This document shows, in pieces, positions 1 through 64,000 of a stretch of DNA of 64,000 bases (positions are counted from its first letter, which is position 1; each line of letters opens with the position of its first letter). This DNA is from Acidimicrobiia bacterium (GTDB lineage Bacteria; Actinomycetota; Acidimicrobiia; Spongiisociales; UBA5794), in NCBI GenBank assembly GCA_030066755.1, contig JASJAX010000006.1, positions 10,583-74,582 on the forward strand, given 5' to 3'. The notes beneath the pieces are model-generated. The model worked only from the letters and a program-made list of their open reading frames with translations. It did not search any database and had not been told where the DNA came from. The position numbers and the translations under genes were made by a program.

Positions 1-134
1 TGATGCTCACGTTCTTCAACGGCGTCACGCTGCTGATCATCTCGATGTTGGGTGAGTATCTGGTGCGCCTTCTCAATCAGTCCAGCCAGACGTACGGGTA
101 TCACATCCGCACCATCGTTGGCGGCGATGGCTGA
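1..134 (+). CDS. glycosyltransferase family 2, C-terminal fragment (5' end outside window)
   Basis: Frame 3 reads ...FFNGVTLLIISMLGEYLVRLLNQSSQTYGYH...* The hydrophobic tail with a GEYLxR motif is typical of GtrB/DPM1-like GT2 enzymes. The stop TGA at 132-134 overlaps the next ATG (ATGGCTGA). Confidence 0.45.
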   Translation, partial: MLTFFNGVTLLIISMLGEYLVRLLNQSSQTYGYHIRTIVGGDG

Positions 135-903
135 ACACTTCTTCGTCGTCGGGGCCCAACGTTCCGGCACGACCTACCTGCACCGCGTTCTCGACGAGCA
201 CCCCGGGATCGCAATGGCTCGGCCGGTCTGGCCGGAGCCGAAGTTCTTCTTCGACGACGATCAGTACCGGCGGGGTCTCGACTGGTACGAGCAGGAGTAC
301 TTCGGACACGCCGAGCCCGGGCAGCTGCGCGGCGAGAAGAGCGTCGGCTACTTGGAGTCGACGGTTGCCGCCGACCGGATCGCGGCGTCGATCCCGAATG
401 CATCGATCCTCGCCATTCTGCGGAACCCGGTCGATCGGGCCGTGTCCAACTACCGGTTCTCGTCCGACAACGGCCTCGAAACTCTGTCGGTCGAGGAGGC
501 GCTCACGTGCGACGAGGACGCTCGAGTGGTTCAGGACGGTGAGTGGTTCCTGGTCGGCGAACGCCGGATCGGCGCCAACCCGTTCGCATACCGGAAGCGG
601 GGTCGGTACGTCGATGATCTCCAGCGATACGTCGAACGTTTCGGTCGGGAGCGACTGCACGTGATGGTCTTCGAGGAGACGGTCGGATCCGGCGATGCCA
701 TCGCCCAGCTCTACAGCTTCCTCGGACTCGATGCCGGATTCGTGCCGCCGACGCTGAACGCGGTCGTCAACGCCGCCGACGGGGCTCACGACCCGCTGAG
801 CCCGTCGTTGCGGCATGACCTCGAGGCGTACTTCGCCCCCTGGAACGCTGCGCTTTCGGAGGCGTTCAACCTCGATCTCACGGCTTGGGCGCCGGGCGGC
901 TGA
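127..903 (+). CDS. sulfotransferase family protein
   Basis: N-terminus MAEHFFVVGAQRSGTTYL matches the PAPS 5'-phosphosulfate-binding loop (xxRSGTT). Length is about 258 aa. It is coupled to the upstream GT2 gene by an 8-nt overlap. Confidence 0.75.
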   Translation: MAEHFFVVGAQRSGTTYLHRVLDEHPGIAMARPVWPEPKFFFDDDQYRRGLDWYEQEYFGHAEPGQLRGEKSVGYLESTVAADRIAASIPNASILAILRNPVDRAVSNYRFSSDNGLETLSVEEALTCDEDARVVQDGEWFLVGERRIGANPFAYRKRGRYVDDLQRYVERFGRERLHVMVFEETVGSGDAIAQLYSFLGLDAGFVPPTLNAVVNAADGAHDPLSPSLRHDLEAYFAPWNAALSEAFNLDLTAWAPGG

Positions 904-2152
904 TAGCCGACACCGACGTGCCCGAGGACGGCCGCAGCAGCATTGCCGCCATGGCCGCGACCGCGACCAACTCGGCCCCGACGAAGGCCGCCACGACGCG
1001 GGTGATCTCGGTGCCGGGCCAGACGATGAGTTGGACCAGCCCGACAACGAGCCCGATCACCCACGATCCCTGAATGGCTCGGGTCCTGCCCTGCGCGAGC
1101 AGGATCAGGATCAGGCCGAGCCCGCCCAATGCCACGGTGCTTCCCGCCGCGATGGTGGCAACGACGGTCGCCTCACTCGGCGTCGCCGGAGCGAACACGA
1201 CGTCGATCACCCACGGCCCCAGCGCATAGCCGACGACTCCGGCAACGACCGCAACCGCAGCGGTGGCCGCGCTGATGATCGTGGCGACACGTCGCAGACC
1301 GGCCGAGTCGTCGGCGACGACCATCGCGGTCAACGGAGCGGTGAGACGCGTCGCAACCCCCAACGCAAGGAGATACGGGGCACGAAACAGCGCCAGGCTC
1401 AGGAACAGCGCCGTGACGGCCTCCTCAGCGCCCCCAATCGCCTGGAGCACCACGGGTCCCGCGTTGAGAATGACCTGGGCGATGAGGATGCCTCCGGCGA
1501 GGCCACCGAGGAACGCAAAGACGGGTTGACGGACTCCGCTCCGAATGGGAAGACGCAGCGTTTCCGGCCAGAAGACGGCGACGAGCGGCCCCAAGGCCAG
1601 GGTCGCCGCGAACCACAGAACTGAATCGACGGTGACGGCGACCACGATCCCGGCACCAAGGCGAAGCAGGTTCTCCGCAGCGATATTCGCTGCGGTTGCG
1701 TAGTACCGCTCGAGACCCGACAGCACACCCCGTTGCAGACCTGCGAAAGCGGATCCGACCGTGATCAGGAAGACCAGGAGCGGCCAGCCGACGCCGGTGG
1801 ATCCGAAGAGGCGATCCGACGCCAGCCACGCCCCTCCGGCCAAGAGCACGGCCGCTCCGACCACGACCGCAGCGAGCCGGGGCACGGCACCGCCGACGCC
1901 GCTGGTCGATCCGTCGATCGCGATGCGGCGGATCGCCCAGTGCTGCAGCGGGAACATGAACAACGCCACGGAGATCGCCCAGAAGGTCCACAGCACGGCG
2001 ACGGGCGCCATCTCGACCTCGCCGTACGTCCGCGTCCCGATCGCGATGTAGAGGTACGCCGCGATGCCGTTCACGGCCGTGCCGACCGCAATGGCACCCG
2101 ACTCGGCGAGGGGCCGGATTCGCGAGTCGGCTCGGGACGGACGGTCGGACAT
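878..2152 (-). CDS. polysaccharide biosynthesis / oligosaccharide flippase-like membrane protein (MOP/Wzx-like)
   Basis: About 425 aa with 10-12 predicted TM helices, rich in Ala/Gly/Leu/Val. The start ATG (MSDRPSRAD...) is followed by hydrophobic helices. The 3' end overlaps the convergent sulfotransferase gene by about 26 nt. Confidence 0.55.
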   Translation of the reverse strand: MSDRPSRADSRIRPLAESGAIAVGTAVNGIAAYLYIAIGTRTYGEVEMAPVAVLWTFWAISVALFMFPLQHWAIRRIAIDGSTSGVGGAVPRLAAVVVGAAVLLAGGAWLASDRLFGSTGVGWPLLVFLITVGSAFAGLQRGVLSGLERYYATAANIAAENLLRLGAGIVVAVTVDSVLWFAATLALGPLVAVFWPETLRLPIRSGVRQPVFAFLGGLAGGILIAQVILNAGPVVLQAIGGAEEAVTALFLSLALFRAPYLLALGVATRLTAPLTAMVVADDSAGLRRVATIISAATAAVAVVAGVVGYALGPWVIDVVFAPATPSEATVVATIAAGSTVALGGLGLILILLAQGRTRAIQGSWVIGLVVGLVQLIVWPGTEITRVVAAFVGAELVAVAAMAAMLLRPSSGTSVSAISRPAPKP

Positions 2153-2239
2153 GCCTGCGAGTGTACGAGCGAACGACCCGGCGACACGGACCAGAGGGCC
2201 CCTCCGGGCGCAGCGGTAGAGTGCCTCGAGTCGAGTCGG

Positions 2240-3022
2240 GTGGTGGAAGTGACGTTCGAGGAAACCGTGGCGGCGTATCGGTCGACCCTGGGTCAGCTCG
2301 GACTCGACGACCCGGGGCAGGTTCCTGCCGAGGCTGCGGTTGAGTCGGTGCGCGATTGGTCGCTCTTCGGCGATCTCGAGGACGTTCGCGCCTGGTTCCT
2401 CGGCCAGCGCTCGGCGAACCCGATGACTGTCACACGGATCCCGGTCGACCAATGCCGCGGTTGGGAAGTCGAGGAGGGCACGGGCTATCTCCGGCACGAG
2501 TCGGGGGAGTTCTTCGTTGTCGAGACGATCGAGGTTTCCATGTCGGAGAGCCGCGAGGTCGGTGCCGCCGGATGGTGCCAGCCGGTCATGACCCAGGTTG
2601 GCGACGATGGAGGCATCCTCGGGCTGCCCCGACGACGATTCGACGGGATCCCGCATTACCTCGTGCAGGCCAAGGCAGAGCCCGGCAACTACGAATTGGT
2701 ATCGCTCAGCCCGGCCGTGCAAGCGACGTTCAGCAACCTTCGACGGGCTCACGGCGGGCGACTTCCCACGTTTGCCGGCTGGTTCTACCCCGAGGTGGCC
2801 GATGGCTGCGAAGTCGTGGCGCAGGCCTGGCTGTCGGAAGATGGCGGCCGGCTGTTCAACAAGCGGAATCTCGGCATCGTGGTCGAACTCCCGCCGGACG
2901 AACCGATCGAGCTGCCGGACGGGTTCCGCTGGCTGTCGATGTGGCAGATCAAACAGCTCTTCCGAGAAGATGCCTGGGTGAACCCACACCTCTTCCGGCT
3001 GATCTCCATGGTGGGCGCCTGA
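2240..3022 (+). CDS. NDP-hexose 2,3-dehydratase family protein (single domain, half-size)
   Basis: The motif HYLVQAKAEPGNYELVSLSPAVQATFSNL matches the hallmark hFLvQAkvEPGN..elaPTVQ.T.SN of the EvaA/TylX3 hexose 2,3-dehydratase domain. Only one domain is present (about 260 aa). Three GTG codons at 2240, 2243 and 2249 are candidate starts, so the start is uncertain. The upstream part of the long ORF (1733-2239) is low-complexity Arg/Asp-rich and is antisense to the flippase gene. Confidence 0.6.
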   Translation: MVEVTFEETVAAYRSTLGQLGLDDPGQVPAEAAVESVRDWSLFGDLEDVRAWFLGQRSANPMTVTRIPVDQCRGWEVEEGTGYLRHESGEFFVVETIEVSMSESREVGAAGWCQPVMTQVGDDGGILGLPRRRFDGIPHYLVQAKAEPGNYELVSLSPAVQATFSNLRRAHGGRLPTFAGWFYPEVADGCEVVAQAWLSEDGGRLFNKRNLGIVVELPPDEPIELPDGFRWLSMWQIKQLFREDAWVNPHLFRLISMVGA

Positions 3023-3996
3023 TGGCTCCCGAACCGTTGCGTTTGGCCCTCGTCGGCCTCGGCCGCCATGCATTGAAGACGGTCCTCCCTGCGGTGGCGG
3101 CCGCCGAGGGTTGGTCGTTGGCGGCCGTGGTGTCGTCACGGCCCGAGGCGGCCTCCGAGATCGGATCGGAGCATGGTGTGGCCTATTTCACGGATCTCGA
3201 CGACGCACTCGAATCCGAGCGGCCCGATGCCGTCTACGTGGCGACCACCCCGGCCGATCACCTCGCACCGTGCGCCACCGCGTTGGACGCCGGGGTCCCG
3301 GTGGTGATCTGTGAGAAGCCGCTGGCGGTACTCGGTGACGATGCGAACCGACTCATCGCTGCGGCCCGTGGGGCGTCGAGCGTGCTTGTCGAAGTGATGG
3401 CCTACCAACACCATCCCCAGTTCCGGGCCGTCGAGGAACTGATCGGTAGTGACGAGGTCGGCGATCTCGTTCACGGGTACGCCCGGTTCTCCTTTCCGCA
3501 TCTCGGTGCCGACGACTTTCGCTACCGCGCCGCTGCCGGTGGCGGAGCACTTCTCGACGCCGGCGTGTACCCGCTGTCGATGGCCGTCCGCCTGCTGGGT
3601 TCGGCCGAGGTCGAGGTGAACGGGTCGGTCTTCCAGGGGGGCGGAGAGGTCGATATCGCCGGAACGGCGACGCTCACCGACGGTGCCGGTCGGTCCTTCC
3701 AATGCTCCTGGGGCATGGGATCTGCCTACGCCAACCTCGCTCGACTGGTCGGCACGGCCGGCACGATCGAGGTCGCTCGGCCGTTCTCGAAGCCGCCGTC
3801 TTTCGACGAACCACTGACGCTCATCGACGGCTGGGGCGGCCGCACCGAACGCCCCTACGCGGCAACCGACCAGTTCGCCGCCATGCTGGACGACATTGCA
3901 CGGCATCGACACGATGCTGCCTGGGTCGAGACGACGCATCGTGAGACGGAGGCACGGTGGGCGGTCATCGACGCGGTGCGCCGGTCTGCCGGTTGA
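3022..3996 (+). CDS. Gfo/Idh/MocA family oxidoreductase (NDP-sugar 3-ketoreductase-like)
   Basis: N-terminal Rossmann motif LALVGLGRHALKTVLPAV, and an EKPLA motif. The start ATG overlaps the upstream stop (TGATG). In deoxysugar pathways a Gfo/Idh/MocA 3-ketoreductase normally follows the 2,3-dehydratase. Confidence 0.75.
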   Translation: MAPEPLRLALVGLGRHALKTVLPAVAAAEGWSLAAVVSSRPEAASEIGSEHGVAYFTDLDDALESERPDAVYVATTPADHLAPCATALDAGVPVVICEKPLAVLGDDANRLIAAARGASSVLVEVMAYQHHPQFRAVEELIGSDEVGDLVHGYARFSFPHLGADDFRYRAAAGGGALLDAGVYPLSMAVRLLGSAEVEVNGSVFQGGGEVDIAGTATLTDGAGRSFQCSWGMGSAYANLARLVGTAGTIEVARPFSKPPSFDEPLTLIDGWGGRTERPYAATDQFAAMLDDIARHRHDAAWVETTHRETEARWAVIDAVRRSAG

Positions 3997-4014
3997 TCGG
4001 TCGCCTACCGCGAG

Positions 4015-5154
4015 TCAGTCGGACAGCCAGTCGACGATGACGGCGGCGACACGATCGGCATCTCCTGCGGTCATCCCGGTGTGGATGGGCAGGCGCAGCA
4101 CGCACTCCGCCCAACGATCGGTCTCCGGCAAGTCTCGTGAGTATCCGTGCGCCTCGCCGTAGGGCGACGAGTGCAGCGGCACGTAGCCGATGTACGCGTC
4201 GATCGCAGCGGACTTGAGGGTGATGCGGAGATCCTCAGCCGACTCCGGGCTCGCCAGCCGCACGTAGAACGCGTGGTGGTTGTTGCGGGCATCGGGACGC
4301 CACCGTTGGGTGAACAGTCCGGCGTCTTCACGGCCGAAGAGCATCGCCGCATATCGGTCCCACAACTCGCGCCGATGGGCGACGACTTCGTCGTAGTCCT
4401 CCAATCCGGCCAGCAGCAACGCCGCCTGCAGCTCCGTCGACTGGAAGCTCGATCCGACTTCGACCCATGAGTACTTGTCGACCAGGCCGCGCAACATCGC
4501 CTGCCGATTTGTGCCCCGTTCCCAGATGTAGGTAGTCCGATCGGCCAGCTCCGGATCGTTGATGTACAGGGCGCCGCCCATGGAGCTGTGGATGTTCTTG
4601 GTGAAATGAAACGACACCGCCGCCAGCGTTCCGAACGTCCCGGCATGACGATCCCCGATCGTCGATCCCAACGACTGGGCTGCGTCCTCGACGACCCAGA
4701 CGCCACGGTCCTCCGCCCATTCGGTGATGGCGTCGACCTCTCCGGGATTGCCGGCGTAGTGAACGGGGACCACCACGGCGTTCGCTGGTGCGTCCGTTGC
4801 GACGAACTCCGCCAGCCCGGGGCTCATCGTCTGCGGGTCGACGTCGATGAACTGGACGTCGTAGCCGGCTCTGATGAAGGCGTTCGCCGTCGAGGAGAAC
4901 GTATACGAGGGCATGAAGACCTGGTCTGCCCCGTGCACGGCTTGCAACACCATGGCCGCCATCTCGAGGGCCGCCGTCGCCGAGTGGGTGATCAACACCC
5001 GGCCGGCCCCGGTCATCGCCTCGAGCGTCTCGGCACAGCGTTGCGTGAACCGACCGTTGACATTCTGGTTGGCGTCGAGTGCCTCGAGGACGTAGCCCGG
5101 CGCGGCCGCCGGCGTATGGGCGACGTGGAATCGGATCGGATGTGACGCCGCCAT
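4015..5154 (-). CDS. DegT/DnrJ/EryC1/StrS family sugar aminotransferase (PLP-dependent)
   Basis: Typical family layout: RFTQRCAETLEAMTG..., a SxHxxK-like lysine region (VSFHFTKNI), and a length of 380 aa. Confidence 0.8.
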   Translation of the reverse strand: MAASHPIRFHVAHTPAAAPGYVLEALDANQNVNGRFTQRCAETLEAMTGAGRVLITHSATAALEMAAMVLQAVHGADQVFMPSYTFSSTANAFIRAGYDVQFIDVDPQTMSPGLAEFVATDAPANAVVVPVHYAGNPGEVDAITEWAEDRGVWVVEDAAQSLGSTIGDRHAGTFGTLAAVSFHFTKNIHSSMGGALYINDPELADRTTYIWERGTNRQAMLRGLVDKYSWVEVGSSFQSTELQAALLLAGLEDYDEVVAHRRELWDRYAAMLFGREDAGLFTQRWRPDARNNHHAFYVRLASPESAEDLRITLKSAAIDAYIGYVPLHSSPYGEAHGYSRDLPETDRWAECVLRLPIHTGMTAGDADRVAAVIVDWLSD

Positions 5155-5343
5155 TGTGTTCCCAGGCTCGATTCCCGGCGGCATCCGCCGGCGGGTTTTG
5201 CGCAGGATACCGACTCGACTTGAGGGCACCAGCTGCTGGATCTCGTTGCTGCGGCTGCCGCGATAATGGCGCTCGCAATCTCGGTGGTGGATCACGTCGA
5301 ACGTTTGGGGGGTCCAGCCGCCATGGTGCGGAGACACTGGAAA

Positions 5344-7004
5344 TGAGCACAGACACGGCGCGACCACGGTTCACCCCTGAGCCGCGTCCGCCGTACCCCC
5401 GGTTCCGCTTCGAACGGTCGGTAGTTGCGCTCGTGGTCGTCGTCGGCGCCGTGATTGTTGCGATCTGGAGCCGGAACGTCTGGTTCTACAGCGACGTGTG
5501 GGACTTCCTCGCCTTGCGTCGCGTCACCGACGTCGAGAGCATCCTTCGACCGCACTTCGGCCATTGGCAGGTACCGGCCGCGCTGCAGACCCGTTTGCTG
5601 TACGCCATTGCGGGCATGGAGTTCTGGCCCGTTCACTATCTGCCCCGGGCGATCGCGTGGGGCGGCATGTCCGTGTTCTCCTGGTGGGTCATGCGAAGAA
5701 GGGGTGCGCACCCGGCGGCCGCCCTCGGTGCAGTCGCCGTGATCACGGTCTTTGCCGGCAGTTACTACTTCCAGGCCGCCCACATCGGTGCGCTACTGGC
5801 GATCGCATCCGCGATCGGTGCCGCCATGATCATCGATGCCCGCCCTGAGCCTGCCCGGCGCGATCTCCTGGCGGTCTATGCACTCATGCAGCTCGCGGTC
5901 ATGTCGGCCGGTATCGGTGTGTCGTCGCTTCTCGGCATGGGTCTCGGGTTGCTGATCGTGCGCCGGTTGGGTCGTTGGTTCTGGCCGCTGTTTGCCGCAG
6001 GTGCCAGCTATGCAATCTGGTTTCTCGCGTTCGACGTGCTGAACGAGAGTGCCGCTCAGGCCGCCAGAACGCCGCTCGAGGTGCCGGGCGCAGTCGTCGT
6101 CAACGTCCGGAACCTCCTGGTCAACATCACCGGCCTCCCCAGCTTGCTGGGGTGGCCACTCTTCGTGCTGGCCGTCGGTGCAGGGGTTTGGCTGATAGCG
6201 AAACGCCGGCTCTCGGTCTTCGACGTCGTGCTCCTGGCGAGCGCCTTCGTCTACCTCGTGCTGGTGTCGCGGACACGAGCCAACGTGGAACGCGGCGCCG
6301 TGGCGACCAATGTGGCGCTGTTGCTCGCGCCCTTCATCGTGTCCCACATCGTGTTGATCAAACGGCGGGTGGTGGTCGCAGTCGGAGTGCTGTTCGCAGC
6401 GCTCGTGGTGTCGCACGGAGTTCGGCTCGAGGCCGATATCGACGAGCGGGTCGCCACCATCAACGAGAGTCGAGCAACCGTTGAGTCGATGGCAGCGCTC
6501 ATCGATCGGGGCGACGCCTACGTGCCGGAGCTCAAACTCACCGACCTGACGTCGAGCTCTCAGCTGACGCTGGCTGGAGTCGATCGGCTCGTGCGGGAAG
6601 GTTGGGATCCCGGCCCGCCCGTCGAGGAGTCGTCGGCGTTGGTTCGACTGCGCGTCTCGCTGTTCTCCGAGCCGGCCGCATGGGAATCCACGATCGAAGC
6701 CGTCGCCGGCAAGCACCGCCGCGACGGCTGCATCATTGCCTTCGACGGCGAGCCGGTTGCCGTCAGCATCGATGGCTCGGCGCAACTCGAGATTCGCGCC
6801 GACATGAAGACGAGTGTCATCGTGGACTGGATCGATGGGGACTCGATCGGAACCACGACGTTGACAAAGATCCGCCGTCAGTTCCGCGAGATCTATGTGG
6901 GGAGTCCGGATGGTCTCGCCACCGTCTGGTTCACACCGGTCGAGCCCGTTGGGAAGATCCTGCTCTGCGGGGTCGAGTGGCCCGGCAAACCCAATCGGGG
7001 CTGA
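5344..7004 (+). CDS. polytopic membrane protein with C-terminal soluble domain (possible glycan polymerase / GT-C-like)
   Basis: Starts MSTDTARPRF.... About 10 TM helices are predicted over the first ~400 aa, followed by a ~150 aa hydrophilic tail. It sits in the glycan locus. Its function is inferred from context only. Confidence 0.45.
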
Positions 7005-7022
7005 TCGAGCGCCCCGATCGGC

Positions 7023-7877
7023 TCACCGATCCCGGAGGAAGTCCTCGATTTCGGTGACGAGCTCGTTGCTGAATCGTGGGTCAAGGGTCGGAGAAGGCGT
7101 ATCCGGCGCTTCATCCTCGAGCTCGGTGATGTAGTCGGAGAGCTCGCCGGAATCGGCAAGGGCGGCCTCGACACGTTCGTCGAACTCGTTCGTGATCGCT
7201 TCGAGCTCACTTCGGTCGATGGCAAAATCCGCAACGGTCGCAGCCCGGTCGAGCAGCGCCAGCATCGCCTTCGGATTGGGGTTGGCGGCGAGGTAGTGCG
7301 GCGTCGCCGCCCACAGGCTCACGGCGGGCAGCCCAGCCTCGCGACAGGCCTCCTGGAGTACGCCGATGATGCCGGTCGGGCCCTCGTACGACGTCGGCGC
7401 CAGGCCATGGTCGAACAGGAGGTCCGGGTTGGTCCCGCCGCCGACGATGGGCACCGGCCGGCGGTGGGGAACCTGCCCGATGAACGCTCCGAGCAGGAGC
7501 ACCTCTTCGACGTCGCTCTCGTTGAGCACCTGGGTGATCTGACGGGCGAAGGTCTTCCAGCGAAAGCTCGGCTCCTCGCCGAGGACGACGACCAGGTCGC
7601 GCGACTCGTCCGGGAGGGTCACTGCGTGGAATCGGGTTGTCGGCCATACGAGACGGCGGGTGCCACCATCGGTGATCTCGACGGTCGGGCGATGCTCCTG
7701 GAAGTCGAAGAACTCCTCGGGATCGATGACGGCATACGGCTCCTCGGAGTCGCTCTGACCGAGCAGATAGGTCAAGGCCCCGGTGGCCGCTTCACACGCA
7801 TCGTTCCAACCCTCGAAGGCGATGAGGGCCCGTGGGCGGCGCAGTGATGGGCGGTGAAACCGCCGTATGGGGTCCAT
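7023..7877 (-). CDS. PAC2 family protein (proteasome assembly chaperone 2-like)
   Basis: The N-terminus MDPIRRFHRPSLRRPRALIAFEGWNDACEAATGA matches the actinobacterial PAC2 signature (aFeGWnDAg). Length is about 284 aa. Confidence 0.6.
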   Translation of the reverse strand: MDPIRRFHRPSLRRPRALIAFEGWNDACEAATGALTYLLGQSDSEEPYAVIDPEEFFDFQEHRPTVEITDGGTRRLVWPTTRFHAVTLPDESRDLVVVLGEEPSFRWKTFARQITQVLNESDVEEVLLLGAFIGQVPHRRPVPIVGGGTNPDLLFDHGLAPTSYEGPTGIIGVLQEACREAGLPAVSLWAATPHYLAANPNPKAMLALLDRAATVADFAIDRSELEAITNEFDERVEAALADSGELSDYITELEDEAPDTPSPTLDPRFSNELVTEIEDFLRDR

Positions 7878-7931
7878 GTACTCAGGGTACAGCGGTTGTG
7901 GAGTCCGGTTCTCGGATTCGGCTAAGCCAGG

Positions 7932-8001
7932 CGCCAGTCGCCAGTCGCCAGTCGCCAGCGAGCGCAGCGGCGATCTGACGTCTGAGGTCTGACGTCTGAC
8001 G
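7932..8001. repeat. tandem heptamer repeats (CGCCAGT)x4 and (TCTGACG)x4 in divergent PAC2/hyhB intergenic region
   Basis: Direct reading: cgccagt cgccagt cgccagt cgccagc ... tctgacg tctgagg tctgacg tctgacg. Confidence 0.8.
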
Positions 8002-8104
8002 TCTCCCTGATCTGATCGACGGACTCCGCGGTTGCTGACGAAGGCCCCTATGTCGGGTGTGGGTGCGATCCGTACCTTGGCGGTGGAACGCAGAAGGAGC
8101 CGGT

Positions 8105-9253
8105 GTGCCAGAGACCCTTGTCCTCGACCGGTCGGGATTGGCGTCGATTCTCTCCGAATTGCGCGCTCGCGACTATCTCCTGGTCGGTCCCACGATTCAG
8201 CAGGAGGCGATCGGCTACGGCCCGATCGATTCTCTTGACGACCTTCCACAAGGCTGGACGAACGTCCAATCGCCTGGTGCGTCTCACCTCGAACGACGCG
8301 ACGACGAGCGTCTGTTCGGGTACGTGGTGGGGCCGCACTCGTGGAAGAAGTACCTGATGCCCAACGAGGTGGTGATCTGGAGAGGGGAGCGCACCGACAC
8401 GGGGTTCGAGACGGTTCCGCCGGAGCCGGCTCCGGCCTATGCGCTGTTCGGCGTCCGTCCGTGTGAAGTGGCCGCGATCGCGGTCCAGGACGCCGTCTTC
8501 ATGCCGACCGACCGTGTCTACCGCGAGCGGCGGGAAGCGGCCTTCATCGTCGCCGTGAACTGCACGCAGGCAGGAGCGAATTGCTTCTGCACCTCGATGG
8601 GAACGGGTCCCGCCGTCGGCGAGGACGCGGTCTTCGACATCGCGTTCACCGAAGTCGACCGCAACGGAACCCTCGCCTATCTCGTCGAGGCGGGCTCCGA
8701 CGACGGGGCAGCCGTGCTGCAAACCGTCGTTGGGGCCGAGCCGGCGAGCGATGCAGATCTCGCGATGCTCGAGTCGGTCCTCCAGGAGGCGGCCGCCTCG
8801 GTGACCAAGACGATGGACACCGATGGCATCCACGACCTGATGCTGGCCAATCTGCGCAATGGCTATTGGGAGGACGTCGGCGGACGCTGCCTGGCGTGCA
8901 CGAACTGCACGATGGTGTGCCCGACCTGCTTCTGCAATACGGTCGAGGACACGATGACGCTCGACGGAACGACCGCCGAGCGAACACGCAAGTGGGACTC
9001 GTGCTTCTCGATCGACTTCTCGTACATCCACGGCGGTCCGCTGCGGATGACTCCCGAAGCCCGGTATCGGCAATGGCTGACCCACAAGCTGGCCACCTGG
9101 TTCGACCAGTACGGGACGTCCGGGTGCGTCGGGTGCGGGCGATGTATCACCTGGTGTCCCGTCGGCATCGACCTGACCGCTGAAGTCGCTGCACTTCGGC
9201 GGGTGGATGCACGACAAGGCCTGTCGGTTCCCCTCCCGGAGGTGATGGCATGA
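8105..9253 (+). CDS. hyhB: [NiFe]-hydrogenase group 3b beta subunit (sulfhydrogenase HydB / AsrA-like Fe-S protein)
   Basis: Multiple Cys clusters (CEVAAI..., CTQAGANCFC, CLACTNCTMVCPTCFC, CVGCGRCITWCP). The GTG start is preceded by the SD GAAGGAG at 8093-8099. It is followed by gamma, small and large subunit genes. Confidence 0.8.
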   Translation: MPETLVLDRSGLASILSELRARDYLLVGPTIQQEAIGYGPIDSLDDLPQGWTNVQSPGASHLERRDDERLFGYVVGPHSWKKYLMPNEVVIWRGERTDTGFETVPPEPAPAYALFGVRPCEVAAIAVQDAVFMPTDRVYRERREAAFIVAVNCTQAGANCFCTSMGTGPAVGEDAVFDIAFTEVDRNGTLAYLVEAGSDDGAAVLQTVVGAEPASDADLAMLESVLQEAAASVTKTMDTDGIHDLMLANLRNGYWEDVGGRCLACTNCTMVCPTCFCNTVEDTMTLDGTTAERTRKWDSCFSIDFSYIHGGPLRMTPEARYRQWLTHKLATWFDQYGTSGCVGCGRCITWCPVGIDLTAEVAALRRVDARQGLSVPLPEVMA

Positions 9254-9714
9254 CCACGACCCTCGACCAAGTCCTGGGCGCCCAGGCGTTCTTCGCCGGT
9301 CTCGACGACGAGCACCTGGCGACGCTGGCGTCCGTTGCCGAACCGGTCAGTGTGGCGATCGGGAGGAAGGTCTTCCACGAAGGCGACGTCGCCGACGCCT
9401 GCTACCTGCTGCTCGAGGGCGATGTTGCACTCGAGATGGACATCCCCGGCCGTGGGCCGCATGTCCTCCAGACACTCCATGCGGGCGACATGCTCGGATG
9501 GTCGTGGCTCGTGTCTCCGTTCCGGTACGCATACGACGCCCAAGCTCTCACCGAGGTCAAGGCCATTCGGTTCGATGCGGTCGCGCTTCGCTCCGCAAAG
9601 GACACCGACAAGGTCTTCGGCTACGAACTGATGCAGCGTTTCGCAGAAGTGCTGGTACGGCGGATGCAAGCGGCTCGTCTCCAACTCCTGGATGTCTATG
9701 GCAACGCTCACTGA
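9250..9714 (+). CDS. cyclic nucleotide-binding domain protein
   Basis: 154 aa. The cNMP-binding fold pattern is FFAGLDDEHLATLA...GRKVFHEGDVADACYLLLEGDVAL...LHAGDMLGWSWL. The SD GGAGG lies at 9238-9242. The ATG overlaps the hyhB stop (ATGA). The 3' end overlaps the hyhG start by about 23 nt. Confidence 0.75.
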   Translation: MTTTLDQVLGAQAFFAGLDDEHLATLASVAEPVSVAIGRKVFHEGDVADACYLLLEGDVALEMDIPGRGPHVLQTLHAGDMLGWSWLVSPFRYAYDAQALTEVKAIRFDAVALRSAKDTDKVFGYELMQRFAEVLVRRMQAARLQLLDVYGNAH

Positions 9715-10546
9715 ACTCACACCAAAGCTCGCCCCGATGGAGCCGGTGCCCTTCGTGGTCCGGAGCATCCGCGACGAGCTATCAGACACCTTCACCCTCG
9801 AGCTCGATCCGCCCGATGGCGTGTTCGAGTTCCTCCCCGGCCAGTTCACGATGCTGTACGTGTTCGGTATCGGCGAGGTCCCGATCTCCGTATCCGGTGA
9901 TCCGGCGCAGCCGTCGACGCTCGTACAGACGATCCGTGGGGTCGGCGCCGTCACCTACGCCCTCCGCCAGGTGCGGCCCGGTGACGTCGTTGGCGTCCGC
10001 GGCCCGTTCGGTACCGAGTGGCCGCTGGCCGAGGCGGACGGACACGACATCGTCTTCGTTGCCGGTGGCATCGGGCTCGCTCCGCTCCGTCCGGCGATCT
10101 ACTCGGTGCTGGCCAACCGGCAGCGCTACGGGAAAGTCGTGCTCCTCTACGGCGCTCGTAGCCCGAGCGACATGCTCTTCACCCAGGAGCTCCTCGAATG
10201 GGGAGGCCGGTACGACGTCGACGTGTTGATCACTGTTGACAACGCAGACCGGCAGTGGCGCGGGGCGGTCGGGGTGGTCACGAAGCTCGTACGGCGGGCC
10301 CCGTTCGATCCGCATGACACTGTTGCGATGGTCTGCGGGCCAGAGGTGATGATGCGATTCAGCGCCCAGGAGCTCGAAGGCCGCGGGGTCCCCCAGCATC
10401 GGATCCACCTGTCGATGGAGCGCAACATGAAGTGCGGCATCGGCCTGTGCGGCCATTGTCAGTTTGGAGGTCGGTTCGTCTGTTGGCAGGGCCCGGTGTT
10501 CTCCTACGACGAACTCGCTCCGTTGCTCTTGGTGAAGGAGGTGTGA
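9692..10546 (+). CDS. hyhG: [NiFe]-hydrogenase group 3b gamma subunit (FAD/NAD(P)-binding, 2Fe-2S; HydG/AsrB-like)
   Basis: Collinear with Pyrococcus HydG. Matching segments are [34 protein letters not shown] and the C-terminal [15 protein letters not shown] cluster motif. An alternative start lies at about 9737. Confidence 0.85.
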
Positions 10547-10547
10547 G

Positions 10548-11362
10548 GTGGCACACGCCGCTGCGGTAGCAACCAAGCCCAAACTGGCCGTGTACAAGTT
10601 CGCCTCGTGCGATGGATGCCAGCTGAGTCTGCTCGACGCCGAGGATGCGCTGCTGGACGTCGCCGGCGCCGTGCACATCGCCAACTTCCTCGAGGCATCG
10701 CGCGAGGTCGTGCCGGGCCCTTACGACGTCAGCCTCGTCGAAGGCTCGATCACGACACCGCACGATGCCGAACGGATCAAGCAGGTGAGGGCGGAATCGA
10801 AGTTCCTCGTCGTCATCGGAGCGTGCGCAACGGCCGGTGGGATTCAGGCGCTGCGAAACTGGAAGGACGTCGATTCGTTCACATCGATCGTCTACGCCAA
10901 CCCGCAGTACATCGAAACCCTCCAGACGTCGACGCCGATCTCGTATCACGTCCCGGTCGACTTCGAGCTGCGCGGCTGCCCGATCAGCAAGGAACAGCTG
11001 ATCGAGGTCGTTGCGGCTTTCCTGCAAGGTCGGCGACCGAACATCCCGACCTACAGCGTCTGCGTCGAATGTAAGGCCCGGGGCACGGCCTGCGTGATGG
11101 TGGGGGCAGGGACACCCTGTCTCGGTCCGGTGACGCAGGCAGGCTGCGGAGCGCTGTGTCCCGCCTACGACCGCGGCTGCTACGGGTGCTTCGGTCCCAT
11201 GGAGAGCCCCAACACGGAGGCGTTGGAGATGTGGTGGCGGGAACTCGGCGTCTCGGACCGCGACATCGTGGATGCGTTCCGGAGCTTCAATGCCTGGGCC
11301 GAACCGTTCCGCGAGGCATCTGATCGGGTCGAAGCCCGCCTCACCGTCACGGGGGTGACCGA

Positions 11363-11366
<4 letters not shown>
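10548..11366 (+). CDS. hyhS: [NiFe]-hydrogenase small subunit (delta)
   Basis: [26 protein letters not shown] and [11 protein letters not shown] are the proximal/medial cluster Cys motifs of small subunits. The GTG start is preceded by the SD AAGGAGGTG. Confidence 0.85.
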
Positions 11367-12658
<1,292 letters not shown>

Positions 12659-12662
12659 TTGG

Positions 12663-13172
12663 GTGTGTGATGGGGAACACCGGGGTGTCGTGATCGGGAT
12701 CGGGAACCGATTCCGGAGCGACGACAGCATCGGGCTACAGGTGCTCGATGCCGTGACACCCCGGCTCCCGTCATGCGTCGATGCCCTCGAGAGCAATGGT
12801 GATGCCATCGCTCTCGTGTCGAGCTTCGAACATGCGAGCTTGGCCGTCCTCATCGACGCCGTCCGCAGCGGAGGCAAGCCGGGGACGATCTACCGATTCG
12901 ACGGGAGCACCCGTCTCCCGACGAAGTTCTTCCGTGCGGCGTCGAGCCACGTGCTCGGTCTGAGCGAAGCGTTGGAGCTTGCCCGAGCGCTCGATCGCCT
13001 CCCGCACAAGATCGCCGTGGTTGGCATCGAAGCGGGCGACGTCGCTCACGGCGAGGAACTGTCGCCGGAAGCCGCGGCCGCGTTGCCTCGTGCCGCCGAT
13101 CTCGTTGTCCGACTGATGGATTCACTTCACCCGATGGAGGTGACGACCGAAGAAGAGGTGCGACATGCATGA
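12663..13172 (+). CDS. hydrogenase maturation endopeptidase (HycI/HoxW/HybD family)
   Basis: VVIGIGNRFRSDDSIGLQV matches the GxGNxxxxDDGxG protease motif. It lies immediately downstream of the large subunit gene. Confidence 0.7.
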   Translation: MCDGEHRGVVIGIGNRFRSDDSIGLQVLDAVTPRLPSCVDALESNGDAIALVSSFEHASLAVLIDAVRSGGKPGTIYRFDGSTRLPTKFFRAASSHVLGLSEALELARALDRLPHKIAVVGIEAGDVAHGEELSPEAAAALPRAADLVVRLMDSLHPMEVTTEEEVRHA

Positions 13173-13437
13173 GCGTTCGGTAGCGACATCACTGGTTCAG
13201 CAAGCAGCGGAAATCGTCTTGCGCGCAGGTTCGGATCGTGCAGTCTCCGTTGGCGTTCGCTTCGGCGGCACCTGCGGATTGAGTGAACCTCACCTCCGTT
13301 CATCGTTCGCAGCGGCCGCTGAGGGCACCCCGATCGAGGATGCGCTCCTCGAGGTCTCGTTCTCCGAAGAGACGATCAACAGCGAGGGTGTTGACGTGAT
13401 CCTGACGCACGTGGAGCTCGCCGACCCCCCGGAGTGA
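13165..13437 (+). CDS. HypA-like N-terminal domain protein lacking zinc-finger cysteines
   Basis: Starts MHERSVATSLVQQAAEIV, which resembles the HypA MHE Ni-binding N-terminus. It is 90 aa and has no CxxC...CxxC motif. It overlaps the protease gene by 8 nt. Confidence 0.4.
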   Translation: MHERSVATSLVQQAAEIVLRAGSDRAVSVGVRFGGTCGLSEPHLRSSFAAAAEGTPIEDALLEVSFSEETINSEGVDVILTHVELADPPE

Positions 13438-13477
13438 CGGCCGGGAACCCGGCAGCCGAACCGACCGTCGTAGTTGC

Positions 13478-14341
13478 ATGAACTACCGCATGCTCCTCTC
13501 AACTGCCCTCGCCGCCGTCATCGTGGTTGCCGCTTGCGGCGACACCAGTGACGATGCCTCGCCATCGTCGACCGACTCGACCAGCCCGACCACCGCGCCC
13601 TCGGGAGGAGCGACCTCGAGCGATCTCGTCGGAACCCGGTGGATCGTCGATGGACTCACGATCGGTGGCGCCGACTATTCCCTCGTCCCCGACGCCGACC
13701 CGACGATCGAGTTCTCAGCCGACCAGCCCACCATTGGAGGCACGACGGGCTGCAACAGCTACTTCGCCGAGGTCGAGTACCTCGCAGGCGGTGAGTTGCG
13801 CATCGGTGGCGTTGGACAGACCGAAATGGCCTGCTTCCCGCAGGAGGTCATGGACCAGGAAGCCCAGTTTGGGCTGGCGATCTCGCAGGTCGAGTTCTAT
13901 GAGCTCGACGGCGACCGGCTCACCCTCGCCAGCCTCGACGGATCGGTCATCATCTCAGCGGTGAACCGGGACAGCGTCGTGATGCCCGTCGAACTCGGCG
14001 GTGTCACCTGGATCGCCGATACCCGCATCGAACGAGATGCCGCTTCGACCCTCGTCGGTGGCAACGACGTCACCCTGACCTTCGACATGGCGCGAGGCAA
14101 CATCGGAGGCAACTCGGGCTGCAACCAGTTCGGCGCAACCTTTGTGATCGACGACGACCGGATTCGTGTCGCCGATCTCGTGGGTACCGAGATCGCCTGC
14201 GAGGAGCCCGTGATGGAACAGCAACGCTTCCTCTACGACGTCCTCTTGAACGCCGACACGTTCAACATCGACGACCGGCGGTTGACGATCCTCACCGCCG
14301 ACGGCCGCGGCATCAGCCTGGTGGCATCCGACACGGAATAA
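13478..14341 (+). CDS. lipoprotein with tandem META (HslJ-like) domains
   Basis: Signal peptide plus lipobox (VVAAC), a Ser/Thr-rich linker, and two repeats each containing GTRW/GVTW and GCNSY/GCNQF motifs. Confidence 0.6.
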   Translation: MNYRMLLSTALAAVIVVAACGDTSDDASPSSTDSTSPTTAPSGGATSSDLVGTRWIVDGLTIGGADYSLVPDADPTIEFSADQPTIGGTTGCNSYFAEVEYLAGGELRIGGVGQTEMACFPQEVMDQEAQFGLAISQVEFYELDGDRLTLASLDGSVIISAVNRDSVVMPVELGGVTWIADTRIERDAASTLVGGNDVTLTFDMARGNIGGNSGCNQFGATFVIDDDRIRVADLVGTEIACEEPVMEQQRFLYDVLLNADTFNIDDRRLTILTADGRGISLVASDTE

Positions 14342-14342
14342 C

Positions 14343-14377
14343 CAGTCGTCAGTCGTCAGTCGTCAGTCGTCAGTCGT
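14343..14377. repeat. tandem heptamer (CAGTCGT)x5 filling the convergent intergenic gap
   Basis: The whole 35-nt spacer between the lipoprotein stop and the flavodoxin stop is this repeat. Confidence 0.85.
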
Positions 14378-14862
14378 CAGCCCAGCTCATCCGCGATGTT
14401 CTCGGCCCAGGCCCCGATGTCGTCCCAGTCGCGGAAGTCGCCGTACGGGGCGCCGACCACCTTCACGATGGCACGCTCGGCAAAGCTCAGATCTTCCTTG
14501 ATCAGCTTGCCGTCGAACCACGTGTGACTGCGGGCCCCGGTGTCCTCCATCAGGGCGTCGAGCTGATTGAGCGCCGACTCGTTGTCATCCTCGTCGCCGA
14601 GCGGTCCGCTGCTGAAGATCCAGACCGGGAGCGTCTGCAGGTCCGCCGAGAACCGCTCGGCGAACTCGACCGCATCCTTGCGCCAGTTGCCTGCATAGAC
14701 GGCGCTTCCCAGTACGACGGCGTCGTATCCGGTCAGGTCGGTCACCTCCGCAGGATCGACGAGTTCGATCTCGAAGCTGCGGTCGATCAGTGTTTTGGCG
14801 ATGTGCTCGGCGATGCCGTACGTGGCGCCGTGCTTGCTTCCAGCGGTGACGAGAACCTTCAT
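14377..14862 (-). CDS. flavodoxin family protein
   Basis: MKVLVTAGSKHGATYGIAEHIA...VVLGSAVYAGNW... gives a flavodoxin-like fold signature. Length is 161 aa. Confidence 0.7.
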   Translation of the reverse strand: MKVLVTAGSKHGATYGIAEHIAKTLIDRSFEIELVDPAEVTDLTGYDAVVLGSAVYAGNWRKDAVEFAERFSADLQTLPVWIFSSGPLGDEDDNESALNQLDALMEDTGARSHTWFDGKLIKEDLSFAERAIVKVVGAPYGDFRDWDDIGAWAENIADELG

Positions 14863-15006
14863 GAGCGTCCCCCGGGTCGTGTTGATCGAGCGGATTCGTA
14901 CCCGCCATCAGCCTGCGACCGACCGGCGAGCGGTTCCATGGGTCAAACTGCCCGACTTTCGGGACGGGCGTCTCGCCATGGCCGTGGGGGTGGCAGAATC
15001 CACGCC

Positions 15007-15558
15007 ATGACACACCGCACCTCTGCCGAACTGGACGCCGGCCTCGCCACCATCAGGGAGTCGCCCTCGGACCTGGGCTCGTTGCGCATGATCGTGCGCC
15101 GGCCCGAGGTGGATGCACGTGAGGTCCTCGAGGTGGGGGAGCTGTCCTTCGCCGAAGGATTGGTGGGCGACTCGTGGAAAGACCGGGGCAGTCGGCGCAC
15201 TGAGGATGGCTCGTCGCATCCCGACATGCAGCTGAATGTGATCAACACCCGCCTTGTCGACCTGCTTGCCGGGTCGGAGGAGCGCTGGCCGCTCGCAGGG
15301 GATCAGCTGTACCTCGATCTGGACCTCAGCCATCAGAATCTGCCGGCGGGCACCAGGCTCGCCATCGGTGAGGCGGTGATCGAGGTCACCGAGCAACCCC
15401 ACAACGGGTGTGGGAAGTTCTCGTCACGCTACGGACTGGACGCGCTTCGATTCGTGAACTCCGAGGTCGGCAAGACGCTGCGGCTCCGCGGGCTCAACGC
15501 CAGGGTCGTCGTCGAAGGAGCGATTCGGCGAGGCGACGAGGTGCGGAAGCTGGACTAG
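15007..15558 (+). CDS. MOSC domain-containing protein
   Basis: 183 aa. MOSC-type beta-barrel signature with a conserved Cys (EQPHNGCGKF). Confidence 0.65.
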   Translation: MTHRTSAELDAGLATIRESPSDLGSLRMIVRRPEVDAREVLEVGELSFAEGLVGDSWKDRGSRRTEDGSSHPDMQLNVINTRLVDLLAGSEERWPLAGDQLYLDLDLSHQNLPAGTRLAIGEAVIEVTEQPHNGCGKFSSRYGLDALRFVNSEVGKTLRLRGLNARVVVEGAIRRGDEVRKLD

Positions 15559-15567
15559 GTCGGGTCG

Positions 15568-15609
15568 CAGGTCTCAGGTCTCAGGTCTCAGGTCTCAGCC
15601 CTCAGGTCC
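15568..15609. repeat. tandem heptamer (CAGGTCT)x4 plus 2 degenerate units
   Basis: cag gtctcag gtctcag gtctcag gtctcag ccctcag gtccc, between convergent genes. Confidence 0.85.
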
Positions 15610-15619
15610 CTTGGGAGTC

Positions 15620-16471
15620 TCACCACTCGGAGGCTTCAGGAGGCGGAGGCTGTGGGTCGGGGTGCATTCCGGCGAGGTCCTCGTCGAACACGATGTCGCT
15701 GGTGTCGCCGTCCAACGTGCGGATCTGGAGGTGGCCGTCGATGGTGGCTGCGAGAAGCCGACCCTTGTGGTCCCAGTCTGCCCACTGTGCATCGAGCACG
15801 GTCAGGTCGGCCCCGTCGGAGAGCGCATACTCCGCCGGTTCGTACCAATCGGGCGACGAGCGGTGCCCGGCGTAACCACCGGTGACGACAAGCGTCAGAC
15901 TGCCGCCCGGCTGCGGCTTCTCCATCGTCACGCCATCACCTTCGTCCCATGGCCCGCGCTGTTCGCGGGGGACGGTGTCTGCCGACTCGACCCAGCCGCG
16001 CCGCCGTTCGACCGCAAACTGCGCCGGGGCAACGAGATCCAGACCGTATCGGGCGAGCAGGGGTGCGGCGTCGCCGACATCGGGAGCACCCAACGCCGAC
16101 TCACCGGCGGCGGTAGTGAAGTGCACGCCCCTCGTGTAGGTCGTGCCGGCGTTCCAGGCCGCAAGCGCCGTCAGCCACGGGAGTCGTGAGACCGCTTCGT
16201 AGATCGTGCCGGCCGCCCAGTCGCCGTGCTTCATCGCTGAGTACACGAACCAACGACCGTCCGGCGACAGATCGCACTTCTGCGGGGAGATCGTGCCATG
16301 GAGCCACGAACCCGACTCGTACCGGTCGTGCTCGACGTCCCAGCGCCCGACGTGGCACCAGTCGGTCGGCCCGCGTCTGATCACGGCGACGACGGGAGCG
16401 TCAGCGGCGGGGATGCCGAACAGTCTCGGTGCGGGGATGTCCACGCCGCAGAGCGTACCGGCTGGGTGCAT
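15620..16471 (-). CDS. hypothetical protein
   Basis: Long ORF with coding-like GC3 and no recognisable motif. Confidence 0.4.
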   Translation of the reverse strand: MHPAGTLCGVDIPAPRLFGIPAADAPVVAVIRRGPTDWCHVGRWDVEHDRYESGSWLHGTISPQKCDLSPDGRWFVYSAMKHGDWAAGTIYEAVSRLPWLTALAAWNAGTTYTRGVHFTTAAGESALGAPDVGDAAPLLARYGLDLVAPAQFAVERRRGWVESADTVPREQRGPWDEGDGVTMEKPQPGGSLTLVVTGGYAGHRSSPDWYEPAEYALSDGADLTVLDAQWADWDHKGRLLAATIDGHLQIRTLDGDTSDIVFDEDLAGMHPDPQPPPPEASEW

Positions 16472-16499
16472 CCGCTCCGGTCGGCCAGAATGGCCGACG

Positions 16500-16886
16500 A
16501 TGGATCGGACCGTTCTGCCCTTCGAGCAACAGGTGACGTTCGTCAGCGTGTCTGATCTGGAACGTTCGACCTCGTTCTACCGCGACGTCCTCGGCTTGCC
16601 GTTGGCGCTGGATCAGGGCGACTGCCGCATCTTCGAGGTGACCCCGACCGCGTTCGTCGGGGTGTGCGTGCGGGCGGATGCGGTGAGCCCGGAGGGTGTG
16701 ATCGTCACGCTCGTCACCGACGACGTCGATGGCTGGCATGACCACCTGATGGCTGCCGGCGTGCGGTGTGAACGACCGCCCAACCACAACGAGAAGTACG
16801 ACCTCTACCAGGCGTTCTATCGAGACCCCGATGGATACCTCATCGAGATCCAACGTTTCCTCGACCCAGCATGGCGCACGCCATGA
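16500..16886 (+). CDS. VOC (glyoxalase/bleomycin resistance) family protein
   Basis: About 128 aa. Pattern FVSVSDLERSTSFYRDVLGLP...DPDGYLIEI. Confidence 0.6.
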   Translation: MDRTVLPFEQQVTFVSVSDLERSTSFYRDVLGLPLALDQGDCRIFEVTPTAFVGVCVRADAVSPEGVIVTLVTDDVDGWHDHLMAAGVRCERPPNHNEKYDLYQAFYRDPDGYLIEIQRFLDPAWRTP

Positions 16887-17182
16887 CGGTGATCGAGCGC
16901 GACGATTGGGATGACATCACCCGAGCGTTTGCAGCCTTCTTCGCCGGGCTCGGCGACGTGCACGTCGACGGAGAACAGGCGGCCTTCACTGCGGAGGCCG
17001 CCGGAACGGGCCTCGAGCTGAACCGTGATGGCACATCCCGATCCTTCATGCCCCTCCACGGCCTCAATCTGCGTTGGAACTCCGTCAGCTTCGACACCCA
17101 GGCAATGGAAGTAACCCTCTCCGCAGCGGGAGCCGAGTACACCTACCGAGTACCGCCAAGCCTCATTGGGTCAGAGACCTGA
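16871..17182 (+). CDS. hypothetical small protein
   Basis: 103-aa ORF overlapping the preceding gene by 16 nt. No motif found, so confidence is low. Confidence 0.2.
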   Translation: MAHAMTVIERDDWDDITRAFAAFFAGLGDVHVDGEQAAFTAEAAGTGLELNRDGTSRSFMPLHGLNLRWNSVSFDTQAMEVTLSAAGAEYTYRVPPSLIGSET

Positions 17183-17215
17183 GGCCACGGCGGAGCCGTC
17201 CCAGCGAGCTGCGAG

Positions 17216-18127
17216 TCAGCCCAGTGATTCGGGCGGCAGGATCCCGATCAAAGCGCCGCGGCGGTCGACGACCGGGACGGGTCCGTGCTCGTAGAAATCG
17301 GCCAGCCCGCCGAGCGAATCGAGATCGTCCTCGGTGACGACATAGGGTGGGGTCTCGAGTACGTCACCGACCTCGCGTTCGGGATCGAGGGACTCGAGCG
17401 TCGACCGGCGCACGATGCCGACCAACCGACCGGCGTCGGTGACCGGCGCTGTTGGCGTGCTTGTGAGCCGGAGCGCGTCCTCGGCTCGTGTGTGGAGGCC
17501 GATCGCCATTGCCTCGACGAGGTGTTGGAAGACGCGCCTTGGTGCGTCGCGAACGACGATCGCGCCGGCCGGAGAGTGGGCGCGCAGTCTCGCTCCCGGG
17601 CCAAGGAGCTGACGTGCGAGCCAGGACCCGCCGGGGGCGCCCAGCACGATGAGCGTCCCGTCTGCCAGCCCCGACACGAAATCGGCCGCGGCGGATGCCT
17701 CCACCACGTCGCCTGCAAGGCCGGTCCGCGCACGGACCTCAGTGAGTCGCGCTCGGGCAGGCCCGCGTGGAGCTCCCGGCCGGACCGTGGTCAGTGCCCC
17801 CGCCGGGACATCGAGCGCGGCGGCAACGCGGACGGTGATCGCAGCGGCAAGATCGGAATTCGGCCCGGTCGAGATGGCTGCGATCACCTCGCTGACGCCC
17901 GCCAGATCGACCTTGGACGGAACGGCCACGGGTACGAGGTCGAACGTCCCGAGAGATCGCATCACGGCCAGGTCTGCCCGCCGGTCGATACACGCCTTCG
18001 CCGGGTTCGCTTCGACCTGGTGGGCTGACTCCGTCGCAAGCAGCTCGGCGAGCTCTGAGCACCCTGGTCCTCGCGACCAAACAACGCAGCGGGGGAATGT
18101 GGCAGGATCGCGAGCGCGCTCGATCAT
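17216..18127 (-). CDS. Usp-like / CBS-pair domain protein
   Basis: The C-terminus carries CBS-like repeats (GIVRRSTLESL..., PVPVVDRRGALIGILP). The central region is UspA-like (GTLIVLGAPGGSWLARQLLG...AIVVRD). The start is set at MIERARD, because the long ORF's N-terminus runs through a heptamer repeat. Confidence 0.45.
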   Translation of the reverse strand: MIERARDPATFPRCVVWSRGPGCSELAELLATESAHQVEANPAKACIDRRADLAVMRSLGTFDLVPVAVPSKVDLAGVSEVIAAISTGPNSDLAAAITVRVAAALDVPAGALTTVRPGAPRGPARARLTEVRARTGLAGDVVEASAAADFVSGLADGTLIVLGAPGGSWLARQLLGPGARLRAHSPAGAIVVRDAPRRVFQHLVEAMAIGLHTRAEDALRLTSTPTAPVTDAGRLVGIVRRSTLESLDPEREVGDVLETPPYVVTEDDLDSLGGLADFYEHGPVPVVDRRGALIGILPPESLG

Positions 18128-18207
18128 TGGTTGTTGCGACTGTACTCGGAGCCCGCCGTTGTCGGCGTCGGCCAGACGGTTCGCTTCGCCGGCCACCGTC
18201 TCGCCGT

Positions 18208-18242
18208 GGCGACTGGCGACTGGCGGCTGGCGACTGGCGACT
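18208..18242. repeat. tandem heptamer (GGCGACT)x5, reverse complement of the CGCCAGT family
   Basis: Immediately 3' of the copA terminator hairpin GGCACC-GAA-GGTGCC (18243-18257). Confidence 0.85.
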
Positions 18243-18257
18243 GGCACCGAAGGTGCC
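18243..18257 (-). terminator. hairpin immediately downstream of copA stop
   Basis: GGCACC-GAA-GGTGCC abuts the stop codon (18258-18260 on +). There is no T-tract. Confidence 0.5.
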
Positions 18258-20414
18258 CTATTCGGCCCTCCTGAGCCGCAGTGAGTTCGTCACCACCGAC
18301 ACCGAGGAGAATGCCATCGCCGCGGCAGCAATCATCGGATTGAGCAGGCCGGCTGCAGCCAGCGGAATGGCCGCCGTGTTGTAGAAGAACGCCCAGAAGA
18401 GGTTCTGGCGGATCGTCCCGAAGGTGCGCTTGGCGAGCCGGAGTGCCGTTGCCGCGAGCGCCGGGTCACCCGACATCAAAACGATGTCGCCAGCTTCGAT
18501 GGCCACATCCGTGCCGGTTCCGACCGCCATGCCGAGATCTGCCTGGGTGAGGGCCGGAGCGTCATTGATGCCGTCGCCGACGAAGCCGACGATCTTGCCC
18601 TCGCCCTGCAGGCGCTGCACCTCGGCGCTCTTGTCGCCCGGCATCACCTCGGCGAGCACGTGTGCAATGCCGACCTGCTCGGCGATGGCGTCGGCGGTAC
18701 GACGATTGTCACCGGTCAGCATGACCGTGCCGGTGCCGGCCTCGTGCAGCGTCGCGATCGTGTCGGCGGAGCTGGGTCGCACGGTGTCGGCTACGGCGAG
18801 AACCCCACGGACCTCGCCGTCCCAACCTGCCAGAAACGCCGTCTTGCCTTCTCGCTCGAAGCGGTCCAGGGAGTCGAGATAGCGATCGGAGATCTGAAGC
18901 CCACGGTCGGCCATCAGCTTCGGCTTGCCCACCGTGACCTCAGTTCCTTCGACTCGGCCGACCACCCCGCGGCCGGAGACGGCCTCGACTTCGTTGACCG
19001 CTACGAGGTCGATGTCCCGCTCCTCGACGCCGAGGGCCACGCCCTTGCCGATCGGATGCTCACTGGCGGCTTCGACCGAGCCGACCAATCGCAGGAACTC
19101 ATCGACATCTCCGGTCGTATCGACATCGCTGAGCGTCATCGCCCCGCGGGTCAACGTCCCCGTCTTGTCGAAAACAACGGTGTCGATGGTGCGAGCTCGC
19201 TCGAAGACCTCGGCGCCCTTGAACAACACGCCCAACTCGGCGCCGCGGCCACTGCCGACCATGATCGCCGTAGGTGTAGCGAGACCGAGCGCACACGGGC
19301 AGGCAATGATCAGCACGGCGACCGAGTTGCGAACGGCTGTGGAGATCTCACCGCTGCCGACCAGCCACCCGATGAACACCACGATGGCGATTGCGATCAC
19401 GATCGGGACGAAGACACCGGCGACCCGATCGGCAAGGCGCTGGACGGGAGCCTTCGTTGCCTGAGCGTCCTCGACGAGGCGGACGATCTGCGCCAAAGCG
19501 GTGTTGGGTCCGACATGGGTGACCTCGATCTCGAGGCGGCCCTGCTGATTCACAGTGGCGCCATACACCGTGTCGCCGACCTCGTGGTCCACCGGGATGG
19601 ACTCTCCGGTGAGCATGGACTCGTCGACGGAGCTGCGGCCGGCGGTGATGACGCCATCGACAGGGACCTTCTCGCCCGGGAGAACGACGACGGTGTCCCC
19701 GGGGGCCAGCTCGAGCGGATCCACCATCTCGGCCTCGCCGTTACGGATGACCCGGGCTTCCTTGGCGCCGAGTTCGGCCAGCTTGGCGATGGCCTGACTG
19801 GCCTGCCCCTTCGCCCGGGCCTCGAAGAATCTCCCCAACAGGATGAGCGTGATGATCATGCCGGCCGTCTCGAAGAACACCGGCTCGCCGGTGAACAGCG
19901 CCCACACCGAGTAGAAGTAGGCGGCGAGTGACCCAACCGAGATCAGCGTGTCCATCGTTGCGTCGAGTCCACGCAATCGTTTGAAGGCGATGCGGTGGAA
20001 CTGTGCGCCGAAGACGAACACCACCGGTGTGGCGAGGATCAGTTGAGCGATGCGGTTGGCGTCGGACTTGGCCACGAGCATCGCAAGGATCATCAACGGG
20101 GCCGTGAACAGGGCGGCCAAGAGGACGTTTCGGCGCTGGAATCGCACCTCCTCGGCGTACCGCTCGACGGGGGTCACCCGCTCCTCGCCGGGAGCAAGGG
20201 GAGTGATTGCGTATCCGATCCGGTCGATCGCTGCCTGGAGGCCGGCGATCTCGGTGCCGGCGGCAACCGTCGCCCGCGCTTCCTGCCCGGCGAAGTTCAC
20301 AACCGCAGACTCGACACCGTCCTGACGCGACAGGATCCGCTCGATCCGCAGCGCACACGACGCACACGTCATCCCCTCGACGTCAAAGGTGACTCGTTCG
20401 GTGCTGTCAGTCAT
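18258..20414 (-). CDS. copA: copper-translocating P-type ATPase
   Basis: N-terminal HMA domain GMTCASC, a CPC transmembrane motif, DKTGTLT phosphorylation site, and GDGINDAP hinge. Confidence 0.9.
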
Positions 20415-20473
20415 CTACGTGCCTTCGGTTCGCGCTGCGGGCTGGCCTCGAGGACGCTCGGCTACGCCTCGCT

Positions 20474-20528
20474 TCGAGCCACGAGCCCCGAGAGGGGAGA
20501 CTCGTGGCTCGAGTCTCGTGGCTCGGGG
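20474..20528 (-). promoter_or_regulatory. structured copZ-copA intercistronic element with three copies of an 11-mer (CGAGCCACGAG / CTCGTGGCTCG)
   Basis: cgagccacgag-ccccgagagggg-agact-ctcgtggctcg-agt-ctcgtggctcg-ggg. Copy 1 can pair with either copy 2 or copy 3, and the inner CCCC-GAGA-GGGG hairpin lies between them. Confidence 0.5.
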
Positions 20529-20738
20529 CTATCCCGCCACCTCGTAGCCCACACCTTCGATCGCGTCGACGATGGCGGCCTGGTCGACGGTGGCGTCGTC
20601 GAATGCGACATCGACGGTGCGGGCGTCGATCGTGACCTCCACCTTGTCGACGCCGGCGAGCTCTCCCACGGCACCTTCGATCGAGGTCTTGCAGTGGCCG
20701 CACGAGATGTCGGGCACGTTCAGGGTGAGGTTGCTCAT
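20529..20738 (-). CDS. copZ: copper chaperone (heavy-metal-associated domain)
   Basis: 69 aa, with MSNLTLNVPDISCGHCKTSIEGAV (MxCxxC). Confidence 0.85.
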   Translation of the reverse strand: MSNLTLNVPDISCGHCKTSIEGAVGELAGVDKVEVTIDARTVDVAFDDATVDQAAIVDAIEGVGYEVAG

Positions 20739-20806
20739 GTGGGGATCTCCTGCTGGTTCGGTGGGGTCGAGAGGGGTGGGCCTCGAAGTGTAGGGAGGCG
20801 GCGGAG

Positions 20807-20834
20807 CTTGGGACTTGGGACTTGAGACCTGAGA
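20807..20834. repeat. tandem heptamers (CTTGGGA)x2 (CTTGAGA)(CCTGAGA)
   Basis: In the divergent copZ / radical-SAM region. Confidence 0.7.
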
Positions 20835-20837
20835 CCC

Positions 20838-21806
20838 GTGTCATACCCTGACCGTATGACGGTCCACGACCAGTTCCTCCTCCCCGACTACGAGCCTGCC
20901 TATCTCGAGGCGTACCGGTCGGGGCAGCTGCTCGAGAAGGTCGCGGCGGCTCGGCGAGAGCTCGAACACTGTCTCGCGTGTCCGCGCGACTGCGGGGTGA
21001 ACCGGCTGATCGACGAGCGTGGCGTTTGTCACGTCGGGCGCCACGCGATGGTGGCGAGCGCGTTCGCTCACTTCGGGGAGGAGAACTGCCTGCGGGGTCG
21101 AAACGGGTCCGGGACGATCTTCTTCAGCTACTGCAACCTCAAGTGTGTGTTCTGTCAGAACTGGGACATCTCGCAGGCACCCGCCGGCAGAGAATGCACA
21201 CCCGAGCAAGTGGCCGGGCTCATGCTCGAACTCCAGGGACAAGGCTGCCACAACATCAACTTCGTGACGCCGGAGCATGTCGCACCGCAGGTGGTTGAGG
21301 CCGTCGCGGCGGCGATTCCGCTCGGGTTGCGGGTACCGATCGTCTACAACACGAGCGCCTACGACGCGATGTCGTCGCTCGAGCTGATGGATGGCCTCGT
21401 CGATATCTACATGCCGGACTTCAAGTTCTGGGAGCCACAGACCGCTCGGCGATTGGCGCGTGCGAAGGACTACCCCGAGGTGGCCCGCACGGCGATCCGC
21501 GAAATGCACCGCCAGGTCGGAATCCTGCAGTTCGGGAGCGACGGGCTGGCGCGTCGTGGCGTACTCATTCGCCACTTGGTGATGCCCGGTCAAGCCAAGG
21601 AGTCGGCGGAGATCTTCCGGTGGCTCGCCGACGAGCTTTCGCCCGATACCTACGTCAACATCATGGGCCAGTATCGACCCGACCATCGGGTGCCGGGCGT
21701 CGACCGGTATCGAGACATCGATCGGAGGCCGGATCGGGCGGAGCTCGCCGCTGCCCGCGATGCCGCGGAAGTCGCGGGTCTACGGCGGTTCGCCGAGCGG
21801 TGGTGA
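20838..21806 (+). CDS. radical SAM protein (PflX / pyruvate formate-lyase-activating-like, COG1313)
   Basis: CNLKCVFCQNWDIS is a CxxxCxxC radical-SAM cluster motif. There is also an N-terminal Cys-rich region. The start may be GTG 20838 or ATG 20856. Confidence 0.75.
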   Translation: MSYPDRMTVHDQFLLPDYEPAYLEAYRSGQLLEKVAAARRELEHCLACPRDCGVNRLIDERGVCHVGRHAMVASAFAHFGEENCLRGRNGSGTIFFSYCNLKCVFCQNWDISQAPAGRECTPEQVAGLMLELQGQGCHNINFVTPEHVAPQVVEAVAAAIPLGLRVPIVYNTSAYDAMSSLELMDGLVDIYMPDFKFWEPQTARRLARAKDYPEVARTAIREMHRQVGILQFGSDGLARRGVLIRHLVMPGQAKESAEIFRWLADELSPDTYVNIMGQYRPDHRVPGVDRYRDIDRRPDRAELAAARDAAEVAGLRRFAERW

Positions 21807-21830
21807 GCGGTCCCCACACGTAGGGGGCCG

Positions 21831-23105
21831 GTGAATGGCATCATGCATGCCTTGCCTATGACCGACGGGGGCTCGATGTCCGACGAAACGACGAAATCGC
21901 CAAACATGCCGCAGCGGCTTCGTGCGGTGTTCTGGCAGCCACCGCGAGCGCACGGCGAGGTCATCGAAGATCGCACCGTCAGTTTCCTCGAACTGTTCTA
22001 CGACCTCGTCTACGTCGTCGTCATCGCCCAGGCGACCCATCACCTCGCTGAACACATCGGCTGGCGAGGCGTTGCCGAGTTTGCCGTCATCTTCGGAATG
22101 ATCTGGATCGCCTGGCTCAACGGCACGTTGTACCACGACCTCCACGGTCGTCAGGACGGGCGGAGTCGGGTGTTCATCTTCATCCAGATGATGCTGTTGG
22201 CGCTATTGGCCGTATATACCGGGGGTGCCGCCGGCGACGACGGCCGAGCCTTCGCCCTCGTCTACACCGTGTTCCTGGGCGTTCTCACCTGGCTCTGGTA
22301 CACCGTCCGTCGCCAGGACTCAGAGGAGTACATGGCCCTGACGGCTCGCTACTTGACCGGCATGGCCGTGTCGACCGTGCTCATCGCGGTGAGCGCATTC
22401 CTGCCGAACGAGGCACGCGTCGTCGTCTGGGGCCTCTACATCCTCACCTTCATCGTCTCGGCGGTCGTGATCGAGCGGACGGATTTCGAAGGGCTCGAGG
22501 ACCGGCTCGACGTTTCCGACTCGCTGGTCGAGCGGTTCGGTCTCTTCACCATCATCGTGCTCGGAGAGGTCGTGGTTGGGGTCGTGTCCGGACTGGGCGA
22601 CGTCGAGCACACCTTCCGATCGGTCTTCACCGGCATCGTCGGACTCATGATCGGCTTCGGTATCTGGTGGACGTACTTCGACTTCGTCGGCAGACGCACC
22701 CCGCGGCCCCGCGACGGGGCCATGACATGGATGCTCGGTCATTTGCCGATCACGATGGCGATCGCCGGTTCGGGGGCGGCATTACTGAGCCTCGTCGAGC
22801 ACGCCGGGGACTCGAGGGCGCTCGCCGATACGGCGTGGCTGCTCACCGGGTCAGTCGCCGTGGCACTCCTGGCGCTGGTGTTCGTGATGCAAACGCTCAA
22901 TGACTACGAGCGCCTCACCGCGATCTACCAACCCGTCACCGTGGCGATCCCGATCGCTGCAGCAGCAGTCCTGGTCATCGGGTTGCTGCGGCCCGCTCCG
23001 TGGCTGCTCGTGATCCTCATCGTGGCCGTGCTCGCCGGCATCTGGTGGCTCGCCGTCGACCGCTGGCTTCGTATGGATGATCCCGCCGACGTGAGCCCAA
23101 CCTAG
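21831..23105 (+). CDS. low temperature requirement A (LtrA) family membrane protein
   Basis: SFLELFYDLVYVVVIAQ matches the LtrA signature. The protein is polytopic. The start is uncertain (possibly 21876 or 21906). Confidence 0.6.
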   Translation: MNGIMHALPMTDGGSMSDETTKSPNMPQRLRAVFWQPPRAHGEVIEDRTVSFLELFYDLVYVVVIAQATHHLAEHIGWRGVAEFAVIFGMIWIAWLNGTLYHDLHGRQDGRSRVFIFIQMMLLALLAVYTGGAAGDDGRAFALVYTVFLGVLTWLWYTVRRQDSEEYMALTARYLTGMAVSTVLIAVSAFLPNEARVVVWGLYILTFIVSAVVIERTDFEGLEDRLDVSDSLVERFGLFTIIVLGEVVVGVVSGLGDVEHTFRSVFTGIVGLMIGFGIWWTYFDFVGRRTPRPRDGAMTWMLGHLPITMAIAGSGAALLSLVEHAGDSRALADTAWLLTGSVAVALLALVFVMQTLNDYERLTAIYQPVTVAIPIAAAAVLVIGLLRPAPWLLVILIVAVLAGIWWLAVDRWLRMDDPADVSPT

Positions 23106-23107
23106 GA

Positions 23108-23160
23108 AGTACTGAGTACTGAGTACTGAGTACTGAGTACTGCCGAGGCGGTAGCCTCGG
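23108..23160. repeat. (AGTACTG)x5 followed by hairpin CCGAGGC-GGTA-GCCTCGG
   Basis: Between the LtrA stop (23105) and the cysteine synthase ATG (23164). The hairpin ends 3 nt before the ATG. Confidence 0.85.
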
Positions 23161-23163
23161 CCC

Positions 23164-24120
23164 ATGATCTATGACGACATCGTTGCGGCGATCGGGAACA
23201 CGCCGATCATTCGGCTTGGGCGCATCCACCCGCCGGGGAACCTCACTGCGAAGCTCGAGTATCTCAACCCCGGAGGGTCCAGCAAGGATCGCATCGGCCT
23301 GGCGATGATCGAGCGCGCCGAGCGCAACGGATGGATTCAACCCGGTGGCACGATCGTCGAGCCGACGAGCGGCAACACCGGAGTCGGGCTCGCCATGGTG
23401 GCCGCTCTCAAGGGTTACAAGCTCGTCGCCGTGATGGCGGACAAACAATCCAAGGAGAAGCAGGACCTCTTGCGTGCCTATGGGGCAGAGGTGGTCGTGT
23501 GTCCGACGGACGTGGAACCAGAGGATCCCACGTCGTACTACTCGGTGGCGGACCGGCTGACCAAGGAGATTCCGGGTGCGTACCGCCCGGATCAGTACTC
23601 GAATCCAGCGAACCCACAGGCGCAGTACGAAACAACCGGACCGGAGATCTGGAATCAGACCGACGGGCAGATCGGGATCTACGTCGCCGGGGTTGGCACC
23701 GGTGGAACCATCGGAGGCGCCGGTCGCTACCTGAAGGAGCAGAACCCGGACATCATGGTCGTCGGGGTCGATCCGGAGGGGTCGATCTACACCGCACCCA
23801 CCGAGGACGACATCCGGACCTATCTCATCGAGGGCGTCGGCGAGGACTTCTGGCCCGAGACCTACGACCCGGACATCGTCGACCGCTTCGAGATGGTGAC
23901 CGACAAGGAGGCGTTCGTGATGACGCGCAAGCTCGCCGAGGCCGAGGGGCTCCTCGTCGGCGGATCTTGCGGCATGGCCGTTGTCGGTGCCCAACGAGTC
24001 GCCGAGGAGTATCCGGACCAGCTCGTGGTCGTCGTGCTCCCCGACTCAGGCCGCAACTACCTGGGCAAGATCTTCAACGACGAGTGGATGAGGGAGCAGG
24101 GATTCCTCGAGGGGGAGTAG
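23164..24120 (+). CDS. cysteine synthase / CBS-like PLP-dependent enzyme
   Basis: A PLP-lysine region (LEYLNPGGSSKDRIG) and glycine loops (TSGNTGVGLA, GVGTGGTIGG). Confidence 0.8.
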   Translation: MIYDDIVAAIGNTPIIRLGRIHPPGNLTAKLEYLNPGGSSKDRIGLAMIERAERNGWIQPGGTIVEPTSGNTGVGLAMVAALKGYKLVAVMADKQSKEKQDLLRAYGAEVVVCPTDVEPEDPTSYYSVADRLTKEIPGAYRPDQYSNPANPQAQYETTGPEIWNQTDGQIGIYVAGVGTGGTIGGAGRYLKEQNPDIMVVGVDPEGSIYTAPTEDDIRTYLIEGVGEDFWPETYDPDIVDRFEMVTDKEAFVMTRKLAEAEGLLVGGSCGMAVVGAQRVAEEYPDQLVVVVLPDSGRNYLGKIFNDEWMREQGFLEGE

Positions 24121-24193
24121 CGCGGCGTGATGGCGTTGCCATCACGTCCGCAGACTTCGGCTTCGCCGAAACTGCGACGCAGGCCCGTGTCTC

Positions 24194-24241
24194 TGTACTC
24201 AGTACTCGGTACTCAGTACTGGGACCGCCGAAGGCGGTCCC
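24194..24241. repeat. (GTACTCN)x4 followed by hairpin GGGACCGCC-GAAG-GCGGTCCC
   Basis: tgtactc agtactc ggtactc agtactg. A separate inverted repeat CGTGATGGC...GCCATCACG lies at about 24126-24148. Confidence 0.8.
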
Positions 24242-24348
24242 CTTGCGGTCCCAATTGCGTCACATTCGGTTCTCCCATATGGCCGTATCCGCGACTCTTC
24301 TCAGTGCCTAGCGTTGGGGCTTGGGACTGAGAACGGAGCGCATCCACC

Positions 24349-25212
24349 ATGAGCGAACCGGCGATTCGGGTCGACGACATCAGCTTCTCCTACGGTGATA
24401 TCGAGGCCGTCAAGGGCATCAGCTTCGAGGTGGCGCCGGGGGAGATCCTCGGCTTCCTCGGACCGAACGGGGCCGGCAAGTCGACGACGATCAAGATCCT
24501 CACAGGCCAACTGACCCCTCGATCGGGCGCGGCACAAGTGCTCGGCGTGGACGTGACCACGGACGACCCGGAGATGCAGGCGAACATCGGTGTCTGCTTC
24601 GAGGAGAAGAACCTCTACGACACGATGAGCGCGACGGAGAACCTGCGCTTCTTCGGCAGTCTCTTCGGGATCAAGGACGTCGATACCGACGGTCTGTTGC
24701 GCCGGGTCGGTCTCGCCGACCGCGCCAAGGACCGGGTCAGCAAGTACTCCAAGGGGATGCGCCAGCGCCTGATGATGGCCCGCACGCTCGTCAACACGCC
24801 GAAGGTGCTGTTCCTGGACGAGCCGACCGACGGGCTCGATCCGGTGTCGTCCCAGGCGATCCGGAACCTCATCAAGGAGGAAGCCGCACGCGGCGCCGCA
24901 GTACTGCTCACGACCCACGACATGCACGAGGCCGATGAGCTGTCGGACCGGGTGGCATTCATCAACGAAGGCAAGCTCCACGCCGTTGACACGCCGGAGA
25001 GCCTCAAGCTGCGGCACGGCAAACGCTCCGTGACGGTGCGACTGCGCGAGGGAGACACGGTGACCGAGCGGTCCGTCTCGCTCGAGGACGCCGACGCCGG
25101 CGAGCTGCTCAAGACGGCCGTGGCGTCACCGGACCTCATGACGATCCATACCGAGGAAGCGACGCTCGAGGCCATCTTCATCGAGATGACGGGGAGGGGG
25201 CTCGAGGGATGA
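24349..25212 (+). CDS. ABC transporter ATP-binding protein (ABC-2 type)
   Basis: Walker A GPNGAGKST, signature YSKGMRQRL, and Walker B LFLDEPTDGLD. Confidence 0.85.
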   Translation: MSEPAIRVDDISFSYGDIEAVKGISFEVAPGEILGFLGPNGAGKSTTIKILTGQLTPRSGAAQVLGVDVTTDDPEMQANIGVCFEEKNLYDTMSATENLRFFGSLFGIKDVDTDGLLRRVGLADRAKDRVSKYSKGMRQRLMMARTLVNTPKVLFLDEPTDGLDPVSSQAIRNLIKEEAARGAAVLLTTHDMHEADELSDRVAFINEGKLHAVDTPESLKLRHGKRSVTVRLREGDTVTERSVSLEDADAGELLKTAVASPDLMTIHTEEATLEAIFIEMTGRGLEG

Positions 25213-26393
25213 GCCGGCCGGTGTCCCGTGCGAGTGTCCTGTGGGCGATCGTGCGCAAGGACGTCAGGGAGTACACCCGCGATCGGTTGTGGGCGTTCCT
25301 CACGGTGTTCACGCTCATCGTCACGGTCGGCCTGTACTGGGTACTCCCCGATGACGTCGACGAGTCGATCCGGGTCGGTGTCTCCGGGATCAGCGATCCA
25401 CTGTTCCTCAGCGGTCTCGAGACGGCCGAGGCCGAGGGACTCGATCTCGTGGTGTATCCGTCGGCAGAGGATTTGGAGGCCGTGGTCGCACGAGAGGCCG
25501 ACGCGTTCGCCACCGGGGCCGTTGCGACCGTGATTCGTCACGATGCGGGTGTGAACGCACCCGAAGGTGCGGACAAGGTCAACGCCCAGCTCGGCCTGGC
25601 GTTCCCGGACGACTTCGTGGCCGCAACGAGCGCCGGGGAACGGACGAACGTCACCGTGTACATCGACGCCGCGGTTCCCGACGAACTCGAGTTAGCGATG
25701 TCCAGTCTCGTCCGTGAGCTCGCCTTCGCGATCGCCGGGCAGCAATTGCCCGTCGACACCTCGAATCCGATGGAGGTCTTCGTCGTGCTCGGTGAGGACC
25801 GTGTCGGCAATCAAGCCTCGGCGCGCGACGGGTTCCGTCCCATCTTCGTGTTCCTCGTGCTCCTGATGGAGATGTTCGTGATGGCGTCGCTCATCGCAAA
25901 GGAGATCCAGGACCGGACGGTGACGGCGATCCTCGTCACGCCCGCCAGGATCGGAGACATCCTCGCCGCCAAGGGGATCTCCGGTGCCATGAGCGGCATG
26001 GCCCAGGCCGTGATCATCTTGATCGCAATCGACTCGCTCACGCCCCAGCCGGCACTCATCCTGTCGCTGATGCTGCTCGGTTCGATCATGGTGGCCGGTA
26101 CCGCCATGCTCGCCGGCTCCACCGGCAAGGACTTCATGAGCACGTTGTTCTGGGGTATGGCCTTCATGATCCCGTTGCTGATCCCGGCGTTCGCTGCGTT
26201 GTTCCCGGGCACTGCGTCGACGTGGATCCAGATCATGCCGTCGTATCCGCTCGTGCAGGGGCTCGTCGATGTCACCACGTATGGCGCCGGGTGGGCAGAG
26301 ACGTTGCCTGAGCTCGGTGGACTCCTCGCCTGGTGTGTGGCGCTGTTCGCCCTCGGATGGGTCGTGCTCAGGAGAAAGGTGCAGACGCTGTGA
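25209..26393 (+). CDS. ABC-2 family transporter permease
   Basis: Overlaps the ATPase stop by 4 nt. It has an N-terminal TM helix, a large loop, then about 5 TM helices. Confidence 0.7.
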   Translation: MSRPVSRASVLWAIVRKDVREYTRDRLWAFLTVFTLIVTVGLYWVLPDDVDESIRVGVSGISDPLFLSGLETAEAEGLDLVVYPSAEDLEAVVAREADAFATGAVATVIRHDAGVNAPEGADKVNAQLGLAFPDDFVAATSAGERTNVTVYIDAAVPDELELAMSSLVRELAFAIAGQQLPVDTSNPMEVFVVLGEDRVGNQASARDGFRPIFVFLVLLMEMFVMASLIAKEIQDRTVTAILVTPARIGDILAAKGISGAMSGMAQAVIILIAIDSLTPQPALILSLMLLGSIMVAGTAMLAGSTGKDFMSTLFWGMAFMIPLLIPAFAALFPGTASTWIQIMPSYPLVQGLVDVTTYGAGWAETLPELGGLLAWCVALFALGWVVLRRKVQTL

Positions 26394-27451
26394 TCGAGCG
26401 AATCCTCCTCGTGGTCCGCAAGGATCTGCAGCTCGGCCCGCGCTCGCCGATCTTCCTCTGGGTCCTCATTCTCCCGTTCCTGATCACGATCATGCTCCAG
26501 GTGGCATTCGGCAACCTGTTCGAGTCGACGCCACGCCTGGGAATCGTCGACCAGGGGAGCTCCACGGTGACCACGTCGGTCGAGGCGGTCGACGGCATCG
26601 AACTGACCTTGCTCGACGACGTCGACGACTTGAAGCGCAAGGTGGAGGCCAACGACCTCGATGCCGGCCTCGTGCTGCAGCCCGACTTCGATGCCGCGTT
26701 GCAGTCGGGTGCCCGTCCTCCTCTCGAGTTCTATGTGGGCGGCGAGAGCCTGGCGTCGAACCGGGTGATCCTTGCCGTCACGACGGTTGACATCATCCGA
26801 GAGGTCGAAGGGAGCACGCCGCCGGTCGACGTCGAAGTCGTGGCGCTCGGCAAGGAGGGTGATCCGATCTCGGTGCGACTGGTGCCGTTCATCACCGTGT
26901 ACGCGCTCTTGATCGCCGGGGTGTTCCTCCCGTCGTTCAGCCTCGCAGATGAACGCGAGAAGCGAACGCTCGATGCGTTGGTCGTCTCACCCGTGCGACT
27001 GTCCGAGGTCGTCGTCGCCAAGGGCATCCTCGGGTTCGTCCTGGCGATTGCGATGGCGGTCATGACCCTGTGGCTGAACGGCGCACTCACGGCCGAGATT
27101 CTCCCGCTGCTCATCGTCCTGATGGTGGGCGGGCTGCTCCTGGTCGAGGTGGGTCTTGCCTACGGCACGGCGTCGAAGGACATCAATGCCGTCTTCGCCC
27201 TGATCAAGGGCACGGGTTTCATCCTGCTGGCACCGACGATCTTCTACATCTTCCCGGACTGGCCGCAGTGGATCGCCCGGTTGTTCCCGACCTACTGGGT
27301 GATCAATCCCATCTACGAGATCACGATCAACGACGGCCAGCTGAGCGATGTCGCCGGGGAGTTGGCCATCGCCTTCGTGGTGATCGTTGCCTTGGCGTTC
27401 GTCGTTGCCATGCTCACCCGGCGACTCCGGACGAAGCTCGCAACGACCTGA
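26390..27451 (+). CDS. ABC-2 family transporter permease (second)
   Basis: The GTG start overlaps the previous stop (GTGA). Same architecture as the first permease. Confidence 0.65.
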   Translation: MIERILLVVRKDLQLGPRSPIFLWVLILPFLITIMLQVAFGNLFESTPRLGIVDQGSSTVTTSVEAVDGIELTLLDDVDDLKRKVEANDLDAGLVLQPDFDAALQSGARPPLEFYVGGESLASNRVILAVTTVDIIREVEGSTPPVDVEVVALGKEGDPISVRLVPFITVYALLIAGVFLPSFSLADEREKRTLDALVVSPVRLSEVVVAKGILGFVLAIAMAVMTLWLNGALTAEILPLLIVLMVGGLLLVEVGLAYGTASKDINAVFALIKGTGFILLAPTIFYIFPDWPQWIARLFPTYWVINPIYEITINDGQLSDVAGELAIAFVVIVALAFVVAMLTRRLRTKLATT

Positions 27452-27488
27452 CGTACACTCGGCCACGATCGCTCGGAAAGGTCATCGG

Positions 27489-27833
27489 GTGGCGACGATC
27501 ATCGCACTCATCGGGCTCCTGTTCGTCTTCGCAGTGTTGGGCATCAAGGTGATCACGGAGCACGAGCAGGGCCTCGTGACCCGGTTTGGTGCGCATTACG
27601 CCGTGCTCGGTCCGGGACTGCACATGACCGTGCCGATCGTGGATCGGGTACGCAGCATCGATCTGCGTGACGTGGCCGTCACCAAACGTATCGACCCGGG
27701 GGAGACGGGCAGGATCCGCATCGGCAACGAGGACTGGGACGCTCGATCGGACGATCCAGGCAGGATCACCACTGGTACCCCGATTCGCATCACCGCCCTC
27801 GAAGGCCAGGTCATGGTCGTCACGGCGGGCTGA
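27489..27833 (+). CDS. SPFH/band-7-like N-terminal fragment (possible gene remnant)
   Basis: A TM helix, then KVITEHEQGLVTRFGAHYAVLGPGLHMTVPIVDRVRSIDLRDVAV, matches the start of an SPFH domain. The sequence then diverges and stops after about 114 aa. No continuation is found in the other frames. Confidence 0.3.
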   Translation: MATIIALIGLLFVFAVLGIKVITEHEQGLVTRFGAHYAVLGPGLHMTVPIVDRVRSIDLRDVAVTKRIDPGETGRIRIGNEDWDARSDDPGRITTGTPIRITALEGQVMVVTAG

Positions 27834-27843
27834 ATCAGCGTCG

Positions 27844-27871
27844 CAGGTCCCAGGTCTCAAGTCCCAGGTCA
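27844..27871. repeat. (CAGGTCY)x4
   Basis: caggtcc caggtct caagtcc caggtca, between the SPFH fragment and the 3' end of the selenoprotein candidate. Confidence 0.75.
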
Positions 27872-27922
27872 GGCGTCTGCGGGGATTCCGTGTGCCTCCG
27901 ACCGGAGGCGTCAGTCGTGCTG

Positions 27923-28216
27923 TCAACCGGGGCCGTGGGCATGGCCGGCTTCCACGACGAACTTCGATCCAAAGACGCCGCGTTTGGCGTCGACGGTCAG
28001 CGATGCAGCCCAGCCGATGAGGTTGCGCGGCACGAGGAACGCCACATCGTGGTACTCAACACGCTCGTACGGGGCGAGGTTCTTCCCTGCCGTGTTGGTG
28101 TCGACCGACACCTCCGCCGGCTTGCCTCAACCGACGGGGCGGATGAAGTCGAGGGCGATGTTGCCGCCCTTCCGCTTGGCGAGCGCCAGCGCAGCTTCGG
28201 TGACCTGAACGTCCAT
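27923..28216 (-). CDS. candidate selenoprotein, HesB/IscA-like fold (in-frame UGA at 28127-28129)
   Basis: A single frame reads MDVQVTEAALALAKRKGGNIALDFIRPVG-U-GKPAEVSVDTNTAGKNLAPYERVEYHDVAFLVPRNLIGWAASLTVDAKRGVFGSKFVVEAGHAHGPG*. The ORF track splits it into a 62-aa ORF plus an upstream 29-codon ORF separated only by the TGA. Fourteen nt downstream of the UGA is the hairpin GGUGUC-GGUC-GACACC (+ strand 28097-28112). Both halves have high GC3. Confidence 0.5.
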
Positions 28217-28256
28217 ACCGCGCACGTTACCCGGCCTACGCAACGTACGACCTGCG

Positions 28257-28295
28257 GGTCTCTATCCGAGACCTGAGACCTGAGACCTGTGACCC
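28257..28295. repeat. GGTCTC/GAGACC inverted pair followed by (GAGACCT)x3 and GTGACCC
   Basis: ggtctctatccgagacc tgagacc tgagacc tgtgaccc. This is the reverse complement of the CAGGTCT family. Confidence 0.8.
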
Positions 28296-28509
28296 GGCCG
28301 GGCGCGCAAGGATCCCCCTCCCTTTCAGGGAGGGGTGGCCTCGACGAAGTCGAGGTCGGGGAGGGTGTCCGCACTGGACTCGATCACGGTGGCGCACGGT
28401 TCTCACTCATCGAGTGCTGGGAGCCCCCGGAGCCGAGCCGTGGAGACCCTCCCCTGCCTGCTTCGCAGGCTGTCCCCGCCCTACAAGGGCGGGGGATCCG
28501 GTGACGAAC

Positions 28510-29664
28510 CTAAGGAAGCCCGTCCAACGCCTGGGCGAGGTCCTCGATGAGGTCGTCCGCGTCCTCGAGCCCGACCGAGAGTCGGACCAGACCGTCGGTG
28601 ATACCGATGCGGGCACGCTCGTCCGGCGGGATCGCAGCATGCGTCATCGTCACGGGGTGCGTGATGAGCGACTCGACCGAACCGAGGTTCTCGGCGAGCG
28701 TCCAGAGGCGCACGTTGTCCATGATCGCCTTGCCGGCTTCGAGACCGCCCTTGACTTCGAACCACGCCATGGCTCCGAACCCGGTCGCTTGCTGCTTGGC
28801 CAGGTCGTGCTGTGGAAACGACTCCAACCCGGGGTAGGCCACCGTGGCGACCTTTGGGTGGCCCTCGAGGAAGCGAGCGACCCGCATGGCGTTGTCGGAC
28901 TGCCGATCCATCCGTTCGGTGAGGGTCTTGACACCCTGCAGGGTGAGCCAGGCGACCTGGGGGGACATCGTGGTCCCGGTCGAGTTCTGGATGAACTTGA
29001 TCTGCTCGTGGAGCTCGGGCGTGCGGCTCACGACCGCCCCGCCGACCGTCGCGTTGTGGCCGTCCATGTACTTGGTCGTCGAGTGCACGATGAGGTCCGC
29101 ACCGAGCTCGAACGGTCGCTGGTAGTACGGCGTCAGGAACGTGTTGTCGACGCAGTGGGGGACCCCAGCCTCCTGGGCGATGTCGGAAACCGCTCGCAGA
29201 TCCGTCAGCTTCAAGGTGGGGTTGGCCGGCGTCTCGGTGAAGACCAACGCGGTCGAATCACGCAAGGCCGCAGCGACGTTGTCCGCTTTCGAGGTGTCGA
29301 CGAACTCGAACTCGATCCCGAACCTCGTGTACACCTGCGATGCAAGCCGATGCGTGCCGCCGTAGACGACATCGGACACGACAACGTGGTCGCCTGCGTT
29401 CAGCATGGCGAGGAAGACGGCATTGGTCGCAGCCATGCCCGTGGCAAACGCTGCTGCGTCATGGCCGCCCTCGAGGACGGCCACCTTCTCCTCGAACGCG
29501 CGCACGGTCGGATTCCCGGATCGCGAATACGAGTATCCGGTCGCCATGTAGTCGTCGACCGACGGCTGCACGAACGTCGTCGACTGATGGATCGGGGTCA
29601 GGATCGCGCCGGTCGTCGGGTCTGGCGTCACTCCGGCGTGGATCTGCTTGGTTCGAAATCGCAT
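28510..29664 (-). CDS. cystathionine gamma-synthase / O-succinylhomoserine sulfhydrylase family (Cys/Met metabolism PLP enzyme)
   Basis: MRFRTKQIHAG...SGNPT... and a PLP-Lys region (HSTTKYMDGH). Length is 384 aa. Confidence 0.85.
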   Translation of the reverse strand: MRFRTKQIHAGVTPDPTTGAILTPIHQSTTFVQPSVDDYMATGYSYSRSGNPTVRAFEEKVAVLEGGHDAAAFATGMAATNAVFLAMLNAGDHVVVSDVVYGGTHRLASQVYTRFGIEFEFVDTSKADNVAAALRDSTALVFTETPANPTLKLTDLRAVSDIAQEAGVPHCVDNTFLTPYYQRPFELGADLIVHSTTKYMDGHNATVGGAVVSRTPELHEQIKFIQNSTGTTMSPQVAWLTLQGVKTLTERMDRQSDNAMRVARFLEGHPKVATVAYPGLESFPQHDLAKQQATGFGAMAWFEVKGGLEAGKAIMDNVRLWTLAENLGSVESLITHPVTMTHAAIPPDERARIGITDGLVRLSVGLEDADDLIEDLAQALDGLP

Positions 29665-29709
29665 ACGAGTAGTCAACCACACGGAGGTCCCTGAGGTTCG
29701 GGCCGCGTC

Positions 29710-30744
29710 GTGCGACGAGGCGGTCGGCGACTCCTCAAATCCCCCGGGTTCGTGCCGACGGGTCGGTGGGGGCGGATAGTGAACCGAGCGACATCAGCAC
29801 ATCACAGCGGACGAGACGCCATCATCGTGACAACGGTGGTGTTCGCCGCTGCGATCACCGCGATTGCGCTCGGTGTCGCCGACTGGGCGGTCGCTGCGCT
29901 GCCCTCTGCGAACCCGTCGAACGTATGGGCCATCGTCGGGGCGTGGATGCTGCTTCCTTTCGGGATTGCCTGGTACGCCTGGCGAAGAGTTCGCGAGTCG
30001 AATCGGGCACTCGCCGAACGAGACCAGTTCATGGAGTCCGTCGCCCATCGGCTGCGGACACCGTTGTCGTCGGTGGTCGGCTATTCCCTGCTGTTGCGTG
30101 ACGAGCCCCACGACACGAGGGCTGAGGACCTCCGATGGATGGTCGATGAAGTCGCCACTCGATCCGTCGAGGCCGCCGACCTGCTGGACGACATGCTGGT
30201 GGCCGCCCGACTCGAACACGGTGGGATCGAACTCCTGCCGGCGCCGATCGACCTCTCGGACGAGACGGAGTGGGTGCTGCGCAACTACCTCGGTGACGAG
30301 ACCGTCGAAGTCTCGTACGACGGTCCTCGGCGTTGGGCGCTCGCGGACCCCGTGCGGGTCCGCCAGATTCTCCGGATTCTCCTCGGGAATGCCCGGAGCC
30401 ACGGTGGCAGCACCCTACGGATCCAGATCGACACGACCGGAAGGTCGATCCAGGTGACGGTCGCCGACAACGGTCGCGGGCTGCCGATCGGACGCGAAGA
30501 CGAGATGTTCGATGCGTTCGTGACTGAGGCGGAGCACGACGACTCTCGTTTCCCGATCGGCCTGGGCCTCTCCGTCGCCTCGGTGCTCGCAGCCCGGATG
30601 GGCGGATCATTGCGCTACCGCCGGGAGAAGGCCTGGAGCTGCTTCGACTTCGTGCTCCCGCTCGCGGATGTGTCGTCGATCGCCTACGAGATGGTTCCCC
30701 AGTTGGAGTTCATCGAGCCGCTTCCCACGGCAGTGAACGGCTGA
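29710..30744 (+). CDS. sensor histidine kinase (orphan)
   Basis: Two N-terminal TM helices, an H-box (MESVAHRLRTPL), and N/G boxes (LLGNARSHGG, DNGRGLP, GLGLSVA). No response regulator is adjacent. The start is uncertain. Confidence 0.7.
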   Translation: MRRGGRRLLKSPGFVPTGRWGRIVNRATSAHHSGRDAIIVTTVVFAAAITAIALGVADWAVAALPSANPSNVWAIVGAWMLLPFGIAWYAWRRVRESNRALAERDQFMESVAHRLRTPLSSVVGYSLLLRDEPHDTRAEDLRWMVDEVATRSVEAADLLDDMLVAARLEHGGIELLPAPIDLSDETEWVLRNYLGDETVEVSYDGPRRWALADPVRVRQILRILLGNARSHGGSTLRIQIDTTGRSIQVTVADNGRGLPIGREDEMFDAFVTEAEHDDSRFPIGLGLSVASVLAARMGGSLRYRREKAWSCFDFVLPLADVSSIAYEMVPQLEFIEPLPTAVNG

Positions 30745-30747
30745 CGG

Positions 30748-31410
30748 TCAGGCGTCCTCGACGATCGGCTGCGGTCGAACGGCGTAGATCAACGGGATCG
30801 ATGCGACGGTCACCACCCCTTTGAACGCAATGTTCAGCCAGATGATCTCCCACACCACCGAGGCGGGCACGACACCGGCGAACGCGATCACGGCGAACAG
30901 CACCGAATCGATCGGCAGGGCAACGCCGTTCGAGGCGAGGACCCGGCCCCATTGGTTTCGACTGCCGAAGCGCCGCACCCACGCCGAGTAGATCTCGGTG
31001 TCGATGAGCTCGGAGATGACCTCGGCGATGATCGAGGCGAACACGATGCGCCACACAGGTGCGAGCACGTCCCCGAAGAGGTCGGACGCAGCACCTCCGT
31101 CGGCAATACCGGGCATCCGGGCCAGGGCCCAGAAGAGGGCAGCCATGAAGAGGTTCACGGCGGCGGCACCGACGATGATTGCCCGGGCCACACGTTTGCC
31201 CGCCACCTTGTGGATCAGGTCGCGCAGGGTGAAGGTGATCGGATAGATGAACGTCCCGCCATCGAGTGCCTTGCCGAACACCTCGACGAGGCGGATGCTC
31301 GACACGTCCGACAGGACCTGTACGGCGACATAGGTCGCCGCAAGCAACGCGATCACGATCGCAGCGTGCGCGCTGACTCGCGTCTCGGTCGACGGTGGGG
31401 AGGAGGTCAC
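30748..31410 (-). CDS. queuosine-precursor transporter YhhQ family (Vut_1/DUF165)
   Basis: Polytopic. IYPITFTLRDLIHKVAGK matches the YhhQ family motif. The start is GTG. Confidence 0.65.
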   Translation of the reverse strand: MTSSPPSTETRVSAHAAIVIALLAATYVAVQVLSDVSSIRLVEVFGKALDGGTFIYPITFTLRDLIHKVAGKRVARAIIVGAAAVNLFMAALFWALARMPGIADGGAASDLFGDVLAPVWRIVFASIIAEVISELIDTEIYSAWVRRFGSRNQWGRVLASNGVALPIDSVLFAVIAFAGVVPASVVWEIIWLNIAFKGVVTVASIPLIYAVRPQPIVEDA

Positions 31411-31433
31411 GGGACGGCAGGGTAGCGGCGCCG

Positions 31434-32033
31434 TCAGCTCGCATTCGTGGCGCGAGCGACGACGCGGTCATAGACCGATCGTTCATGGACACCCGTGAAG
31501 ACGACGCCGTCGCCGACATGCCATCCGGGAGTGTTGCCGATCCCGAGATCGAGCGCCCGCTGGTGATGATGGGTCGCTTCCTGGAGTCCGGAGCCTTCGG
31601 CGAGTGCGGCGGCCGCACCGTCGCTGTCGATGCCCACCTCACGGGCGATCCGGAGGAGCACGGTCGGTTCTCCGAGATCGGCGCCCTCGGCCCAATAGGC
31701 GTGATAGAGCGCTTCGTGAAGGTCGGGCCAGTTGGGCTGGTCTGCCGCCCACACCGACAGACCGAGCGCTCGTCGTGTGTTGGACCACGTGACTCGTCGA
31801 ACGACGGGGAGTCCGGCGGCCTTCAGTTCGTCTCGCAACCACCGTGCCGCCCCGCTGCTCCGCCGAAGGTTCGGCGCCGGGCCACCTTCGGGCGGGATCT
31901 CGGGATGCAGCTCGAATGGGCGCCAGACCATCGTTGCCCCATGCTGCTCTCTCAGGTAGCGGACGCGGTCCTGGGCGAGGTAGCACCAGGGACAGAGGTA
32001 GTCGGCCCAGTACTCGATCGTGAGATCCGCCAT
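31434..32033 (-). CDS. DsbA family oxidoreductase (FrnE-like thioredoxin-fold)
   Basis: IEYWADYLCPWCY shows a CPWC active site in a DsbA-like context. Confidence 0.75.
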   Translation of the reverse strand: MADLTIEYWADYLCPWCYLAQDRVRYLREQHGATMVWRPFELHPEIPPEGGPAPNLRRSSGAARWLRDELKAAGLPVVRRVTWSNTRRALGLSVWAADQPNWPDLHEALYHAYWAEGADLGEPTVLLRIAREVGIDSDGAAAALAEGSGLQEATHHHQRALDLGIGNTPGWHVGDGVVFTGVHERSVYDRVVARATNAS

Positions 32034-32046
32034 CCGTTGGTCCCGC

Positions 32047-32433
32047 CTAGCCGCTGACTCGTTCGATCTGGACCGTCACGTCGAGCCGGACCTGGCCCGG
32101 CGGGATCCCGGCAAAGCGGGGTTCATCCAGGTACTTCTGGGCCATGCGGTCGATGAGGCCGGTCCCGTTGGGCTCGATCGAGGTGACGCGCCCCTGCAAC
32201 GTGATGTTGCGGTAGGGGTCGTCCGGCGGGCTGAACGACAGGGCAACCCGAGGATCGTTGCGCATGTTGCGGGGCTTGGCCCGGCCCTCCGCCGTCCCGA
32301 ACTGAACCGTGTCGCCGACGCGGTCCACCCAGATCATCGATACCTGCGGCGAGCCATCGGGGTTGGTCGTGGCGAGATGGACGAAGACGGGATCATCGAG
32401 CATGGCAGCCACGTCGTCGGGGATGATGGGCAT
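32047..32433 (-). CDS. pyridoxamine 5'-phosphate oxidase family protein (F420-dependent class)
   Basis: About 128 aa. Pattern VFVHLATTNPDGSPQVSMIWV...RVALSF. Confidence 0.55.
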   Translation of the reverse strand: MPIIPDDVAAMLDDPVFVHLATTNPDGSPQVSMIWVDRVGDTVQFGTAEGRAKPRNMRNDPRVALSFSPPDDPYRNITLQGRVTSIEPNGTGLIDRMAQKYLDEPRFAGIPPGQVRLDVTVQIERVSG

Positions 32434-32510
32434 GCCGGGACGATACCCGGCCGTGGAGAGCGGTCCGCCGGAGCCGGCTCCGTACACTGGGCGGGCGACG
32501 GAGGAGGGTC

Positions 32511-33290
32511 ATGGATACCGGTCTTGCAGGCAAGGGTGTGCTCGTCACGGGTGGGGCAGGAGGCATCGGGTCGGCCGTCACTCGAGCGTTTGCGGCCGAA
32601 GGGGCTCGGGTCGCCGTGCACTACCGATCCTCGCGCGACGCCGCCGTCGCCCTCGCTGAAGAGGTGAGCGGCGTCGCTCTCGAGGCCGATCTTCGCAATG
32701 AGCGAGACGCCGACCGGCTGGTGCCGCGAGCGATCGATGCGCTCGGCCGTCTCGACGTGTGCGTTGCGAACGCCGGTGTCTGGCCCACGGATGACGCACC
32801 GGTCTGGTCGATGTCGCTCGACCGGTGGCGAGCGACGCTCGACAGCAACCTAACGGCAACGTTCCTGACCGCACGGTCGTTCCTCCGCCATGTCGCCGCA
32901 ACCAAGACCGGATCCTTGGTCATGATCGGATCGACGGCGGGTTCATTCGGCGAGGCCGGTCATGCCGACTACGCCGCAGCAAAGGGCGCCATCATGACCG
33001 GATTGCTCTTGTCGCTGAAGAACGAGGCGACGCGGATCGGACCCGGTGTGCGGGTCAACGTCGTCGCTCCCGGGTGGACCGTGACCCCGATGATTGCCGC
33101 CAAGGGTCTCGACGATGCGCAGGTAGAGCGGATCACTGCGACGATGTCCCTGAAGAAGCTCGGTCGTCCCAAGGACGTCGCCGCCCAAGTCGTGATGCTC
33201 TCGTCTGACGAGCTCTCGGGCCACATCTCGGGTCAGGTCGTCACGGTGGCCGGCGGCATGGAAGGCCGCATCATCGACGGAGCGACGTGA
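32511..33290 (+). CDS. SDR family oxidoreductase
   Basis: TGGAGGIGSA glycine loop, NAG, and the YxxxK catalytic motif (YAAAK). Confidence 0.85.
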   Translation: MDTGLAGKGVLVTGGAGGIGSAVTRAFAAEGARVAVHYRSSRDAAVALAEEVSGVALEADLRNERDADRLVPRAIDALGRLDVCVANAGVWPTDDAPVWSMSLDRWRATLDSNLTATFLTARSFLRHVAATKTGSLVMIGSTAGSFGEAGHADYAAAKGAIMTGLLLSLKNEATRIGPGVRVNVVAPGWTVTPMIAAKGLDDAQVERITATMSLKKLGRPKDVAAQVVMLSSDELSGHISGQVVTVAGGMEGRIIDGAT

Positions 33291-33296
33291 GCGTCG

Positions 33297-33987
33297 TCAG
33301 CCGAGCTTTGTCGCAAACCGAGCGAACGCCGCTGATGCGCCCGAGGTGATTGGGTCGGAGTGCCCGAAGCACGCCATCTCGAAATCGAACTCCGCGATGT
33401 GTCGCAGGCTGGCGTCGAACGTCGGCTCGATCCGATTCATCCAGCCGCGGGTGATCTCGCCCTTCTTCGCAACTGCTGCGTCGCCGACGAACAGCAGCCC
33501 GTCCCCCCGGTCGAGCCGGAAACACACGTGCCCCGGTGTATGGCCCGGAGTGTCGATGACCTGCAGGTCCTCGGGGAGCCGCCCGTCGATGCCTTCGCCG
33601 ATCACGTGTTCCACCACCACCGGGGCGGGGCCGGGTAGGAGACGCATGATCGGTTTGAGAAACGGGAAGCGATCGGCGATCGGAGGTGGTGGCGGCTTCA
33701 CCTCGCCGCGGACGGCCGCGACGTCGCCGGCCGACACGTAGACGACGGCACCCGAGGCGTCCTTGATCGCTGCAGCGCTTCCCGAGTGATCGGCATGCGA
33801 GTGGGTCAGCACGATGGCCGCGACGTCCGAGAGTGATCGTCCGATCTGACCAAGGGCCTTGGCGACGCTGCCCTCTCGCTTGGGGAGGAGCGTGTCGACG
33901 AGGGTCACGCCTTCGTCGCCGTCGATGATGTACGCGTTCACGTACCCGGCCGAGATCCGGTGTACACCGGGGATGATCGTGTCCATG
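33297..33987 (-). CDS. MBL fold metallo-hydrolase
   Basis: HSHADH (HxHxDH) motif, a later His residue, and a length of 230 aa. Confidence 0.75.
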
Positions 33988-34020
33988 TCCGCAACGTAGC
34001 CGACGCTGCCCCTCGGTGCC

Positions 34021-34872
34021 TCAGTCCGGCGACAGCCGGCTGATGCGCATGATGACGTCGCTGCGGAAGTTCTCGATGGCGTCCGTGACCACGTCGATCG
34101 GGCTGAGGTCACGATCGCGAATCAGCGGTGTCAGATCCATGGCCAACGTGACGCTTTGAGACTCGTCGATACGGTGGCTGTGGCCAAAGGTGGCGTGCGC
34201 ACGGCGTCGACCGATCGTCGCAGTGTCGAATCGCTTTGCCACGAGCTGCGACTCGTACATACCCAGCATCTCGAGGAGGTGCTCCTCGCCGATGTCGTCC
34301 GAGAGCAGCACCTTTTGCGTTCCGGTGAGCCAATCGAGGTCTCGCCACACCTCGCAGCCGTAGACGCGATCGGGCGTGCGATCGGCCGGGAGAGAGCGGA
34401 TCGCTTCGATGGTGCGGAGGGCCACTGCAACGTGAGTGTCGTGGGCATCGGCCAGGCTGTGGGTGTAGACGACGGCCGGATTGGTTGCATCGATGAGCTT
34501 GGCCAGGTCCTCGGTGGTGGCCGGCGTACTCGGAGTCTGGACCTGCTCCGATGTGTAGTCCAGGAGGACGGCAGCGCTGTAGCCACCGAGTTCGGCGGCG
34601 CGCTGCTCCTCGTCGATCCGAACGGCTCGCATCTCCGTGTCGGGTATCCCGCCGTATCGGCCGGAACGCAGACCGCCGGTGCCGTCGGTCACCGTGATGC
34701 CGAGGAACCACTGATCGTCCCGCCCGAGGCATTCTGCGATCCCGTGATACGCCATGATCGGCAGGTCGTCGGGATGGGCGCCGATGCCGACATGGGTCGT
34801 GCGGCGCAATGCGTCGGTGAACCCCACCTGGTCCGGGACGAACACCGTGGCGTCTTGGTTGTGGAACTCCAT
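34021..34872 (-). CDS. PIG-L family deacetylase (LmbE-like)
   Basis: VGIGAHPDDL shows the AHPDD motif. Length is 284 aa. Confidence 0.7.
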   Translation of the reverse strand: MEFHNQDATVFVPDQVGFTDALRRTTHVGIGAHPDDLPIMAYHGIAECLGRDDQWFLGITVTDGTGGLRSGRYGGIPDTEMRAVRIDEEQRAAELGGYSAAVLLDYTSEQVQTPSTPATTEDLAKLIDATNPAVVYTHSLADAHDTHVAVALRTIEAIRSLPADRTPDRVYGCEVWRDLDWLTGTQKVLLSDDIGEEHLLEMLGMYESQLVAKRFDTATIGRRRAHATFGHSHRIDESQSVTLAMDLTPLIRDRDLSPIDVVTDAIENFRSDVIMRISRLSPD

Positions 34873-34882
34873 CGGTGACAGG

Positions 34883-36265
34883 CTACGGGGTCCGGCACCG
34901 CAGGATCGCCGCGACGCTCTCGTCGACGTCCTGCTCGGTGGTTGCCCAGTTCGACACGGAGATCCGCATCGCCGCCTTGCCACGGAACGTCGTCCCGCCG
35001 GCCCAGCAGGTGCCGTCCCGCTGAACCCGGTCGATCACCATCCACGTGTACGCATCGGAATCCTCGGTCGACACGAACCGGACCAACACCTGGTTGAGCA
35101 CCACGTCGTTGAGGATCTCGATGTCGTCGACGGCACCGAGCCGGTCGGCGAATCGGCGGGCGAGCCGGCAACATCGGTCGATCATCTCGTCGATACCCGA
35201 CCTCCCGAGTGACCGAATCGCTGCATACGTGGGGACCCCCCGGGCACGACGTGACGCATCGGGACCCCAGTTCATCGGGTCGCGTCTCGCATCGTCCTGG
35301 GAGACGAGATACGGCGCCAGCTGGGTCATGGCGGCCGCATGAGCCTCCGGATCTGCGGTGATGGCGTACCCGGTGTCGTAGGGGACGTTGAGCCACTTGT
35401 GTCCGTCGACACTCCACGAGTCGGCCCGGTCGACGCCTTCGGCGAGATGTCGCCGGTCGGCGCAGGCTCGCGCCCACAGTCCGAATGCTCCGTCGACGTG
35501 GACCCACCCGCCGCGTGCATGCGCTGCGTCAACGATCGGGCCAAACGGGTCAAAGGCGCCCGTGTTGACTTCACCGGCTTGGGCGCAGACGATCAGCGGG
35601 CCGTCGACGTCGTCGAGCACCGCACCGAGCGCCTCGGGGATCATTCGGCCCTGTTCGTCGGAATCGACGGTGCGCAGCGTCTGATCGCCGAAGCCGAGGA
35701 AGCGGAGGGCGCGGTCGATGGTGCTGTGTCGGGAGGAACCGACGACGACGGTGACGTGTGGAGCGCCGAGCAGGCCGTGCGCCTCGACGTCCCAGCCGAC
35801 GTCCGCCAAGACGCGGTGGCGAGCCGCCGCCAGGCACGTCCAGTTGGCCATCTGGGCTCCGGTGACGAAACCCACGCCGGCGTTCGGGGGGAGTCCGAGG
35901 AGATCCAGCAGCCACGACGCGGCGATGTTCTGTGCAGTGATGGCCGCCGGCGACATCGGCCACAGCGCCGTGTTCTGATCCCAGGCAGTCGCCATCCAAT
36001 CGGCCGCCATCGCAGCCGGAACGGAGCCGCCGGTTACAAACCCGAAGTACCTCGGCCCGCTGCTGGCGACGAGTCCCGGTTCCGCTTCGACGGCGAGATC
36101 GTGGACCACGGTCGCCGGATCGACGGGCCGTTCGGGGAGCACACGATCGATGGGCAACTCGGTGTCGGGGGCGTCCGGAGCAACCGCCCGGTCGCCGAGA
36201 CCCGTCAGGTACTCAACCGCTGCACGGTGGGCGGCGTCGAGCGCCCGCTGAACCTCGTCACTCAC
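34883..36265 (-). CDS. pyridoxal-dependent decarboxylase (group II, DABA/aromatic amino-acid decarboxylase-like)
   Basis: SWSVDGHKWLNVPYD contains the PLP-Lys motif DxHKW. The GTG start overlaps the stop of the next gene by 4 nt. Confidence 0.8.
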   Translation of the reverse strand: MSDEVQRALDAAHRAAVEYLTGLGDRAVAPDAPDTELPIDRVLPERPVDPATVVHDLAVEAEPGLVASSGPRYFGFVTGGSVPAAMAADWMATAWDQNTALWPMSPAAITAQNIAASWLLDLLGLPPNAGVGFVTGAQMANWTCLAAARHRVLADVGWDVEAHGLLGAPHVTVVVGSSRHSTIDRALRFLGFGDQTLRTVDSDEQGRMIPEALGAVLDDVDGPLIVCAQAGEVNTGAFDPFGPIVDAAHARGGWVHVDGAFGLWARACADRRHLAEGVDRADSWSVDGHKWLNVPYDTGYAITADPEAHAAAMTQLAPYLVSQDDARRDPMNWGPDASRRARGVPTYAAIRSLGRSGIDEMIDRCCRLARRFADRLGAVDDIEILNDVVLNQVLVRFVSTEDSDAYTWMVIDRVQRDGTCWAGGTTFRGKAAMRISVSNWATTEQDVDESVAAILRCRTP

Positions 36266-36621
36266 GATCGAAAGCGGAATAGCACGTTGACGATCTGCCA
36301 GCCGTCGGTTCCCTTGACGAGATGGAGGAGGTCGATGTACTCGGGAGACACGACTCGGGCGGTTGCGATCTCGTCGGAGACGTCGTAGACCGTGACGACG
36401 AACTCGGCGCTCGGGTCCTCGCCCCCGCCCTCCTTCGTGAGCTCGACCATTCGGTCCTTCGTCACCTCTCGGAGCGAGCCGTAGCCCTCCGGGTCCGTGA
36501 GGATCCGCTTGACCAGGTCTGCGTGTAGTGCACGATCGATCCGCGCCACGTCGCCGCGATACCAACCCTCGACATAGTCCCCAGCAACCGCCTCGATCGC
36601 CGCAATGTCCGCCGAATCCAT
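36262..36621 (-). CDS. NTF2-like (SnoaL/DUF4440-like) domain protein
   Basis: About 120 aa. Pattern DIAAIEAVAGDYVEGWYRGD...W. Confidence 0.45.
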   Translation of the reverse strand: MDSADIAAIEAVAGDYVEGWYRGDVARIDRALHADLVKRILTDPEGYGSLREVTKDRMVELTKEGGGEDPSAEFVVTVYDVSDEIATARVVSPEYIDLLHLVKGTDGWQIVNVLFRFRS

Positions 36622-36712
36622 CCGTCCCTCCCTCAACTCGGGTTCGCGCCGAGTTTGGGCTCGCCCAAACTCGGACGTGATGCCTGCGGCATCACTCCTG
36701 GCGACTGGCTAC

Positions 36713-37153
36713 TCACTGAACACAGAACTCGTTGTTCTCGGGATCGAGCATGACGATCCAGAACTCGTCTCGATCGGGGTACTCATGGATCTCGACCTCG
36801 GTCGCTCCCTCCGCGATGAGCTCCTTCGATACTGCGGTCACGTTCGCCTTGCGCTCCTCGCGCGGCGTGCCGCGGCCACCTCCGACGTTCACGTCCATGT
36901 GGACGCGGTTCTTGGCCGTCTTTCCCTCCGGGACTCGCTGAAAGAAGATCCGCGGTCCGACCCCGTCCGGATCGACCAGGGCGCGGGCATCGTTCCAGTT
37001 CTCCTCGGGTATTCCCATGGAGCGTGCCCAATCATCCCAGTGGTCGAAGCCTTCCGGTGGTGGCTGAATCACATAGCCCAACGCCGAGCCCCAGAAGTCG
37101 GCCAGCTTTGCCGGGTCGTTTGCGTCGAACGTGACCTGGAACGAGTTCGCCAT
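36713..37153 (-). CDS. VOC/glyoxalase-like domain protein
   Basis: 146 aa. Pattern VTFDANDPAKLADFWGSALGY ... EFWIVMLDPENNEFCV. Confidence 0.55.
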   Translation of the reverse strand: MANSFQVTFDANDPAKLADFWGSALGYVIQPPPEGFDHWDDWARSMGIPEENWNDARALVDPDGVGPRIFFQRVPEGKTAKNRVHMDVNVGGGRGTPREERKANVTAVSKELIAEGATEVEIHEYPDRDEFWIVMLDPENNEFCVQ

Positions 37154-37268
37154 TCCGCCTCCTTCCCTCGTGACGCTACTCGGTCGGGCCGACCGAGAAC
37201 TTCCCGCACCGGCTTCCCTACACTTGCGGCGGCGTTCACCGGGCCGGCGCTGATCAAGGGGGAATGGA

Positions 37269-38660
37269 ATGCCGAGGCAACACGCAATCGCTCGACGCGT
37301 CTTCGTTGCGCTGCTCGCGATCTCGGCGGTCGTGCCGGCGACTGCCGCACAGGGGCAAGCGGGGGGCCAGGAGTGTCCGACCGTTGGGGCCTACACCGTC
37401 ACCGGAGAGGTCACGAACCCGGCGCTCACCGAGACGTCGGGGATCGCCGCTTCGCGCACCCAGCCCGGCATCTTCTGGATCCACAACGATTCCGGCAACA
37501 GCAACGACCTGTATGCGATCAATGAGGACGGCGACATCCTGATGCAGGTCGGCCTGGCCAACATCGACAACTTCGACTTCGAGGACATCGCCGTCGGACC
37601 GGGCCCGGACGCCGACTCTGACTACATCTACGTCGCCGATGTGGGCAACAACCTCTTCGTCCGCGAGGTCGTCTACATCTATCGCATCAAGGAGCCAAAG
37701 GTCACGAGCGGCATCCTCAACCTTCCGCTCTCGGCGATCGAACGGTTCGACTTCTCCCATCAGAACCCCAGCGGAGGAATCTGGAACCGCAACGGCGAGG
37801 CCCTGGCCGTGGATCCCGTGCTCGGGGACCTAGTACTGATCGAGAAGCACCTCGAGACGGTGGACGGCATTCCGAACTCGAGCTGGGTCTACCGGATTCG
37901 GCAGAGCGAGCTGGTCGAAGGAGAGGTGATCCTCGCCAAGCCCATCGTCGCGATTCGGGGCCGGTACAACAGTGGCACGATCCCTCCGACGGCAGCCGAA
38001 TTCAGCGCCGATGGGAAGGTCCTGGTCGCCAAGAACCACAACGAGATGTTCACGTGGTCGCGGGACGCCGACCAGTCGATCTTCGATGCCATGGCGGAGC
38101 ACCGCGAGACCGACTGCCTCTACCAAGGCTCGGGCGGCGAAGCGATCACGGTGGCGACCGATGGGTCCGCCTTCTATTCGATCCCAGAAGGATCCACCCC
38201 CGATATCACCCGGATCGAAGCGTCACTCCCGGATCCCGGAACGACCTGCAAGGGCGTGATGGTGAACATCAAGGGCACCGGGGGCGACGACACACTCATC
38301 GGCACGAGTCAGCGCGACGTGATCCACGGGCGCGCCGGCAACGACACCATCAAGGCCCGCGGCGGGTCCGACCTCATTTGTGGTGGCTCCGGCAACGATC
38401 TCATCATCGCCAAGGGCGGCGGTGACCGGGTCTACGCCGGCTCGGGCGCCGACGAGATCCGTGGCGGCGACGGTGTCGATCTACTGCGTGGCGACCTCGG
38501 GCCCGATCGGCTGTTTGGCCAGAACGGGGACGACGAGCTGTTCGGTAACTCCGGGGTGGACGAGCTGTGGGGCGGCGCCGGGTTCGACACGCTGAACGGC
38601 GGGCCGGCGGACGACATCTGTCGCATTGGCGCCGGCGGCGGCACGAAGAAGAAGTGCTGA
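37269..38660 (+). CDS. secreted protein with C-terminal RTX-type calcium-binding nonapeptide repeats
   Basis: Has a signal peptide. The N-terminal domain is propeller/phytase-like (TETSGIAASRTQPGIFWIHNDSGN). The C-terminal region has GGxGxDxL-type repeats (GGDDTLIG, GNDTIKARGGSDLICGGSGNDLI, GGDGVDLL, and others). Confidence 0.7.
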   Translation: MPRQHAIARRVFVALLAISAVVPATAAQGQAGGQECPTVGAYTVTGEVTNPALTETSGIAASRTQPGIFWIHNDSGNSNDLYAINEDGDILMQVGLANIDNFDFEDIAVGPGPDADSDYIYVADVGNNLFVREVVYIYRIKEPKVTSGILNLPLSAIERFDFSHQNPSGGIWNRNGEALAVDPVLGDLVLIEKHLETVDGIPNSSWVYRIRQSELVEGEVILAKPIVAIRGRYNSGTIPPTAAEFSADGKVLVAKNHNEMFTWSRDADQSIFDAMAEHRETDCLYQGSGGEAITVATDGSAFYSIPEGSTPDITRIEASLPDPGTTCKGVMVNIKGTGGDDTLIGTSQRDVIHGRAGNDTIKARGGSDLICGGSGNDLIIAKGGGDRVYAGSGADEIRGGDGVDLLRGDLGPDRLFGQNGDDELFGNSGVDELWGGAGFDTLNGGPADDICRIGAGGGTKKKC

Positions 38661-38806
38661 TGCGGGCCGGCCTTGCCGGTCCGTTGGCAGGTCCCTCCGG
38701 GAACTGCTGCCGCCTTGGCGGTCGCCCGTGGCGCAGAATCGATTGCCGGGGGCGCGGAGGTCCTTGTGGGTAGGCTCAGCCGCGGATCGAACTGAAGGAG
38801 TGGGCT

Positions 38807-39148
38807 GTGGCAGGCGTCGTCATCATCTACCTCGCCATCCTCGTGGTGGTCATCGCAGGGATCTGGAAGGCTTTCGAGAAAGCCGGCGCACCGGGGTGGG
38901 CGGCGATCATTCCGATCTACAACTACTACGTGATGGTGAAGATGGCCGGCAAAGAGGGCTGGTGGGTCATCCTGCTCTTCATCCCGCTCGTCAACCTGAT
39001 CGTGATCTTCATTGTGTCGATCGAGATCGCACGGAACTTCGGCAAGAGCACCGGGTTCGGTGTCGGCATGGTGTTCCTGAGCTTCGTCTTCTGGCCGATC
39101 CTCGGCTTCGGCGACGCCGAGTGGGAAGTGGAACCGCTCAACGTGTGA
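38807..39148 (+). CDS. small membrane protein (DUF5684-like)
   Basis: 113 aa with three TM helices and an IPIYNYYVMV motif. The GTG start is preceded by the SD AAGGAG at 38794-38799. Confidence 0.5.
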   Translation: MAGVVIIYLAILVVVIAGIWKAFEKAGAPGWAAIIPIYNYYVMVKMAGKEGWWVILLFIPLVNLIVIFIVSIEIARNFGKSTGFGVGMVFLSFVFWPILGFGDAEWEVEPLNV

Positions 39149-39158
39149 CCACCGACGG

Positions 39159-39176
39159 GGTACTGAGTACCTCGGG
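39159..39176. repeat. degenerate heptamers (GTACTGA)(GTACCTC)
   Basis: Weak copy of the AGTACT family after the small membrane protein gene. Confidence 0.4.
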
Positions 39177-39182
39177 ACCCAG

Positions 39183-39896
39183 GTGAGTGGATTGGACGAC
39201 TGGATCCACGCTCCGAACATCACGAGCGATCCAGCGACCTATGAGCTCGAGAACGAAGCCCTGTTGCGGGATGGGCGACTCGACGAGGCGCTCTATTCGA
39301 TCGCACCGTGGGATGGCCGAACCCTGATCGATGTGGGCTGCGGCACCGGATTCTGGCTGCCGATCTACTCCCGCAAAGCTGAGAGCGTCATCGGGGTGGA
39401 GCCCGACCCGACTCTGCTCGCATTGGCTTCGGCCCGCAGCTTGGCCGCGAACGTCGATGTCCGGCAGGGATCAGCGGAGCACCTCCCGGTCGCTGATGGC
39501 ACTGCCCATATCGTTCACGCCCGCTTTGCCTATTTCTTCGGGCCTTGGGCGGACCCAGGGCTTCGGGAGGTAGCGAGGGTCTTGACGCCGGATGGTGTCC
39601 TTCTGGCAGTCGACAACAGCTCGAGCGGCGGAGACTTCGCACGACTGTTGCAGGCCGAGGACGATGGCGATCCACCACTCGATCCGAGCGATACTGACCG
39701 GTGGTGGGCTGATCGGGGAGCACGACGCCATGAGGTTGTTGGAGGCTGGCAGGCATCGAGCACCCAAGAGCTCGAGCGCATCCTCCGGATCGAGTTCTCT
39801 GATCGGGTCGTCGACGACTTCATGGCTGGCCACACATCGCCGTCATTGAGCTACCAGTTCGCCGTCTACGAATGGCGCCCACACCGGCAACCCTGA
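39183..39896 (+). CDS. class I SAM-dependent methyltransferase
   Basis: Motif I LIDVGCGTGFWL. Motif post-I VIGVEPD. Confidence 0.75.
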   Translation: MSGLDDWIHAPNITSDPATYELENEALLRDGRLDEALYSIAPWDGRTLIDVGCGTGFWLPIYSRKAESVIGVEPDPTLLALASARSLAANVDVRQGSAEHLPVADGTAHIVHARFAYFFGPWADPGLREVARVLTPDGVLLAVDNSSSGGDFARLLQAEDDGDPPLDPSDTDRWWADRGARRHEVVGGWQASSTQELERILRIEFSDRVVDDFMAGHTSPSLSYQFAVYEWRPHRQP

Positions 39897-39909
39897 CCGT
39901 TGACGACGA

Positions 39910-40719
39910 TCACAGGCCGCCACCCGTCGGAATGGGTGGCGGCGGCCATTCTCGAAACTGCATCGGAAAGCGAGAGCCGTCGATGAGGCTTCGATCCCCG
40001 AGGGGTTCCCCGATGTCCGCGGTGACTGCGAGCCACGAGTCCGCCACATTGAGGTTGCACGCCACTGGCTCGCTGTTCGGCATGGGCTGGGCCATGACCG
40101 TCACCATCACCACCTCGTCGTTGGTGAAGACAATCGGCACGACATCCCACCCGTCAAACGAGCCCGGACACCCTTCCAGAATGCGGATGGCGAGCTCGGA
40201 ATCCGACGCCCGGGGCTCGGACCGCTCGTCGAGCTGCCATTGGACCGCCGTCCACGAATCGAAGCCGTGCACCCGTGTGATGCAACCTGCGCGGCGAGCA
40301 AACTGTCTCTTCCAACCTTGGTCCTCGGACGCAACGGCGTGAACGATTGCGGTCGTGTGGCCGCGAGATCCGATGCCGCCCAACAACATGCGGTGGTCGC
40401 TGCGGTACAGCACGACCCATTGCACGTAGCCCCTGACGAAGTAGGGACGGTCGCCGCTCAGGCGCTCGATGATGGCGGAGGCGTCGGCATCGTCTTCGAC
40501 TGGTTCTCGTCCCACCAGGGGAGCGCGGTCGAGGGGAACGATGTACTGCCCGTCTTCAATCTGTGGTCGCACCCAGCCGTTGCCCAACAGGAGGCTGACG
40601 GCAACTGCGTCCGCTCGATCCCTACAGACCGCGACCAGACCGGGGTCCGACGTCCCACCGGAGCGTGCGCATGCTGCGACAACGACCGCGAGGGCGATAG
40701 CGACGGCGCCGATCTTCAC
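39910..40719 (-). CDS. hypothetical lipoprotein
   Basis: Signal peptide with lipobox (VVAACA). No domain recognised. Confidence 0.4.
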   Translation of the reverse strand: MKIGAVAIALAVVVAACARSGGTSDPGLVAVCRDRADAVAVSLLLGNGWVRPQIEDGQYIVPLDRAPLVGREPVEDDADASAIIERLSGDRPYFVRGYVQWVVLYRSDHRMLLGGIGSRGHTTAIVHAVASEDQGWKRQFARRAGCITRVHGFDSWTAVQWQLDERSEPRASDSELAIRILEGCPGSFDGWDVVPIVFTNDEVVMVTVMAQPMPNSEPVACNLNVADSWLAVTADIGEPLGDRSLIDGSRFPMQFREWPPPPIPTGGGL

Positions 40720-40757
40720 GCTGACACCGTATCAACACCGACGGGAGGCAGTCCCGC

Positions 40758-41390
40758 TCACCCGACGGTGACGACGAGTCCGTTCTCGTTCACCACCACT
40801 CGCACGTGGCGCAGATCCGCGATTCGGTGCTCGACGCCGTCTGCGTGGGGGCCGACTGCGATTGCGGTGGCGCCCGCCGACCGGGCGGATTGGACGCCAG
40901 GGGTGGTGTCCTCGAAGACGAGGCAGTCGGCGGGGTCGAAGCCGAGCACTGCTGCGGCGGTGCGGTAGGGCGCCGGGTCGGGCTTGCCGCGGGGGACATC
41001 ATCGGCCGTGATCATGGCCGGCGGATCGATACCGATGTGGTGGAGCCGGGCCGCCGCGAGTCGAGGGGTGCCGGAGGTCACGACGATCCAGCGATCTCGA
41101 GGCATGTGCATCAAGAGGTCGATTGCACCGGGCATCGGCCGAGTCTCGGCCGCGGCGGCAACCTCGAGGTCCTCGAGCACCTGGAACGCTGCTTCGGTGT
41201 CGACATCAGGGAGCAACGATGCGATCGACTCCCGAGCGGGCTTGCCGTGAATCCCGGTGACAACGGCATCCCCGTCGAGTCCGTACATCTCCGCCCACTG
41301 CCGCCAGCACGAGTCGACGGTTGCCACCGAGTCACTGAGTACTCCGTCGTTGTCGAAGAGCACTGCCTGCACGGTGAAGACTGCGGTCAC
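40758..41390 (-). CDS. HAD family hydrolase (beta-phosphoglucomutase-like subfamily IA)
   Basis: Motif I VLFDNDGVL. Motif III is K...LVFEDTTPGVQSARSAGA. The GTG start overlaps the LCP stop (GTGA). The upstream 400 aa of the long ORF is Arg-rich junk. Confidence 0.7.
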   Translation of the reverse strand: MTAVFTVQAVLFDNDGVLSDSVATVDSCWRQWAEMYGLDGDAVVTGIHGKPARESIASLLPDVDTEAAFQVLEDLEVAAAAETRPMPGAIDLLMHMPRDRWIVVTSGTPRLAAARLHHIGIDPPAMITADDVPRGKPDPAPYRTAAAVLGFDPADCLVFEDTTPGVQSARSAGATAIAVGPHADGVEHRIADLRHVRVVVNENGLVVTVG

Positions 41391-42404
41391 AGCGACGGGA
41401 ACGGTTCCCCGTTCAGAAACGCATCCAGTGTCGCCTTTGCCTCGGGCTCCACCGGGACGACGTACGAGACGCCGCCTTCGTTGGTGATCCGTACCGGCAG
41501 GGTGCGTCCTTCGAGATCCGAGGAACTCAGCTGCAGGGCCGAGCGGCCGAGGTCGATGAGCGCACCGAGGTCCAGGCCGGCATCCGTGGTGATGTTCTCG
41601 GCAACCGTTCCGGCGAAGCCGGGCAGGTCGAACGCAGAGCTGGTCGACACCTGATCGAAGAGTGCCAGCAAGAGCCCTTGCTGCCGCTGCGTTCGACCGA
41701 TGTCCGTAGCACCGACGCTCTCCCAGCCCCCATCTCGAAGCTCCTGGTATTGCCGTGAACGGGCATAGGCCAGGGCCTGGGCACCATCGAGGGTCTGCGT
41801 GCCGGCGTCGACATCGAGGCCGCTCTTGCTGTCCCGAGCCGCATACGCAAAGTCGATGGTGACCCCGCCCAGCGAATCGACGATGGCTGCGAAGCCCCCG
41901 AAGTCCACCTCGATGTAGTGGTTGATGTCGATGTCGAGGTTGTCCTTCAGCGTCCGAATCAGGAGGTCCGGTCCACCGAAGGCGAAGGCGGCATTGATCT
42001 TGTTCGTACCGCGCTCCGGGATCTCCACCTTGAGGTCTCGAGGAATGGACAGCAACTGGGCACCTTCTCCAGGCACGAACTTCACGAGCATGATGACGTC
42101 GGTCCGCCGCCCTCCGGCGGTCCCGAAGTTGCCCTGATCCAGGTCGTCGGGCAGGTTCTCCCGGCTGTCGGACCCGACGACGAGGAACGTGCGAGGACCC
42201 TCGATGGGTGTTGCGAGCGCCGGCAGTTGGGCATCTGGGATCCGTTCGATCTTCGAGTCGGTCCAGAGGAGGTAGGCGATGGCGGCAGTGACGCCGAGAA
42301 CCGCCATTCCGAGGAGGATCGTGATGATCCGCAGCCCCCGGCGTCGGCGTTGCGGCGGACGCGGCGATGGCGCCACGGTCGGGTGTGTCGTCGTTGAGCT
42401 CATG
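41387..42404 (-). CDS. LytR-CpsA-Psr (LCP) family protein
   Basis: An N-terminal TM anchor, then TFLVVGSDSR...RTDVIMLV...IPRD, matches the LCP catalytic core. Confidence 0.8.
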
Positions 42405-42518
42405 AGAAAACGGACGTCTCCGTAGGGAGGAGGAGTGGGGGGTGCACGCGAGTGTACTTCTACTCCGAGATATCGATACTCGGGATCGGTCATAGGGGCG
42501 GCGGGTACCATGCGCGCC

Positions 42519-44201
42519 ATGACCGGAGACCTGAATCGCACCAGCCGCCGCATCACGCAAGAGGCATCACAGGGAGGGTCCCAGGCGATGCTCTTCGCCA
42601 CCGGGCTCACCCCGGACGACATGGGCAAGGCCCAAGTCGGGATCGCTGCGATGTGGTACGAGGGCAACTCGTGCAACATGCACCTCAACGATCTCGCCGC
42701 ACGAGTCCGTGACGGGGTGATGGCATCCGACATGGTCGGTATGCGCTTCAACACGATCGGAGTGTCCGACGGTATGTCGATGGGCACCGACGGGATGAGC
42801 TTCTCCCTGCAGTCGCGTGACCTCATCGCCGACTCGATCGAAACCGTCATGCGGGCGCACTGGTACGACGCCAACGTCTCGATTCCCGGCTGCGACAAGA
42901 ACATGCCGGGCTCGATCATCGGGATGGCACGGGTCAACGTCCCATCGCTGATGATCTACGGCGGCACGATTCGTGCCGGCCACCGATCCGACGGCACGCC
43001 GATCGACATCGTCTCAGCGTTCCAGTCGTACGGCGAGATGATCGCCGATCGCCTGAGCAACGACGAGCGGCTGGACATCGTCCGCAACGCCTGCCCCGGA
43101 GCCGGCGCTTGCGGTGGCATGTACACGGCCAACACGATGGCGTCGGCCATCGAGGCGCTCGGCATGACGCTGCCGTACAGCTCGTCGACGCCCGCCACCG
43201 ATCCGGCGAAGCTCGACGAGTGTTTCCGAGCCGGCGCGGCAATCCGGAGCCTGCTCGAGGACAACATCACGCCACGTGACATCATGACCCGGGCCGCGTT
43301 CGAGAACGCGATGGTGCTCACGATGGCGCTCGGTGGATCGACGAACGCCGTGCTGCACCTCCTCGCCATGGCGAGGGCAGCCGATGTCGACCTGCAGCTC
43401 GACGACTTCCAGGCGACGAGCGACCGAGTTCCGTTCCTCGCCGACCTCAAGCCGAGCGGCCGGTACGTGATGGAAGACCTGCACGCGGTCGGCGGCACAC
43501 CTGCGGTCCTCAAGCTGCTGCTCGAGCACGACGCCATCGACGGTTCCTGCCTCACCGTGACCGGTCGGACGCTCGCAGAGAACCTCGCCGACCTGCCGGG
43601 ACTCGCCGATGACCAGCGGATCGTGCAGCCATGGGACCAGCCGATCAAGGACTCAGGCCACATCCAGATCCTCCGCGGCAACCTCGCCCCGGACGGTGCC
43701 GTGGCCAAGATCACCGGCAAAGAAGGCCTGCGTTTCTCGGGCACGGCCAAGACGTTCGATCGTGAAGAGGACATGGTGCCGGCGCTCGAGCGAGGCGAGA
43801 TCGGACCGGGCGACGTGGTCGTCATCCGCTACGAGGGGCCCAAGGGAGGCCCAGGGATGCCCGAGATGCTGACCCCGACGTCGGTCATCGTCGGAGCGGG
43901 TCTCGGCAACGACGTTGCTCTCATCACCGACGGCCGGTTCTCCGGCGGATCCCACGGCTTCATCATCGGCCACGTCACGCCCGAAGCGCAGGTGGGCGGT
44001 CCGATCGCCCTGGTCGAGGACGGCGACATCATCACGATCGATGCCACGACCCGGTCGATTTCGGTCGACCTCGACGACGAGGAGTTGACTCGCCGCCGCG
44101 CTGCCTGGACGGCCCCGCCCCTCAAGGCGACCCGTGGCACCCTGCACCGCTACATCAAGACGGTGAAGTCGGCGAGCGAAGGCTGTGTGACCGACGAATA
44201 G
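42519..44201 (+). CDS. ilvD: dihydroxy-acid dehydratase
   Basis: [27 protein letters not shown] and the GHV...[16 protein letters not shown] cluster motifs are canonical for IlvD/EDD. Confidence 0.9.
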
Positions 44202-44259
44202 CCAGGCCTCCGGCCTGGCTATTCGAGTACTGAGTACCGAGTACTGAGTACCGAGACCA
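44202..44259. repeat. hairpin CCAGGCC-TCC-GGCCTGG then (GAGTACY)x4 + GAGACC
   Basis: Directly after the ilvD stop. Reads gagtact gagtacc gagtact gagtacc gagacc. Confidence 0.85.
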
Positions 44260-44313
44260 GAACGCCCCTACCTCGCGAAACGCGTCTGAAGCGGTCTGCG
44301 CGACAATCGGATC

Positions 44314-44757
44314 GTGCTGTTGCGCGAACGATCGGACCAGGCTGTCGAGCTTTCGATTGTGGGCTACCAGTTCGAGAATGCTTCTGACGAATGGGATCGG
44401 AACTGGCTGGTTGTCGAAGGCCACGTCCACCTGCCGGGGCAGGAGTGGCGTTTTCGTGATCCTTGCCTCACCACTTGGGAGGCCCACGAGCTGGCTGCCT
44501 GGCTCTCGAACGTCTCCGCAGCTCGGTCGGCGGACACCGCAATCTCGTTCACTGAGCCGAATCTGTGTTTCGAGTGGCAAGGCGTATCGAGCGAGTTCGT
44601 GGAAGTCCGAGTGTCCTTCGAACTCGAAGCGCGACCCGCTGAGATGCGGAACCTCCCGTGGGGTGGCTGCTACGTCGATCTCACGATTGGGCGCAGCGAT
44701 CTTGCGGCAGCCGGCACGGATTTGCTCCTCGAACTGATGGACTATCCGCAGCGCTGA
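44314..44757 (+). CDS. hypothetical protein
   Basis: 147 aa with coding-like composition. No motif recognised. Confidence 0.4.
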   Translation: MLLRERSDQAVELSIVGYQFENASDEWDRNWLVVEGHVHLPGQEWRFRDPCLTTWEAHELAAWLSNVSAARSADTAISFTEPNLCFEWQGVSSEFVEVRVSFELEARPAEMRNLPWGGCYVDLTIGRSDLAAAGTDLLLELMDYPQR

Positions 44758-44759
44758 GC

Positions 44760-44810
44760 GGTCTCGGTACTCAGTACTCGGTACCAAGTACTGCGCAGCT
44801 ACGCTGCGCA
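44760..44810. repeat. GTCTCG + (GTACTCR)x2 + GTACCAA + GTACTG, then hairpin TGCGCAGC-TAC-GCTGCGCA
   Basis: Between the hypothetical gene stop and the SelW-like ATG (44812). The hairpin ends 1-2 nt before the ATG. Confidence 0.85.
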
Positions 44811-44811
44811 C

Positions 44812-45048
44812 ATGAAGCTCTCTATCGAATACTGCGCTGCTTGAGGGTATACCGACCGTGCCGTGCGCATGGCTCAACACATCCTCGACAACTTCGAGCA
44901 CAAGATCGACGACCTCACCATCATCCCGAGCAAGGGTGGCGTGTTCGAGGTTCTCGCCGACGACACACTGATCTACTCCAAGAAGGCCACCGGCGTCCAC
45001 GCAGAGGTTGGTGACGTGATGGTCCCCCTGCGGGAGCTCATCGGCTGA
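44812..45048 (+). CDS. SelW/Rdx family selenoprotein (in-frame UGA at 44842-44844)
   Basis: ATG 44812 reads MKLSIEYCAA-U-GYTDRAVRMAQHILDNFEHKIDDLTIIPSKGGVFEVLADDTLIYSKKATGVHAEVGDVMVPLRELIG*. CAAUGY aligns with the CGAUGY redox motif of SelW. GGVFEV...LIYSKK aligns with GFFEV...LIHSKKK. Eleven nt after the UGA is the stem CCGUGC/GCAUGG with loop CGUGC. The ORF track only reports the part from internal GTG 44863. Confidence 0.65.
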
Positions 45049-45054
45049 CCGCGG

Positions 45055-46620
45055 TCAGTCGACCCAGCTCTCGATCAGCGGATCGATCGGGATGTCTTCG
45101 CCCCCGACCAGGACGTGGTGCACTCGCGTCCTGCGGAGTTCGTCGGGCGTTGACGTGATGGGATCACGGTCGACGACGATCAGATCCGCCTGACTTCCCG
45201 CCGCCAACGGTTGAGACTCGCCGAGCGCGGCGGCCGCCCCGTTCGTGAACAGGTCGAGGGCCGCCTCGGCGTCGAGCGCCTCTGCCGGGACGATGCCGTT
45301 GCGATCCCGGGCGAGCGCCATTCCCGACCACGGATCCGGCGGCTCGACCGGCGAGTCGGAGCCGGCCGCCAGCATCACGCCATCACGGACCATCGACGCG
45401 AAGGGGTAGGCCATCGGCATCCGCTCGGCCCCCAGACGGTCCTCGAGCCAGTCGGCTTCGGAACCCAGGAACGCGGGCTGGACACAGCCGACGATTCCGA
45501 GTCGAGCCATTCGGCGCACGTCCTCCGGGTCGATGACGGATGCATGTTCGATCCTGGCCGTGCCGGGTGCCGCCCCCAGGTCCTCGAACAGATCGATGAC
45601 CCGCCGGCAGGCCAGGTCCCCGATGGCGTGGATGGCAACCGTCCCGCCGAGGTCGAAGCAGTGCTGTGCGAGTGTCCGATCGATGTCGTCGAGGCGCATC
45701 GTTCCGCGCTCGTGAGGTGCATCTGCGAACGGGTCGATCATGGCCGCTGTGTGCCCCCCGAGACTGCCGTCGGCAAAACGTTTGAGCCCTGCCCATCGCA
45801 AACGCGAGGAGCGCCCGGTGAGGAGAGATCGGCCCTCGTCCAACTCACCGACGGAGTTGGCGATGACGAACCCGTGGACCCGTAGCGGGAGCCGATCGGC
45901 CACCGAGGCGAGGAGTTCCGCCTCGTTGCCCAGGCTGGCCCATGGTCCGTCGCCGATTCGAACCATTGCGCCGATGCTCGTGATCCCCAACGAAGTGAGT
46001 GCGGTCAAGGCACGAAGCAGGTCGTCTTGCATCACCGGGGCCGTGCCGGCCAGCGCTTTCGACACGATCTCGATGGCCGTTTCGCGCAAGACGCCGGTTG
46101 GTTCTCCGGCCTCGTTCCGGTCGATCACGCCACCCGGCGGATCCGGAGTGGCTGATGTCACTCCGGCCTGCGCGAGCGCAGCTGAGTTCGCCACCGCAAC
46201 GTGCCCGCAATAGCGGTGCACGAGGACCGGGCGATCCGCAACTGCGTCGTCCAGGTCGGCACGGGTCGGCAGACGGCGCCCGGCAAGGGTCTCATCGTCC
46301 ATGCGCAGTGCCACGATGGCGCCCGGCCGCTTCGCTGCGGCGCCTCGGAGCCGGTCGGCGAGATCGGCCAGATCAGTCGCGGTCTTGAGCGAGACACCCG
46401 TGAGCAACGCCGCATAGGGAACCGGATGCAGATGGGCGTCGCGCAGCCCCGGAAGAATCGTTGCCCCCACAAAGCTCTGCTCGTGCACCCCGGGAGCGCG
46501 GAGGGTCGCCGCCGATCCGACGGCCACGACCTTTCCGCCTTCGACCAAGACGGCGTTGGAATCTGCGGGGCCTCCGGTGGCACGGACCCGATCGGCGACG
46601 AGGAGGCGCCGGCGGGTCAC
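45055..46620 (-). CDS. amidohydrolase family protein (metal-dependent hydrolase, amidohydrolase-3 like)
   Basis: LPGLRDAHLHP..., a later HxH, a D near the C-terminus, and a length of 521 aa. The GTG start overlaps the SuhB-like stop. Confidence 0.75.
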   Translation of the reverse strand: MTRRRLLVADRVRATGGPADSNAVLVEGGKVVAVGSAATLRAPGVHEQSFVGATILPGLRDAHLHPVPYAALLTGVSLKTATDLADLADRLRGAAAKRPGAIVALRMDDETLAGRRLPTRADLDDAVADRPVLVHRYCGHVAVANSAALAQAGVTSATPDPPGGVIDRNEAGEPTGVLRETAIEIVSKALAGTAPVMQDDLLRALTALTSLGITSIGAMVRIGDGPWASLGNEAELLASVADRLPLRVHGFVIANSVGELDEGRSLLTGRSSRLRWAGLKRFADGSLGGHTAAMIDPFADAPHERGTMRLDDIDRTLAQHCFDLGGTVAIHAIGDLACRRVIDLFEDLGAAPGTARIEHASVIDPEDVRRMARLGIVGCVQPAFLGSEADWLEDRLGAERMPMAYPFASMVRDGVMLAAGSDSPVEPPDPWSGMALARDRNGIVPAEALDAEAALDLFTNGAAAALGESQPLAAGSQADLIVVDRDPITSTPDELRRTRVHHVLVGGEDIPIDPLIESWVD

Positions 46621-47426
46621 GTCGGCCGCTCCGCAGCCGCCACGTGGGGTGGCAGGGTTTCGCCGATGATGGCCAGGTAGGTGTCGTGGAGGAGGCCGTT
46701 GCTGGCGAGGATCATCGGATCCTCGGGCACGAGGTCACGGCCGCGGGAGTCGGTGACGCGCCCGCCGGCCTCGCGGACGAGCAGCGTCCCTGCGGCGATG
46801 TCCCATGGAGCGAGGAAGTACTCCCAGTGGGCCTCGTATCGGCCGGCCGCGACCCAGGCGAGATCGAGCGCTGCGGAACCGCACCGGCGGATGCCGTTGA
46901 CGTGCGCCAGCATCCCGGCAACGGTTGCCGTGTATGCCTCCGGGTACTCATGGTGGTCGTAGGGGAAACCGGTGCTGATCACCGATTCATTCACTCCGCT
47001 CGTCTTCGACACGCGGATCGGGTCACCGTTGAGATGGGCGCCACGGCCGCTCATCGCACTGAACACGTCGTTGCGCAGCACGTCCACCACGACGCCGACG
47101 ACCGGGGCATCCTCCTCGTAGAGCGCAATCGACACGGAGACCTCCGGGATCCCGTGGACGAAGTTCACCGTTCCATCGAGCGGATCGACGATCCAGCGGC
47201 GCCCTCCGTCACCGTCCCCGGCGACACCAGACTCCTCGGCAAACAGTGTGTCGCTCGGCCGCTCACGACCAAGCAGCTCGAGAATGGCCGCCTCGGACTC
47301 CTCGTCCGCAATCGTCACCGGATTGTTCCGACCCTTGGATTGCGAGCCCAGGCTCTCACCGAAGTACCCGCGCACGATTGCGGCACCCGCTTGCGCCGCG
47401 CTGATCGCGAGTTCGAGGTCGTCCAT
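46617..47426 (-). CDS. inositol monophosphatase family protein (SuhB/ImpA-like)
   Basis: WIVDPLDGTVNFVHG and a WDIAAG motif. Confidence 0.8.
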   Translation of the reverse strand: MDDLELAISAAQAGAAIVRGYFGESLGSQSKGRNNPVTIADEESEAAILELLGRERPSDTLFAEESGVAGDGDGGRRWIVDPLDGTVNFVHGIPEVSVSIALYEEDAPVVGVVVDVLRNDVFSAMSGRGAHLNGDPIRVSKTSGVNESVISTGFPYDHHEYPEAYTATVAGMLAHVNGIRRCGSAALDLAWVAAGRYEAHWEYFLAPWDIAAGTLLVREAGGRVTDSRGRDLVPEDPMILASNGLLHDTYLAIIGETLPPHVAAAERPT

Positions 47427-47515
47427 CGGCGGAAGTCTACGAGCGGCGTGCCGCCGCGAGTCCAGGTACCAAGTAGGCAACGGCCGTAGGCCCTTGCCAT
47501 CGGTATCCTCCCCGC

Positions 47516-49012
47516 ATGCAATTCCGCCCCTACGTCGCTGCGGTGGTCAGCGCATTGCTGATGTGGGCCGCCTATCCGCCGCTCGATCTCGGCGTGTTGG
47601 CGCTGGTCGCACCGGTTCCGCTCTTCATTGCGATCCGCACCGTCGAACGGGGTTGGGCGGCCGTCGGCATCGGTTTCCTCTACGGCGTCGTGTTCTTCGG
47701 GGTCCTGCTCAACTACGTGCGCGTCGTCGGCATGGTGGCCTGGATCCCACTCACGATCTGGCTGGCCTCGACCGCTGCCGCTTACGCCCTCCTGATCTGG
47801 AGTTTCCGCTTGTGGCCGCCGACGAGGTGGTGGCTGATCGCCGTTGGTGGTTGGGGCATGTGGGAGCTGATCCGGACCACCTTCCCTTGGGGCGGCTTTC
47901 CGTGGGGTGTCACTGGCTACGCCGTTGGAGGCACGCCCGGGTTCCTCGGCGCAACCCAGTGGATCGGTCCCTCCGGCTGGTCGATTCTCGGAGTTGCCGT
48001 CGCTGCCGGCATCGTGCTCGTGCTCGAGGATCGGGCGCAGTGGCGGCTGCTGGTCGATCCGCTCGTCGTGATGCTCCTCCTGGCTCTCGCCGGTTCGTTG
48101 TTCGCTCCGCGCGCCGACGGGCAGGTGGCGACGACGGCGATCATCCAGGGCAACTCGCCCTGTCCGCAGACGCACTGTCAGAACGAGAACCGCCGGATCT
48201 ACGAGTCTCATCTCGCGTTGACCCGGACCCTCAATCCGGACGAGGTCGATCTCGTTGTGTGGCCCGAGAACGCAACGGGTACACCGTATGACCCCTTCAC
48301 CAACCCCGAGGTCGAGGAGGCAATCGCCGCCGAGGCGATCCGGCTTCGTGCCTATCTCATCATCAGCGGTACCCGGTCCGTGAGCCCGACCGAGTTTCTG
48401 AACGTCAACATGGTCTACGACCCGTCCGGCCGGAAGATCGGTGAGTACGCCAAGCGGCATCCCGTACCGTTCGGCGAGTTCGTCCCCCTGCGGGACCTCC
48501 TGGATTTCGTGCCCCAGCTCGACCGCGTACCTCGCGACATGGTGCGGGGCGACGGACCGGTGGTGTTCCGGACGCCTGCAGGGAATCTCGGCACCGTCAT
48601 CTCGTTCGAAGGAGCGTTCTCCCGGCTCGTTCGATCAGAAGTGCAGGCCGGAGCCGATCTGATGGTCATCACGACGAACAACAGCACATGGGGAGAGGCG
48701 GTCGCTTCCGATCAGTTCATCGACATCACGAGGGTGAACGCCGCTGCCATCGGTCAGGACGTCGTGCATGCAGCGATCACCGGAAAGTCGGCGTTCATCA
48801 GGGCGAACGGCAGCGTCGTGGCACGTTCAGGCCTGCTCACGACGGAGATCCTCAAGGCCGACGTCGCGTTCCGGAACGTTGGTCCCACGCTCTTCTCTCG
48901 CCTCGGCGATTGGGTCCTGATCGTCGCTTTGGCCGCCGGTTTCGCCGCCGTGGTCACGCCGGGCGAAGGTCGACCCGAGCGACGGGAACGGTCCAAAGAG
49001 ACCGTCGCCTGA
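47516..49012 (+). CDS. lnt: apolipoprotein N-acyltransferase
   Basis: N-terminal polytopic domain, then a CN-hydrolase domain (VVWPE, ISFEGAF, and others). Length is 498 aa. Confidence 0.85.
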   Translation: MQFRPYVAAVVSALLMWAAYPPLDLGVLALVAPVPLFIAIRTVERGWAAVGIGFLYGVVFFGVLLNYVRVVGMVAWIPLTIWLASTAAAYALLIWSFRLWPPTRWWLIAVGGWGMWELIRTTFPWGGFPWGVTGYAVGGTPGFLGATQWIGPSGWSILGVAVAAGIVLVLEDRAQWRLLVDPLVVMLLLALAGSLFAPRADGQVATTAIIQGNSPCPQTHCQNENRRIYESHLALTRTLNPDEVDLVVWPENATGTPYDPFTNPEVEEAIAAEAIRLRAYLIISGTRSVSPTEFLNVNMVYDPSGRKIGEYAKRHPVPFGEFVPLRDLLDFVPQLDRVPRDMVRGDGPVVFRTPAGNLGTVISFEGAFSRLVRSEVQAGADLMVITTNNSTWGEAVASDQFIDITRVNAAAIGQDVVHAAITGKSAFIRANGSVVARSGLLTTEILKADVAFRNVGPTLFSRLGDWVLIVALAAGFAAVVTPGEGRPERRERSKETVA

Positions 49013-49103
49013 CGAACCTGTCATCCGACTTCACCGTCGAGTCCGTAGACCGGGCAAGGAGATCTGCGGTACCCCGCAGACAAAGTGACGAGGTGACGTC
49101 CCA

Positions 49104-49310
49104 ATGACCAACGTGGTACTCCAGGGAGCTCGACCGGGCAACCGTCGGCGCAAGCCAAAGACGTATGCCGAAGGTCGGGTCTGCTCCGATGACGCATGCA
49201 CGACCCTCGTGTCGCGTTACAACCGTTCAGAGTTCTGCTTCGAGCATCGTCCGGTGCACTATCCGCGGATGCGCGGTGTCTTCACCGACGAGTATCAGCA
49301 GGCCTCCTAG
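49104..49310 (+). CDS. hypothetical small Cys-containing protein
   Basis: 68 aa containing CSDDACTT...CFEHRP, so possibly a zinc ribbon. Confidence is low. Confidence 0.25.
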   Translation: MTNVVLQGARPGNRRRKPKTYAEGRVCSDDACTTLVSRYNRSEFCFEHRPVHYPRMRGVFTDEYQQAS

Positions 49311-49316
49311 CCGCCT

Positions 49317-50608
49317 TCACTGCGCTTCGTACGCCGCAACCGCCTCTTCCAGGAGGTCGATTCCGTGATCGAGATCATCCTTCGTGACAACGAGCGGTGG
49401 GATGAACCGAATGACGTTGGCGTCCGGACCACACGCCAGGATGAACATGCCACGATCCTGGGCGTACTGTCGGACGAAGACGAGCGCGTCCGGGTTCGGC
49501 GTTCCGTCCTCGTAGCCCATCTCCACGCCGACCATGAGTCCGAGGCCGCGAACGTCGCGGATCGTCTCGAACCGTTCGGCCATTTCGTTGAAGCGTCCGA
49601 AGGCGTGCGCCGACAGCGGTCCGACGGTTGGGATGACCTCGTGGAGTGCCTCGACGGTTGCCGTTGCCGCGGCGCAGGAGACGGGGTTTCCACCGAACGT
49701 GGTGCCATGACTTCCCGGCGGCCACTCGTCGTAGATCTCCGCTGACGCGCCAACCGCGGACAACGGGAAGCCGTTGGCGATCGCCTTGCCGAGAACCAGG
49801 ATGTCGGGCCGAACACCGAGCACGTCGGCTGCGAACCAGTCGCCGGTGCGCCCGAAGCCCGTCTGGACCTCGTCCAGAATCAACAGGATCCCCGACTCGT
49901 CTGCCATCCGCCGGAGCTCGGCGAGGAACGCCGGGCTGGCCGGGTAGTAACCGCCCTCGCCCTGGACGGGCTCCACGAGGAAGGCCGCAACCTCGCTGGG
50001 AAGCACCTCATGGCGGAACATGCGACGGAGCTCGTCGATGGCTCGCTCGTCGGCTTCCTTCTGGTCCATCTGCCATGCGTAGGGGTGCGGGAATGGCGTC
50101 ACGAAGACCGACGGCACGAGCGGGTGGTAGCCCTGGCGGTACTTGGCCTTCGACGTCGTGTAGGTGACCGAACCCATGGTGCGGCCGTGGAAGCCGCCGC
50201 GGAAGACGATGACGCCCTGGCGCCCGCTCGTCTTGCGTGCGAGCTTGACCGCGGCCTCGACCGATTCAGCTCCTGAGTTCATGAAGAGGAACTGATCGAT
50301 GCCGTCGGGGGTGACCTCGGCGAGTGCCTCGGCAGCACGCAGTTTGCTCTCGTACTTGAACGATCCACCGGCGTGCCACAGCTGATCGATCTGCTCCAGC
50401 ACAGCCGCCTTCACGCCGGGGTGTTGGTGGCCGAGATTGGTGACCGAGATTCCGCACGCAAAGTCGAGGTAGCGGTTTCCGGCGTCGTCTTCGACCCAGA
50501 CGCCATCGCTGGCGACGATGCGGATGTCGGAGTCGTAGGCGGCGACCGGTGCGAGCACTTTGGTGAAGCGGTCGGCGAAGTCGTTCATGAGAGGTGCCTC
50601 CTGTGGTG
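49317..50608 (-). CDS. class III aminotransferase (GabT-like)
   Basis: LILDEVQTGFGRTG and GGFHGRT are PLP class III hallmarks. Length is 430 aa. Confidence 0.85.
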
Positions 50609-50766
50609 GCGGAGCGGGCAAAGTGGGTGCGATTCGAGGCAAGCTCGCACTACGGCGCAGCGAAGAGGTGGCGGCGGCGGCGACGTGGTGGCCAATGCAT
50701 GCGTTCATTGTGCCATGCAGCCGGGATCGTCGAGAACGTACCTTCCCCCCAAGGGGGACTGTGCAG

Positions 50767-51621
50767 CTAGTCGCCACCGAACTTCGGGTCACGCTTCTCG
50801 ACGAACGCCGCGATCGCTTCCATCAGATCGTTCGAGTGGAGGAAGGCTGCGTTCCAGACGGCGACGTAGTCCAGTGACTCCTCGATGCTGCGGCCCTCGC
50901 CTGCCCGGAGCACGGCCTTGGCTCCCTGGACGGCGAGCGGAGAGTTGGCCGCGATCTGCCGGGCCATGGTGGTCGCCGCTTCGAGCAGCGCCTCGCGGTC
51001 GGCATAGACATGATTGAGAAGTCCCATGGCATGGGCCTCGTCACCGGAGAAGTCGGCCCCGGTGTAGACGAGCTCGGCGACGCGACCGGGATCGACGATC
51101 TTCGGCAGTCGCTGCATCGTTCCGACGTCGGCCACCATCGCAATCTTCGTTTCCCGCACCGACAGGACCGCATCCGAGGTGGCGAGTCGGATGTCGCACG
51201 CAGTGATGAGGTCGATGCCCGCTCCCAGGCAGTAGCCGTGGACCGCGACGATGACCGGCTTGGGGCAATCGGCGATGGACGTGAACGTGCGCTGCATCCG
51301 CTTGACCATCTCGTACGTGGCCATGCGCCTGCCGACCTCTGAGGTTGGGGCGCTCGCCGGGTCGACGCCACCGGCCATGAGCGCAGGACCGAAGGCCATG
51401 AGGTCGATTCCGACGGTGAACGCCTTGCCCTTGGCTGCGATGACCACCACCCGCACCTCGGTGTCCGCGCTCAGCGCCTCCATGATGGGCGGCAGATCGT
51501 TCCATGCGTCCAGTCCGAACGCGTTCATCTTGTCGGGACGGTCCAGCCAGACGGTGGCGACGTGGTCGGCCACGTCGACGGTGAAGACATCCGAAGTCGG
51601 CAGTGAAGTCTGATCGCTCAT
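50767..51621 (-). CDS. enoyl-CoA hydratase/isomerase family protein
   Basis: Crotonase fold, with AVHGYCLGAGIDLITACDIRLA as the oxyanion-hole segment. Confidence 0.8.
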   Translation of the reverse strand: MSDQTSLPTSDVFTVDVADHVATVWLDRPDKMNAFGLDAWNDLPPIMEALSADTEVRVVVIAAKGKAFTVGIDLMAFGPALMAGGVDPASAPTSEVGRRMATYEMVKRMQRTFTSIADCPKPVIVAVHGYCLGAGIDLITACDIRLATSDAVLSVRETKIAMVADVGTMQRLPKIVDPGRVAELVYTGADFSGDEAHAMGLLNHVYADREALLEAATTMARQIAANSPLAVQGAKAVLRAGEGRSIEESLDYVAVWNAAFLHSNDLMEAIAAFVEKRDPKFGGD

Positions 51622-51661
51622 GAGCGGAGCGTAGTTGTGACGCGTTCGGCGCCGAGCCGGC

Positions 51662-52258
51662 TCACGCCATCCGAGCGGTCGCCGCCGCGAGGTCGTCCGG
51701 CGTGTTGACGCTCCACCAGGACGACCCATCCTCGCCCCAGCTTCGCCAGGTGTCCGGCACGATCTCGTGAAGGGGCACACGGTCGAGTACTGCGTGCAGC
51801 GGTGGATCGTCCGCGCCGGTGAGGAGGTCGTCGACGATGGCTGCACAGTTCGGCCAGTACACCGCACACGTCGGTTGTCGTTTGCCGCTGTCGATCGGGA
51901 CGACGGCATCTCCGTCGGCGACTGCCAACAGATGGCGGATCGTCTGCGGGCGCACGAACGGTTGGTCGACGCCGACGAGCACCACTGGCGCGCCGGCGGC
52001 GATCCGCAGCGCAGTGGAGAGGCCGGCGACCGGGCCACGCCGACCGGCCGGCGAGTCGGGGACACTGTGGATTCCGGCCGGTCGATCCGACCTTCCGATG
52101 ACGGCGACCCGACACCCGGCCGCTTCCAGCGCTTCAGCGGTGTACTCGATCATTGGTCGCCCGGCGAGGTCGACCAGGGCCTTGTCGACGCCCATGCGGG
52201 TGGACCGTCCTCCAGCGAGGATTGCGCCGAGCGGAGATGGACGCGTCATGGGACCCAT
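51662..52258 (-). CDS. mobA: molybdenum cofactor guanylyltransferase
   Basis: LGAILAGGRSTRMGVDKAL matches the MobA N-terminal signature. The start may be at 52258 or 52249. Confidence 0.7.
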   Translation of the reverse strand: MGPMTRPSPLGAILAGGRSTRMGVDKALVDLAGRPMIEYTAEALEAAGCRVAVIGRSDRPAGIHSVPDSPAGRRGPVAGLSTALRIAAGAPVVLVGVDQPFVRPQTIRHLLAVADGDAVVPIDSGKRQPTCAVYWPNCAAIVDDLLTGADDPPLHAVLDRVPLHEIVPDTWRSWGEDGSSWWSVNTPDDLAAATARMA

Positions 52259-52263
52259 TGTCG

Positions 52264-52291
52264 CAGTACTGAGCAACGAGTAGCGAGTAGG
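52264..52291. repeat. degenerate heptamers (CAGTACT)(GAGCAAC)(GAGTAGC)(GAGTAGG)
   Basis: In the divergent mobA / SulP region. Confidence 0.5.
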
Positions 52292-52400
52292 CGTGTGTCC
52301 CGGCTGCGCTGATCTGCCATGTGCGAGATTCTGCATATACCATGCGTCGGGAAGGCCAGCGCTGCGGAGGCGCCATGCGAGCATCCAACTCGGTTCATCG

Positions 52401-53924
52401 ATGACCGATCGTCTGCGTGCCTTCTTCCCGCGACCCGTCACCGGCGACATCGTCGCCGGTGTCAGTGTGTCGCTGATCTTGATCCCCCAGGCTTTGGCCT
52501 ACGCCGACCTCGCCGGCTTGCCGCCGGTGTATGGCCTGTTCGCCGCCGCTCTCCCGCCGATCGTCGCCGCCATCTTCGCTTCGTCGCCATATCTGCAGAC
52601 CGGACCGGTGGCGATGACCGCCTTGCTCACGTTCGGGGCCCTGAGTCAGCTCGAGACTCCCGGATCCATGGAGTATGTGAAGCTCGCTGCCCTGCTGGCG
52701 TTGATCGTCGGGGTGGTGCGCGTGATCGTCGGCTCGCTTCGCGCCGGAGCGGTGGCGTACTTGATGTCACAGCCGGTCATCCAGGGGTTCACCGGCGGCG
52801 CGGCGATCCTGATCATCGCCTCGCAGCTGCCGACGGCGCTCGGTGCCGATGCTCCAGATGGCGGGGTGCTGCGCCGGGCTTGGTGGAGTGTCACGAACTT
52901 CAGTGAATGGGAGCTCGCCGCGGTTGCGATCACCCTCCTAGCGGCGTCGCTCCTGACCTTCGGCTCCAGGATCCACCCGCTGTTTCCCAGCGTGCTCGTC
53001 GCGGTTGCTGCTGCGCTCGTCTGGTCCATGATCACCGACTACTCAGGTCAGATCGTCGGCGAGGTCCCGGGTGGTCTCCCGCCGTTCTCGCTGGCGTTGC
53101 CGTGGAGCCGCTTCACCGACATCGCCGTCGCCGGTGCGGTGATCGCCCTCGTCGGATTCGCGGAACCGGCGTCGATCGCCCGGGCGTACGCGGCGCGGGA
53201 GCGGACACCATGGAGTCCCGATCGCGAGTTCCTCAGCCAGGGTGCCGCCAACCTCGCATCCGGCATCTCGGGAGGGTTTCCGATTGGTGGATCGTTCTCG
53301 CGGACGTCGGTGAATCACCTCGCCGGCGCCAAGACACGATGGAGTGGCGCCGTCACGGGACTCGTCGTATTTGCGTTCCTGCCGTTTGCCGGGATCATCG
53401 AGGACCTTCCCCGCGCCGTGCTGGCGGCCATCATCATCGTGGCGGTCGCCAAGCTGATCCGAGTGCCGGCGCTGCTCTCGTTGTGGAAGTACTCGAAGCC
53501 GCAGGCGCTGGTCGCCTACGTGACCTTCGGTGCAACATTGGTATTGGCGCCACGGATCGATCAAGCCGTGCTCGTCGGCATCGTGACGGCGATCGCAATC
53601 CACCTCTGGCGTGAACGGGTTGTCTCCGTCGAACTGGAGGTGCGTCGCGGCGGTGTGGCCCGGATCCGGCCTCAGGGTGTGTTCTGGTTCGGTTCGGCGC
53701 CCGACCTCGCAGAGGCGATGAACGAGCTGATGGGTGCGTATCCCGAGGCCGACACCATCGAGATCGACCTCGGCGGGCTCGGCCGGATCGACTACTCCAG
53801 TGCGGTGATGCTGCGGGACATGGTGAACGACGCCCGCAAGGCCGGATACGAAGTCGACGTGATCGCCGTCCCGGAGCACGCCCGCCGCATCTTGCGCGCC
53901 GTGTGGGCCGAGGAGATCAGGTAG
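52401..53924 (+). CDS. SulP family inorganic anion (sulfate) transporter with STAS domain
   Basis: Polytopic core with a C-terminal STAS-like domain. Motifs include GLPPVYGLF. Confidence 0.85.
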   Translation: MTDRLRAFFPRPVTGDIVAGVSVSLILIPQALAYADLAGLPPVYGLFAAALPPIVAAIFASSPYLQTGPVAMTALLTFGALSQLETPGSMEYVKLAALLALIVGVVRVIVGSLRAGAVAYLMSQPVIQGFTGGAAILIIASQLPTALGADAPDGGVLRRAWWSVTNFSEWELAAVAITLLAASLLTFGSRIHPLFPSVLVAVAAALVWSMITDYSGQIVGEVPGGLPPFSLALPWSRFTDIAVAGAVIALVGFAEPASIARAYAARERTPWSPDREFLSQGAANLASGISGGFPIGGSFSRTSVNHLAGAKTRWSGAVTGLVVFAFLPFAGIIEDLPRAVLAAIIIVAVAKLIRVPALLSLWKYSKPQALVAYVTFGATLVLAPRIDQAVLVGIVTAIAIHLWRERVVSVELEVRRGGVARIRPQGVFWFGSAPDLAEAMNELMGAYPEADTIEIDLGGLGRIDYSSAVMLRDMVNDARKAGYEVDVIAVPEHARRILRAVWAEEIR

Positions 53925-54750
53925 CCGCGCTCTCCCAGGCCACGGAATAGAGCGAGACCGGCTCCGGGAACCCCTTCAATCCGATCTGTCCCCGGGCCTC
54001 GAACGAAATGCCCTTGCCGATCGTGAGGTCGCGCACCGCGCTCGAGGTGAGGATCTCGCCCCCCTCAGCATGCGCACAGAGCCTGGCGGCGAGGTTGACG
54101 GCGGCGCCGAAGAGGTCGTTGCTGTTCTCGACCGGCTCGCCAACACTCAGGCCGATCTTCACGGCGAGCCTCGGATCATCCGGATCGTCGACCTCGGTGG
54201 TTCCCTCCTGGATCGACATCGAGGCCTTCACCGCTCGTTCGACCGAATTGAAGCTGGCGAAGACGCCATCGCCGGTGTGCTTGACCTCACGCCCGCTGAA
54301 CCGGCTGAGGGCATCGCGGACAACGGTGTCGTGGCGATGGAGGAGTTGCATCGCCGCCCGATCGCCACGGGTCGTGCTCACGGCCGTCGAGCCGGCGATG
54401 TCCGTGAACATGATGGCGCGCAGTGCAGTGTCCGGAACGCCCTCCACCATGACTCGATCGGTGTCGTCCATGGAGGTCGCACCCATGAAGAGATCCAACA
54501 TCGAGGGCTGCACTTCGATGACGTCGTGGGGCATGAGACCGTGGGCTGCCTTGTGGCAGGCCTTCAGCGAGTCGACATCGGGAGACTCGACGAGACAGAA
54601 CGCTTTGCCACCCCGGTCGGTCGCAACCCAGTAGCTCAGGAACTTGACCCCGTAGTCGTCCTGGATGGCCAGGTCGCGCTGATGCGCGGCTGCAACGTCT
54701 TCCGGCGTTGCGTCTCCCAACCCGGGATGGACGTCCATGTAGAGCGGCAT
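53917..54750 (-). CDS. DUF4242-domain / class III adenylate-guanylate cyclase fusion protein
   Basis: N-terminus MPLYMDVHPGLGDATPEDVAAAH...YWV is DUF4242-like. The C-terminus has a cyclase catalytic core (IMFTDIAGSTA...). Confidence 0.65.
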   Translation of the reverse strand: MPLYMDVHPGLGDATPEDVAAAHQRDLAIQDDYGVKFLSYWVATDRGGKAFCLVESPDVDSLKACHKAAHGLMPHDVIEVQPSMLDLFMGATSMDDTDRVMVEGVPDTALRAIMFTDIAGSTAVSTTRGDRAAMQLLHRHDTVVRDALSRFSGREVKHTGDGVFASFNSVERAVKASMSIQEGTTEVDDPDDPRLAVKIGLSVGEPVENSNDLFGAAVNLAARLCAHAEGGEILTSSAVRDLTIGKGISFEARGQIGLKGFPEPVSLYSVAWESAAT

Positions 54751-54795
54751 GCGCTGATGGTACGTGGTCTGGGTTGCGCCGTGTCGACCAGGGAG

Positions 54796-55488
54796 TCAGG
54801 CCAGCGCGGCATCGACCGCCGCGAGTGCGTGTATGCGAGTCGTCGGGAACACCGGAACGGGGCGCAGATCGTCGGTGACCAGCAGCTCGATCTCCGTGCA
54901 TCCGAGGATCACCCCGTTCGCGCCGGCCGCTGTGAGCCGATCGATCACACGACCGTAGGCGTCCCTGGACGACACGGTGATGATCCCTTGGACGAGCTCG
55001 TCGTAGATGACGTCGTGCACCGTCGAACGATCCGGCTCGTCGGGCACGATGACGTCGAGGCCGTGGCGGCTCTCGAGCCGGCCCCGGTAGAAGTCCTGCT
55101 CCATCGTGTAGCGGGTGCCCAGGAGCCCCACACGCCCGATCCCGGCCGATCGGACCGCGTCGGCGGTGGCGTCGGCGATGTGGATGAGCGGGATACCGAT
55201 CGCCGCACCGACCTCGTCAGCCATCCGATGCATCGTGTTGGTGCAGATCACGAGGAGGTCGGCGCCTCCGGCTTCGACCCGCCGCGCTGCCTCGACCATC
55301 AATGTCGTTGCGCCATCCCAATCGCCGGCTGCCTGGAGCTCCTCGACCTCGTGGAAGTCGACGGACACCATCACCGACTTCGCCGAGTGGGTACCACCCA
55401 GGCGGTCGCGTGCCGTCTCGTTGATGATCCGGTAGTACTCGGCGGAGGACTCCCAGCTCATGCCACCGAGAAGGCCGATCGTTCGCAT
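54796..55488 (-). CDS. aspartate/glutamate racemase family protein
   Basis: IGLLGGMSWESSAEYY, ICTNTMH and LGCTE motifs. Confidence 0.8.
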   Translation of the reverse strand: MRTIGLLGGMSWESSAEYYRIINETARDRLGGTHSAKSVMVSVDFHEVEELQAAGDWDGATTLMVEAARRVEAGGADLLVICTNTMHRMADEVGAAIGIPLIHIADATADAVRSAGIGRVGLLGTRYTMEQDFYRGRLESRHGLDVIVPDEPDRSTVHDVIYDELVQGIITVSSRDAYGRVIDRLTAAGANGVILGCTEIELLVTDDLRPVPVFPTTRIHALAAVDAALA

Positions 55489-55524
55489 GCGCGCAGCCTA
55501 GGGGTTCGCACGTAGGCTCCCCGC

Positions 55525-55902
55525 ATGAGTTCATACGGGATGCCGCCGGAGACCTATGCCGCGGTGCAGCGCGTGTGTTTGGCGTTTCCGGAAGCTGTTG
55601 AGAAGGAGACGTGGGGGCATCCGACGTTTCGGGTTCGAAACAAGATGTTCGCCGCCTGCGGCTCGAGCGAGAACGACGCCGGCGAGCTGCGGGTCACCAT
55701 GACGATGAAGGCCGAGCCTGGGGAACAGGATTCGCTCATTGCCGAGGGATACCCGTTCTTCTACCCGAAGTACGTCGGAAGCAAGGGCTGGATCGGGATC
55801 CACCTCACGACCGACACCGATTGGGATGAGATCGCCGAACTCGTCGAGGAGAGTTATCGCGTGATCGCACCGAAGACCCTCGCCCGAACGCTCGACGACT
55901 GA
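55525..55902 (+). CDS. MmcQ/YjbR family DNA-binding protein
   Basis: 125 aa. Pattern FPEAVEKETWGHPTFRVRNKMFA...GSKGWIGIHL. Confidence 0.6.
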   Translation: MSSYGMPPETYAAVQRVCLAFPEAVEKETWGHPTFRVRNKMFAACGSSENDAGELRVTMTMKAEPGEQDSLIAEGYPFFYPKYVGSKGWIGIHLTTDTDWDEIAELVEESYRVIAPKTLARTLDD

Positions 55903-55932
55903 CGGCCCGATCTCCGGACGTTTCCAGGCCCT

Positions 55933-55956
55933 GGAATGTCGGACTTCCGACATTTG
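55933..55956. promoter_or_regulatory. perfect palindrome AATGTCGGA-CT-TCCGACATT
   Basis: 9-bp arms. Lies in the 218-nt spacer between yjbR-like and the secreted beta-helix gene, in a locally AT-richer stretch. Confidence 0.4.
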
Positions 55957-56120
55957 TGAATTCTCCTCTACGTCGTACCGCATAGGTTCGGACGGGAGGG
56001 CCCGGATCACACCTGTCACTCCCGGCCGGGTGCCGGACATAGGACGGGTGGAAGGGGCGACGCACCGTGTCGCCGCACTGAGGCACCGGGAGTACCGGTG
56101 CGAGGGAGAAAGGGGAGGCG

Positions 56121-57626
56121 ATGCGCTCTGGCATCATCAACCGGCGGGCTGTGCTCGCCATCGTTTCCGTACTCGCGATGCTGATGGCGGTGTTGACCGC
56201 TGCACCGGCGTCGGCGCACGGCTCGGAGTGCGACCACCGGTACGTGCACCGGCACGGCGGCGACACCTGGAAGGTCTATCCGAACGGCGTTGACGACACG
56301 GCGAACATCAAGTGCGCACTGGAGGAGGCGTCGCATCACGACGGGGCAGTCGTCAAGCTGGCCTGGGGCACGTTCCACGTCGACTTCCTGAAGGTCGATG
56401 GATTCAACGGCGTCCTCCGCGGCGGAGGTCAAGATCACACCAGGATCGAACCGCTCTACGGAGGCCTGGACTGCAAAGCCGAGTTCGAGGCGACCGGGTT
56501 CGTCGTGTGGATGGTGTTCACACGTTCACATCTCAAGGTGAAGAACCTGTCGATCGTGATCCCGGAGCAAGCATGTGCCGAGCCGTACATCGAGGACATC
56601 TTCTTCGACGAGGAACTCGGCGAGGAAGTCGGCTTCGTCGGCCAGGACTTCAATTTCATCCTCGGAAGCGTCAGCCGGCTTGCCGCGCCGACGGACCAAT
56701 GCGGTATCACCGAATACGGGAGTCTGACGGCCAAGGGTGTGAGCATCTGGGCACCGACCCCGGACTTCGAGGCGTCGATCTTCAATCCGCTCGGTGCGTT
56801 CAGCGCCTTCAGAGTCGGCGGCACGCAGCCGCTCGGCTGCCCGGACTTCGACGACCTCGTCGGCAGCGTGATGATCAAGGACGTGAAGGCTGCTGGCGTC
56901 GGGAACCTGATCGAAGTCATCTCGATGACCGACTCCAAGGTCACGGTCAAGAAGAACCACCTCAGTGAGATCGCCAGTGGCGTGAGGCTGTCCTACAACG
57001 ACGGCACGACGTACAACGTCCGCAAGAACCACATGGAGAGCATGCTTGGTGAGGGCGTCATCATCGACAACTGCACCTTCGGGTCCGAGGGGCCGCTCTG
57101 TGCGGAGACGGCATCGCACGGCTACGTGATCCACAACGACATCCAGCTGGCTCCGGGAGCCGGCATCGGCATGGGTATCTTCGACGGCCCGTTCGACGAG
57201 TTGCTGTTCCCAGCCTTGCTCGACGTCAAGGTGGCCAAGAACTCGATCAGCGGCGAGGAACTCTTCGCCGGCATGCTCATGTTCGGCAATGACGGCACGG
57301 TCGTCGCCGGCAACCATTTCGCCGGTTCAGGCGTCTTCGGCATGTTGGTCGATGGGCAGGAGATCGCGCAGTTCAAGGCGGTGAACAACAAGATCGTCCT
57401 GAACTCGTTCGCCGACTTCCTGGCCTTCGACGCGGGGATCCTGCTCGCCGAGCTGACGGCATACAACATCGTTGCGGGCAACGTCGGTGCCACGATCGTC
57501 GATCTGGGGATGGACAACTACGTGAGAGGCAACGTCGAGCCCGAGGCAACGCTCGAGTCGAGCCTGTTCCGAGCGGAGACCGTTGACGGCCTCCGGGACT
57601 ACGGAATCAACCGCTACGGCCGCTGA
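56121..57626 (+). CDS. secreted right-handed beta-helix (pectate-lyase-fold) repeat protein
   Basis: Has a signal peptide. Repeated GxxxxN/G-rich turns are typical of parallel beta-helix proteins. A canonical terminator follows downstream. Confidence 0.5.
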   Translation: MRSGIINRRAVLAIVSVLAMLMAVLTAAPASAHGSECDHRYVHRHGGDTWKVYPNGVDDTANIKCALEEASHHDGAVVKLAWGTFHVDFLKVDGFNGVLRGGGQDHTRIEPLYGGLDCKAEFEATGFVVWMVFTRSHLKVKNLSIVIPEQACAEPYIEDIFFDEELGEEVGFVGQDFNFILGSVSRLAAPTDQCGITEYGSLTAKGVSIWAPTPDFEASIFNPLGAFSAFRVGGTQPLGCPDFDDLVGSVMIKDVKAAGVGNLIEVISMTDSKVTVKKNHLSEIASGVRLSYNDGTTYNVRKNHMESMLGEGVIIDNCTFGSEGPLCAETASHGYVIHNDIQLAPGAGIGMGIFDGPFDELLFPALLDVKVAKNSISGEELFAGMLMFGNDGTVVAGNHFAGSGVFGMLVDGQEIAQFKAVNNKIVLNSFADFLAFDAGILLAELTAYNIVAGNVGATIVDLGMDNYVRGNVEPEATLESSLFRAETVDGLRDYGINRYGR

Positions 57627-57651
57627 GCGCGAGACGCAGTGAACATCCGAA

Positions 57652-57680
57652 GGGGGCGGCCATCCGGCCGCCCCCTTCTT
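57652..57680 (+). terminator. rho-independent terminator after beta-helix gene
   Basis: GGGGGCGGCC-ATCC-GGCCGCCCCC followed by TTCTT. Confidence 0.8.
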
Positions 57681-57713
57681 GTCTCGGTCTCAGTACCCGG
57701 TACTCGGTACTCC
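57681..57713. repeat. heptamers GTCTCG GTCTCA GTACCCG GTACTCG GTACTCC
   Basis: Immediately after the terminator, between convergent genes. Confidence 0.8.
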
Positions 57714-57726
57714 GAATGAGCTTGGC

Positions 57727-58851
57727 TCATTCGGACAACGCACACTCGTTTCGTCCGACCTCGAGCTCCATGGCTTCGTCGTGGGTCGGGATGTGCCAGC
57801 CCATGTTGACTTCGCGGATCGTGGCGTAGACCCCGGGCGCCTCGCCGAGATGGGAGACCACGTACGCAACGAACTCGCCCTCGTCGTCCATCGACACGAC
57901 CGGATCGTTGGCGAGGAGGTCACCGAGCTTGCGCCGTAGCGTTCCATCGGCCTGCGACTCGAGGCGGCTCGTGTAGTGGGCCGGGCAGACCTCGAGCTCC
58001 GAGTCGAGTGGTGCCAGCTGCTCGTGGATCGTGCGGAACAGATCGCGCGCCCACGGTTCCGTCTCGCCACCGAGGTCGGGTCTGCCGACCCCCGACACGA
58101 AGACTGCGTCACCCGTCATGAGGTAGCGGCCGTCGACCTCGAGCGAGGTGGACCCAGGGGTGTGTCCGGGAGTTGCCACCGACCGAACGATGATCTGCAT
58201 CGTGCCGAGTTGGAAGACGGCACCGTCGGTGAGCGCGTCGTACTTGAAGTGGGCTCCCTCGGCGTCGCCCGGTGCGATGTGATAGGTCGCCCCGAACTCG
58301 GCGGCCATCTGCACCCCGAGGGAGAGGTGGTCGGCGTGCAGGTGAGTGTCGAACACGTCGGTGATCTCGCACTCCATGTCGGCGGCGATCCGCTCGTACG
58401 CTGATGCGTCTCCGGCCGGGTCGATCACCGCCATCGACGATCCGCGAGATCCGACGGCGTACGACAGGCACGCCTTGGCGATTCGATCGAGCTGGACGAC
58501 GAACTTGGTCCCGTCGTCATACAGGACGTGCGGGACCAGGGTGCGTGCCCAGGCGTCCATTCCTCCGGCGAGGTTGTGCAGGTTGTCGAGCCCCAAGGTC
58601 TCGACGACGAGGTCGGATGAGTCGCCGTGCGCACATACGACGACTACCTCGCGGTCGTGGGGCACGACCTCCCTGGTCTCCTCGTCGTCGACGATCGCCG
58701 TCCAGTACGGGATGTTGAGGGTGGCCATGTCGGCCTTCCCCTCGATCTGCCATCGCTCGAACTGATCGGGTGCGCGAACGTCGAGAATGAATGGCGCAGA
58801 ATCGGGATCGTCGACGCGTCGGGCCAACTCGTCGGTCGTGATGGCAGTCAC
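57727..58851 (-). CDS. rhodanese-domain / MBL-fold persulfide-dioxygenase-like fusion protein
   Basis: N-terminal rhodanese domain (ILDVRAPDQFERWQIEG...VVVVCAHGDSS). C-terminal metallo-beta-lactamase domain with HLHADH. GTG 58851 is preceded by a GGGGAGAGAG SD-like sequence. An alternative ATG lies at 58887. Confidence 0.7.
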   Translation of the reverse strand: MTAITTDELARRVDDPDSAPFILDVRAPDQFERWQIEGKADMATLNIPYWTAIVDDEETREVVPHDREVVVVCAHGDSSDLVVETLGLDNLHNLAGGMDAWARTLVPHVLYDDGTKFVVQLDRIAKACLSYAVGSRGSSMAVIDPAGDASAYERIAADMECEITDVFDTHLHADHLSLGVQMAAEFGATYHIAPGDAEGAHFKYDALTDGAVFQLGTMQIIVRSVATPGHTPGSTSLEVDGRYLMTGDAVFVSGVGRPDLGGETEPWARDLFRTIHEQLAPLDSELEVCPAHYTSRLESQADGTLRRKLGDLLANDPVVSMDDEGEFVAYVVSHLGEAPGVYATIREVNMGWHIPTHDEAMELEVGRNECALSE

Positions 58852-58937
58852 AGGCTCTCTCCCCAGGTCGCATGCGTCAAGGCGCATACAACTCTAACGA
58901 GGCGCGGCGATCCGCCACAAGGAGTTTCTGCGTTTCG

Positions 58938-59255
58938 CTAGCTGAGGCTCGTTGCGGAGCCGAGCTGCTCGTTCATGACCTCGCGGAGCAGATCCATGGC
59001 TTCGACGATCTTGGTCGACGTGAGCGAGTAGTACACCCACTGGCCGTCACGGCGACCCGTCACCAGCCCGCGATCGCGAAGCACGGCGAGATGCTGGGAA
59101 ACGTTGGCCTGCGGGATATCGAGGTCATCGACGAGATCGGTCACAGAGCGCTCGCCATCGCGCAAGGCGTTGAGGATCAACAGTCGCTTCGGGTCGGCGA
59201 GACCTTTGCAGACGCTGGCGTGGAGTTGGTAGAGCTCGTTGCGGATCGATGACAT
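58938..59255 (-). CDS. ArsR/SmtB family transcriptional regulator
   Basis: ELYQLHASVCKGLADPKRLLILNAL...QANVSQHLAVLRDRGLV is a winged-HTH ArsR signature. Length is 105 aa. Confidence 0.8.
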   Translation of the reverse strand: MSSIRNELYQLHASVCKGLADPKRLLILNALRDGERSVTDLVDDLDIPQANVSQHLAVLRDRGLVTGRRDGQWVYYSLTSTKIVEAMDLLREVMNEQLGSATSLS

Positions 59256-59309
59256 GGCTGAACTATGCCATACCCCCGCGGCAAGGCCAAGGGCGGACCA
59301 CGGCGAACT

Positions 59310-59331
59310 GGTTGACAGATGATGGTCAACC
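59310..59331. promoter_or_regulatory. candidate ArsR-family operator GGTTGAC-N8-GTCAACC in divergent arsR / dsrE-like promoter region
   Basis: Perfect 7-bp inverted repeat. A locally AT-rich segment follows, caatgcatatatctgcgatgca (59348-59369), with its own TGCAT/ATGCA inverted repeat. Confidence 0.5.
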
Positions 59332-59387
59332 CGGCGAGGATGCACACCAATGCATATATCTGCGATGCAAGCGGGAGGGAGGACCCG

Positions 59388-59873
59388 ATGACCGACTCGT
59401 CCGAGAAGATGGTGATCATCGCGGCTTCCGGCGACCTCGATAAGGCGTGGCCGGTGATGATCCTGGCGACGACCGGTGCGGCCTACGGCATGGATGTCAC
59501 CGTGTTCTTCACTTTCTGGGGCCTCGGGATCCTGAAGAAGCCGGATGCCGGTCTCACGGGTGACGACTGGCGTCAGAAGATGCTCTCGGTCTTCAAGCCC
59601 GGGTCCACGGGCAAACTCGGCCTCTCGACGATGAACATGGGCGGCATGGGCGCGAAGATGATGAAAGGGCTGGCCGACGACCACAACGTGGCTTCGGTTC
59701 AGGAGCTGCTCGAGATGTCACAGGACATGGGAGTGAAGCTCTGGCCGTGCCAGATGACGATGGATCTGATGGGGTTATCGCGTGATGACATGATCGACGG
59801 CCTCGACGAACCGGCCGGCGCCGGCTCAGCCATCAGCCTCATGAAGGAAGCCTCGATCAGCTTGTTCATCTAG
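59388..59873 (+). CDS. DsrE/DsrF-like family protein
   Basis: KMVIIAASGDLDKAWPVMILATTGAAYGMDVTVFFTFWGL is a DsrE-like fold. SD GGGAGGGAGGA lies upstream. Confidence 0.7.
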   Translation: MTDSSEKMVIIAASGDLDKAWPVMILATTGAAYGMDVTVFFTFWGLGILKKPDAGLTGDDWRQKMLSVFKPGSTGKLGLSTMNMGGMGAKMMKGLADDHNVASVQELLEMSQDMGVKLWPCQMTMDLMGLSRDDMIDGLDEPAGAGSAISLMKEASISLFI

Positions 59874-59903
59874 GAGCGCACCAGAGAGAGGGAGAGAACC
59901 GAA

Positions 59904-60128
59904 ATGGCAGATGCAACCGTCGATGCTCGAGGCCTCCAGTGCCCGATGCCTGTGATCAAGGTCTCGCAGGCCGTCAAGGGCATGGAGTCCGGGCAGACCG
60001 TCGAGGTCATCGCAACCGACCGTGGCGCCTTGTCGGACATCCCGGCATGGGCCAAGGACATGGGCCACGCGCTGAAGGAGCAGTTCGAAGAGAACGACGA
60101 GTTCCACTTCATCGTCCAAAAGGGGTAG
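59904..60128 (+). CDS. TusA-like sulfurtransferase
   Basis: 74 aa. GLQCPMPVIK carries the CPxP motif. Confidence 0.8.
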   Translation: MADATVDARGLQCPMPVIKVSQAVKGMESGQTVEVIATDRGALSDIPAWAKDMGHALKEQFEENDEFHFIVQKG

Positions 60129-60160
60129 TTCGTACGTGCAGGAAGTAGCGTTGTCGTTCC

Positions 60161-60194
60161 GGTCTCAGTACTCAGTACTCGGTACTCAGTACTG
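60161..60194. repeat. (GGTCTCA)(GTACTCA)(GTACTCG)(GTACTCA)(GTACTG)
   Basis: Between the tusA-like stop and the FeS-NrfD gene. Confidence 0.85.
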
Positions 60195-60223
60195 CGAGCG
60201 ACGACCGTAGGGAGGAGCGAGCC

Positions 60224-61831
60224 CTGAGATACGGTTTCGTCATCGACCAGACCACGTGCATCGGCTGTCACGCGTGCACCGTCGCCTGCAAGACCGAGCA
60301 CGAGGTGCCGCTCGGCGTGAACCGCACGTGGGTGAAGTACGTCGAGAAGGGTGCGTGGCCCGACACGAAGCGGTTCTTCTCGGTGATGCGCTGCAACCAT
60401 TGCAGTGACGCGCCGTGCGTCGACATCTGCCCGACCACGGCCCTCTTCAAGCGCACCGACGGCATCGTGGACTTCGACACCGACCGGTGCATCGGATGCA
60501 AGTCGTGTATGCAGGCCTGTCCGTACGACGCCCTCTACATCGACCCGGGCGAGCACACCGCTCAGAAGTGCAACTACTGCGTACATCGAGTCGAGGTGGG
60601 GATCGAACCGGCATGTGTGGTGGTGTGCCCCGAACAAGCGATCATCGCCGGTGACCTGGACGACCCGACGACGAAGATCGCTCAAATGGTGAAGACCGAG
60701 CGGCTCTATCAGCGTGCGCCAGAGCAGGGCACGAGCCCCAACCTCTGGTACCGCGGGGTCGAGGAGGCCAACATCGATCCACTCGTCGCCGCCGACCCCG
60801 GTGACGGTGGCGTGTGGAAGGACCCTGCCCGCTCATGGCTGTCCGTGGATCTGACGCCGCCGACGGTGTCCCCGGACACGGCACAGGTGGCGCCGAATGC
60901 ACCACCACGCGTCGAGTACGACGGCCCCAAGGGTGCGCCGCGGGTTGTCTACAACACCGACCACCCGATGCCGTGGGGTTGGAGAGTTTCGAGCTACTTC
61001 CTCACCAAGGGCATTGCCGCAGGGTTGGTGATTCCACTCGCGCTGGCGTTGATCTTCGGTAGCAATGAACGAGACTTCTCCGGCGCTGACTCCGCCTGGG
61101 CTCTGTGGGGCGTGCCGCTGTTCGCCGGCTTGTTCCTCGCGCTCACCGGAGCCCTGCTGGTGTGGGACTTGAAGCGCCCCGACCGGTTCTACTACCTGCT
61201 CACCAAGGGCAATCCCGGTTCGTGGCTGGTTCGCGGCGCGTGGATCCTGAGTGCGTTTGCCGGAGTCGTTGCGCTGTGGTTCTTACTCGGCGTCTTCGAT
61301 GTGGGCGGTGACGATGCGATCACGGTGCTGGCTGCGATCGCCGCCGTCATCGGGCTCGGCGTTGCGGGATACACCGCGCTGCTCTTCGGCCAGGCCGAGG
61401 CGCGTGACCTCTGGCAGAGCCCGATGCTGCTGTGGCACATGCTCGCCGGTGCGTTGGCCGCCGGCGGCGGGGCCGGGCTCGTTTTCGGTTTGGTCTTCGA
61501 TCTCAGCGCCGGCACCGAACGCTGGTACGCCGGGTCGATGGTCGTCGGTGCTGCCGCACTCGGCCTGATCGCGCTCGTCGAGCTGATGTCAAAGCACCCG
61601 ACCCGCAATATCACGGAGGCGATGCACCACATGACGCACGGCGCGTACGCCCGTGAATGGTGGATCGGTGGCCAGCTCGTCGGCGTCGTTGTTCCCGTCG
61701 TGCTCGGCCTGGTGTTCCTCTCCGGCGCCGGTCTGTGGACGGGTGCCATCGGGGGCCTCGCTGCGTGTGCCGGGATCTGGTTCGCCGACGATGCGTTCGT
61801 GAAGGCCGGCCAGAGCGTTCCGCTTTCCTGA
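60224..61831 (+). CDS. fused 4x[4Fe-4S] ferredoxin (PsrB/NrfC-like) and NrfD/PsrC-like membrane anchor subunit
   Basis: The frame reads (L)RYGFVIDQTTCIGCHACTVAC...CNHCSDAPCVDICP...CIGCKSCMQACP...CNYCVHRV, four Cys clusters. Eight TM helices follow, with DLKRPDRF (NrfD motif). The only start consistent with keeping the first cluster is CTG 60224, 7 nt after SD GGAGGA (60211-60216). The in-frame stop is at 60146. Confidence 0.7.
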   Translation: MRYGFVIDQTTCIGCHACTVACKTEHEVPLGVNRTWVKYVEKGAWPDTKRFFSVMRCNHCSDAPCVDICPTTALFKRTDGIVDFDTDRCIGCKSCMQACPYDALYIDPGEHTAQKCNYCVHRVEVGIEPACVVVCPEQAIIAGDLDDPTTKIAQMVKTERLYQRAPEQGTSPNLWYRGVEEANIDPLVAADPGDGGVWKDPARSWLSVDLTPPTVSPDTAQVAPNAPPRVEYDGPKGAPRVVYNTDHPMPWGWRVSSYFLTKGIAAGLVIPLALALIFGSNERDFSGADSAWALWGVPLFAGLFLALTGALLVWDLKRPDRFYYLLTKGNPGSWLVRGAWILSAFAGVVALWFLLGVFDVGGDDAITVLAAIAAVIGLGVAGYTALLFGQAEARDLWQSPMLLWHMLAGALAAGGGAGLVFGLVFDLSAGTERWYAGSMVVGAAALGLIALVELMSKHPTRNITEAMHHMTHGAYAREWWIGGQLVGVVVPVVLGLVFLSGAGLWTGAIGGLAACAGIWFADDAFVKAGQSVPLS

Positions 61832-61847
61832 GGAGGATGACGACACC

Positions 61848-64000
61848 ATGACGACGCAGCGGGACGATCGTATCCCCCGTCTCCTCCCGGGGAGCGAGCT
61901 GACCAACTTCCCACCGCCGGACCGGTGGGACGACTGGGTCGAGTACGACGCACGGGCCTGGCCGAATCGGGTGACCCACGAGTACCGACTCGTGCCGACG
62001 ACGTGTTTCAACTGCGAGTCCGCGTGCGGGCTGCTCGCGTACGTCGACAAGGAGACGGGTGACGTTCGCAAGTTCGAAGGTAATCCCGCGCATCCAGGAA
62101 GTCGCGGCCGCAACTGTGCCAAGGGTCCCGCGACGATCAACCAGATGTACGACCCGGAGCGGATCCTCCACCCGATGCGTCGCGTCGGCGAGCGGGGTTC
62201 GGGCCAGTGGGAGCAGGTCAGCTGGGAGGAGGCGCTCCAGGACATCGCCGGTCGGATGCGCACCGCCATCCAGGAGGGACGTCAGGACGAGATCATGTAT
62301 CACGTCGGGCGGCCCGGCGAAGACGGGTTCATGGATCGCACGCTCAAGGCCTGGGGCGTCGACGGGCACAACAGCCACACGAACATCTGCTCGTCGGGAG
62401 CCCGCACCGGCTATGCCATGTGGATGGGTCACGATCGACCGTCAGCCGACTTCGCCAACGCCCGGTTCATCCTCCTGCTGTCATCGCACCTCGAGACCGG
62501 CCACTACTTCAACCCCCACGCCCAGCGGATCATGGAGGGGAAGCAGTCCGGAGCGAAACTCGCCACCATCGATCCGAGGCTCTCGAACACGGCGTCGATG
62601 TCGGACTACTGGCTGTCGCCGTGGCCGGGGACTGAGGCTTCGATCCTCCTCGCCATCGCCAATCTCCTGCTCGAGTGGGATGCGGTCGACCACACGTTCA
62701 TGAAACGCTGGGTCGACTGGGAGGGCGCGCTCGAGGCGAAGGCCCCGGGCGAGCCGAAGACGTACGAGCGGTTTGTCCAACTCCTCCGTGACACCTACGC
62801 CGGCTACACGGTGGAGTTCGCCGCAGCGGAGTCTGGCGTCGATGCCGAGCGGATCGATGCGGTGGCGCGAGGCATCGCCGAGGCCGGACACCAGTTTGCG
62901 TCGCACACGTGGCGGTCGGCCGGCTCAGGCAACCTCGGTGGTTGGCAAGTCGCCCGATGCCTGTGGTTCCTCCACGTGCTCACGGGCGCCGTCGGCACGC
63001 GTGGCGGGACCTCGCCGAGTGCGTGGGACAAGTTCAAGCCCGCGCACTGGAACATGCCGCCGCCGCACAGCCGATGGAACGAGCTGCTGTGGCCCAAGGA
63101 GTACCCGTTCAGCCACCACGAGCTCTCGATCCTGCTCCCGCATCTCTTGAAGGAGGGCCGCGGCAAGGTCGACGTGTACTTCAGCCGCGTCTACAACCCG
63201 ATCTGGACCAACCCGGACGGGTTCTCGTGGCTCGAGGCGTTGACCGACGAGTCGAAGGTCGGGTTGCACGTGGCGATGACGCCGACGTGGTCCGAAACGG
63301 CCTGGTTCGCCGACTACGTCCTGCCCATGGGGGTGGCCTCAGAGCGTCACGACACCCATTCCTATGAAACCCACGCCGGCCGCTGGCTCGGTTTCCGCCA
63401 GCCGGTCTTGCGGGTCGCAGCCGAGCGTGATGGCAAGCAGTTCGATCGCACCTACGAGGCCAACCCCGGAGAGGTGTGGGAAGAAACGGAGTTCTGGATC
63501 GACCTGTCCTGGCGCATCGACCCGGACGGATCGCTCGGGATCAAGGAGTGGTTCCAGTCGCCGAATGACCCCGATCGGCCGGTGTCGGTCGACGAGTACT
63601 ACGGATGGATGTTCGAGAACAGTGTGCCCGGTCTCCCCGAGAAGGCGGCGGCCGAAGGGATCACTCCGCTCCAGTTCATGCGGAAGTACGGCGCCGTCGA
63701 AGTGGAGAAGGACATCTACAAGGTCCACGAGCGCCCGGCGGCCGCCGACGCTCCAGGGGTGACCGTTGAGGGTGATCGGAAGACCGGCTTCAACTCGCCG
63801 AGCCGCAAGCTCGAGTGGTACTCGCAAACGATGGACGAGTGGGGGTGGCACGAGGAAGCGATTCCGACCTACCTCAAGACGCACGTCTACTGGCGCGACC
63901 TCGACCTGGCCGGCAACGAACGGGTCCTGTTGCCGATCTTCCGGCTCCCGACGCTCATCCACACCCGGTCCGGCAACGCCAAGTACCTGTACGAGATCAG
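61848..64000 (+). CDS. molybdopterin (bis-MGD) oxidoreductase catalytic subunit, no Tat signal (3' end outside window)
   Basis: The N-terminal CFNCESACGLLAYVD...GRNCAKG is the MopB [4Fe-4S] motif. HTNICSSG may be the Mo-ligand region. There is no RRxFLK motif. SD GGAGGA lies at 61832-61837. Confidence 0.8.
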   Translation, partial: MTTQRDDRIPRLLPGSELTNFPPPDRWDDWVEYDARAWPNRVTHEYRLVPTTCFNCESACGLLAYVDKETGDVRKFEGNPAHPGSRGRNCAKGPATINQMYDPERILHPMRRVGERGSGQWEQVSWEEALQDIAGRMRTAIQEGRQDEIMYHVGRPGEDGFMDRTLKAWGVDGHNSHTNICSSGARTGYAMWMGHDRPSADFANARFILLLSSHLETGHYFNPHAQRIMEGKQSGAKLATIDPRLSNTASMSDYWLSPWPGTEASILLAIANLLLEWDAVDHTFMKRWVDWEGALEAKAPGEPKTYERFVQLLRDTYAGYTVEFAAAESGVDAERIDAVARGIAEAGHQFASHTWRSAGSGNLGGWQVARCLWFLHVLTGAVGTRGGTSPSAWDKFKPAHWNMPPPHSRWNELLWPKEYPFSHHELSILLPHLLKEGRGKVDVYFSRVYNPIWTNPDGFSWLEALTDESKVGLHVAMTPTWSETAWFADYVLPMGVASERHDTHSYETHAGRWLGFRQPVLRVAAERDGKQFDRTYEANPGEVWEETEFWIDLSWRIDPDGSLGIKEWFQSPNDPDRPVSVDEYYGWMFENSVPGLPEKAAAEGITPLQFMRKYGAVEVEKDIYKVHERPAAADAPGVTVEGDRKTGFNSPSRKLEWYSQTMDEWGWHEEAIPTYLKTHVYWRDLDLAGNERVLLPIFRLPTLIHTRSGNAKYLYEI

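What the first reader, a model, noticed from the sequence alone, without database searches (positions are those of the whole stretch)
1..7004. Deoxy-aminosugar glycan locus containing a sulfotransferase
The block combines a GT2 enzyme, a PAPS-type sulfotransferase (coupled to the GT2 stop by an 8-nt overlap), a flippase-like protein, a 2,3-dehydratase, a Gfo/Idh/MocA 3-ketoreductase-like enzyme and a DegT aminotransferase. Together they specify a 2,6-dideoxy or 3-amino-dideoxy sugar pathway, linked to sulfation. That points to a sulfated, aminosugar-containing cell-surface glycan or glycolipid, which is rare in Actinobacteria. The sulfotransferase and flippase genes overlap convergently by about 26 nt.
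Basis: inference. Interest (0 to 1): 0.55.

Follow-up and report, generated by a model that had tools for sequence, protein, structure and literature searches.

The report
Sulfotransferase-coupled lipid-carrier aminosugar glycosylation cassette
This is a compact gene cassette that most likely builds a rare 2-deoxy-4-amino sugar, sulfates it, loads it on a membrane lipid carrier and attaches it to the cell envelope. Its core gene pair, a lipid-carrier glycosyltransferase fused in translation to a sulfotransferase, turns out to be widespread but undescribed in bacteria.

Summary

Three corrections:
- The "2,3-dehydratase" is a half-size, single-domain form that keeps both EvaA catalytic glutamates.
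- The aminotransferase is WecE-like, so it acts at C4, not C3.

The GT2 is ArnC/GtrB-like, and the "flippase-like" protein has a WzxE-like MOP fold.

The locus is therefore not a polysaccharide or antibiotic cluster. It is an Arn/Gtr-style lipid-carrier system for decorating the envelope with a single sugar. The predicted route starts from dTDP-4-amino-2,4,6-trideoxyhexose, which is sulfated, loaded on polyprenyl phosphate, flipped, and transferred by the GT-C enzyme to an unknown envelope acceptor.

Relatives in Acidimicrobiia keep the whole cassette and add rmlB-rmlA, which this window lacks.

The GT2-sulfotransferase pair occurs in at least 269 species genomes from many phyla. GT2 lies directly upstream in 78 of the 80 loci examined, and its stop overlaps the sulfotransferase start in 71 of 77. 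A GT-C gene, a MOP flippase or a DegT gene often lies nearby. I found no literature on this pairing.

The chemistry is inferred, not shown.

The parts
1..134 (+). 3' end (43 codons plus stop) of an ArnC/GtrB-like GT2, a polyprenyl-phosphate glycosyltransferase. The full gene is 324 aa on L001:5380-6354.
   Evidence: Translation ...GEYLVRLLNQSSQTYGYHIRTIVGGDG*. The full-length orthologue matches NCBIfam ArnC at 1.2e-60 (profile positions 8-313 of 316). Best PDB matches are ArnC 9bhc at 178 bits over the full length, then GtrB 5eke at 121 bits. It has two C-terminal TM segments.
127..903 (+). PAPS-type carbohydrate sulfotransferase, 258 aa, soluble. Its start overlaps the GT2 stop by 8 nt.
   Evidence: Pfam Sulfotransfer_3 and Sulfotransfer_1. 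PDB matches are 3rnl, HS NDST1 and HS 3-OSTs. The 5'-PSB motif GAQRSGTT and the 3'-PB motif RxPxxRAxS are invariant across 40 family members. No TM segment.
878..2152 (-). Divergent Wzx-like MOP-superfamily flippase, 424 aa, about 11-12 TM segments. It converges on the sulfotransferase gene with a 26-nt overlap.
   Evidence: The protein itself has no Pfam hit. Of 40 relatives, 8 match PF01943 (best 2.8e-8), and JGI names relatives 'O-antigen/teichoic acid export membrane protein'. The AF2 model has pLDDT 92, and the best Foldseek PDB hits are WzxE (TM 0.62-0.68), then MATE and MurJ.
2153..2239 (.). 87-bp divergent intergenic region between the flippase gene and the dehydratase operon. It is the presumed promoter region.
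   Evidence: Gene models. No promoter was tested.
2240..3022 (+). Single-domain (half-size) NDP-hexose 2,3-dehydratase, 260 aa.
   Evidence: One Hexose_dehydrat domain at 6.9e-52. It aligns to both halves of EvaA 4j7g, better to the N-terminal half (131 vs 91 bits). EvaA E139 and E190 correspond to E147 and E200 (PMC8987622). Both are invariant in 17 single-domain homologues. About 13-17 of the top 150 representative clusters are also single-domain.
3022..3996 (+). Gfo/Idh/MocA sugar 3-ketoreductase (KijD10-like), 324 aa. Its start overlaps the dehydratase stop by 1 nt.
   Evidence: Best PDB match is KijD10 'sugar 3-ketoreductase' 3rbv at 1.1e-34 over the full length. The next family scores 2e-21. 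The EKP lysine and GVYP tyrosine are conserved in the alignment.
4015..5154 (-). WecE-like dTDP-4-keto-6-deoxyhexose C4 aminotransferase, 379 aa.
   Evidence: NCBIfam NF008687 (dTDP-4-amino-4,6-dideoxygalactose transaminase) scores 357.5 bits against a cut-off of 375. PDB scores: WecE 4piw 242 bits, ArnB 121, DesV 98, QdtB 75.
5155..5342 (.). 188-bp divergent intergenic region. In relatives (L003, L004, L010) an rmlB-rmlA pair sits here.
   Evidence: tblastn finds no RmlA or RmlB anywhere in the 64-kb window.
5343..7004 (+). GT-C-fold membrane glycosyltransferase of a sequence family with no match in Pfam or NCBIfam, 553 aa. It has about 9-11 TM segments plus a C-terminal beta-rich extracytoplasmic domain.

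Best explanation
The interval 1-7004, plus the start of the GT2 gene just outside the window, is one self-contained cassette. It decorates an envelope component with a single modified sugar delivered on a polyprenyl-phosphate carrier. This is the logic of the Arn (L-Ara4N) and Gtr three-component systems.

Proposed steps; all chemistry is inferred from family membership.
1. dTDP-4-keto-6-deoxyglucose is supplied by rmlA/rmlB encoded elsewhere in this genome. The single-domain 2,3-dehydratase dehydrates it at C2/C3, probably acting as a homodimer that mimics the EvaA pseudo-dimer.
2. The KijD10-like enzyme reduces the C3 keto group, giving dTDP-4-keto-2,6-dideoxyhexose.
3. The WecE-like enzyme transaminates C4, giving dTDP-4-amino-2,4,6-trideoxyhexose.
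4. The cytoplasmic PAPS-dependent sulfotransferase sulfates this sugar, either on the nucleotide or just after transfer to the lipid. On such a sugar only O-3 and N-4 are free.
5. The ArnC-like GT2, translationally coupled to the sulfotransferase, puts the sugar on polyprenyl phosphate.
6. The Wzx-like MOP protein flips the lipid-linked sugar.
7. The GT-C enzyme transfers it to an unidentified extracytoplasmic acceptor, such as a wall glycopolymer, lipoglycan or protein.

Shown here: gene identities, protein folds, conserved catalytic residues, and conserved gene linkage. Not shown: any substrate, product or acceptor.
For: - Each enzyme's closest characterised relative fits the proposed step: EvaA with both catalytic Glu residues conserved; KijD10; WecE; ArnC; WzxE fold; GT-C fold.
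- The sulfotransferase keeps invariant PAPS-binding motifs and a Glu aligned to the E-x-H-F-F segment of HS 3-OSTs.
- The whole cassette is syntenic in Acidimicrobiia/Actinomycetota relatives at 50-65% sulfotransferase identity. There rmlB-rmlA sits inside it, which ties it to dTDP-sugar chemistry.
- In 78 of 80 loci from many phyla an ArnC-like GT2 lies directly upstream of the sulfotransferase; the other 2 contigs are truncated. Its stop overlaps the sulfotransferase start in 71 of 77 loci, and the overlap is exactly 8 nt in 37.
- DegT lies within 10 kb in 44 of 80 loci.
- Compact versions also hold a GT-C gene. The Planctomycetota locus L006 reads GT2-sulfoT-DegT-methyltransferase with a convergent PMT_2 gene. 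Nocardioides koreensis L077 reads GT-C-GT2-sulfoT-DegT-methyltransferase with a convergent Wzx-like gene.
- No Wzy, phosphoglycosyltransferase, PKS/NRPS or GT1 gene is present in the cassette or beside it.
Against: - There is no biochemical evidence for any step.
- rmlA and rmlB are absent from the 64-kb window, so precursor supply is assumed.
- The aminotransferase scores just under the NCBIfam equivalog cut-off (357.5 vs 375), and its substrate would be a 2-deoxy analogue of WecE's.
- No single-domain 2,3-dehydratase appears to have been characterised (none in the PDB hit list or the paper search). EvaA's active pocket may need both domains.
- Known Und-P-monosaccharide systems use small GtrA or ArnE/F flippases, not MOP proteins. 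WzxE flips Und-PP-oligosaccharide.
- The GT-C model rests on 7 sequences (pLDDT 66), and the loop carrying the candidate catalytic Asp residues is poorly modelled.
- 36 of 80 loci show no DegT within 10 kb, so the sulfotransferase family is not strictly tied to amino sugars.
- The sulfotransferase could act on something other than the carried sugar.
Confidence: 0.6

Rival explanations
1. This is the first reader's picture: a Wzx/Wzy-type locus for a sulfated, aminosugar-containing surface polysaccharide or glycolipid built from Und-PP-linked repeat units.
For: The flippase model is closest to WzxE, which flips an Und-PP-trisaccharide. WecE also belongs to that ECA pathway. Sulfotransferases do occur in actinomycete Wzx/Wzy clusters (PMC13390465).
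Against: The cassette and its flanks hold no initiating phosphoglycosyltransferase, Wzy polymerase, chain-length regulator or second cytoplasmic glycosyltransferase. The only cytoplasmic GT is ArnC/GtrB-like with two C-terminal TM helices, which is the polyprenyl-monophosphate type. A GT-C transferase is conserved with it.
Confidence: 0.1
2. The sugar is a 3-amino-2,3,6-trideoxyhexose. The DegT enzyme aminates C3 of the 3,4-diketo intermediate, as EvaB does, and the Gfo/Idh/MocA enzyme reduces C4.
For: 2,3-Dehydratases often feed C3 aminotransferases in natural-product pathways (established knowledge of the epivancosamine and daunosamine routes). The cassette has no separate SDR 4-ketoreductase.
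Against: The aminotransferase is far closer to the C4 enzyme WecE (242 bits) than to the C3 enzymes DesV (98) and QdtB (75). The NCBIfam families above 130 bits are all C4 enzymes. The reductase's closest characterised relative is the C3-ketoreductase KijD10, with catalytic Lys and Tyr conserved. The C3-reduction then C4-amination route needs no further enzyme.
Confidence: 0.1
3. The sulfotransferase does not sulfate the carried sugar. It modifies the acceptor, a lipid or another metabolite, or it has a non-catalytic or regulatory role bound to the GT2.
For: No substrate is known. 36 of 80 loci lack a nearby DegT and their neighbouring sugar genes vary. That fits an enzyme recognising something common, such as the GT2 or the polyprenyl carrier.
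Against: PAPS is cytoplasmic and the protein is soluble with no signal sequence, so an extracytoplasmic acceptor is out of reach. The PAPS motifs and catalytic Glu are invariant. Near-universal translational coupling to the GT2 points to consecutive steps on one substrate.
Confidence: 0.15
4. This is a tailoring sub-cluster for a glycosylated, sulfated secondary metabolite such as an antibiotic deoxysugar.
For: The characterised 2,3-dehydratases come from antibiotic pathways (PMC8987622), as does KijD10 (established knowledge). Sulfated sugars occur in saccharomicin (PMC13291958).
Against: No PKS, NRPS, GT1-family transferase or resistance gene is adjacent. The neighbours are an ECF sigma factor, a PAC2 gene and a NiFe hydrogenase operon. 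The cassette always travels with a membrane GT2, a flippase and a GT-C transferase.
Confidence: 0.05

Closest known systems
Arn pathway for L-Ara4N modification of lipid A (ArnB, ArnA, ArnC, ArnD, ArnE/F, ArnT)
   Different: The sugar is a dTDP-2,6-dideoxyhexose, not UDP-L-Ara4N. There is no ArnA formyltransferase/decarboxylase and no ArnD deformylase; a PAPS sulfotransferase stands in that position. The flippase is a 424-aa MOP protein, not ArnE/F. The GT-C belongs to a different sequence family with no PMT_2 hit. The host is probably a monoderm actinobacterium without lipid A (inference).
Three-component transmembrane glycosylation systems (GtrA/GtrB/Gtr*, CsbB/GtcA/YfhO, mycobacterial PpgS/Rv3789/Rv3779)
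   Same: GT-A-fold membrane GT2, a flippase and a GT-C transferase decorate wall polymers with single sugars (described in PMC13390465). GtrB 5eke is the second-best PDB match for the GT2. PpgS gives a weak hit.
   Different: These systems use GtrA-type small flippases and include no sulfotransferase. Their sugars are common ones (Glc, GlcNAc, GalNAc) taken from the general pool, not made by a dedicated deoxy-aminosugar pathway.
EvaA/KijD10-type 2-deoxygenation pair of natural-product deoxysugar pathways
   Same: Same two families in the same order, with overlapping genes. Catalytic residues are conserved.
   Different: The dehydratase has one Nudix-like domain (260 aa) instead of two (about 470 aa). 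The context is envelope glycosylation, not a natural-product cluster.
WecE and WzxE of enterobacterial common antigen synthesis
   Same: These are the best solved relatives of the aminotransferase (242 bits) and of the flippase model.
   Different: ECA is built on Und-PP as a trisaccharide repeat with WecA, WecF, WzyE and WzzE, none of which is present here. Fuc4N is N-acetylated by WecD, whereas this cassette has no acetyltransferase.
Heparan sulfate sulfotransferases (NDST1 N-sulfotransferase domain, 3-OSTs) and the uncharacterised bacterial protein 3rnl
   Same: Same fold family, with PAPS 5'-PSB and 3'-PB motifs and an aligned catalytic Glu segment.
   Different: The protein is bacterial, cytoplasmic and 258 aa. 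Its substrate is presumably a monosaccharide on a nucleotide or lipid carrier, not a polymer. Whether it sulfates N or O is unknown.

Membership tests
Arn (L-Ara4N) lipid A modification pathway | ArnC-type undecaprenyl-phosphate aminosugar transferase | tested here: met
   The GT2 orthologue (L001) matches NCBIfam ArnC at 1.2e-60 over profile positions 8-313 of 316, though its 205 bits fall below the 529-bit equivalog cut-off. PDB ArnC 9bhc scores 178 bits over the full length. It is ArnC-like, not an ArnC equivalog.
Arn (L-Ara4N) lipid A modification pathway | ArnA (UDP-GlcA decarboxylase/formyltransferase) and ArnD deformylase | tested here: not met
   No such genes occur among the seven cassette genes or their flanks.
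Arn (L-Ara4N) lipid A modification pathway | ArnT GT-C transferase acting on lipid A | tested here: inconclusive
Three-component Gtr-type glycosylation system | GtrB-like GT2 plus GT-C transferase in one locus | tested here: met
   The linkage is conserved.
Three-component Gtr-type glycosylation system | GtrA-family small flippase (3-4 TM helices) | tested here: not met
   The only candidate flippase is a 424-aa MOP-fold protein.
NDP-hexose 2,3-dehydratase (EvaA family, PF03559) | Hexose_dehydrat domain above the Pfam threshold | tested here: met
   176 bits against a cut-off of 25.
NDP-hexose 2,3-dehydratase (EvaA family, PF03559) | Two tandem Nudix-like domains in one chain (pockets A and B) | tested here: not met
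   260 aa with one domain. The protein aligns to each EvaA half separately. A single-domain clade exists.
NDP-hexose 2,3-dehydratase (EvaA family, PF03559) | Catalytic glutamates equivalent to EvaA E139 and E190 | tested here: met
   E147 and E200 align to them and are invariant in 17 single-domain sequences. The residue roles come from PMC8987622.
KijD10-type sugar C3-ketoreductase (Gfo/Idh/MocA) | Closest characterised relative, with conserved EKP Lys and GVYP Tyr | tested here: met
   3rbv at 1.1e-34 over the full length. Both residues are conserved in the alignment. Activity was not tested.
WecE (dTDP-4-amino-4,6-dideoxygalactose transaminase) | Score above the NCBIfam equivalog cut-off | tested here: not met
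   357.5 bits against a cut-off of 375. This is a near miss: the protein belongs to the WecE subfamily but is not an equivalog, which fits a different (2-deoxy) substrate.
PAPS-dependent sulfotransferase (Sulfotransfer_1/3) | Pfam domain plus 5'-PSB and 3'-PB PAPS-binding motifs | tested here: met
   61 and 51 bits against cut-offs of 27 and 22. GAQRSGTT and RxPxxRAxS are invariant in 40 sequences.
PAPS-dependent sulfotransferase (Sulfotransfer_1/3) | Sulfuryl transfer to a defined acceptor atom (N or O) | not testable with these tools
   The nearest solved relatives include both an N-sulfotransferase (NDST1) and O-sulfotransferases (3-OSTs), with equal scores.
Wzx (MOP superfamily) flippase | MOP fold; Polysacc_synt sequence family | tested here: met
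   Fold: WzxE is the best match, followed by MATE and MurJ. Sequence: the query has no Pfham-level hit of its own, but 8 of 40 relatives match PF01943.
Wzx/Wzy-dependent polysaccharide locus | Initiating phosphoglycosyltransferase, Wzy polymerase and chain-length regulator | tested here: not met
   None is present in the cassette or its flanks.

The most novel reading that the evidence does not exclude
The sulfotransferase N-sulfates the C4 amine of the dTDP- or polyprenyl-P-linked aminosugar. It would play the part that N-formylation by ArnA plays in the Arn pathway, masking the amine so that the ArnC-like enzyme and the flippase can handle the sugar. The GT2-sulfotransferase pair would then define a large, unrecognised class of bacterial systems that put sulfated (sulfamate or sulfate-ester) sugars on cell envelopes in more than ten phyla. 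MOP-type flippases would have been recruited to move the charged lipid-linked sugar.
Probability: 0.2. Interest if true: 0.8.

Novelty: new variant of a known kind. Interest (0 to 1): 0.6.

Why it matters
Sulfated glycoconjugates are regarded as rare in bacteria. A 2026 paper states that bacterial sulfated polysaccharides are known only from cyanobacteria (PMC13390465).

Here a sulfotransferase is translationally coupled to an ArnC-like lipid-carrier glycosyltransferase in at least 269 species genomes. These include Chloroflexota, Planctomycetota, Actinomycetota, Acidobacteriota, candidate phyla and Proteobacteria.

If the inferred chemistry is right, sulfated single-sugar decorations of cell envelopes are widespread and unstudied. 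Such decorations would affect surface charge, phage and antibiotic interactions, and marine or soil sulfur cycling.

The cassette also offers three enzymes worth characterising:
- a single-domain 2,3-dehydratase resembling the pre-duplication ancestor of EvaA;
- a GT-C family with no match in Pfam or NCBIfam;
- a monosaccharide sulfotransferase.

A cultured strain, Nocardioides koreensis JCM 16022, carries a compact version, which makes the question directly testable.

Tried and rejected
- Direct Pfam and NCBIfam scans of the two membrane proteins gave nothing, so I turned to homologue sets and structure prediction.
- Iterative HMM searches among locus ORFs did not join the 553-aa family to PMT_2 (0 shared hits). 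The GT-C assignment therefore rests on fold only.
- The word-based homologue search found only 6 relatives of the 553-aa protein, which gave a shallow alignment and a mediocre model (pLDDT 66).
- The AlphaFold-database fold library was unavailable.
- A motif scan and tblastn for RmlA and RmlB found none in the window.
- A crude hydropathy count of large polytopic ORFs near the pair was too coarse; it missed known orthologues. I use it only qualitatively.
- Single-linkage clustering of neighbouring ORFs merged the sulfotransferase with DegT and produced antisense shadow clusters. I did not use those counts.
- Literature searches pairing sulfotransferase with ArnC/ArnT, GtrB or polyprenyl phosphate, and a search for single-domain 2,3-dehydratases, found nothing relevant.
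- I rejected the long ORFs 878..3139 (-), 815..1624 (+), 1733..3022 (+, N-terminal part) and 2356..3996 (+, N-terminal part) as high-GC read-through artefacts: their extra stretches have no family match and are not in the gene calls on related contigs.

Full report
**1. What is in the sequence**

The window is about 65% G+C, so long spurious ORFs abound. I fixed gene models using third-position GC, family matches, start-codon inspection and independent gene calls on related contigs.

| Coordinates | Strand | Product |
|---|---|---|
| <1..134 | + | last 43 codons of a GT2 |
| 127..903 | + | sulfotransferase, 258 aa |
| 878..2152 | - | polytopic membrane protein, 424 aa |
| 2240..3022 | + | Hexose_dehydrat protein, 260 aa |
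| 3022..3996 | + | Gfo/Idh/MocA, 324 aa |
| 4015..5154 | - | DegT aminotransferase, 379 aa |
| 5343..7004 | + | polytopic membrane protein, 553 aa |

- The 26-nt convergent overlap (878..903) is also as stated.

**2. Identity of each part**

*GT2.* The full gene was recovered on MAG contigs. L001 is 97.6% identical in DNA over the shared 2.26 kb; L002 came.
- It is an ArnC/GtrB-type polyprenyl-phosphate glycosyltransferase.
- NCBIfam ArnC matches at 1.2e-60 over the whole profile.
- PDB ArnC scores 178 bits over the full length, and GtrB scores 121 bits.
- It has two C-terminal TM segments.

*Sulfotransferase.*
- It passes both Pfam sulfotransferase thresholds.
- The 5'-PSB and 3'-PB PAPS motifs are invariant in 40 family members.
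- Its solved relatives are an uncharacterised bacterial protein (3rnl), then the heparan sulfate N-sulfotransferase domain and the 3-O-sulfotransferases at equal scores.
- Its invariant PEPKFF segment aligns to the E-x-H-F-F segment of the 3-OSTs. That this segment holds the 3-OST catalytic base is my own knowledge.
- It has no TM segment and so should be cytoplasmic, where PAPS is found.

*424-aa membrane protein.*
- It has no Pfam hit of its own.
- Of 40 relatives, 8 match Polysacc_synt, and JGI labels relatives as O-antigen/teichoic acid exporters.
- A confident model (pLDDT 92) matches WzxE best, then MATE and MurJ.
- It is a MOP-superfamily, Wzx-like flippase.

*Dehydratase.*
- It has a single Hexose_dehydrat domain.
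- It aligns to both halves of the two-domain EvaA, better to the N-terminal half.
- EvaA's essential E139 and E190 (review PMC8987622) correspond to E147 and E200. Both are invariant in 17 single-domain homologues.
- In an exhaustive search of 1.84 billion representatives, 1314 proteins matched. About 13-17 of the best 150 are full-length single-domain proteins of 250-264 aa, and the rest have two domains.
- The review calls EvaA's second pocket a leftover of a gene duplication. The single-domain form therefore resembles the pre-duplication state and would have to work as a homodimer (inference).

*Gfo/Idh/MocA enzyme.* Its best solved relative by a wide margin is the sugar C3-ketoreductase KijD10 (1.1e-34, against 2e-21 for the next family). 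The EKP lysine and GVYP tyrosine are conserved.

*Aminotransferase.* It belongs to the WecE subfamily.
- NCBIfam NF008687 scores 357.5 bits, just under the 375-bit equivalog cut-off.
- PDB WecE scores 242 bits, against ArnB 121, DesV 98 and QdtB 75.

*553-aa protein.*
- It has no Pfam or NCBIfam match.
- Only six word-sharing homologues were found.
- The model is of moderate quality (pLDDT 66).
- An invariant SDVWDFL motif follows TM1, where GT-C enzymes carry their catalytic acidic residues (established knowledge). The N-terminus is positively charged, which places this loop outside the cytoplasm (inference).

**3. Comparative evidence**

- The entire cassette is syntenic in relatives whose sulfotransferase is 65% identical (L003/L008, uncultured Acidimicrobiia) and 55% identical (L004/L005, Acidimicrobiia MAG). 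A third relative, L010 (Acidimicrobiaceae), aligns at 50% by tblastn.
- In those relatives an rmlB-like and an rmlA-like gene sit between the DegT and GT-C genes. That ties the cassette to dTDP-sugar chemistry.
- This window and its near-identical MAG contig lack that pair. tblastn finds no RmlA or RmlB in the whole 64 kb, so supply from elsewhere must be assumed.
- A rearranged version, L007, adds an RmlC-like gene, a second GT-C paralogue and MBOAT/AlgX genes.

A scan of one genome per species with the sulfotransferase alignment found 269 genomes. These cover Chloroflexota, Planctomycetota, Actinomycetota, Acidobacteriota, Nitrospirota, Melainabacteria, candidate phyla and Proteobacteria. 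Among the best 80 loci:
- An ArnC-like GT2 lies directly upstream on the same strand in 78. The other two contigs end too early.
- The GT2 stop overlaps the sulfotransferase start in 71 of 77 loci. The overlap is 8 nt in 37, 11 nt in 15 and 4 nt in 10.
- DegT lies within 10 kb in 44 of 80.
- Other recurrent neighbours are methyltransferases, hexapeptide acetyltransferases, Gfo/Idh/MocA enzymes, Wzx/MurJ-like and LPG_synthase_TM membrane proteins, PMT_2 GT-C enzymes, DUF6044, and many unannotated 530-600-aa polytopic proteins.
- Compact operons state the logic plainly. Planctomycetota L006 reads GT2-sulfoT-DegT-methyltransferase with a convergent PMT_2 gene.
- The cultured Nocardioides koreensis JCM 16022 reads GT-C-GT2-sulfoT-DegT-methyltransferase with a convergent Wzx-like gene.

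**4. Most likely mechanism**

The cassette is an Arn/Gtr-style lipid-carrier glycosylation system. All steps below are inferred.
1. dTDP-4-keto-6-deoxyglucose undergoes 2,3-dehydration.
2. C3 is reduced.
3. C4 is transaminated, giving dTDP-4-amino-2,4,6-trideoxyhexose.
4. A PAPS-dependent enzyme sulfates the sugar in the cytoplasm.
5. The ArnC-like GT2 transfers it to polyprenyl phosphate.
6. The MOP flippase moves it across the membrane.
7. The GT-C enzyme transfers it to an unknown envelope acceptor.

On the predicted sugar only O-3 and N-4 are free. The sulfate must therefore be a 3-O-ester or a 4-N-sulfamate.

The parallel with Arn is suggestive but untested. There, N-formylation by ArnA precedes ArnC; here a sulfotransferase is welded to the ArnC-like gene and no acyltransferase is present. 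The absence of DegT near 36 of 80 family members argues against N-sulfation as a general rule.

**5. Rivals**

- *Wzx/Wzy polysaccharide locus.* This is unlikely. No initiating transferase, polymerase or chain-length regulator is present.
- *C3-amino route.* The identities of the aminotransferase and the reductase argue against it.
- *Natural-product tailoring.* The flanks hold an ECF sigma factor with an anti-sigma-like gene, a PAC2 gene and a NiFe hydrogenase operon. The membrane trio is also always present.
- *Sulfotransferase acting on something other than the carried sugar.* This cannot be excluded.

**6. Comparison with the known, and novelty**

The system works like Arn and Gtr systems but is a member of neither.
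- It lacks ArnA and ArnD.
- It lacks a GtrA- or ArnE/F-type flippase.
- Its GT-C belongs to a separate sequence family.

I found no paper linking a sulfotransferase with ArnC, ArnT or GtrB, and none on a single-domain 2,3-dehydratase, in the library searched. That library omits most subscription journals.

I rate it a new variant of a known kind. The conserved GT2-sulfotransferase module is the most interesting element.

**7. Limits**

- Nothing here is biochemical.
- The GT-C model is of moderate quality.
- The taxon of the window (probably Acidimicrobiia) is inferred from the nearest relatives only.
- The acceptor, the stereochemistry and the sulfation site are unknown.

Noticed in passing
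window 5155-5342, compared with L003:15182-17124 and L004:15118-17056: Relatives carry an rmlB-like and an rmlA-like gene between the DegT and GT-C genes. This window and the near-identical MAG contig L002 have only a 188-bp spacer there. No RmlA or RmlB homologue occurs anywhere in the 64 kb.
   Followed up: partly
window 8057-13172 (+): A soluble NiFe hydrogenase operon lies immediately after the cassette and a PAC2 gene. It encodes a Fer4_22 protein, an NAD-binding/DHODB Fe-S subunit, an Oxidored_q6 small subunit, a NiFeSe large subunit and a HycI maturation protease.
   Followed up: no
window 7023-8249 (-): A PAC2-family protein (Pfam 5.3e-50) converges on the GT-C gene. The ORF's first 140 or so residues lie outside the domain, so the true start is probably further in.
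   Followed up: no
L001:3397-5339 (upstream of the window): An ECF sigma factor gene is followed, with a 4-nt overlap, by a 470-aa single-TM protein with no family match. The latter is probably its anti-sigma factor, and the pair sits directly upstream of the GT2 gene. It is absent from that position in L003 and L004, so it is probably not part of the cassette. It could still regulate the cassette in this lineage.
   Followed up: partly
L007/L009 (Actinomycetota MAG32), 1600-16900: This rearranged version of the cassette has two paralogous GT-C genes of the 553-aa family (573 and 590 aa). It also has an RmlC-like epimerase and an adjacent MBOAT plus AlgX pair, which suggests O-acetylation of a polymer.
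   Followed up: no
L077:7484-13923 (Nocardioides koreensis JCM 16022): A cultured strain carries a compact six-gene version: GT-C, GT2, sulfotransferase, DegT and methyltransferase, plus a convergent Wzx-like flippase. It has no deoxygenation genes. It is a practical organism for experiments.
   Followed up: partly
L008-L087, flanks of the GT2-sulfotransferase pair: The flippase candidates next to the pair are repeatedly MOP-type (Wzx/MurJ-like) or LPG_synthase_TM proteins, not GtrA-type. Many loci also hold unannotated 530-600-aa polytopic proteins or DUF6044 proteins, which may be further unrecognised GT-C families.
   Followed up: partly
L003:19947-20774 and L006:1-459, 14253-15791: A phage-type integrase lies about 1 kb beyond the cassette in L003. 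Sulfatase genes flank the Planctomycetota version, although sulfatases are very common in that phylum, so this may be coincidence.
   Followed up: no
window 18258-20414 (-): A heavy-metal P-type ATPase (HMA, E1-E2_ATPase and Hydrolase domains). META-domain, flavodoxin and glyoxalase genes lie between it and the hydrogenase operon.
   Followed up: no

Follow-up and report, generated by a model that had tools for sequence, protein, structure and literature searches.

Intergenic heptanucleotide arrays in an Acidimicrobiia genome are a lineage-specific case of tandem repeats already known in other bacteria

Mazel et al. reportedly described the heptamers CCCCAGT, TTGGTCA and CAACAGT of the cyanobacterial STRR in 1990. 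The arrays analysed here were located in a 64-kb stretch of DNA from an Acidimicrobiia bacterium, which is referred to as the window. As in STRR (short tandemly repeated repetitive sequences), several heptamer families were dispersed in the non-coding DNA of one genome, and a CAGT-NNN phasing likewise works for two of the STRR units. However, the window host belongs to the Actinomycetota with 65% GC, the unit sequences differ, and STRR arrays can be much longer. Cyanobacterial STRR in the strict sense, which are cited in PMC4692102, were therefore rejected on the grounds of host, since NCBI names the proteins as those of an Acidimicrobiia bacterium, and of unit sequence.

Heptamers are the most abundant class of long simple-sequence repeats (LSSR) and are patchy among relatives. 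In the survey of Mrazek, Guo and Shah (2007), as far as its content is relayed in PMC4679880 and PMC4692102, LSSR were mostly intergenic, were typical of larger high-GC genomes of non-pathogens including Actinobacteria, and were proposed to originate by slippage. Measured against that account, the window arrays were likewise composed of head-to-tail 7-nt units, longer than chance, mostly intergenic and patchy among relatives. They differed from it in that several related unit families coexisted in one genome, arrays touched GC hairpins, and alleles of whole spacers were swapped between strains; the genome also lies outside the 2007 survey.

The TAACTGA repeats of marine Beggiatoaceae, Cyanobacteria and Bacteroidetes, for which a binding protein was hypothesised (MacGregor 2015, PMC4679880), form lineage-patchy intergenic sets of 2–6 copies of a CTGA-containing heptamer, and most window units similarly read as NNNCTGA on one strand. 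That system has a single unit, which is strongly biased in both orientation and position, lying forward and shortly before start codons, whereas the window arrays had no orientation bias and leaned to 3' spacers. The GGGAATC/GGGGAYT repeats of Xanthomonas and Nostoc (Rehm et al. 2015, PMC4692102) are also heptamers spread over the genome in few copies, over-represented in non-coding DNA and close to stop or start codons. They are G-rich, form G-quadruplexes and sharply favour arrays of four, whereas the window units had no G-tracts and the arrays no sharp copy-number mode. No run of three G was present in the units CAGTACT, CAGGTCT and CAGTCGY, and the G-quadruplex-forming class, which has a G-tract in each unit, was rejected. 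In Geobacter metallireducens, (GGGACCG)4 occurs at 49 loci and (MTYCTGA)5 at 16 loci (PMC2700814). These sites, present in many copies and each made of four or five units in tandem, were annotated as putative global regulatory elements, and CTGA appears again in one family, as in the window units; unlike the window arrays, they have other sequences, some copies are intragenic, and hairpin association is not reported (PMC2700814).

Arrays were detected in the window by TRF and period scans, and an array was graded as clear when 12 or more of 14 comparisons at lag 7 were matches. Period-7 tandem arrays were found at all 16 places where an earlier note had listed them; 13 were clear and three were weaker (27840 moderate, 39159 and 52264 weak). 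The features are as follows, in window coordinates.

7925–7960, + strand: heptamer array (CAGTCGC), ~4.7 copies, divergent spacer (TRF, period scans).
7974–8007, − strand: heptamer array (CAGACGT on the − strand, equal to GACGTC plus T), ~4.4 copies, same divergent spacer as 7925 (TRF, scans).
14341–14383, + strand: heptamer array (CAGTCGT), 5.4 perfect copies, filling a 35-nt convergent spacer and overlapping both stop codons (TRF, scans).
15561–15605, + strand: heptamer array (CAGGTCT), 4.4 perfect copies, convergent spacer (TRF, scans).
18205–18248, − strand: heptamer array (CAGTCGC), 5.6 copies, downstream of a P-type ATPase stop codon, touching hairpin 18243–18257 (TRF, scans).
20803–20836, − strand: mosaic heptamer array (CAGGTCT/CAAGTCC), divergent spacer, immediately upstream of a radical-SAM gene (TRF, scans).
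23106–23144, − strand: heptamer array (AGTACTG on the + strand), 5 perfect copies, beginning directly after the LtrA stop codon and touching hairpin 23142–23161 (TRF, scans).
24191–24220, + strand: heptamer array (CAGTACT/CGGTACT), 4.3 copies, touching hairpin 24221–24241 (TRF, scans).
27840–27870, + strand: degenerate array (CAGGTCC/CAGGTCT/CAAGTCC), 4.4 copies, 79% matches (TRF).
28264–28296, − strand: heptamer array (CAGGTCT on the − strand), 3.9 copies (TRF, scans).
39159–39185, − strand: weak array-like stretch, ~2 units (GTACTGAGTACC).
44224–44255, − strand: heptamer array with a 14-nt super-period (CGAGTACTGAGTAC), 2.3 double units, touching the 14-bp-stem hairpin 44195–44225, which overlaps the ilvD stop codon (TRF, scans).
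44763–44793, + strand: heptamer array (CGGTACT CAGTACT CGGTACC AAGTACT), touching hairpin 44792–44810, near reverse complement of array 44224 (TRF, scans).
47462–47475, + strand: two-unit proto-array (CCAGGTA CCAAGTA), touching hairpin 47476–47498, divergent spacer.
50737–50763: spacer segment with hairpin TCCCCCCAAGGGGGA.
52264–52291, − strand: degenerate array (CAGTACT-type), divergent spacer.
57683–57714, + strand: heptamer array (CGGTCT CAGTACC CGGTACT CGGTACT), convergent spacer, between hairpins 57649–57678 and 57711–57735 (TRF, scans).
60161–60193, + strand: mosaic array, GGTCT then (CAGTACT CAGTACT CGGTACT CAGTACT) (TRF, scans).

The clear arrays contained 3–6.6 copies each (TRF, lag-7 scans) and whole arrays spanned 27–45 nt (TRF); array length in the window kept within a narrow 3–6.4 units. 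MIRU units are 40–100 bp and intergenic in operons, and Deinococcus SRE are mosaic elements of 60–215 bp. The analogy that the earlier note drew with these two families was not upheld. They too are small, dispersed, intergenic and genome-specific repeats, but neither is 7-nt microsatellite-like or period-specific, and MIRU-VNTR was rejected on the lengths of unit and array; heptanucleotide long SSRs fit instead.

When the window was scanned at periods 4–15, five arrays with at least three perfect copies were found at period 7, and none at periods 4–6 and 8–15. Fifty dinucleotide shuffles gave 0.0 such arrays, and the arrays thus exceeded chance, as is characteristic of the LSSR/STRR class; the unit, 7 nt head to tail in the 13 clear arrays, also lies within the 5–11 nt of that class. 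In the window such perfect arrays reached a density of ~78 per Mb; unrelated bacterial loci totalling 1.33 Mb had 5 per Mb, a ratio of ~15. All arrays were graded non-coding. Called intergenic DNA makes up 7% of the window and held 12 of the 13 clear arrays, the predominantly non-coding location of the class. The 13th (18205) overlaps a GTG start that was probably mis-called. The genome is 93% coding and the arrays sit in its few spacers; the claim that they occupy most intergenic spacers was nevertheless overstated, because an array was present in 15 of ~41 spacers of at least 25 nt (37%) and covered 552 of 4541 intergenic nt (12%). The arrays had no Rfam hit at gathering score, and likewise none to tRNA or tmRNA.

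The unit families and the mosaic at 60161 were as previously described, and the spacer at 14343–14377 indeed consisted entirely of repeat. All units shared the phase C-R-G-K-N-S-Y (CAGTACT/CGGTACT, CAGGTCT, CAGTCGY, CAGACGT), with differences between families at 3–4 of 7 positions. The families recurred within the window at ~8 GTAC-type, ~5 GGTCTC-type and 3 CAGTCG-type loci, and a near-identical composite of 30–35 nt, GGTCTC-(CGGTACT CAGTACT)2, was common to five loci. Past the array itself no homology was found between loci, the flanks and hairpins being different. Terminal inverted repeats, target duplications and a linked transposase were also not found, and a MITE or REP-like mobile element was rejected, as the copies had no common body or ends.

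The reading that we favour, with a probability of roughly 0.55, is that the arrays are neutral heptanucleotide long simple-sequence repeats of the LSSR/STRR class with slippage-driven turnover; on this best reading they are neither terminators nor a defined mobile element. A two-unit proto-repeat would appear first, usually against a stable GC hairpin, which may act as the trigger. Strand misalignment in replication or repair would then expand or contract it by 7 or 14 nt. Recurrent slippage would homogenise the units within an array (concerted evolution), whereas from species to species the unit sequence would drift, and point mutations would finally erode the array. The arrays would presumably have no sequence-specific function, and the main effect of selection would be to keep them out of reading frames. 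The slippage reading itself gives no reason for the period being 7; following the proposal of Mrazek, as relayed in the papers cited above, the preference may lie in the machinery of replication or repair.

This reading is favoured by the exclusivity and excess of period 7, the intergenic location, the lack of strand bias, the occurrence in all three spacer types, the period-7 arrays with other units in unrelated genomes, and the abundance and patchiness of heptamers in the literature. Comparisons with strains and relatives are consistent with this turnover. Strain L233 (98.7% identical) carried an exact 14-nt, two-unit deletion inside array 60161, so that copy number did vary between strains in unit multiples. 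In strain L085, an identical G-to-C change was present in two units 14 nt apart. Among strains 98.4–99.9% identical, copy number was the same in most comparisons, which indicates that the arrays are not hypervariable. In relatives at 86% (L227) and ~79% identity (L237), arrays were kept at orthologous sites with changed units and copy numbers. In L227, the site at 14341 held ~3.5 impure CAGTCGT copies (5.4 in the window), that at 15561 (CAAGTTC)5 instead of (CAGGTCT)4.4, that at 18205 a mixed CAGTCGT/CAGTCGC array with no hairpin, and that at 23106 ~1.5 degenerate copies instead of 5 perfect AGTACTG. In L237, four CCAGGTA units stood beside a conserved hairpin at 47462, where the window has two; the hairpin-array-hairpin layout was kept at 57683 with CCAGGTA units in place of CGGTACT; and a CAGTCGY array lay in a spacer absent from the window. 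Such gradual shifts fit growth in place, and whole-unit copy changes, here in L233, L237 and L227, are typical of the class. So is sporadic occurrence among relatives, since two others (L086 and L229) had no arrays in 39 kb. A small repeat family specific to the genome, as the earlier note had proposed, or to the lineage is supported. Synteny breaks coincided with array-bearing spacers, for example downstream of the ATPase gene.

The recurring unit families, the five-locus composite, the hairpin abutment and the mostly constant copy numbers stand against slippage. The reuse of units across loci, which extends to the CAGTCGY array of L237, is not expected of independent slippage from random seeds, so that ectopic copying, mutational bias or motif selection is also needed. 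It is possible, though we consider it doubtful, that the arrays are binding platforms on which a DNA- or RNA-binding protein reads the CAG-N4 register and docks beside the hairpin. Each unit would be taken by one subunit or domain of this putative protein, which would influence termination, the stability of mRNAs or the local structure of the DNA, and selection would maintain the arrays while their exact sequence co-drifts. The common C-R-G-K-N-S-Y phase, the recurrence of unit families in the genome and at non-orthologous sites in L237, the narrow array length, and the persistence of arrays at orthologous sites from 86% to ~79% identity despite sequence change all speak for a reader, as do the non-random hairpin abutment and the heptamer arrays in both alleles of the swapped spacer 60129–60223. 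Comparable proposals exist for TAACTGA (PMC4679880) and the Geobacter sites (PMC2700814). On the other side, families differ at about half of the unit positions, no candidate protein was identified, promoter-containing and terminator-containing spacers both held arrays, and their absence from 39 kb of L086 and L229 implies that they are dispensable. Furthermore, the arrays had no strand bias relative to genes: the CAG phase was sense in 5 and antisense in 3 tandem spacers of the window, and sense at 15 and antisense at 18 high-GC metagenome and viral loci downstream of stops. This argues against a strand-specific RNA role or an RNA-level reader, although the GTAC-type units are nearly palindromic.

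Perfect GC hairpins were located at 18243, 23142, 24221, 44195, 44792, 57649 and 57711. Those reported earlier beside arrays were thereby confirmed; the one at 28257 (28257–28273) is weak and forms by pairing of the first unit of array 28264 with upstream GGTCTC. Eight arrays had a perfect GC hairpin in their spacer, and six of these eight touched the hairpin (0–1 nt); abutment this strong occurred in 0 of 20,000 random placements; it was not seen in a broad metagenome set. These hairpins may be U-less terminators. That the arrays are a tail or upstream element of such actinobacterial terminators is nevertheless very unlikely. Many arrays did begin 0–10 nt past a stop codon, or followed immediately on a hairpin located behind the stop, and no canonical U-tract terminators were found in the region (14–30 kb). 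Arrays were present in convergent (4/6), tandem (8/22) and divergent (3/13) spacers, and the 3'-spacer enrichment is not statistically significant on these numbers. In addition, divergent spacers, which contain no 3' ends, hold four arrays as well as proto-array 47462 and its hairpin, arrays flank hairpins on either side and in either orientation, arrays 14341 and 15561 have no hairpin, and 19 of 27 intergenic hairpins have no array. The earlier view that terminators alone do not explain the arrays thus stands. As intrinsic terminators in their own right the arrays were rejected, as they form no stem-loops, except weakly in palindromic units, and U-tract terminators were not found in the stretch named above.

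Two spacers were swapped wholesale between strains with 99.9% identical flanks and sharp breakpoints at the stop codon, for which slippage alone is insufficient. Strains L236 and L234 carried a different whole-spacer allele at array 60161, and in strain L230 (99.9% identical) segment 50737–50763 was replaced by ~100 nt that introduced an AGTACT-type array together with a different hairpin that it touches. These replacements raise the unlikely alternative that arrays, with or without a touching hairpin, owe their position to a dedicated process that writes or moves them rather than to growth in place; candidates are hairpin-targeted insertion, ectopic gene conversion between arrays, and a tiny module for mobility or recombination. 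The five-locus composite, the synteny breaks, the inverted copies 44224 and 44763 on either side of one small gene, and AGTACT arrays in viral contigs point the same way. The composite was, however, absent from 140 other array-bearing loci, the hairpins all differ in sequence, and the non-array parts of the alternative alleles had no match among the other sequences compared. The lack of inter-locus homology and of transposon hallmarks, and the gradual change of orthologous arrays, also weigh against it. It is improbable, more specifically, that array and touching hairpin form one exchangeable intergenic module that is written, copied or replaced by a dedicated hairpin-anchored process, the arrays then being no passive products of slippage. 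A stalled hairpin may prime repeat synthesis or gene conversion, or a recombinase may act on CAG-N4 registers. If true, this would give a way into the mechanism behind the excess of 7-nt repeats in bacteria and their phages.

Contigs of several assemblies ended exactly at arrays, as might be expected of assembly or sequencing artefacts. That reading has a negligible probability, because the same arrays, base for base, were internal to contigs in at least six independent assemblies from different samples, and relatives carried modified forms; the refutation that the earlier note had envisaged, absence from relatives or elsewhere in the genome, thus failed. AGTACT-type arrays were widespread in metagenomes and viral contigs, and unrelated genomes had many period-7 arrays with quite different units. 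Motif counts lent no clear support to the idea that the arrays mark restriction or methylation sites: AGTACT, GGTCTC and GACGTC were not avoided outside arrays; AGTACT occurred there 13 times against ~6 expected, and GGTCTC 47 times against 44.

The arrays of the window were probably heptanucleotide long simple-sequence repeats (SSRs), a microsatellite-like class, as judged from their non-coding position, lack of strand bias, change by whole units and patchy distribution among relatives. Period-7 arrays were recovered with Tandem Repeats Finder at every place listed in the earlier note, whose description was borne out apart from its statement that they occupy most intergenic spacers. A lag-7 scan gave 13 clear arrays with at least 12 of 14 matches each, and five of these contained at least three perfect copies. 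Repeats with at least three perfect copies were found neither at periods 4–6 or 8–15 in the window nor, as heptamer arrays, in 50 dinucleotide-preserving shuffles of it. The weaker cases were as follows.

27840, array with 79% matches
39159, stretch of about two units
52264, degenerate array

In a gene map obtained by self-trained codon scoring, which was concordant with database gene calls on overlapping contigs, 93% of the window was coding and 7% intergenic, and 12 of the 13 clear arrays were intergenic. The 13th, at 18205, overlapped the annotated GTG start of a 343-aa gene (17216–18247), which was probably mis-called. The 16 arrays covered 552 of 4541 intergenic bases. Of about 41 spacers 25 nt or longer, 15 held an array (tandem, 8 of 22; convergent, 4 of 6; divergent, 3 of 13), so that "most intergenic spacers" was an overstatement.

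All units, read on the appropriate strand, matched the single phase C-R-G-K-N-S-Y and belonged to the following families.

CAGTACT/CGGTACT, a 6-bp palindrome plus one base
CAGGTCT/CAGGTCC/CAAGTCC
CAGTCGC and CAGTCGT
CAGACGT, composed of GACGTC plus T

The composite GGTCTC-(CGGTACT CAGTACT)2 was common to five GTAC-type arrays and was not found in 140 other array-bearing loci among the matches listed. The CAG phase was on the plus strand in nine arrays and on the minus strand in seven; of the tandem-spacer arrays in the window, five had it on the sense strand and three on the antisense strand. A three-frame stop function, in which three NNNCTGA units place TGA in all three frames, was rejected because the TGA-bearing strand was the sense strand in no more than three of the eight tandem spacers. 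Restriction-site avoidance was also discarded, as AGTACT, GGTCTC and GACGTC showed no avoidance outside the arrays. The arrays had no match to Rfam families, tRNA or tmRNA, and no sharp copy-number mode of the kind seen in G4 repeats was found.

The window comes from a metagenome-assembled genome, and the earlier note had considered assembly artefacts. At least six independent assemblies had contigs with the arrays in their interior, base-for-base identical; the arrays are therefore not artefacts. In several assemblies, short-read contigs ended exactly at arrays, namely in L001 (window 14342), L082 (18236), L084 (23163), L085 (24229) and L230 (60180), which fits array sequences that recur around the genome and break assembly graphs. 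In one assembly (L083, 1434–3570; window 18258–20414), the P-type ATPase gene was called in two parts (154 and 561 aa) and lacked about 20 nt that are present in the window, which reflects a frameshifted allele or else faulty assembly.

The intergenic DNA of the window contained 27 perfect GC hairpins, eight of them within 8 nt of an array, and no U-tract terminators were found. Six of the eight arrays that shared a spacer with a perfect GC hairpin abutted it (0–1 nt); simulated placement at random in those spacers gave about 1.3 contacts, and six were reached in none of 20,000 simulations. The hairpin sequences were all distinct and were positioned on either flank of the array. The arrays are unlikely to form part of terminators because they occurred on both hairpin sides, in both orientations and also in divergent spacers. 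Hairpin adjacency was not a general property of heptamer arrays, being seen for only 7 of 267 in the metagenome and viral loci among the matches listed. A small WapI-like gene was flanked by the inverted arrays 44224 and 44763, and its start carried two copies of a 25-nt unit (TGCGCGACAATCGGACCAGGCTGT, 80% matches; 44297–44345).

Among close strains (98.4–99.9% identity), array lengths were mostly unchanged, with four exceptions. Copy-number variation, for which the earlier note had suggested a test, was seen as an exact deletion: array 60161 was shorter in strain L233 by exactly 14 nt (two units). In strain L085, the same G-to-C change was present in two units spaced 14 nt apart. Units within an array may evolve in concert. 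The spacer between tusA and Fer4/NrfD (window 60129–60223; L236, 2454–2544; L234, 1992–2073) existed as two unrelated alleles, with flanks 99.7–99.9% identical and a breakpoint exactly at the TusA stop codon. The window allele carried an AGTACT array, and the alternative allele, in L236 and part of scaffold L234, carried two inverted CAGGTCN-family arrays, which could pair as a hairpin. In L230, a strain 99.9% identical to the window, the 33 nt that contain the hairpin TCCCCCCAAGGGGGA (window 50737–50763) were swapped for about 100 nt (767–869) containing an AGTACT-type array that abutted a different hairpin, and the stop codon was changed from TAG to TGA. Outside their arrays, these alternative alleles had no match among the compared sequences. 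The idea that the arrays belong to a longer mobile element was rejected, as flanks were not shared.

Slippage alone leaves four features of the arrays unexplained: the recurrence of the same unit families at separate sites, the exact hairpin abutment, the whole-spacer allele swaps and the 7-nt period itself. These features keep two other accounts alive beside the assignment to long SSRs. The first, in which the arrays serve as functional binding platforms, is rather unlikely, at odds of perhaps one in a few; the second, in which a dedicated process writes or copies them, is more doubtful still.

The check in related genomes suggested by the earlier note gave arrays in two relatives, L227 and L237, and none in 39 kb of two others, L086 and L229. 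L227 was about 86% identical and syntenic, and its orthologous spacers retained arrays in altered form. Relative to the window, (CAGTCGT)5.4 corresponded to about 3.5 impure copies, (CAGGTCT)4.4 to (CAAGTTC)5, (CAGTCGC)5.6 to a CAGTCGT/CAGTCGC mixture without the hairpin, and (AGTACTG)5 to about 1.5 degenerate copies. In L237 (78–81% identity), the hairpin-array-hairpin layout of spacer 57626–57727 was kept with CCAGGTA units, four CCAGGTA units stood beside a conserved hairpin where the window had two (47462–47475), and a CAGTCGY array occupied a spacer that is absent from the window. Under the long-SSR reading, arrays would grow out of seeds of two units and degenerate in related genomes. 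At about 2400–2440 of L227 (orthologous to window 20740–20840), a hexamer array, (CCCCAG)5, was followed by heptamers on the opposite strand, and the window counterpart was a CAAGTCC/CAGGTCT array; repeats in this clade can thus depart from period 7. Downstream of the P-type ATPase, every relative had a different gene: the window codes for a CBS-domain protein (17216–18247), L227 for a protein of 102 aa, L229 for a fatty-acid desaturase and L086 for a META-domain protein; the array-bearing spacer thus coincides with a synteny break.

Cyanobacterial STRRs are a case of heptanucleotide long SSRs. Other cases are TAACTGA in Beggiatoaceae (PMC4679880), GGGAATC in Xanthomonas (PMC4692102) and the (GGGACCG)4 and (MTYCTGA)5 elements of Geobacter (PMC2700814). 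Heptamers are the most abundant long SSR class, and their dominance in many bacterial genomes has been known since 2007, according to the accounts of Mrazek et al. (2007) in PMC4679880 and PMC4692102, which also relay the suggestion of a 7-nt interaction with the polymerase. No literature explaining the period-7 preference or describing these arrays in Acidimicrobiia was found. The finding is an additional lineage for a known phenomenon, not a novel one. The lineage offers a compact natural test set for heptamer repeats, with several related unit families, hairpin-touching arrays, orthologous arrays at four divergence levels, and strains that are 99.9% identical apart from differing spacer alleles. 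On the practical side, short-read assemblies of these Acidimicrobiia are broken by the arrays, a few of which are possible strain markers.

A scan with GTACTCRGTACTCRGTACT gave at least 120 stretches in metagenome contigs and 20 in viral contigs. Among the matches listed (778 kb), 305 period-7 arrays were counted versus 20 at period 8 and 10 at period 9; the units were highly diverse and inverted array pairs were frequent. The background set consisted of 80 loci from other phyla with listed IlvD homologues (59–74% identity). Across 1.33 Mb of unrelated bacterial loci, seven arrays of period 7 had three or more perfect copies, and 5, 7 and 2 arrays did at periods 5, 6 and 8, respectively. With a 2.5-copy threshold in the same loci, period 7 (24) exceeded period 8 (3) and was below periods 5 (113) and 6 (44). 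Among the matches listed, the CAG-type arrays of high-GC loci that followed a stop codon by no more than 120 nt were sense in 15 and antisense in 18 cases. CTGA/CAG was rejected as a universal heptamer core: its enrichment was confined to AGTACT-array genomes (25 of 105 other units), and the background loci showed none.

Closely spaced inverted pairs of a unit and its reverse complement were frequent in unrelated genomes, as at L167 (10–130 and 2219–2295), L112 (433–685 and 3461–3627), L038 (2782–2871), L048 (808–898) and L008 (6172–6256), and such pairs could form long hairpins whose stems have a 7-nt periodicity. Array density was extreme at some loci, for instance 16 arrays within 6.6 kb of L112. 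Multiple AGTACT-type arrays were present on several viral or proviral contigs (L207–L226), for example IMGVR_UViG_3300035125_000073, 3300043259_000130 and 3300038379_000845, and L212 contained 10 period-7 arrays in 13.5 kb.

Follow-up and report, generated by a model that had tools for sequence, protein, structure and literature searches.

Between positions 8105 and 13437 of the 64-kb stretch of DNA analyzed here (the window) lies an intact cytosolic group 3b [NiFe]-hydrogenase operon with two extra small genes, one encoding a protein with a cyclic nucleotide-binding (CNB) fold and the other a HypA without its zinc domain. The locus raises the question of whether these two genes belong to the hydrogenase system at all and, if so, whether the CNB protein is a subunit of the enzyme, a separate regulator, or a factor in its assembly.

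Organization of the operon and class of the hydrogenase

The region contains seven ORFs at the positions given in a preliminary description of the sequence, the domain assignments of which were upheld by Pfam and NCBIfam searches. The genes occur on the forward strand in the order hyhB, a CNB gene (154 aa), hyhG, hyhS, hyhL, a maturation protease gene, and hypA (90 aa), with overlapping stop and start codons. The first, hyhB (8105-9253), encodes the HydB/ShyB/AsrA-like 4Fe-4S beta subunit of the diaphorase module (Pfam Fer4_22, 111 bits; NCBIfam ShyB, 134 bits, and HydB, 129 bits). Its ORF opens at 8057, and the GTG at 8105, preceded by a GAAGGAG Shine-Dalgarno sequence, starts a protein of 382 aa, the length found in public gene calls. 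The CNB gene (9250-9714) begins in an ATGA overlap with hyhB at 9250-9253, with GGAGGTG just upstream. Its stop codon lies at 9712-9714, inside hyhG, giving an overlap of 23 nt if that gene starts at ATG 9692 (284 aa) or by 17 nt if it starts at ATG 9698 (282 aa), as in public gene calls. The junction sequences show that both overlaps reported earlier, the ATGA and the one extending to 9714, are real.

The hyhG gene (9698-10546 in its shorter form) specifies the gamma subunit, which is FAD/NAD(P)-binding and carries a [2Fe-2S] site (Pfam NAD_binding_1, DHODB_Fe-S_bind, and FAD_binding_6; NCBIfam PRK08345, 212 bits, and also ShyC, AsrB, and HydG). It is followed by hyhS (10548-11366), for the small (delta) subunit (Pfam Oxidored_q6; NCBIfam HydD, 172 bits, and ShyD, 170 bits), and by hyhL (11363-12658), for the [NiFe] large (alpha) subunit (Pfam NiFeSe_Hases). 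The last two genes are those for the large-subunit C-terminal maturation endopeptidase (12663-13172; Pfam HycI; TIGR00072, 110 bits against a cutoff of 47) and the short HypA (13165-13437).

The HyhL translation has both Ni-Fe ligand motifs intact, RICGICP and DPCISCATH (of the forms RxCGxC and DPCxxCxxH), and HyhL is most closely related to alpha subunits of group 3b. Its best PDB matches are the sulfhydrogenase 1 alpha chain 9nez_D (5e-61) and Thermococcus kodakarensis 5yxy_A (1e-59), followed by MvhA (1e-50) and HoxH, while the sole PDB relative of HyhB is the Pyrococcus furiosus sulfhydrogenase 1 beta chain 9nez_B (E = 1e-34). The top NCBIfam models for HyhL, ShyA (263 bits) and HydA (226 bits), both score under their equivalog cutoffs (700 and 880), so HyhL is a member at the group level without being orthologous to the archaeal enzymes. 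Pfam and NCBIfam matches were obtained for all four subunits of such an enzyme: an AsrA/HydB-like beta, an AsrB/HydG-like gamma, a small, and a large subunit. Together with the large-subunit motifs and the PDB ranking, these matches uphold the group 3b assignment of the preliminary description. Judged by its sequence, the operon is of the group 3b type (NAD(P)-coupled, sulfhydrogenase-type), and its product is predicted to have reversible H2/NAD(P)(H) activity.

Conservation of the CNB gene and properties of its product

Proteins related to the CNB protein were found in at least 582 species genomes, representing at least 11 phyla, and those with E <= 1e-30 form 902 clusters when grouped at 50% identity. 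The order hyhB-CNB-hyhG-hyhS-hyhL, with or without a following protease gene, was found in 79 of the 80 loci sampled. The syntenic loci span the Actinomycetota, Chloroflexota, Acidobacteriota, Gemmatimonadota, Planctomycetota, Verrucomicrobiota, Bacteroidota, Ignavibacteriales, Binatia, Dormibacterota, and Proteobacteria, and the gene order on annotated Burkholderia and Rhodococcus plasmids matches as well. The best named relative of the window protein (61% identity) comes from an Acidimicrobiia MAG, and the exact protein is present on 18 public contigs. One family member was located in an Mvh/Hdr-type hydrogenase cluster (L071).

The preliminary description had called the CNB gene inserted and had reasoned that a gene unique to this strain and in decay would argue against a function. 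With its position kept in all but one of the sampled loci, the gene is clearly neither, and it is better described as an ancient, conserved part of a widespread operon type. A functionless strain-specific insertion or decaying CNB gene, accompanied by a truncated hypA pseudogene, has nothing in its favor beyond the way the locus looks at first sight, with one gene seemingly inserted and a HypA that is short. The numbers of clusters, syntenic loci, and contigs with the exact protein, along with the preserved length and Met-His-Glu (MHE) start of the short HypA (see below), already refute it, and we give it practically no chance of being correct.

The proposal that the CNB gene is translationally coupled to its neighbors and encodes a co-expressed accessory or regulatory component gained support from this synteny and from three further observations. 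First, the overlaps themselves are conserved: among 81 loci, hyhB overlaps the CNB gene in 85% and the CNB gene overlaps hyhG in 78%. Second, the CNB domain has been fused to both of its neighbors. A CNB-HyhG fusion of 468 aa has nine full-length distinct members, with hyhB upstream in three independent samples, and a HyhB-CNB fusion of 542 aa has two distinct members. Downstream of each of the latter lies a second CNB gene that is not fused, so that operons of this one lineage encode two CNB domains. Some of the fusions, of whichever kind, were called on short metagenomic contigs. Proteins with two to five CNB domains in tandem also exist within the family. Third, the distance matrix of the CNB protein correlates with those of HyhB, HyhG, HyhL, and HyhS (r = 0.80, 0.75, 0.71, and 0.70) about as the matrices of the structural subunits correlate among themselves (0.69-0.78), a correlation that mirrors shared phylogeny too and not interaction alone.

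We think it rather probable that the CNB protein is an accessory or regulatory subunit comparable to HoxI, attached to the HyhB/HyhG diaphorase module and probably dimeric; its place in the complex, its dimeric state, its ligand, and any regulatory effect are all features that we infer. The operon would then specify a cytosolic, NAD(P)-linked group 3b hydrogenase in a version made of five proteins, namely a HyhS/HyhL dimer, the HyhB/HyhG diaphorase pair, and the CNB protein, the last being made through translational coupling in amounts matched to the hydrogenase subunits. It would bind in the region of the HyhB C-terminus and the HyhG N-terminus, probably as a dimer held by its long C-terminal helix. 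Once bound, it could act as a non-catalytic allosteric or stabilizing subunit, much as HoxI2 does in the soluble hydrogenase of Cupriavidus necator, where it sits on the diaphorase. Against membership of the complex, the solved group 3b enzymes found as PDB matches of HyhL and HyhB are all archaeal and have no CNB protein.

The core enzyme can dispense with the CNB protein, given that in some Streptomyces hyhB adjoins hyhG and the CNB paralogue lies 9 kb away. The best-studied bacterial group 3b enzyme, Hyd3 of Mycobacterium smegmatis, is annotated with consecutive beta, gamma, delta, alpha, and protease genes with no CNB gene among them (PMC2799521). The existence of the core enzyme without a CNB gene in M. 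smegmatis and the archaea, and the presence of dedicated maturation genes (protease and short HypA) in the window operon, could also point to a factor for diaphorase assembly or maturation, active in Fe-S or flavin loading or in holding HyhB and HyhG together and absent from the mature enzyme. The permanent fusions imply instead that the CNB domain is retained in the mature protein, its ligand pocket is its most conserved part, and no CNB fold is known to serve as a cofactor-insertion chaperone. An assembly role of this kind seems to us very unlikely.

The fold itself bears on whether the CNB protein is a subunit or a free regulator. Its sole Pfam domain is PF00027 (cNMP_binding, 48 bits against a cutoff of 27.5). 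The AF2 model (pLDDT 87) has the eight-stranded beta-roll of a CNB domain, a short helix (residues 84-87) at the position of the phosphate-binding cassette (PBC), and a long C-helix (121-151), and its Foldseek matches are the CNB or effector domains of CRP, GlxR, PKA, and PKG, with E down to about 1e-12. No helix-turn-helix or other DNA-binding domain was found by Pfam or in the model; the chain ends at residue 154 after the C-helix, where a CRP/FNR transcription factor has its winged helix-turn-helix, and CRP-family structures align over the effector domain only (TMt about 0.5).

A free protein with a role in signaling or transcription, sharing a transcript with the hydrogenase and working outside it, for example by sensing a ligand on behalf of a separate DNA-binding protein that controls a hypoxia or redox-stress regulon, would be in keeping with the CRP/FNR-like sequence and with the label "a small transcriptional regulator" given to the Frankia homologue (PMC11879354). 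Stand-alone CNB paralogues in Streptomyces, with no hydrogenase near, have genes for universal stress proteins, GAF sensor kinases, response regulators, a CBS protein, and flavohaemoglobin as neighbors, so the CNB fold is able to work outside a hydrogenase; universal stress protein and CBS genes also flank the Burkholderia and Rhodococcus operons. A free regulator is nevertheless difficult to reconcile with the lack of any DNA-binding domain and with covalent fusions to HyhB and HyhG, which fit badly with free diffusion. The slot between two subunit genes, with overlapping codons and across so many phyla, is moreover typical of complex subunits. We consider this explanation improbable.

The ligand pocket is, by its sequence, strongly conserved yet non-canonical. 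In the canonical cassette, of consensus G-E-[LIV]-[AG]-L...P-R-[ST]-A, the Glu binds the ribose 2'-OH and the Arg binds the cyclic phosphate. The CNB protein, of a subfamily that can be called "GWSW", has a GWSWL..P motif, which makes up the PBC helix, in place of these cAMP-binding residues, and among 246 family members G83 and P90 are conserved in 100%, W86 in 99%, S85 in 96%, and W84 in 91%. E72 of E. coli CRP and the corresponding Glu of Mtb CRP align with W84, and the canonical Arg position is occupied by Y93 (Trp in 77% of the family). An arginine, R92, occurs one residue earlier and is 66% conserved. The closest solved structure, Gmet_1532 of Geobacter metallireducens (PDB 3mdp, a stand-alone protein from structural genomics; TM 0.81, 29% identity, phmmer E = 7e-13), has a cassette, G-V-S-S-L-I-K-P-Y-H-Y, that likewise lacks the canonical Glu and Arg, with Val and Ser where the window family has its two Trp.

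These features bear on the suggestion that a fusion gene at 53917-54750 on the reverse strand, combining PF14026 (SCO4226-like, formerly DUF4242) with a class III cyclase, supplies a cyclic nucleotide to the operon. A genuine cAMP (or cGMP) receptor, switching the hydrogenase on or off through such a cyclase, would account for the Pfam score above threshold, for the fold shared with the cAMP-bound CRP and GlxR effector domains, and for R92 in the PBC loop, and the one class III cyclase in the window is joined to a domain whose name refers to nickel binding (PMC4186839). It is opposed by the Trp at the position where CRP, PKA, and PKG have a Glu in contact with the ribose 2'-OH, by the Tyr or Trp at the canonical Arg position next to an only partly conserved R92, and by the matching non-canonical cassette of 3mdp. 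The cyclase gene is also 40 kb away on the opposite strand, and no cyclase homologue was found within 8 kb of any of 80 related operons. The suggested cyclase link is thus without support, and a cAMP-operated switch seems to us a doubtful explanation. The unusual pocket indicates that what the protein senses is probably neither classical cAMP nor classical cGMP; classical cAMP is an unlikely ligand, and our leading guess is a pyridine nucleotide or another redox-related metabolite.

A HypA reduced to its nickel domain

The product of the last gene matches PF01155 with 32.8 bits (cutoff 28.9) over model positions 1-67 of 112 only, and scores 22.6 against TIGR00100, for which the cutoff is 88.1. 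It contains one Cys and no CxxC, where a HypA zinc site has two CxxC pairs, and in this respect the preliminary description was correct. Its AF2 model (pLDDT 80) has the alpha/beta fold of the nickel domain, which begins with the Met-His-Glu motif; the top 14 Foldseek matches are all HypA structures (TMq 0.64-0.81), and the zinc domain is replaced by a low-confidence loop of about 11 residues.

The same description had called this ORF a stub. Homologues of 89-94 aa are 57-93% identical to it, with M1-H2-E3 (MHE, present in 11 homologues) and LTHVE.ADP invariant, and orthologues of 81-95 aa with zero or one Cys are found at the equivalent position in about 24 of 81 loci, with other phyla and Burkholderia represented among them. 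The constant length, invariant MHE, degree of identity, and occurrence in other phyla rule out a truncated pseudogene. From its sequence, the short HypA is a conserved variant consisting of the nickel domain only. It shares the N-terminal MHE and alpha/beta nickel-domain fold with the canonical HypA proteins (E. coli HypA/HybF and those of Helicobacter pylori and T. kodakarensis), but lacks the whole domain that carries their two CxxC pairs. Chains from the T. kodakarensis structures 5yxy and 5yy0, in which HypA is docked on HyhL, are among its best structural matches.

None of hypB, hypC, hypD, hypE, or hypF was found by tblastn in the 64-kb window (all E > 0.1). The earlier remark that these genes are not nearby therefore holds over the full window, but it describes no peculiarity of this operon, as related loci normally lack hyp genes at their flanks too. 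In related loci the short HypA co-occurs with hypFCDE and never with hypB. The protease and the zinc-less HypA at the operon end would serve the maturation of HyhL, with the other Hyp functions presumably encoded elsewhere in the genome.

Relationship to HoxI and to previously reported operons

The structural reference for group 3b is the sulfhydrogenase of P. furiosus and T. kodakarensis (SHI; 9nez, 9nf0, 5yxy), the alpha, beta, gamma, and delta subunits of which are homologous to those encoded in the window. The archaeal operons and structures comprise four subunits and no CNB protein, and the archaeal systems use a HypA with its zinc domain; the window operon differs in both respects.

The closest functional parallel to the CNB protein is HoxI of the group 3d soluble hydrogenase (SH) of C. 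necator (Ralstonia eutropha H16), HoxFUYHI2. HoxI, of 167 aa, likewise consists of a CNB domain without a DNA-binding domain and is encoded inside the operon of a cytosolic group 3 [NiFe]-hydrogenase. It is a dimer on the diaphorase side of the SH, is regarded as regulatory, and comes off HoxFU at high ionic strength (PMC3189943; PMC12809855); a statement in PMC12319191, citing Burgdorf 2005, credits it with providing an NADPH-related site. Both proteins are optional, as the Hydrogenophaga SH has no HoxI (PMC12809855) and M. smegmatis Hyd3 has no CNB gene. The two are not demonstrably orthologous: they are 23% identical over 78 aa with a marginal pairwise E of 0.002, and HoxI was absent from the plasmid tblastn matches (E <= 1e-3) that belong to hydrogenase loci. 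In the HoxI cassette Gly-Glu is retained and His takes the place of the Arg, unlike the GWSWL..P of the window family. The hoxI gene comes after the protease gene (hoxFUYHW-I), whereas the window gene lies between those for beta and gamma, and the partner of HoxI is the Complex I-like HoxFU rather than the AsrAB/sulfhydrogenase-like HyhBG.

The arrangement itself is already in the literature. A CNB gene has been reported in the group 3b clusters of Frankia casuarinae (Francci3_4499, called a "transcriptional regulator"; PMC11879354), Rhodococcus equi (WP_013415449.1, a "CNB-domain protein"; PMC13332983), and the methanotroph "Methylocapsa acidophilus" 29 (labeled "HoxI"; PMC12319191). Like the window gene, they separate the two diaphorase genes or else form part of the group 3b cluster, and the Rhodococcus plasmid homologues are 38-41% identical to the window protein and have the same flanking genes. 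The window copy belongs to a lineage other than these three. Each paper gives the CNB gene a single sentence, with no analysis of its distribution, cassette, fusions, or function; both extra genes, conserved in hundreds of bacterial species, are uncharacterized. The window operon is a further member of this known but so far uncharacterized arrangement.

The operon in the window and its flanks

All seven open reading frames of the hydrogenase operon, each on the forward strand, lie where the preliminary description had placed them, and their assignments were confirmed with Pfam and NCBIfam. HyhB (8105-9253) matches Fer4_22 in Pfam and a ShyB/HydB/AsrA-like family in NCBIfam; its probable start is the GTG at 8105, with GAAGGAG upstream. 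The 154-residue protein encoded at 9250-9714, here called the CNB protein, has cNMP_binding as its sole domain (48 bits, against a cutoff of 27.5). The ATGA overlap claimed for its junction with hyhB is borne out in the sequence (9250-9253), with GGAGGTG just upstream. HyhG, which contains an FAD/NAD-binding and a DHODB-type Fe-S domain, ends at 10546 and begins at an ATG at 9692 or 9698, so that the overlap with the end of the CNB gene is 23 or 17 nt depending on the start chosen. The small subunit gene hyhS (10548-11366) and the maturation protease gene (12663-13172) were recognized by both Pfam and NCBIfam, and the large subunit encoded by hyhL (11363-12658) has intact RICGIC and DPCISCATH motifs. 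The last gene (13165-13437) encodes a HypA-like protein of 90 residues.

The solved proteins nearest to HyhL in a PDB search are group 3b alpha subunits (9nez_D, 5e-61, and 5yxy_A), and HyhB matches only sulfhydrogenase beta subunits in the PDB; the group 3b assignment therefore stands at the group level. The operon is an intact, normal example of a widespread type that has been noted in the literature and is routinely annotated, while its extra components are functionally unstudied. The result for the window is mostly a clarifying one, of an operon that is intact and typical and not a local oddity.

The divergent intergenic region of 206 nt between hyhB and a PAC2-family gene contains two heptamer arrays, GCCAGTC repeated 4.7 times (7926-7958) and TCTGACG repeated 4.4 times (7974-8004), which could be operator or phase-variable elements. 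In the leader and operon, there was no Rfam match at E <= 1 that would indicate a regulatory RNA, a scan for sigma-70 promoters found none, and terminator-like sites occurred at chance level. Directly downstream of the operon is a gene for a META-domain protein with a lipoprotein-like N-terminus (13478-14341), followed on the opposite strand by one for a flavodoxin-family protein (14377-14862).

The short HypA and the hyp genes

The HypA-like protein matches only positions 1-67 of the 112 in the HypA model and has no CxxC motif. The earlier observation that it lacks the zinc site holds; its description as a stub does not, as the short form is conserved in length and in its initial MHE across lineages. 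Close homologues have 89-94 residues and 57-93% identity, with M1-H2-E3 and a C-terminal LTHVE.ADP invariant. By iterative search, cysteine-less HypA orthologues of 81-95 residues were found directly after the protease gene in about 24 of 81 related loci. Examples come from Gaiellales, Acidimicrobiia, a planctomycete, a member of the Vicinamibacterales, and Burkholderia thailandensis, whose protein is labelled HypA in RefSeq. Other related loci have an ordinary cysteine-rich HypA instead. An AlphaFold2 model of the short protein (pLDDT 80) has the nickel-domain fold of HypA; in place of the zinc domain it has a loop of some 11 residues, modelled with low confidence. The 14 best structural matches of the model are HypA without exception, chains of the T. 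kodakarensis HyhL-HypA complex among them.

When the 64-kb window was queried by tblastn with Burkholderia and Cupriavidus HypA-F, no match to hypB-F had an E value under 0.1, in agreement with the preliminary description. This absence is typical, any given hyp gene being found within 8 kb in only 7-16 of the 81 related loci. Among related loci (L002-L082, taken from other genomes) with hyp genes in their 8-kb flanks, hypB occurs in none of the 13 with the short HypA and in seven of the ten without it, which carry full-length, cysteine-rich HypA (Fisher one-sided p ~0.0005, for lineages that are not independent). The short HypA without hypB may mark a HypB-independent route of nickel insertion. 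Full-text searching of the literature on zinc-less HypA returned nothing relevant, which is no proof of novelty. Seen only where hypB is not adjacent, this protein offers an inexpensive starting point for studying how nickel delivery varies.

Distribution of the CNB gene

A word-indexed search returned 187 homologues of the CNB protein, nearly all of 150-160 residues, with identities down to 43%. The family comprises 902 clusters at E <= 1e-30 in a profile search of 1.84 billion representatives, and relatives are present in at least 582 species in a scan of one genome per species. The exact window protein was found on 18 public contigs. Of the best 80 loci, those in Actinomycetota come from Acidimicrobiia, Thermoleophilia (Gaiellales and Solirubrobacterales) and other members of the phylum; the rest are from Chloroflexota, Acidobacteriota, Gemmatimonadota, Planctomycetota, Verrucomicrobiota, Bacteroidota, Ignavibacteriales, Binatia, Dormibacterota and Proteobacteria. 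In 79 of these 80 loci the CNB gene lies between hyhB and hyhG, followed by hyhS, hyhL and the protease gene where the contig is long enough. The same order can be read from the annotation of plasmids in Burkholderia thailandensis and in Rhodococcus sp. DK17.

The overlaps are conserved as well. In 85% of 81 loci the end of hyhB runs into the beginning of the CNB gene (typically by 4, 14 or 17 nt), and in 78% the end of the CNB gene runs into the beginning of hyhG. Compared by pairwise distance matrix, the CNB protein shows correlations of r = 0.80 with HyhB, 0.75 with HyhG, 0.71 with HyhL and 0.70 with HyhS; the values for the four structural subunits among themselves are 0.69-0.78. Mean pairwise identity is 53% for the CNB protein, 57% for HyhB and 54% for HyhG. 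The preliminary description had called the gene inserted and had named uniqueness to the strain, lack of conservation and pseudogene-like decay as arguments against a function; the comparative data clearly show otherwise, and a strain-specific insertion is refuted by the synteny, the conserved overlaps and the number of species. That the gene is a functionless insertion is, accordingly, virtually excluded.

The CNB family is also found away from HyhB and HyhG. In a Terriglobales MAG (DASPTQ010000090.1; L071:4573-8998), a member with 45% identity is encoded between an MvhA-like large subunit and a protease, in a cluster that also encodes ETF-alpha, a CCG/Fe-S protein, an HdrA-like flavoprotein, MvhD and MvhG. 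The family is thus not confined to partnership with HyhBG, and it also serves a hydrogenase outside group 3b, one that is group 3c-like. Stand-alone paralogues (about 36% identity) occur in Streptomyces (L088:5980-6432, L089:5983-6429 and L083:24465-24863), and keep the GWSW motif but have neither R92 nor D96. Their neighbours encode universal stress proteins, a GAF sensor kinase, a response regulator, CBS and PNPOx-family proteins and a flavohaemoglobin, surroundings that look like a hypoxia or redox-stress, DosR-like neighbourhood. Genes for universal stress and CBS proteins also flank the Burkholderia and Rhodococcus operons.

Fold, ligand pocket and probable role of the CNB protein

In its AlphaFold2 model, which is confident (pLDDT 87), the CNB protein forms a CNB beta-roll. 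A short helix (84-87) lies where CNB domains have their phosphate-binding cassette, and the chain closes with a long helix (121-151) resembling the CRP dimerisation helix, with nothing beyond. Foldseek matched the model to stand-alone CNB proteins and to the effector domains of Mtb CRP and GlxR. Lacking a DNA-binding domain, the protein is by itself not a CRP/FNR transcription factor; that it is a free signalling or transcription-related protein we regard as unlikely.

Conservation within the family is highest in the cassette, with G83 and P90 in 100% of 246 sequences, S85 in 96%, W86 in 99%, W84 in 91% and L87 in 90%. The Glu that binds the ribose 2'-OH in E. coli and Mtb CRP aligns with W84, and the phosphate-binding Arg aligns with Y93, a position that is Trp in 77% of the family. 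Gmet_1532 (3mdp), the closest solved relative, has a cassette of the same type (G-V-S-S-L-I-K-P-Y-H-Y). From these alignments, classical binding of cAMP or cGMP is unlikely to be the common property of the family. The window protein does have R92, one residue before the canonical Arg position and kept in only 66% of the 246 sequences, which would favour a true cAMP receptor; with W84 and Y93 in the two positions that CRP uses for its ligand, such a receptor is improbable.

The window has a single cyclase, encoded at 53917-54750 (reverse strand) as a fusion of PF14026 (SCO4226-like) with a class III adenylate/guanylate cyclase domain, and likewise a single CNB protein, that of the operon. PF14026 is named for a nickel-binding Streptomyces protein (PMC4186839). 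The cyclase had been proposed as a possible source of cyclic nucleotide for the CNB protein; given that no cyclase homologue lies within 8 kb of any of 80 related operons and that the cassette is non-canonical, we rejected this link as unsupported. A nickel-responsive cyclase, if real, would be interesting in itself, and we found no evidence linking this one to the hydrogenase.

Two independent natural fusions join the CNB domain to its neighbours. P0255, a cluster representative of 468 residues, is a CNB-HyhG fusion; its 90% cluster holds nine distinct full-length sequences from JGI and ENA, and on three contigs from different samples the fused gene lies directly downstream of hyhB and overlaps it. 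P0205 and P0270 (542 residues) are HyhB-CNB fusions, and on both contigs (L094:2924-5110 and L095:1739-3925) a free CNB gene of 153 codons is next, giving two CNB domains per operon in that lineage. Tandem proteins of the GWSW family with two to five CNB domains also exist (P0121, P0123-P0127, P0135); the one contig found for them, of 1.2 kb, is too short to show their genomic context. Taken together with the CRP-like C-terminal helix, these features point to a CNB dimer seated at the C-terminus of HyhB and the N-terminus of HyhG. No solved structure with such a subunit emerged when the PDB was searched with the CNB profile, with HyhL or with HyhB. Set beside domains fused into HyhB and HyhG themselves, a role as an assembly factor seems very unlikely.

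We consider it fairly probable that the CNB protein is a stoichiometric, non-catalytic and probably dimeric subunit on the HyhB/HyhG diaphorase module, whose effect would be to modulate or stabilise the enzyme according to some small molecule that is not classical cAMP. More tentatively, the GWSW proteins may be a distinct family of sensors for non-cyclic-nucleotide ligands, binding in dimeric form to cytosolic hydrogenases of group 3 (to 3b enzymes in hundreds of species, to an Mvh/Hdr-type one in at least one) and gating H2 evolution or uptake by a redox or energy metabolite within a programme for hypoxia or redox stress. As a separate matter, the HypA without zinc site would mark a route of nickel insertion into these enzymes that needs no HypB. 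This wider proposal is possible, though we would not call it probable.

Few hydrogenases are as widespread in the bacteria of soils and sediments as those of group 3b, which are thought to shed excess reductant as H2 in hypoxia. Should the CNB protein prove to be a fifth subunit that senses a ligand, allosteric regulation would extend to many group 3b enzymes from the environment and to at least one of the Mvh type. Descriptions with four subunits would then leave out a component that hundreds of species have, and the identity of the ligand would reveal the signal that decides between making and consuming H2.

Comparison with known hydrogenases

The CNB gene is not universal in group 3b. It lies inside the operon in 11 of 15 plasmid or chromid group 3b loci, a sample and not an unbiased denominator, the four exceptions all being Streptomyces; in one of these, Streptomyces sp. 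NBC_01340, no gene separates hyhB from hyhG, and a CNB paralogue is 9 kb away on the other strand. The archaeal group 3b enzymes have no CNB protein. In the M. smegmatis Hyd3 cluster the beta, gamma, delta, alpha and protease genes are consecutive, by annotation without a CNB gene (PMC2799521). The bacterial model and the solved archaeal structures are therefore both of the kind without this protein.

The presence of the gene in group 3b clusters has already been noticed in the literature. The Rhodococcus equi cluster includes WP_013415449.1 (PMC13332983), and in an alphaproteobacterial methanotroph the corresponding gene was named HoxI (PMC12319191). The functional precedent is HoxI of the Cupriavidus necator soluble hydrogenase, a CNB-only protein of 167 residues, encoded after the protease gene on pHG1. 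It has been described as regulatory (PMC12809855), is present as a dimer in HoxFUYHI2, and is lost from HoxFU at higher ionic strength (PMC3189943). In direct comparison, the window protein shares only 23% identity with C. necator HoxI over 78 residues (E = 0.002), and the cassettes of the two differ. We rejected orthology because of this marginal similarity, and treat the CNB protein as HoxI-like in its working, with HoxI kept as an analogue.
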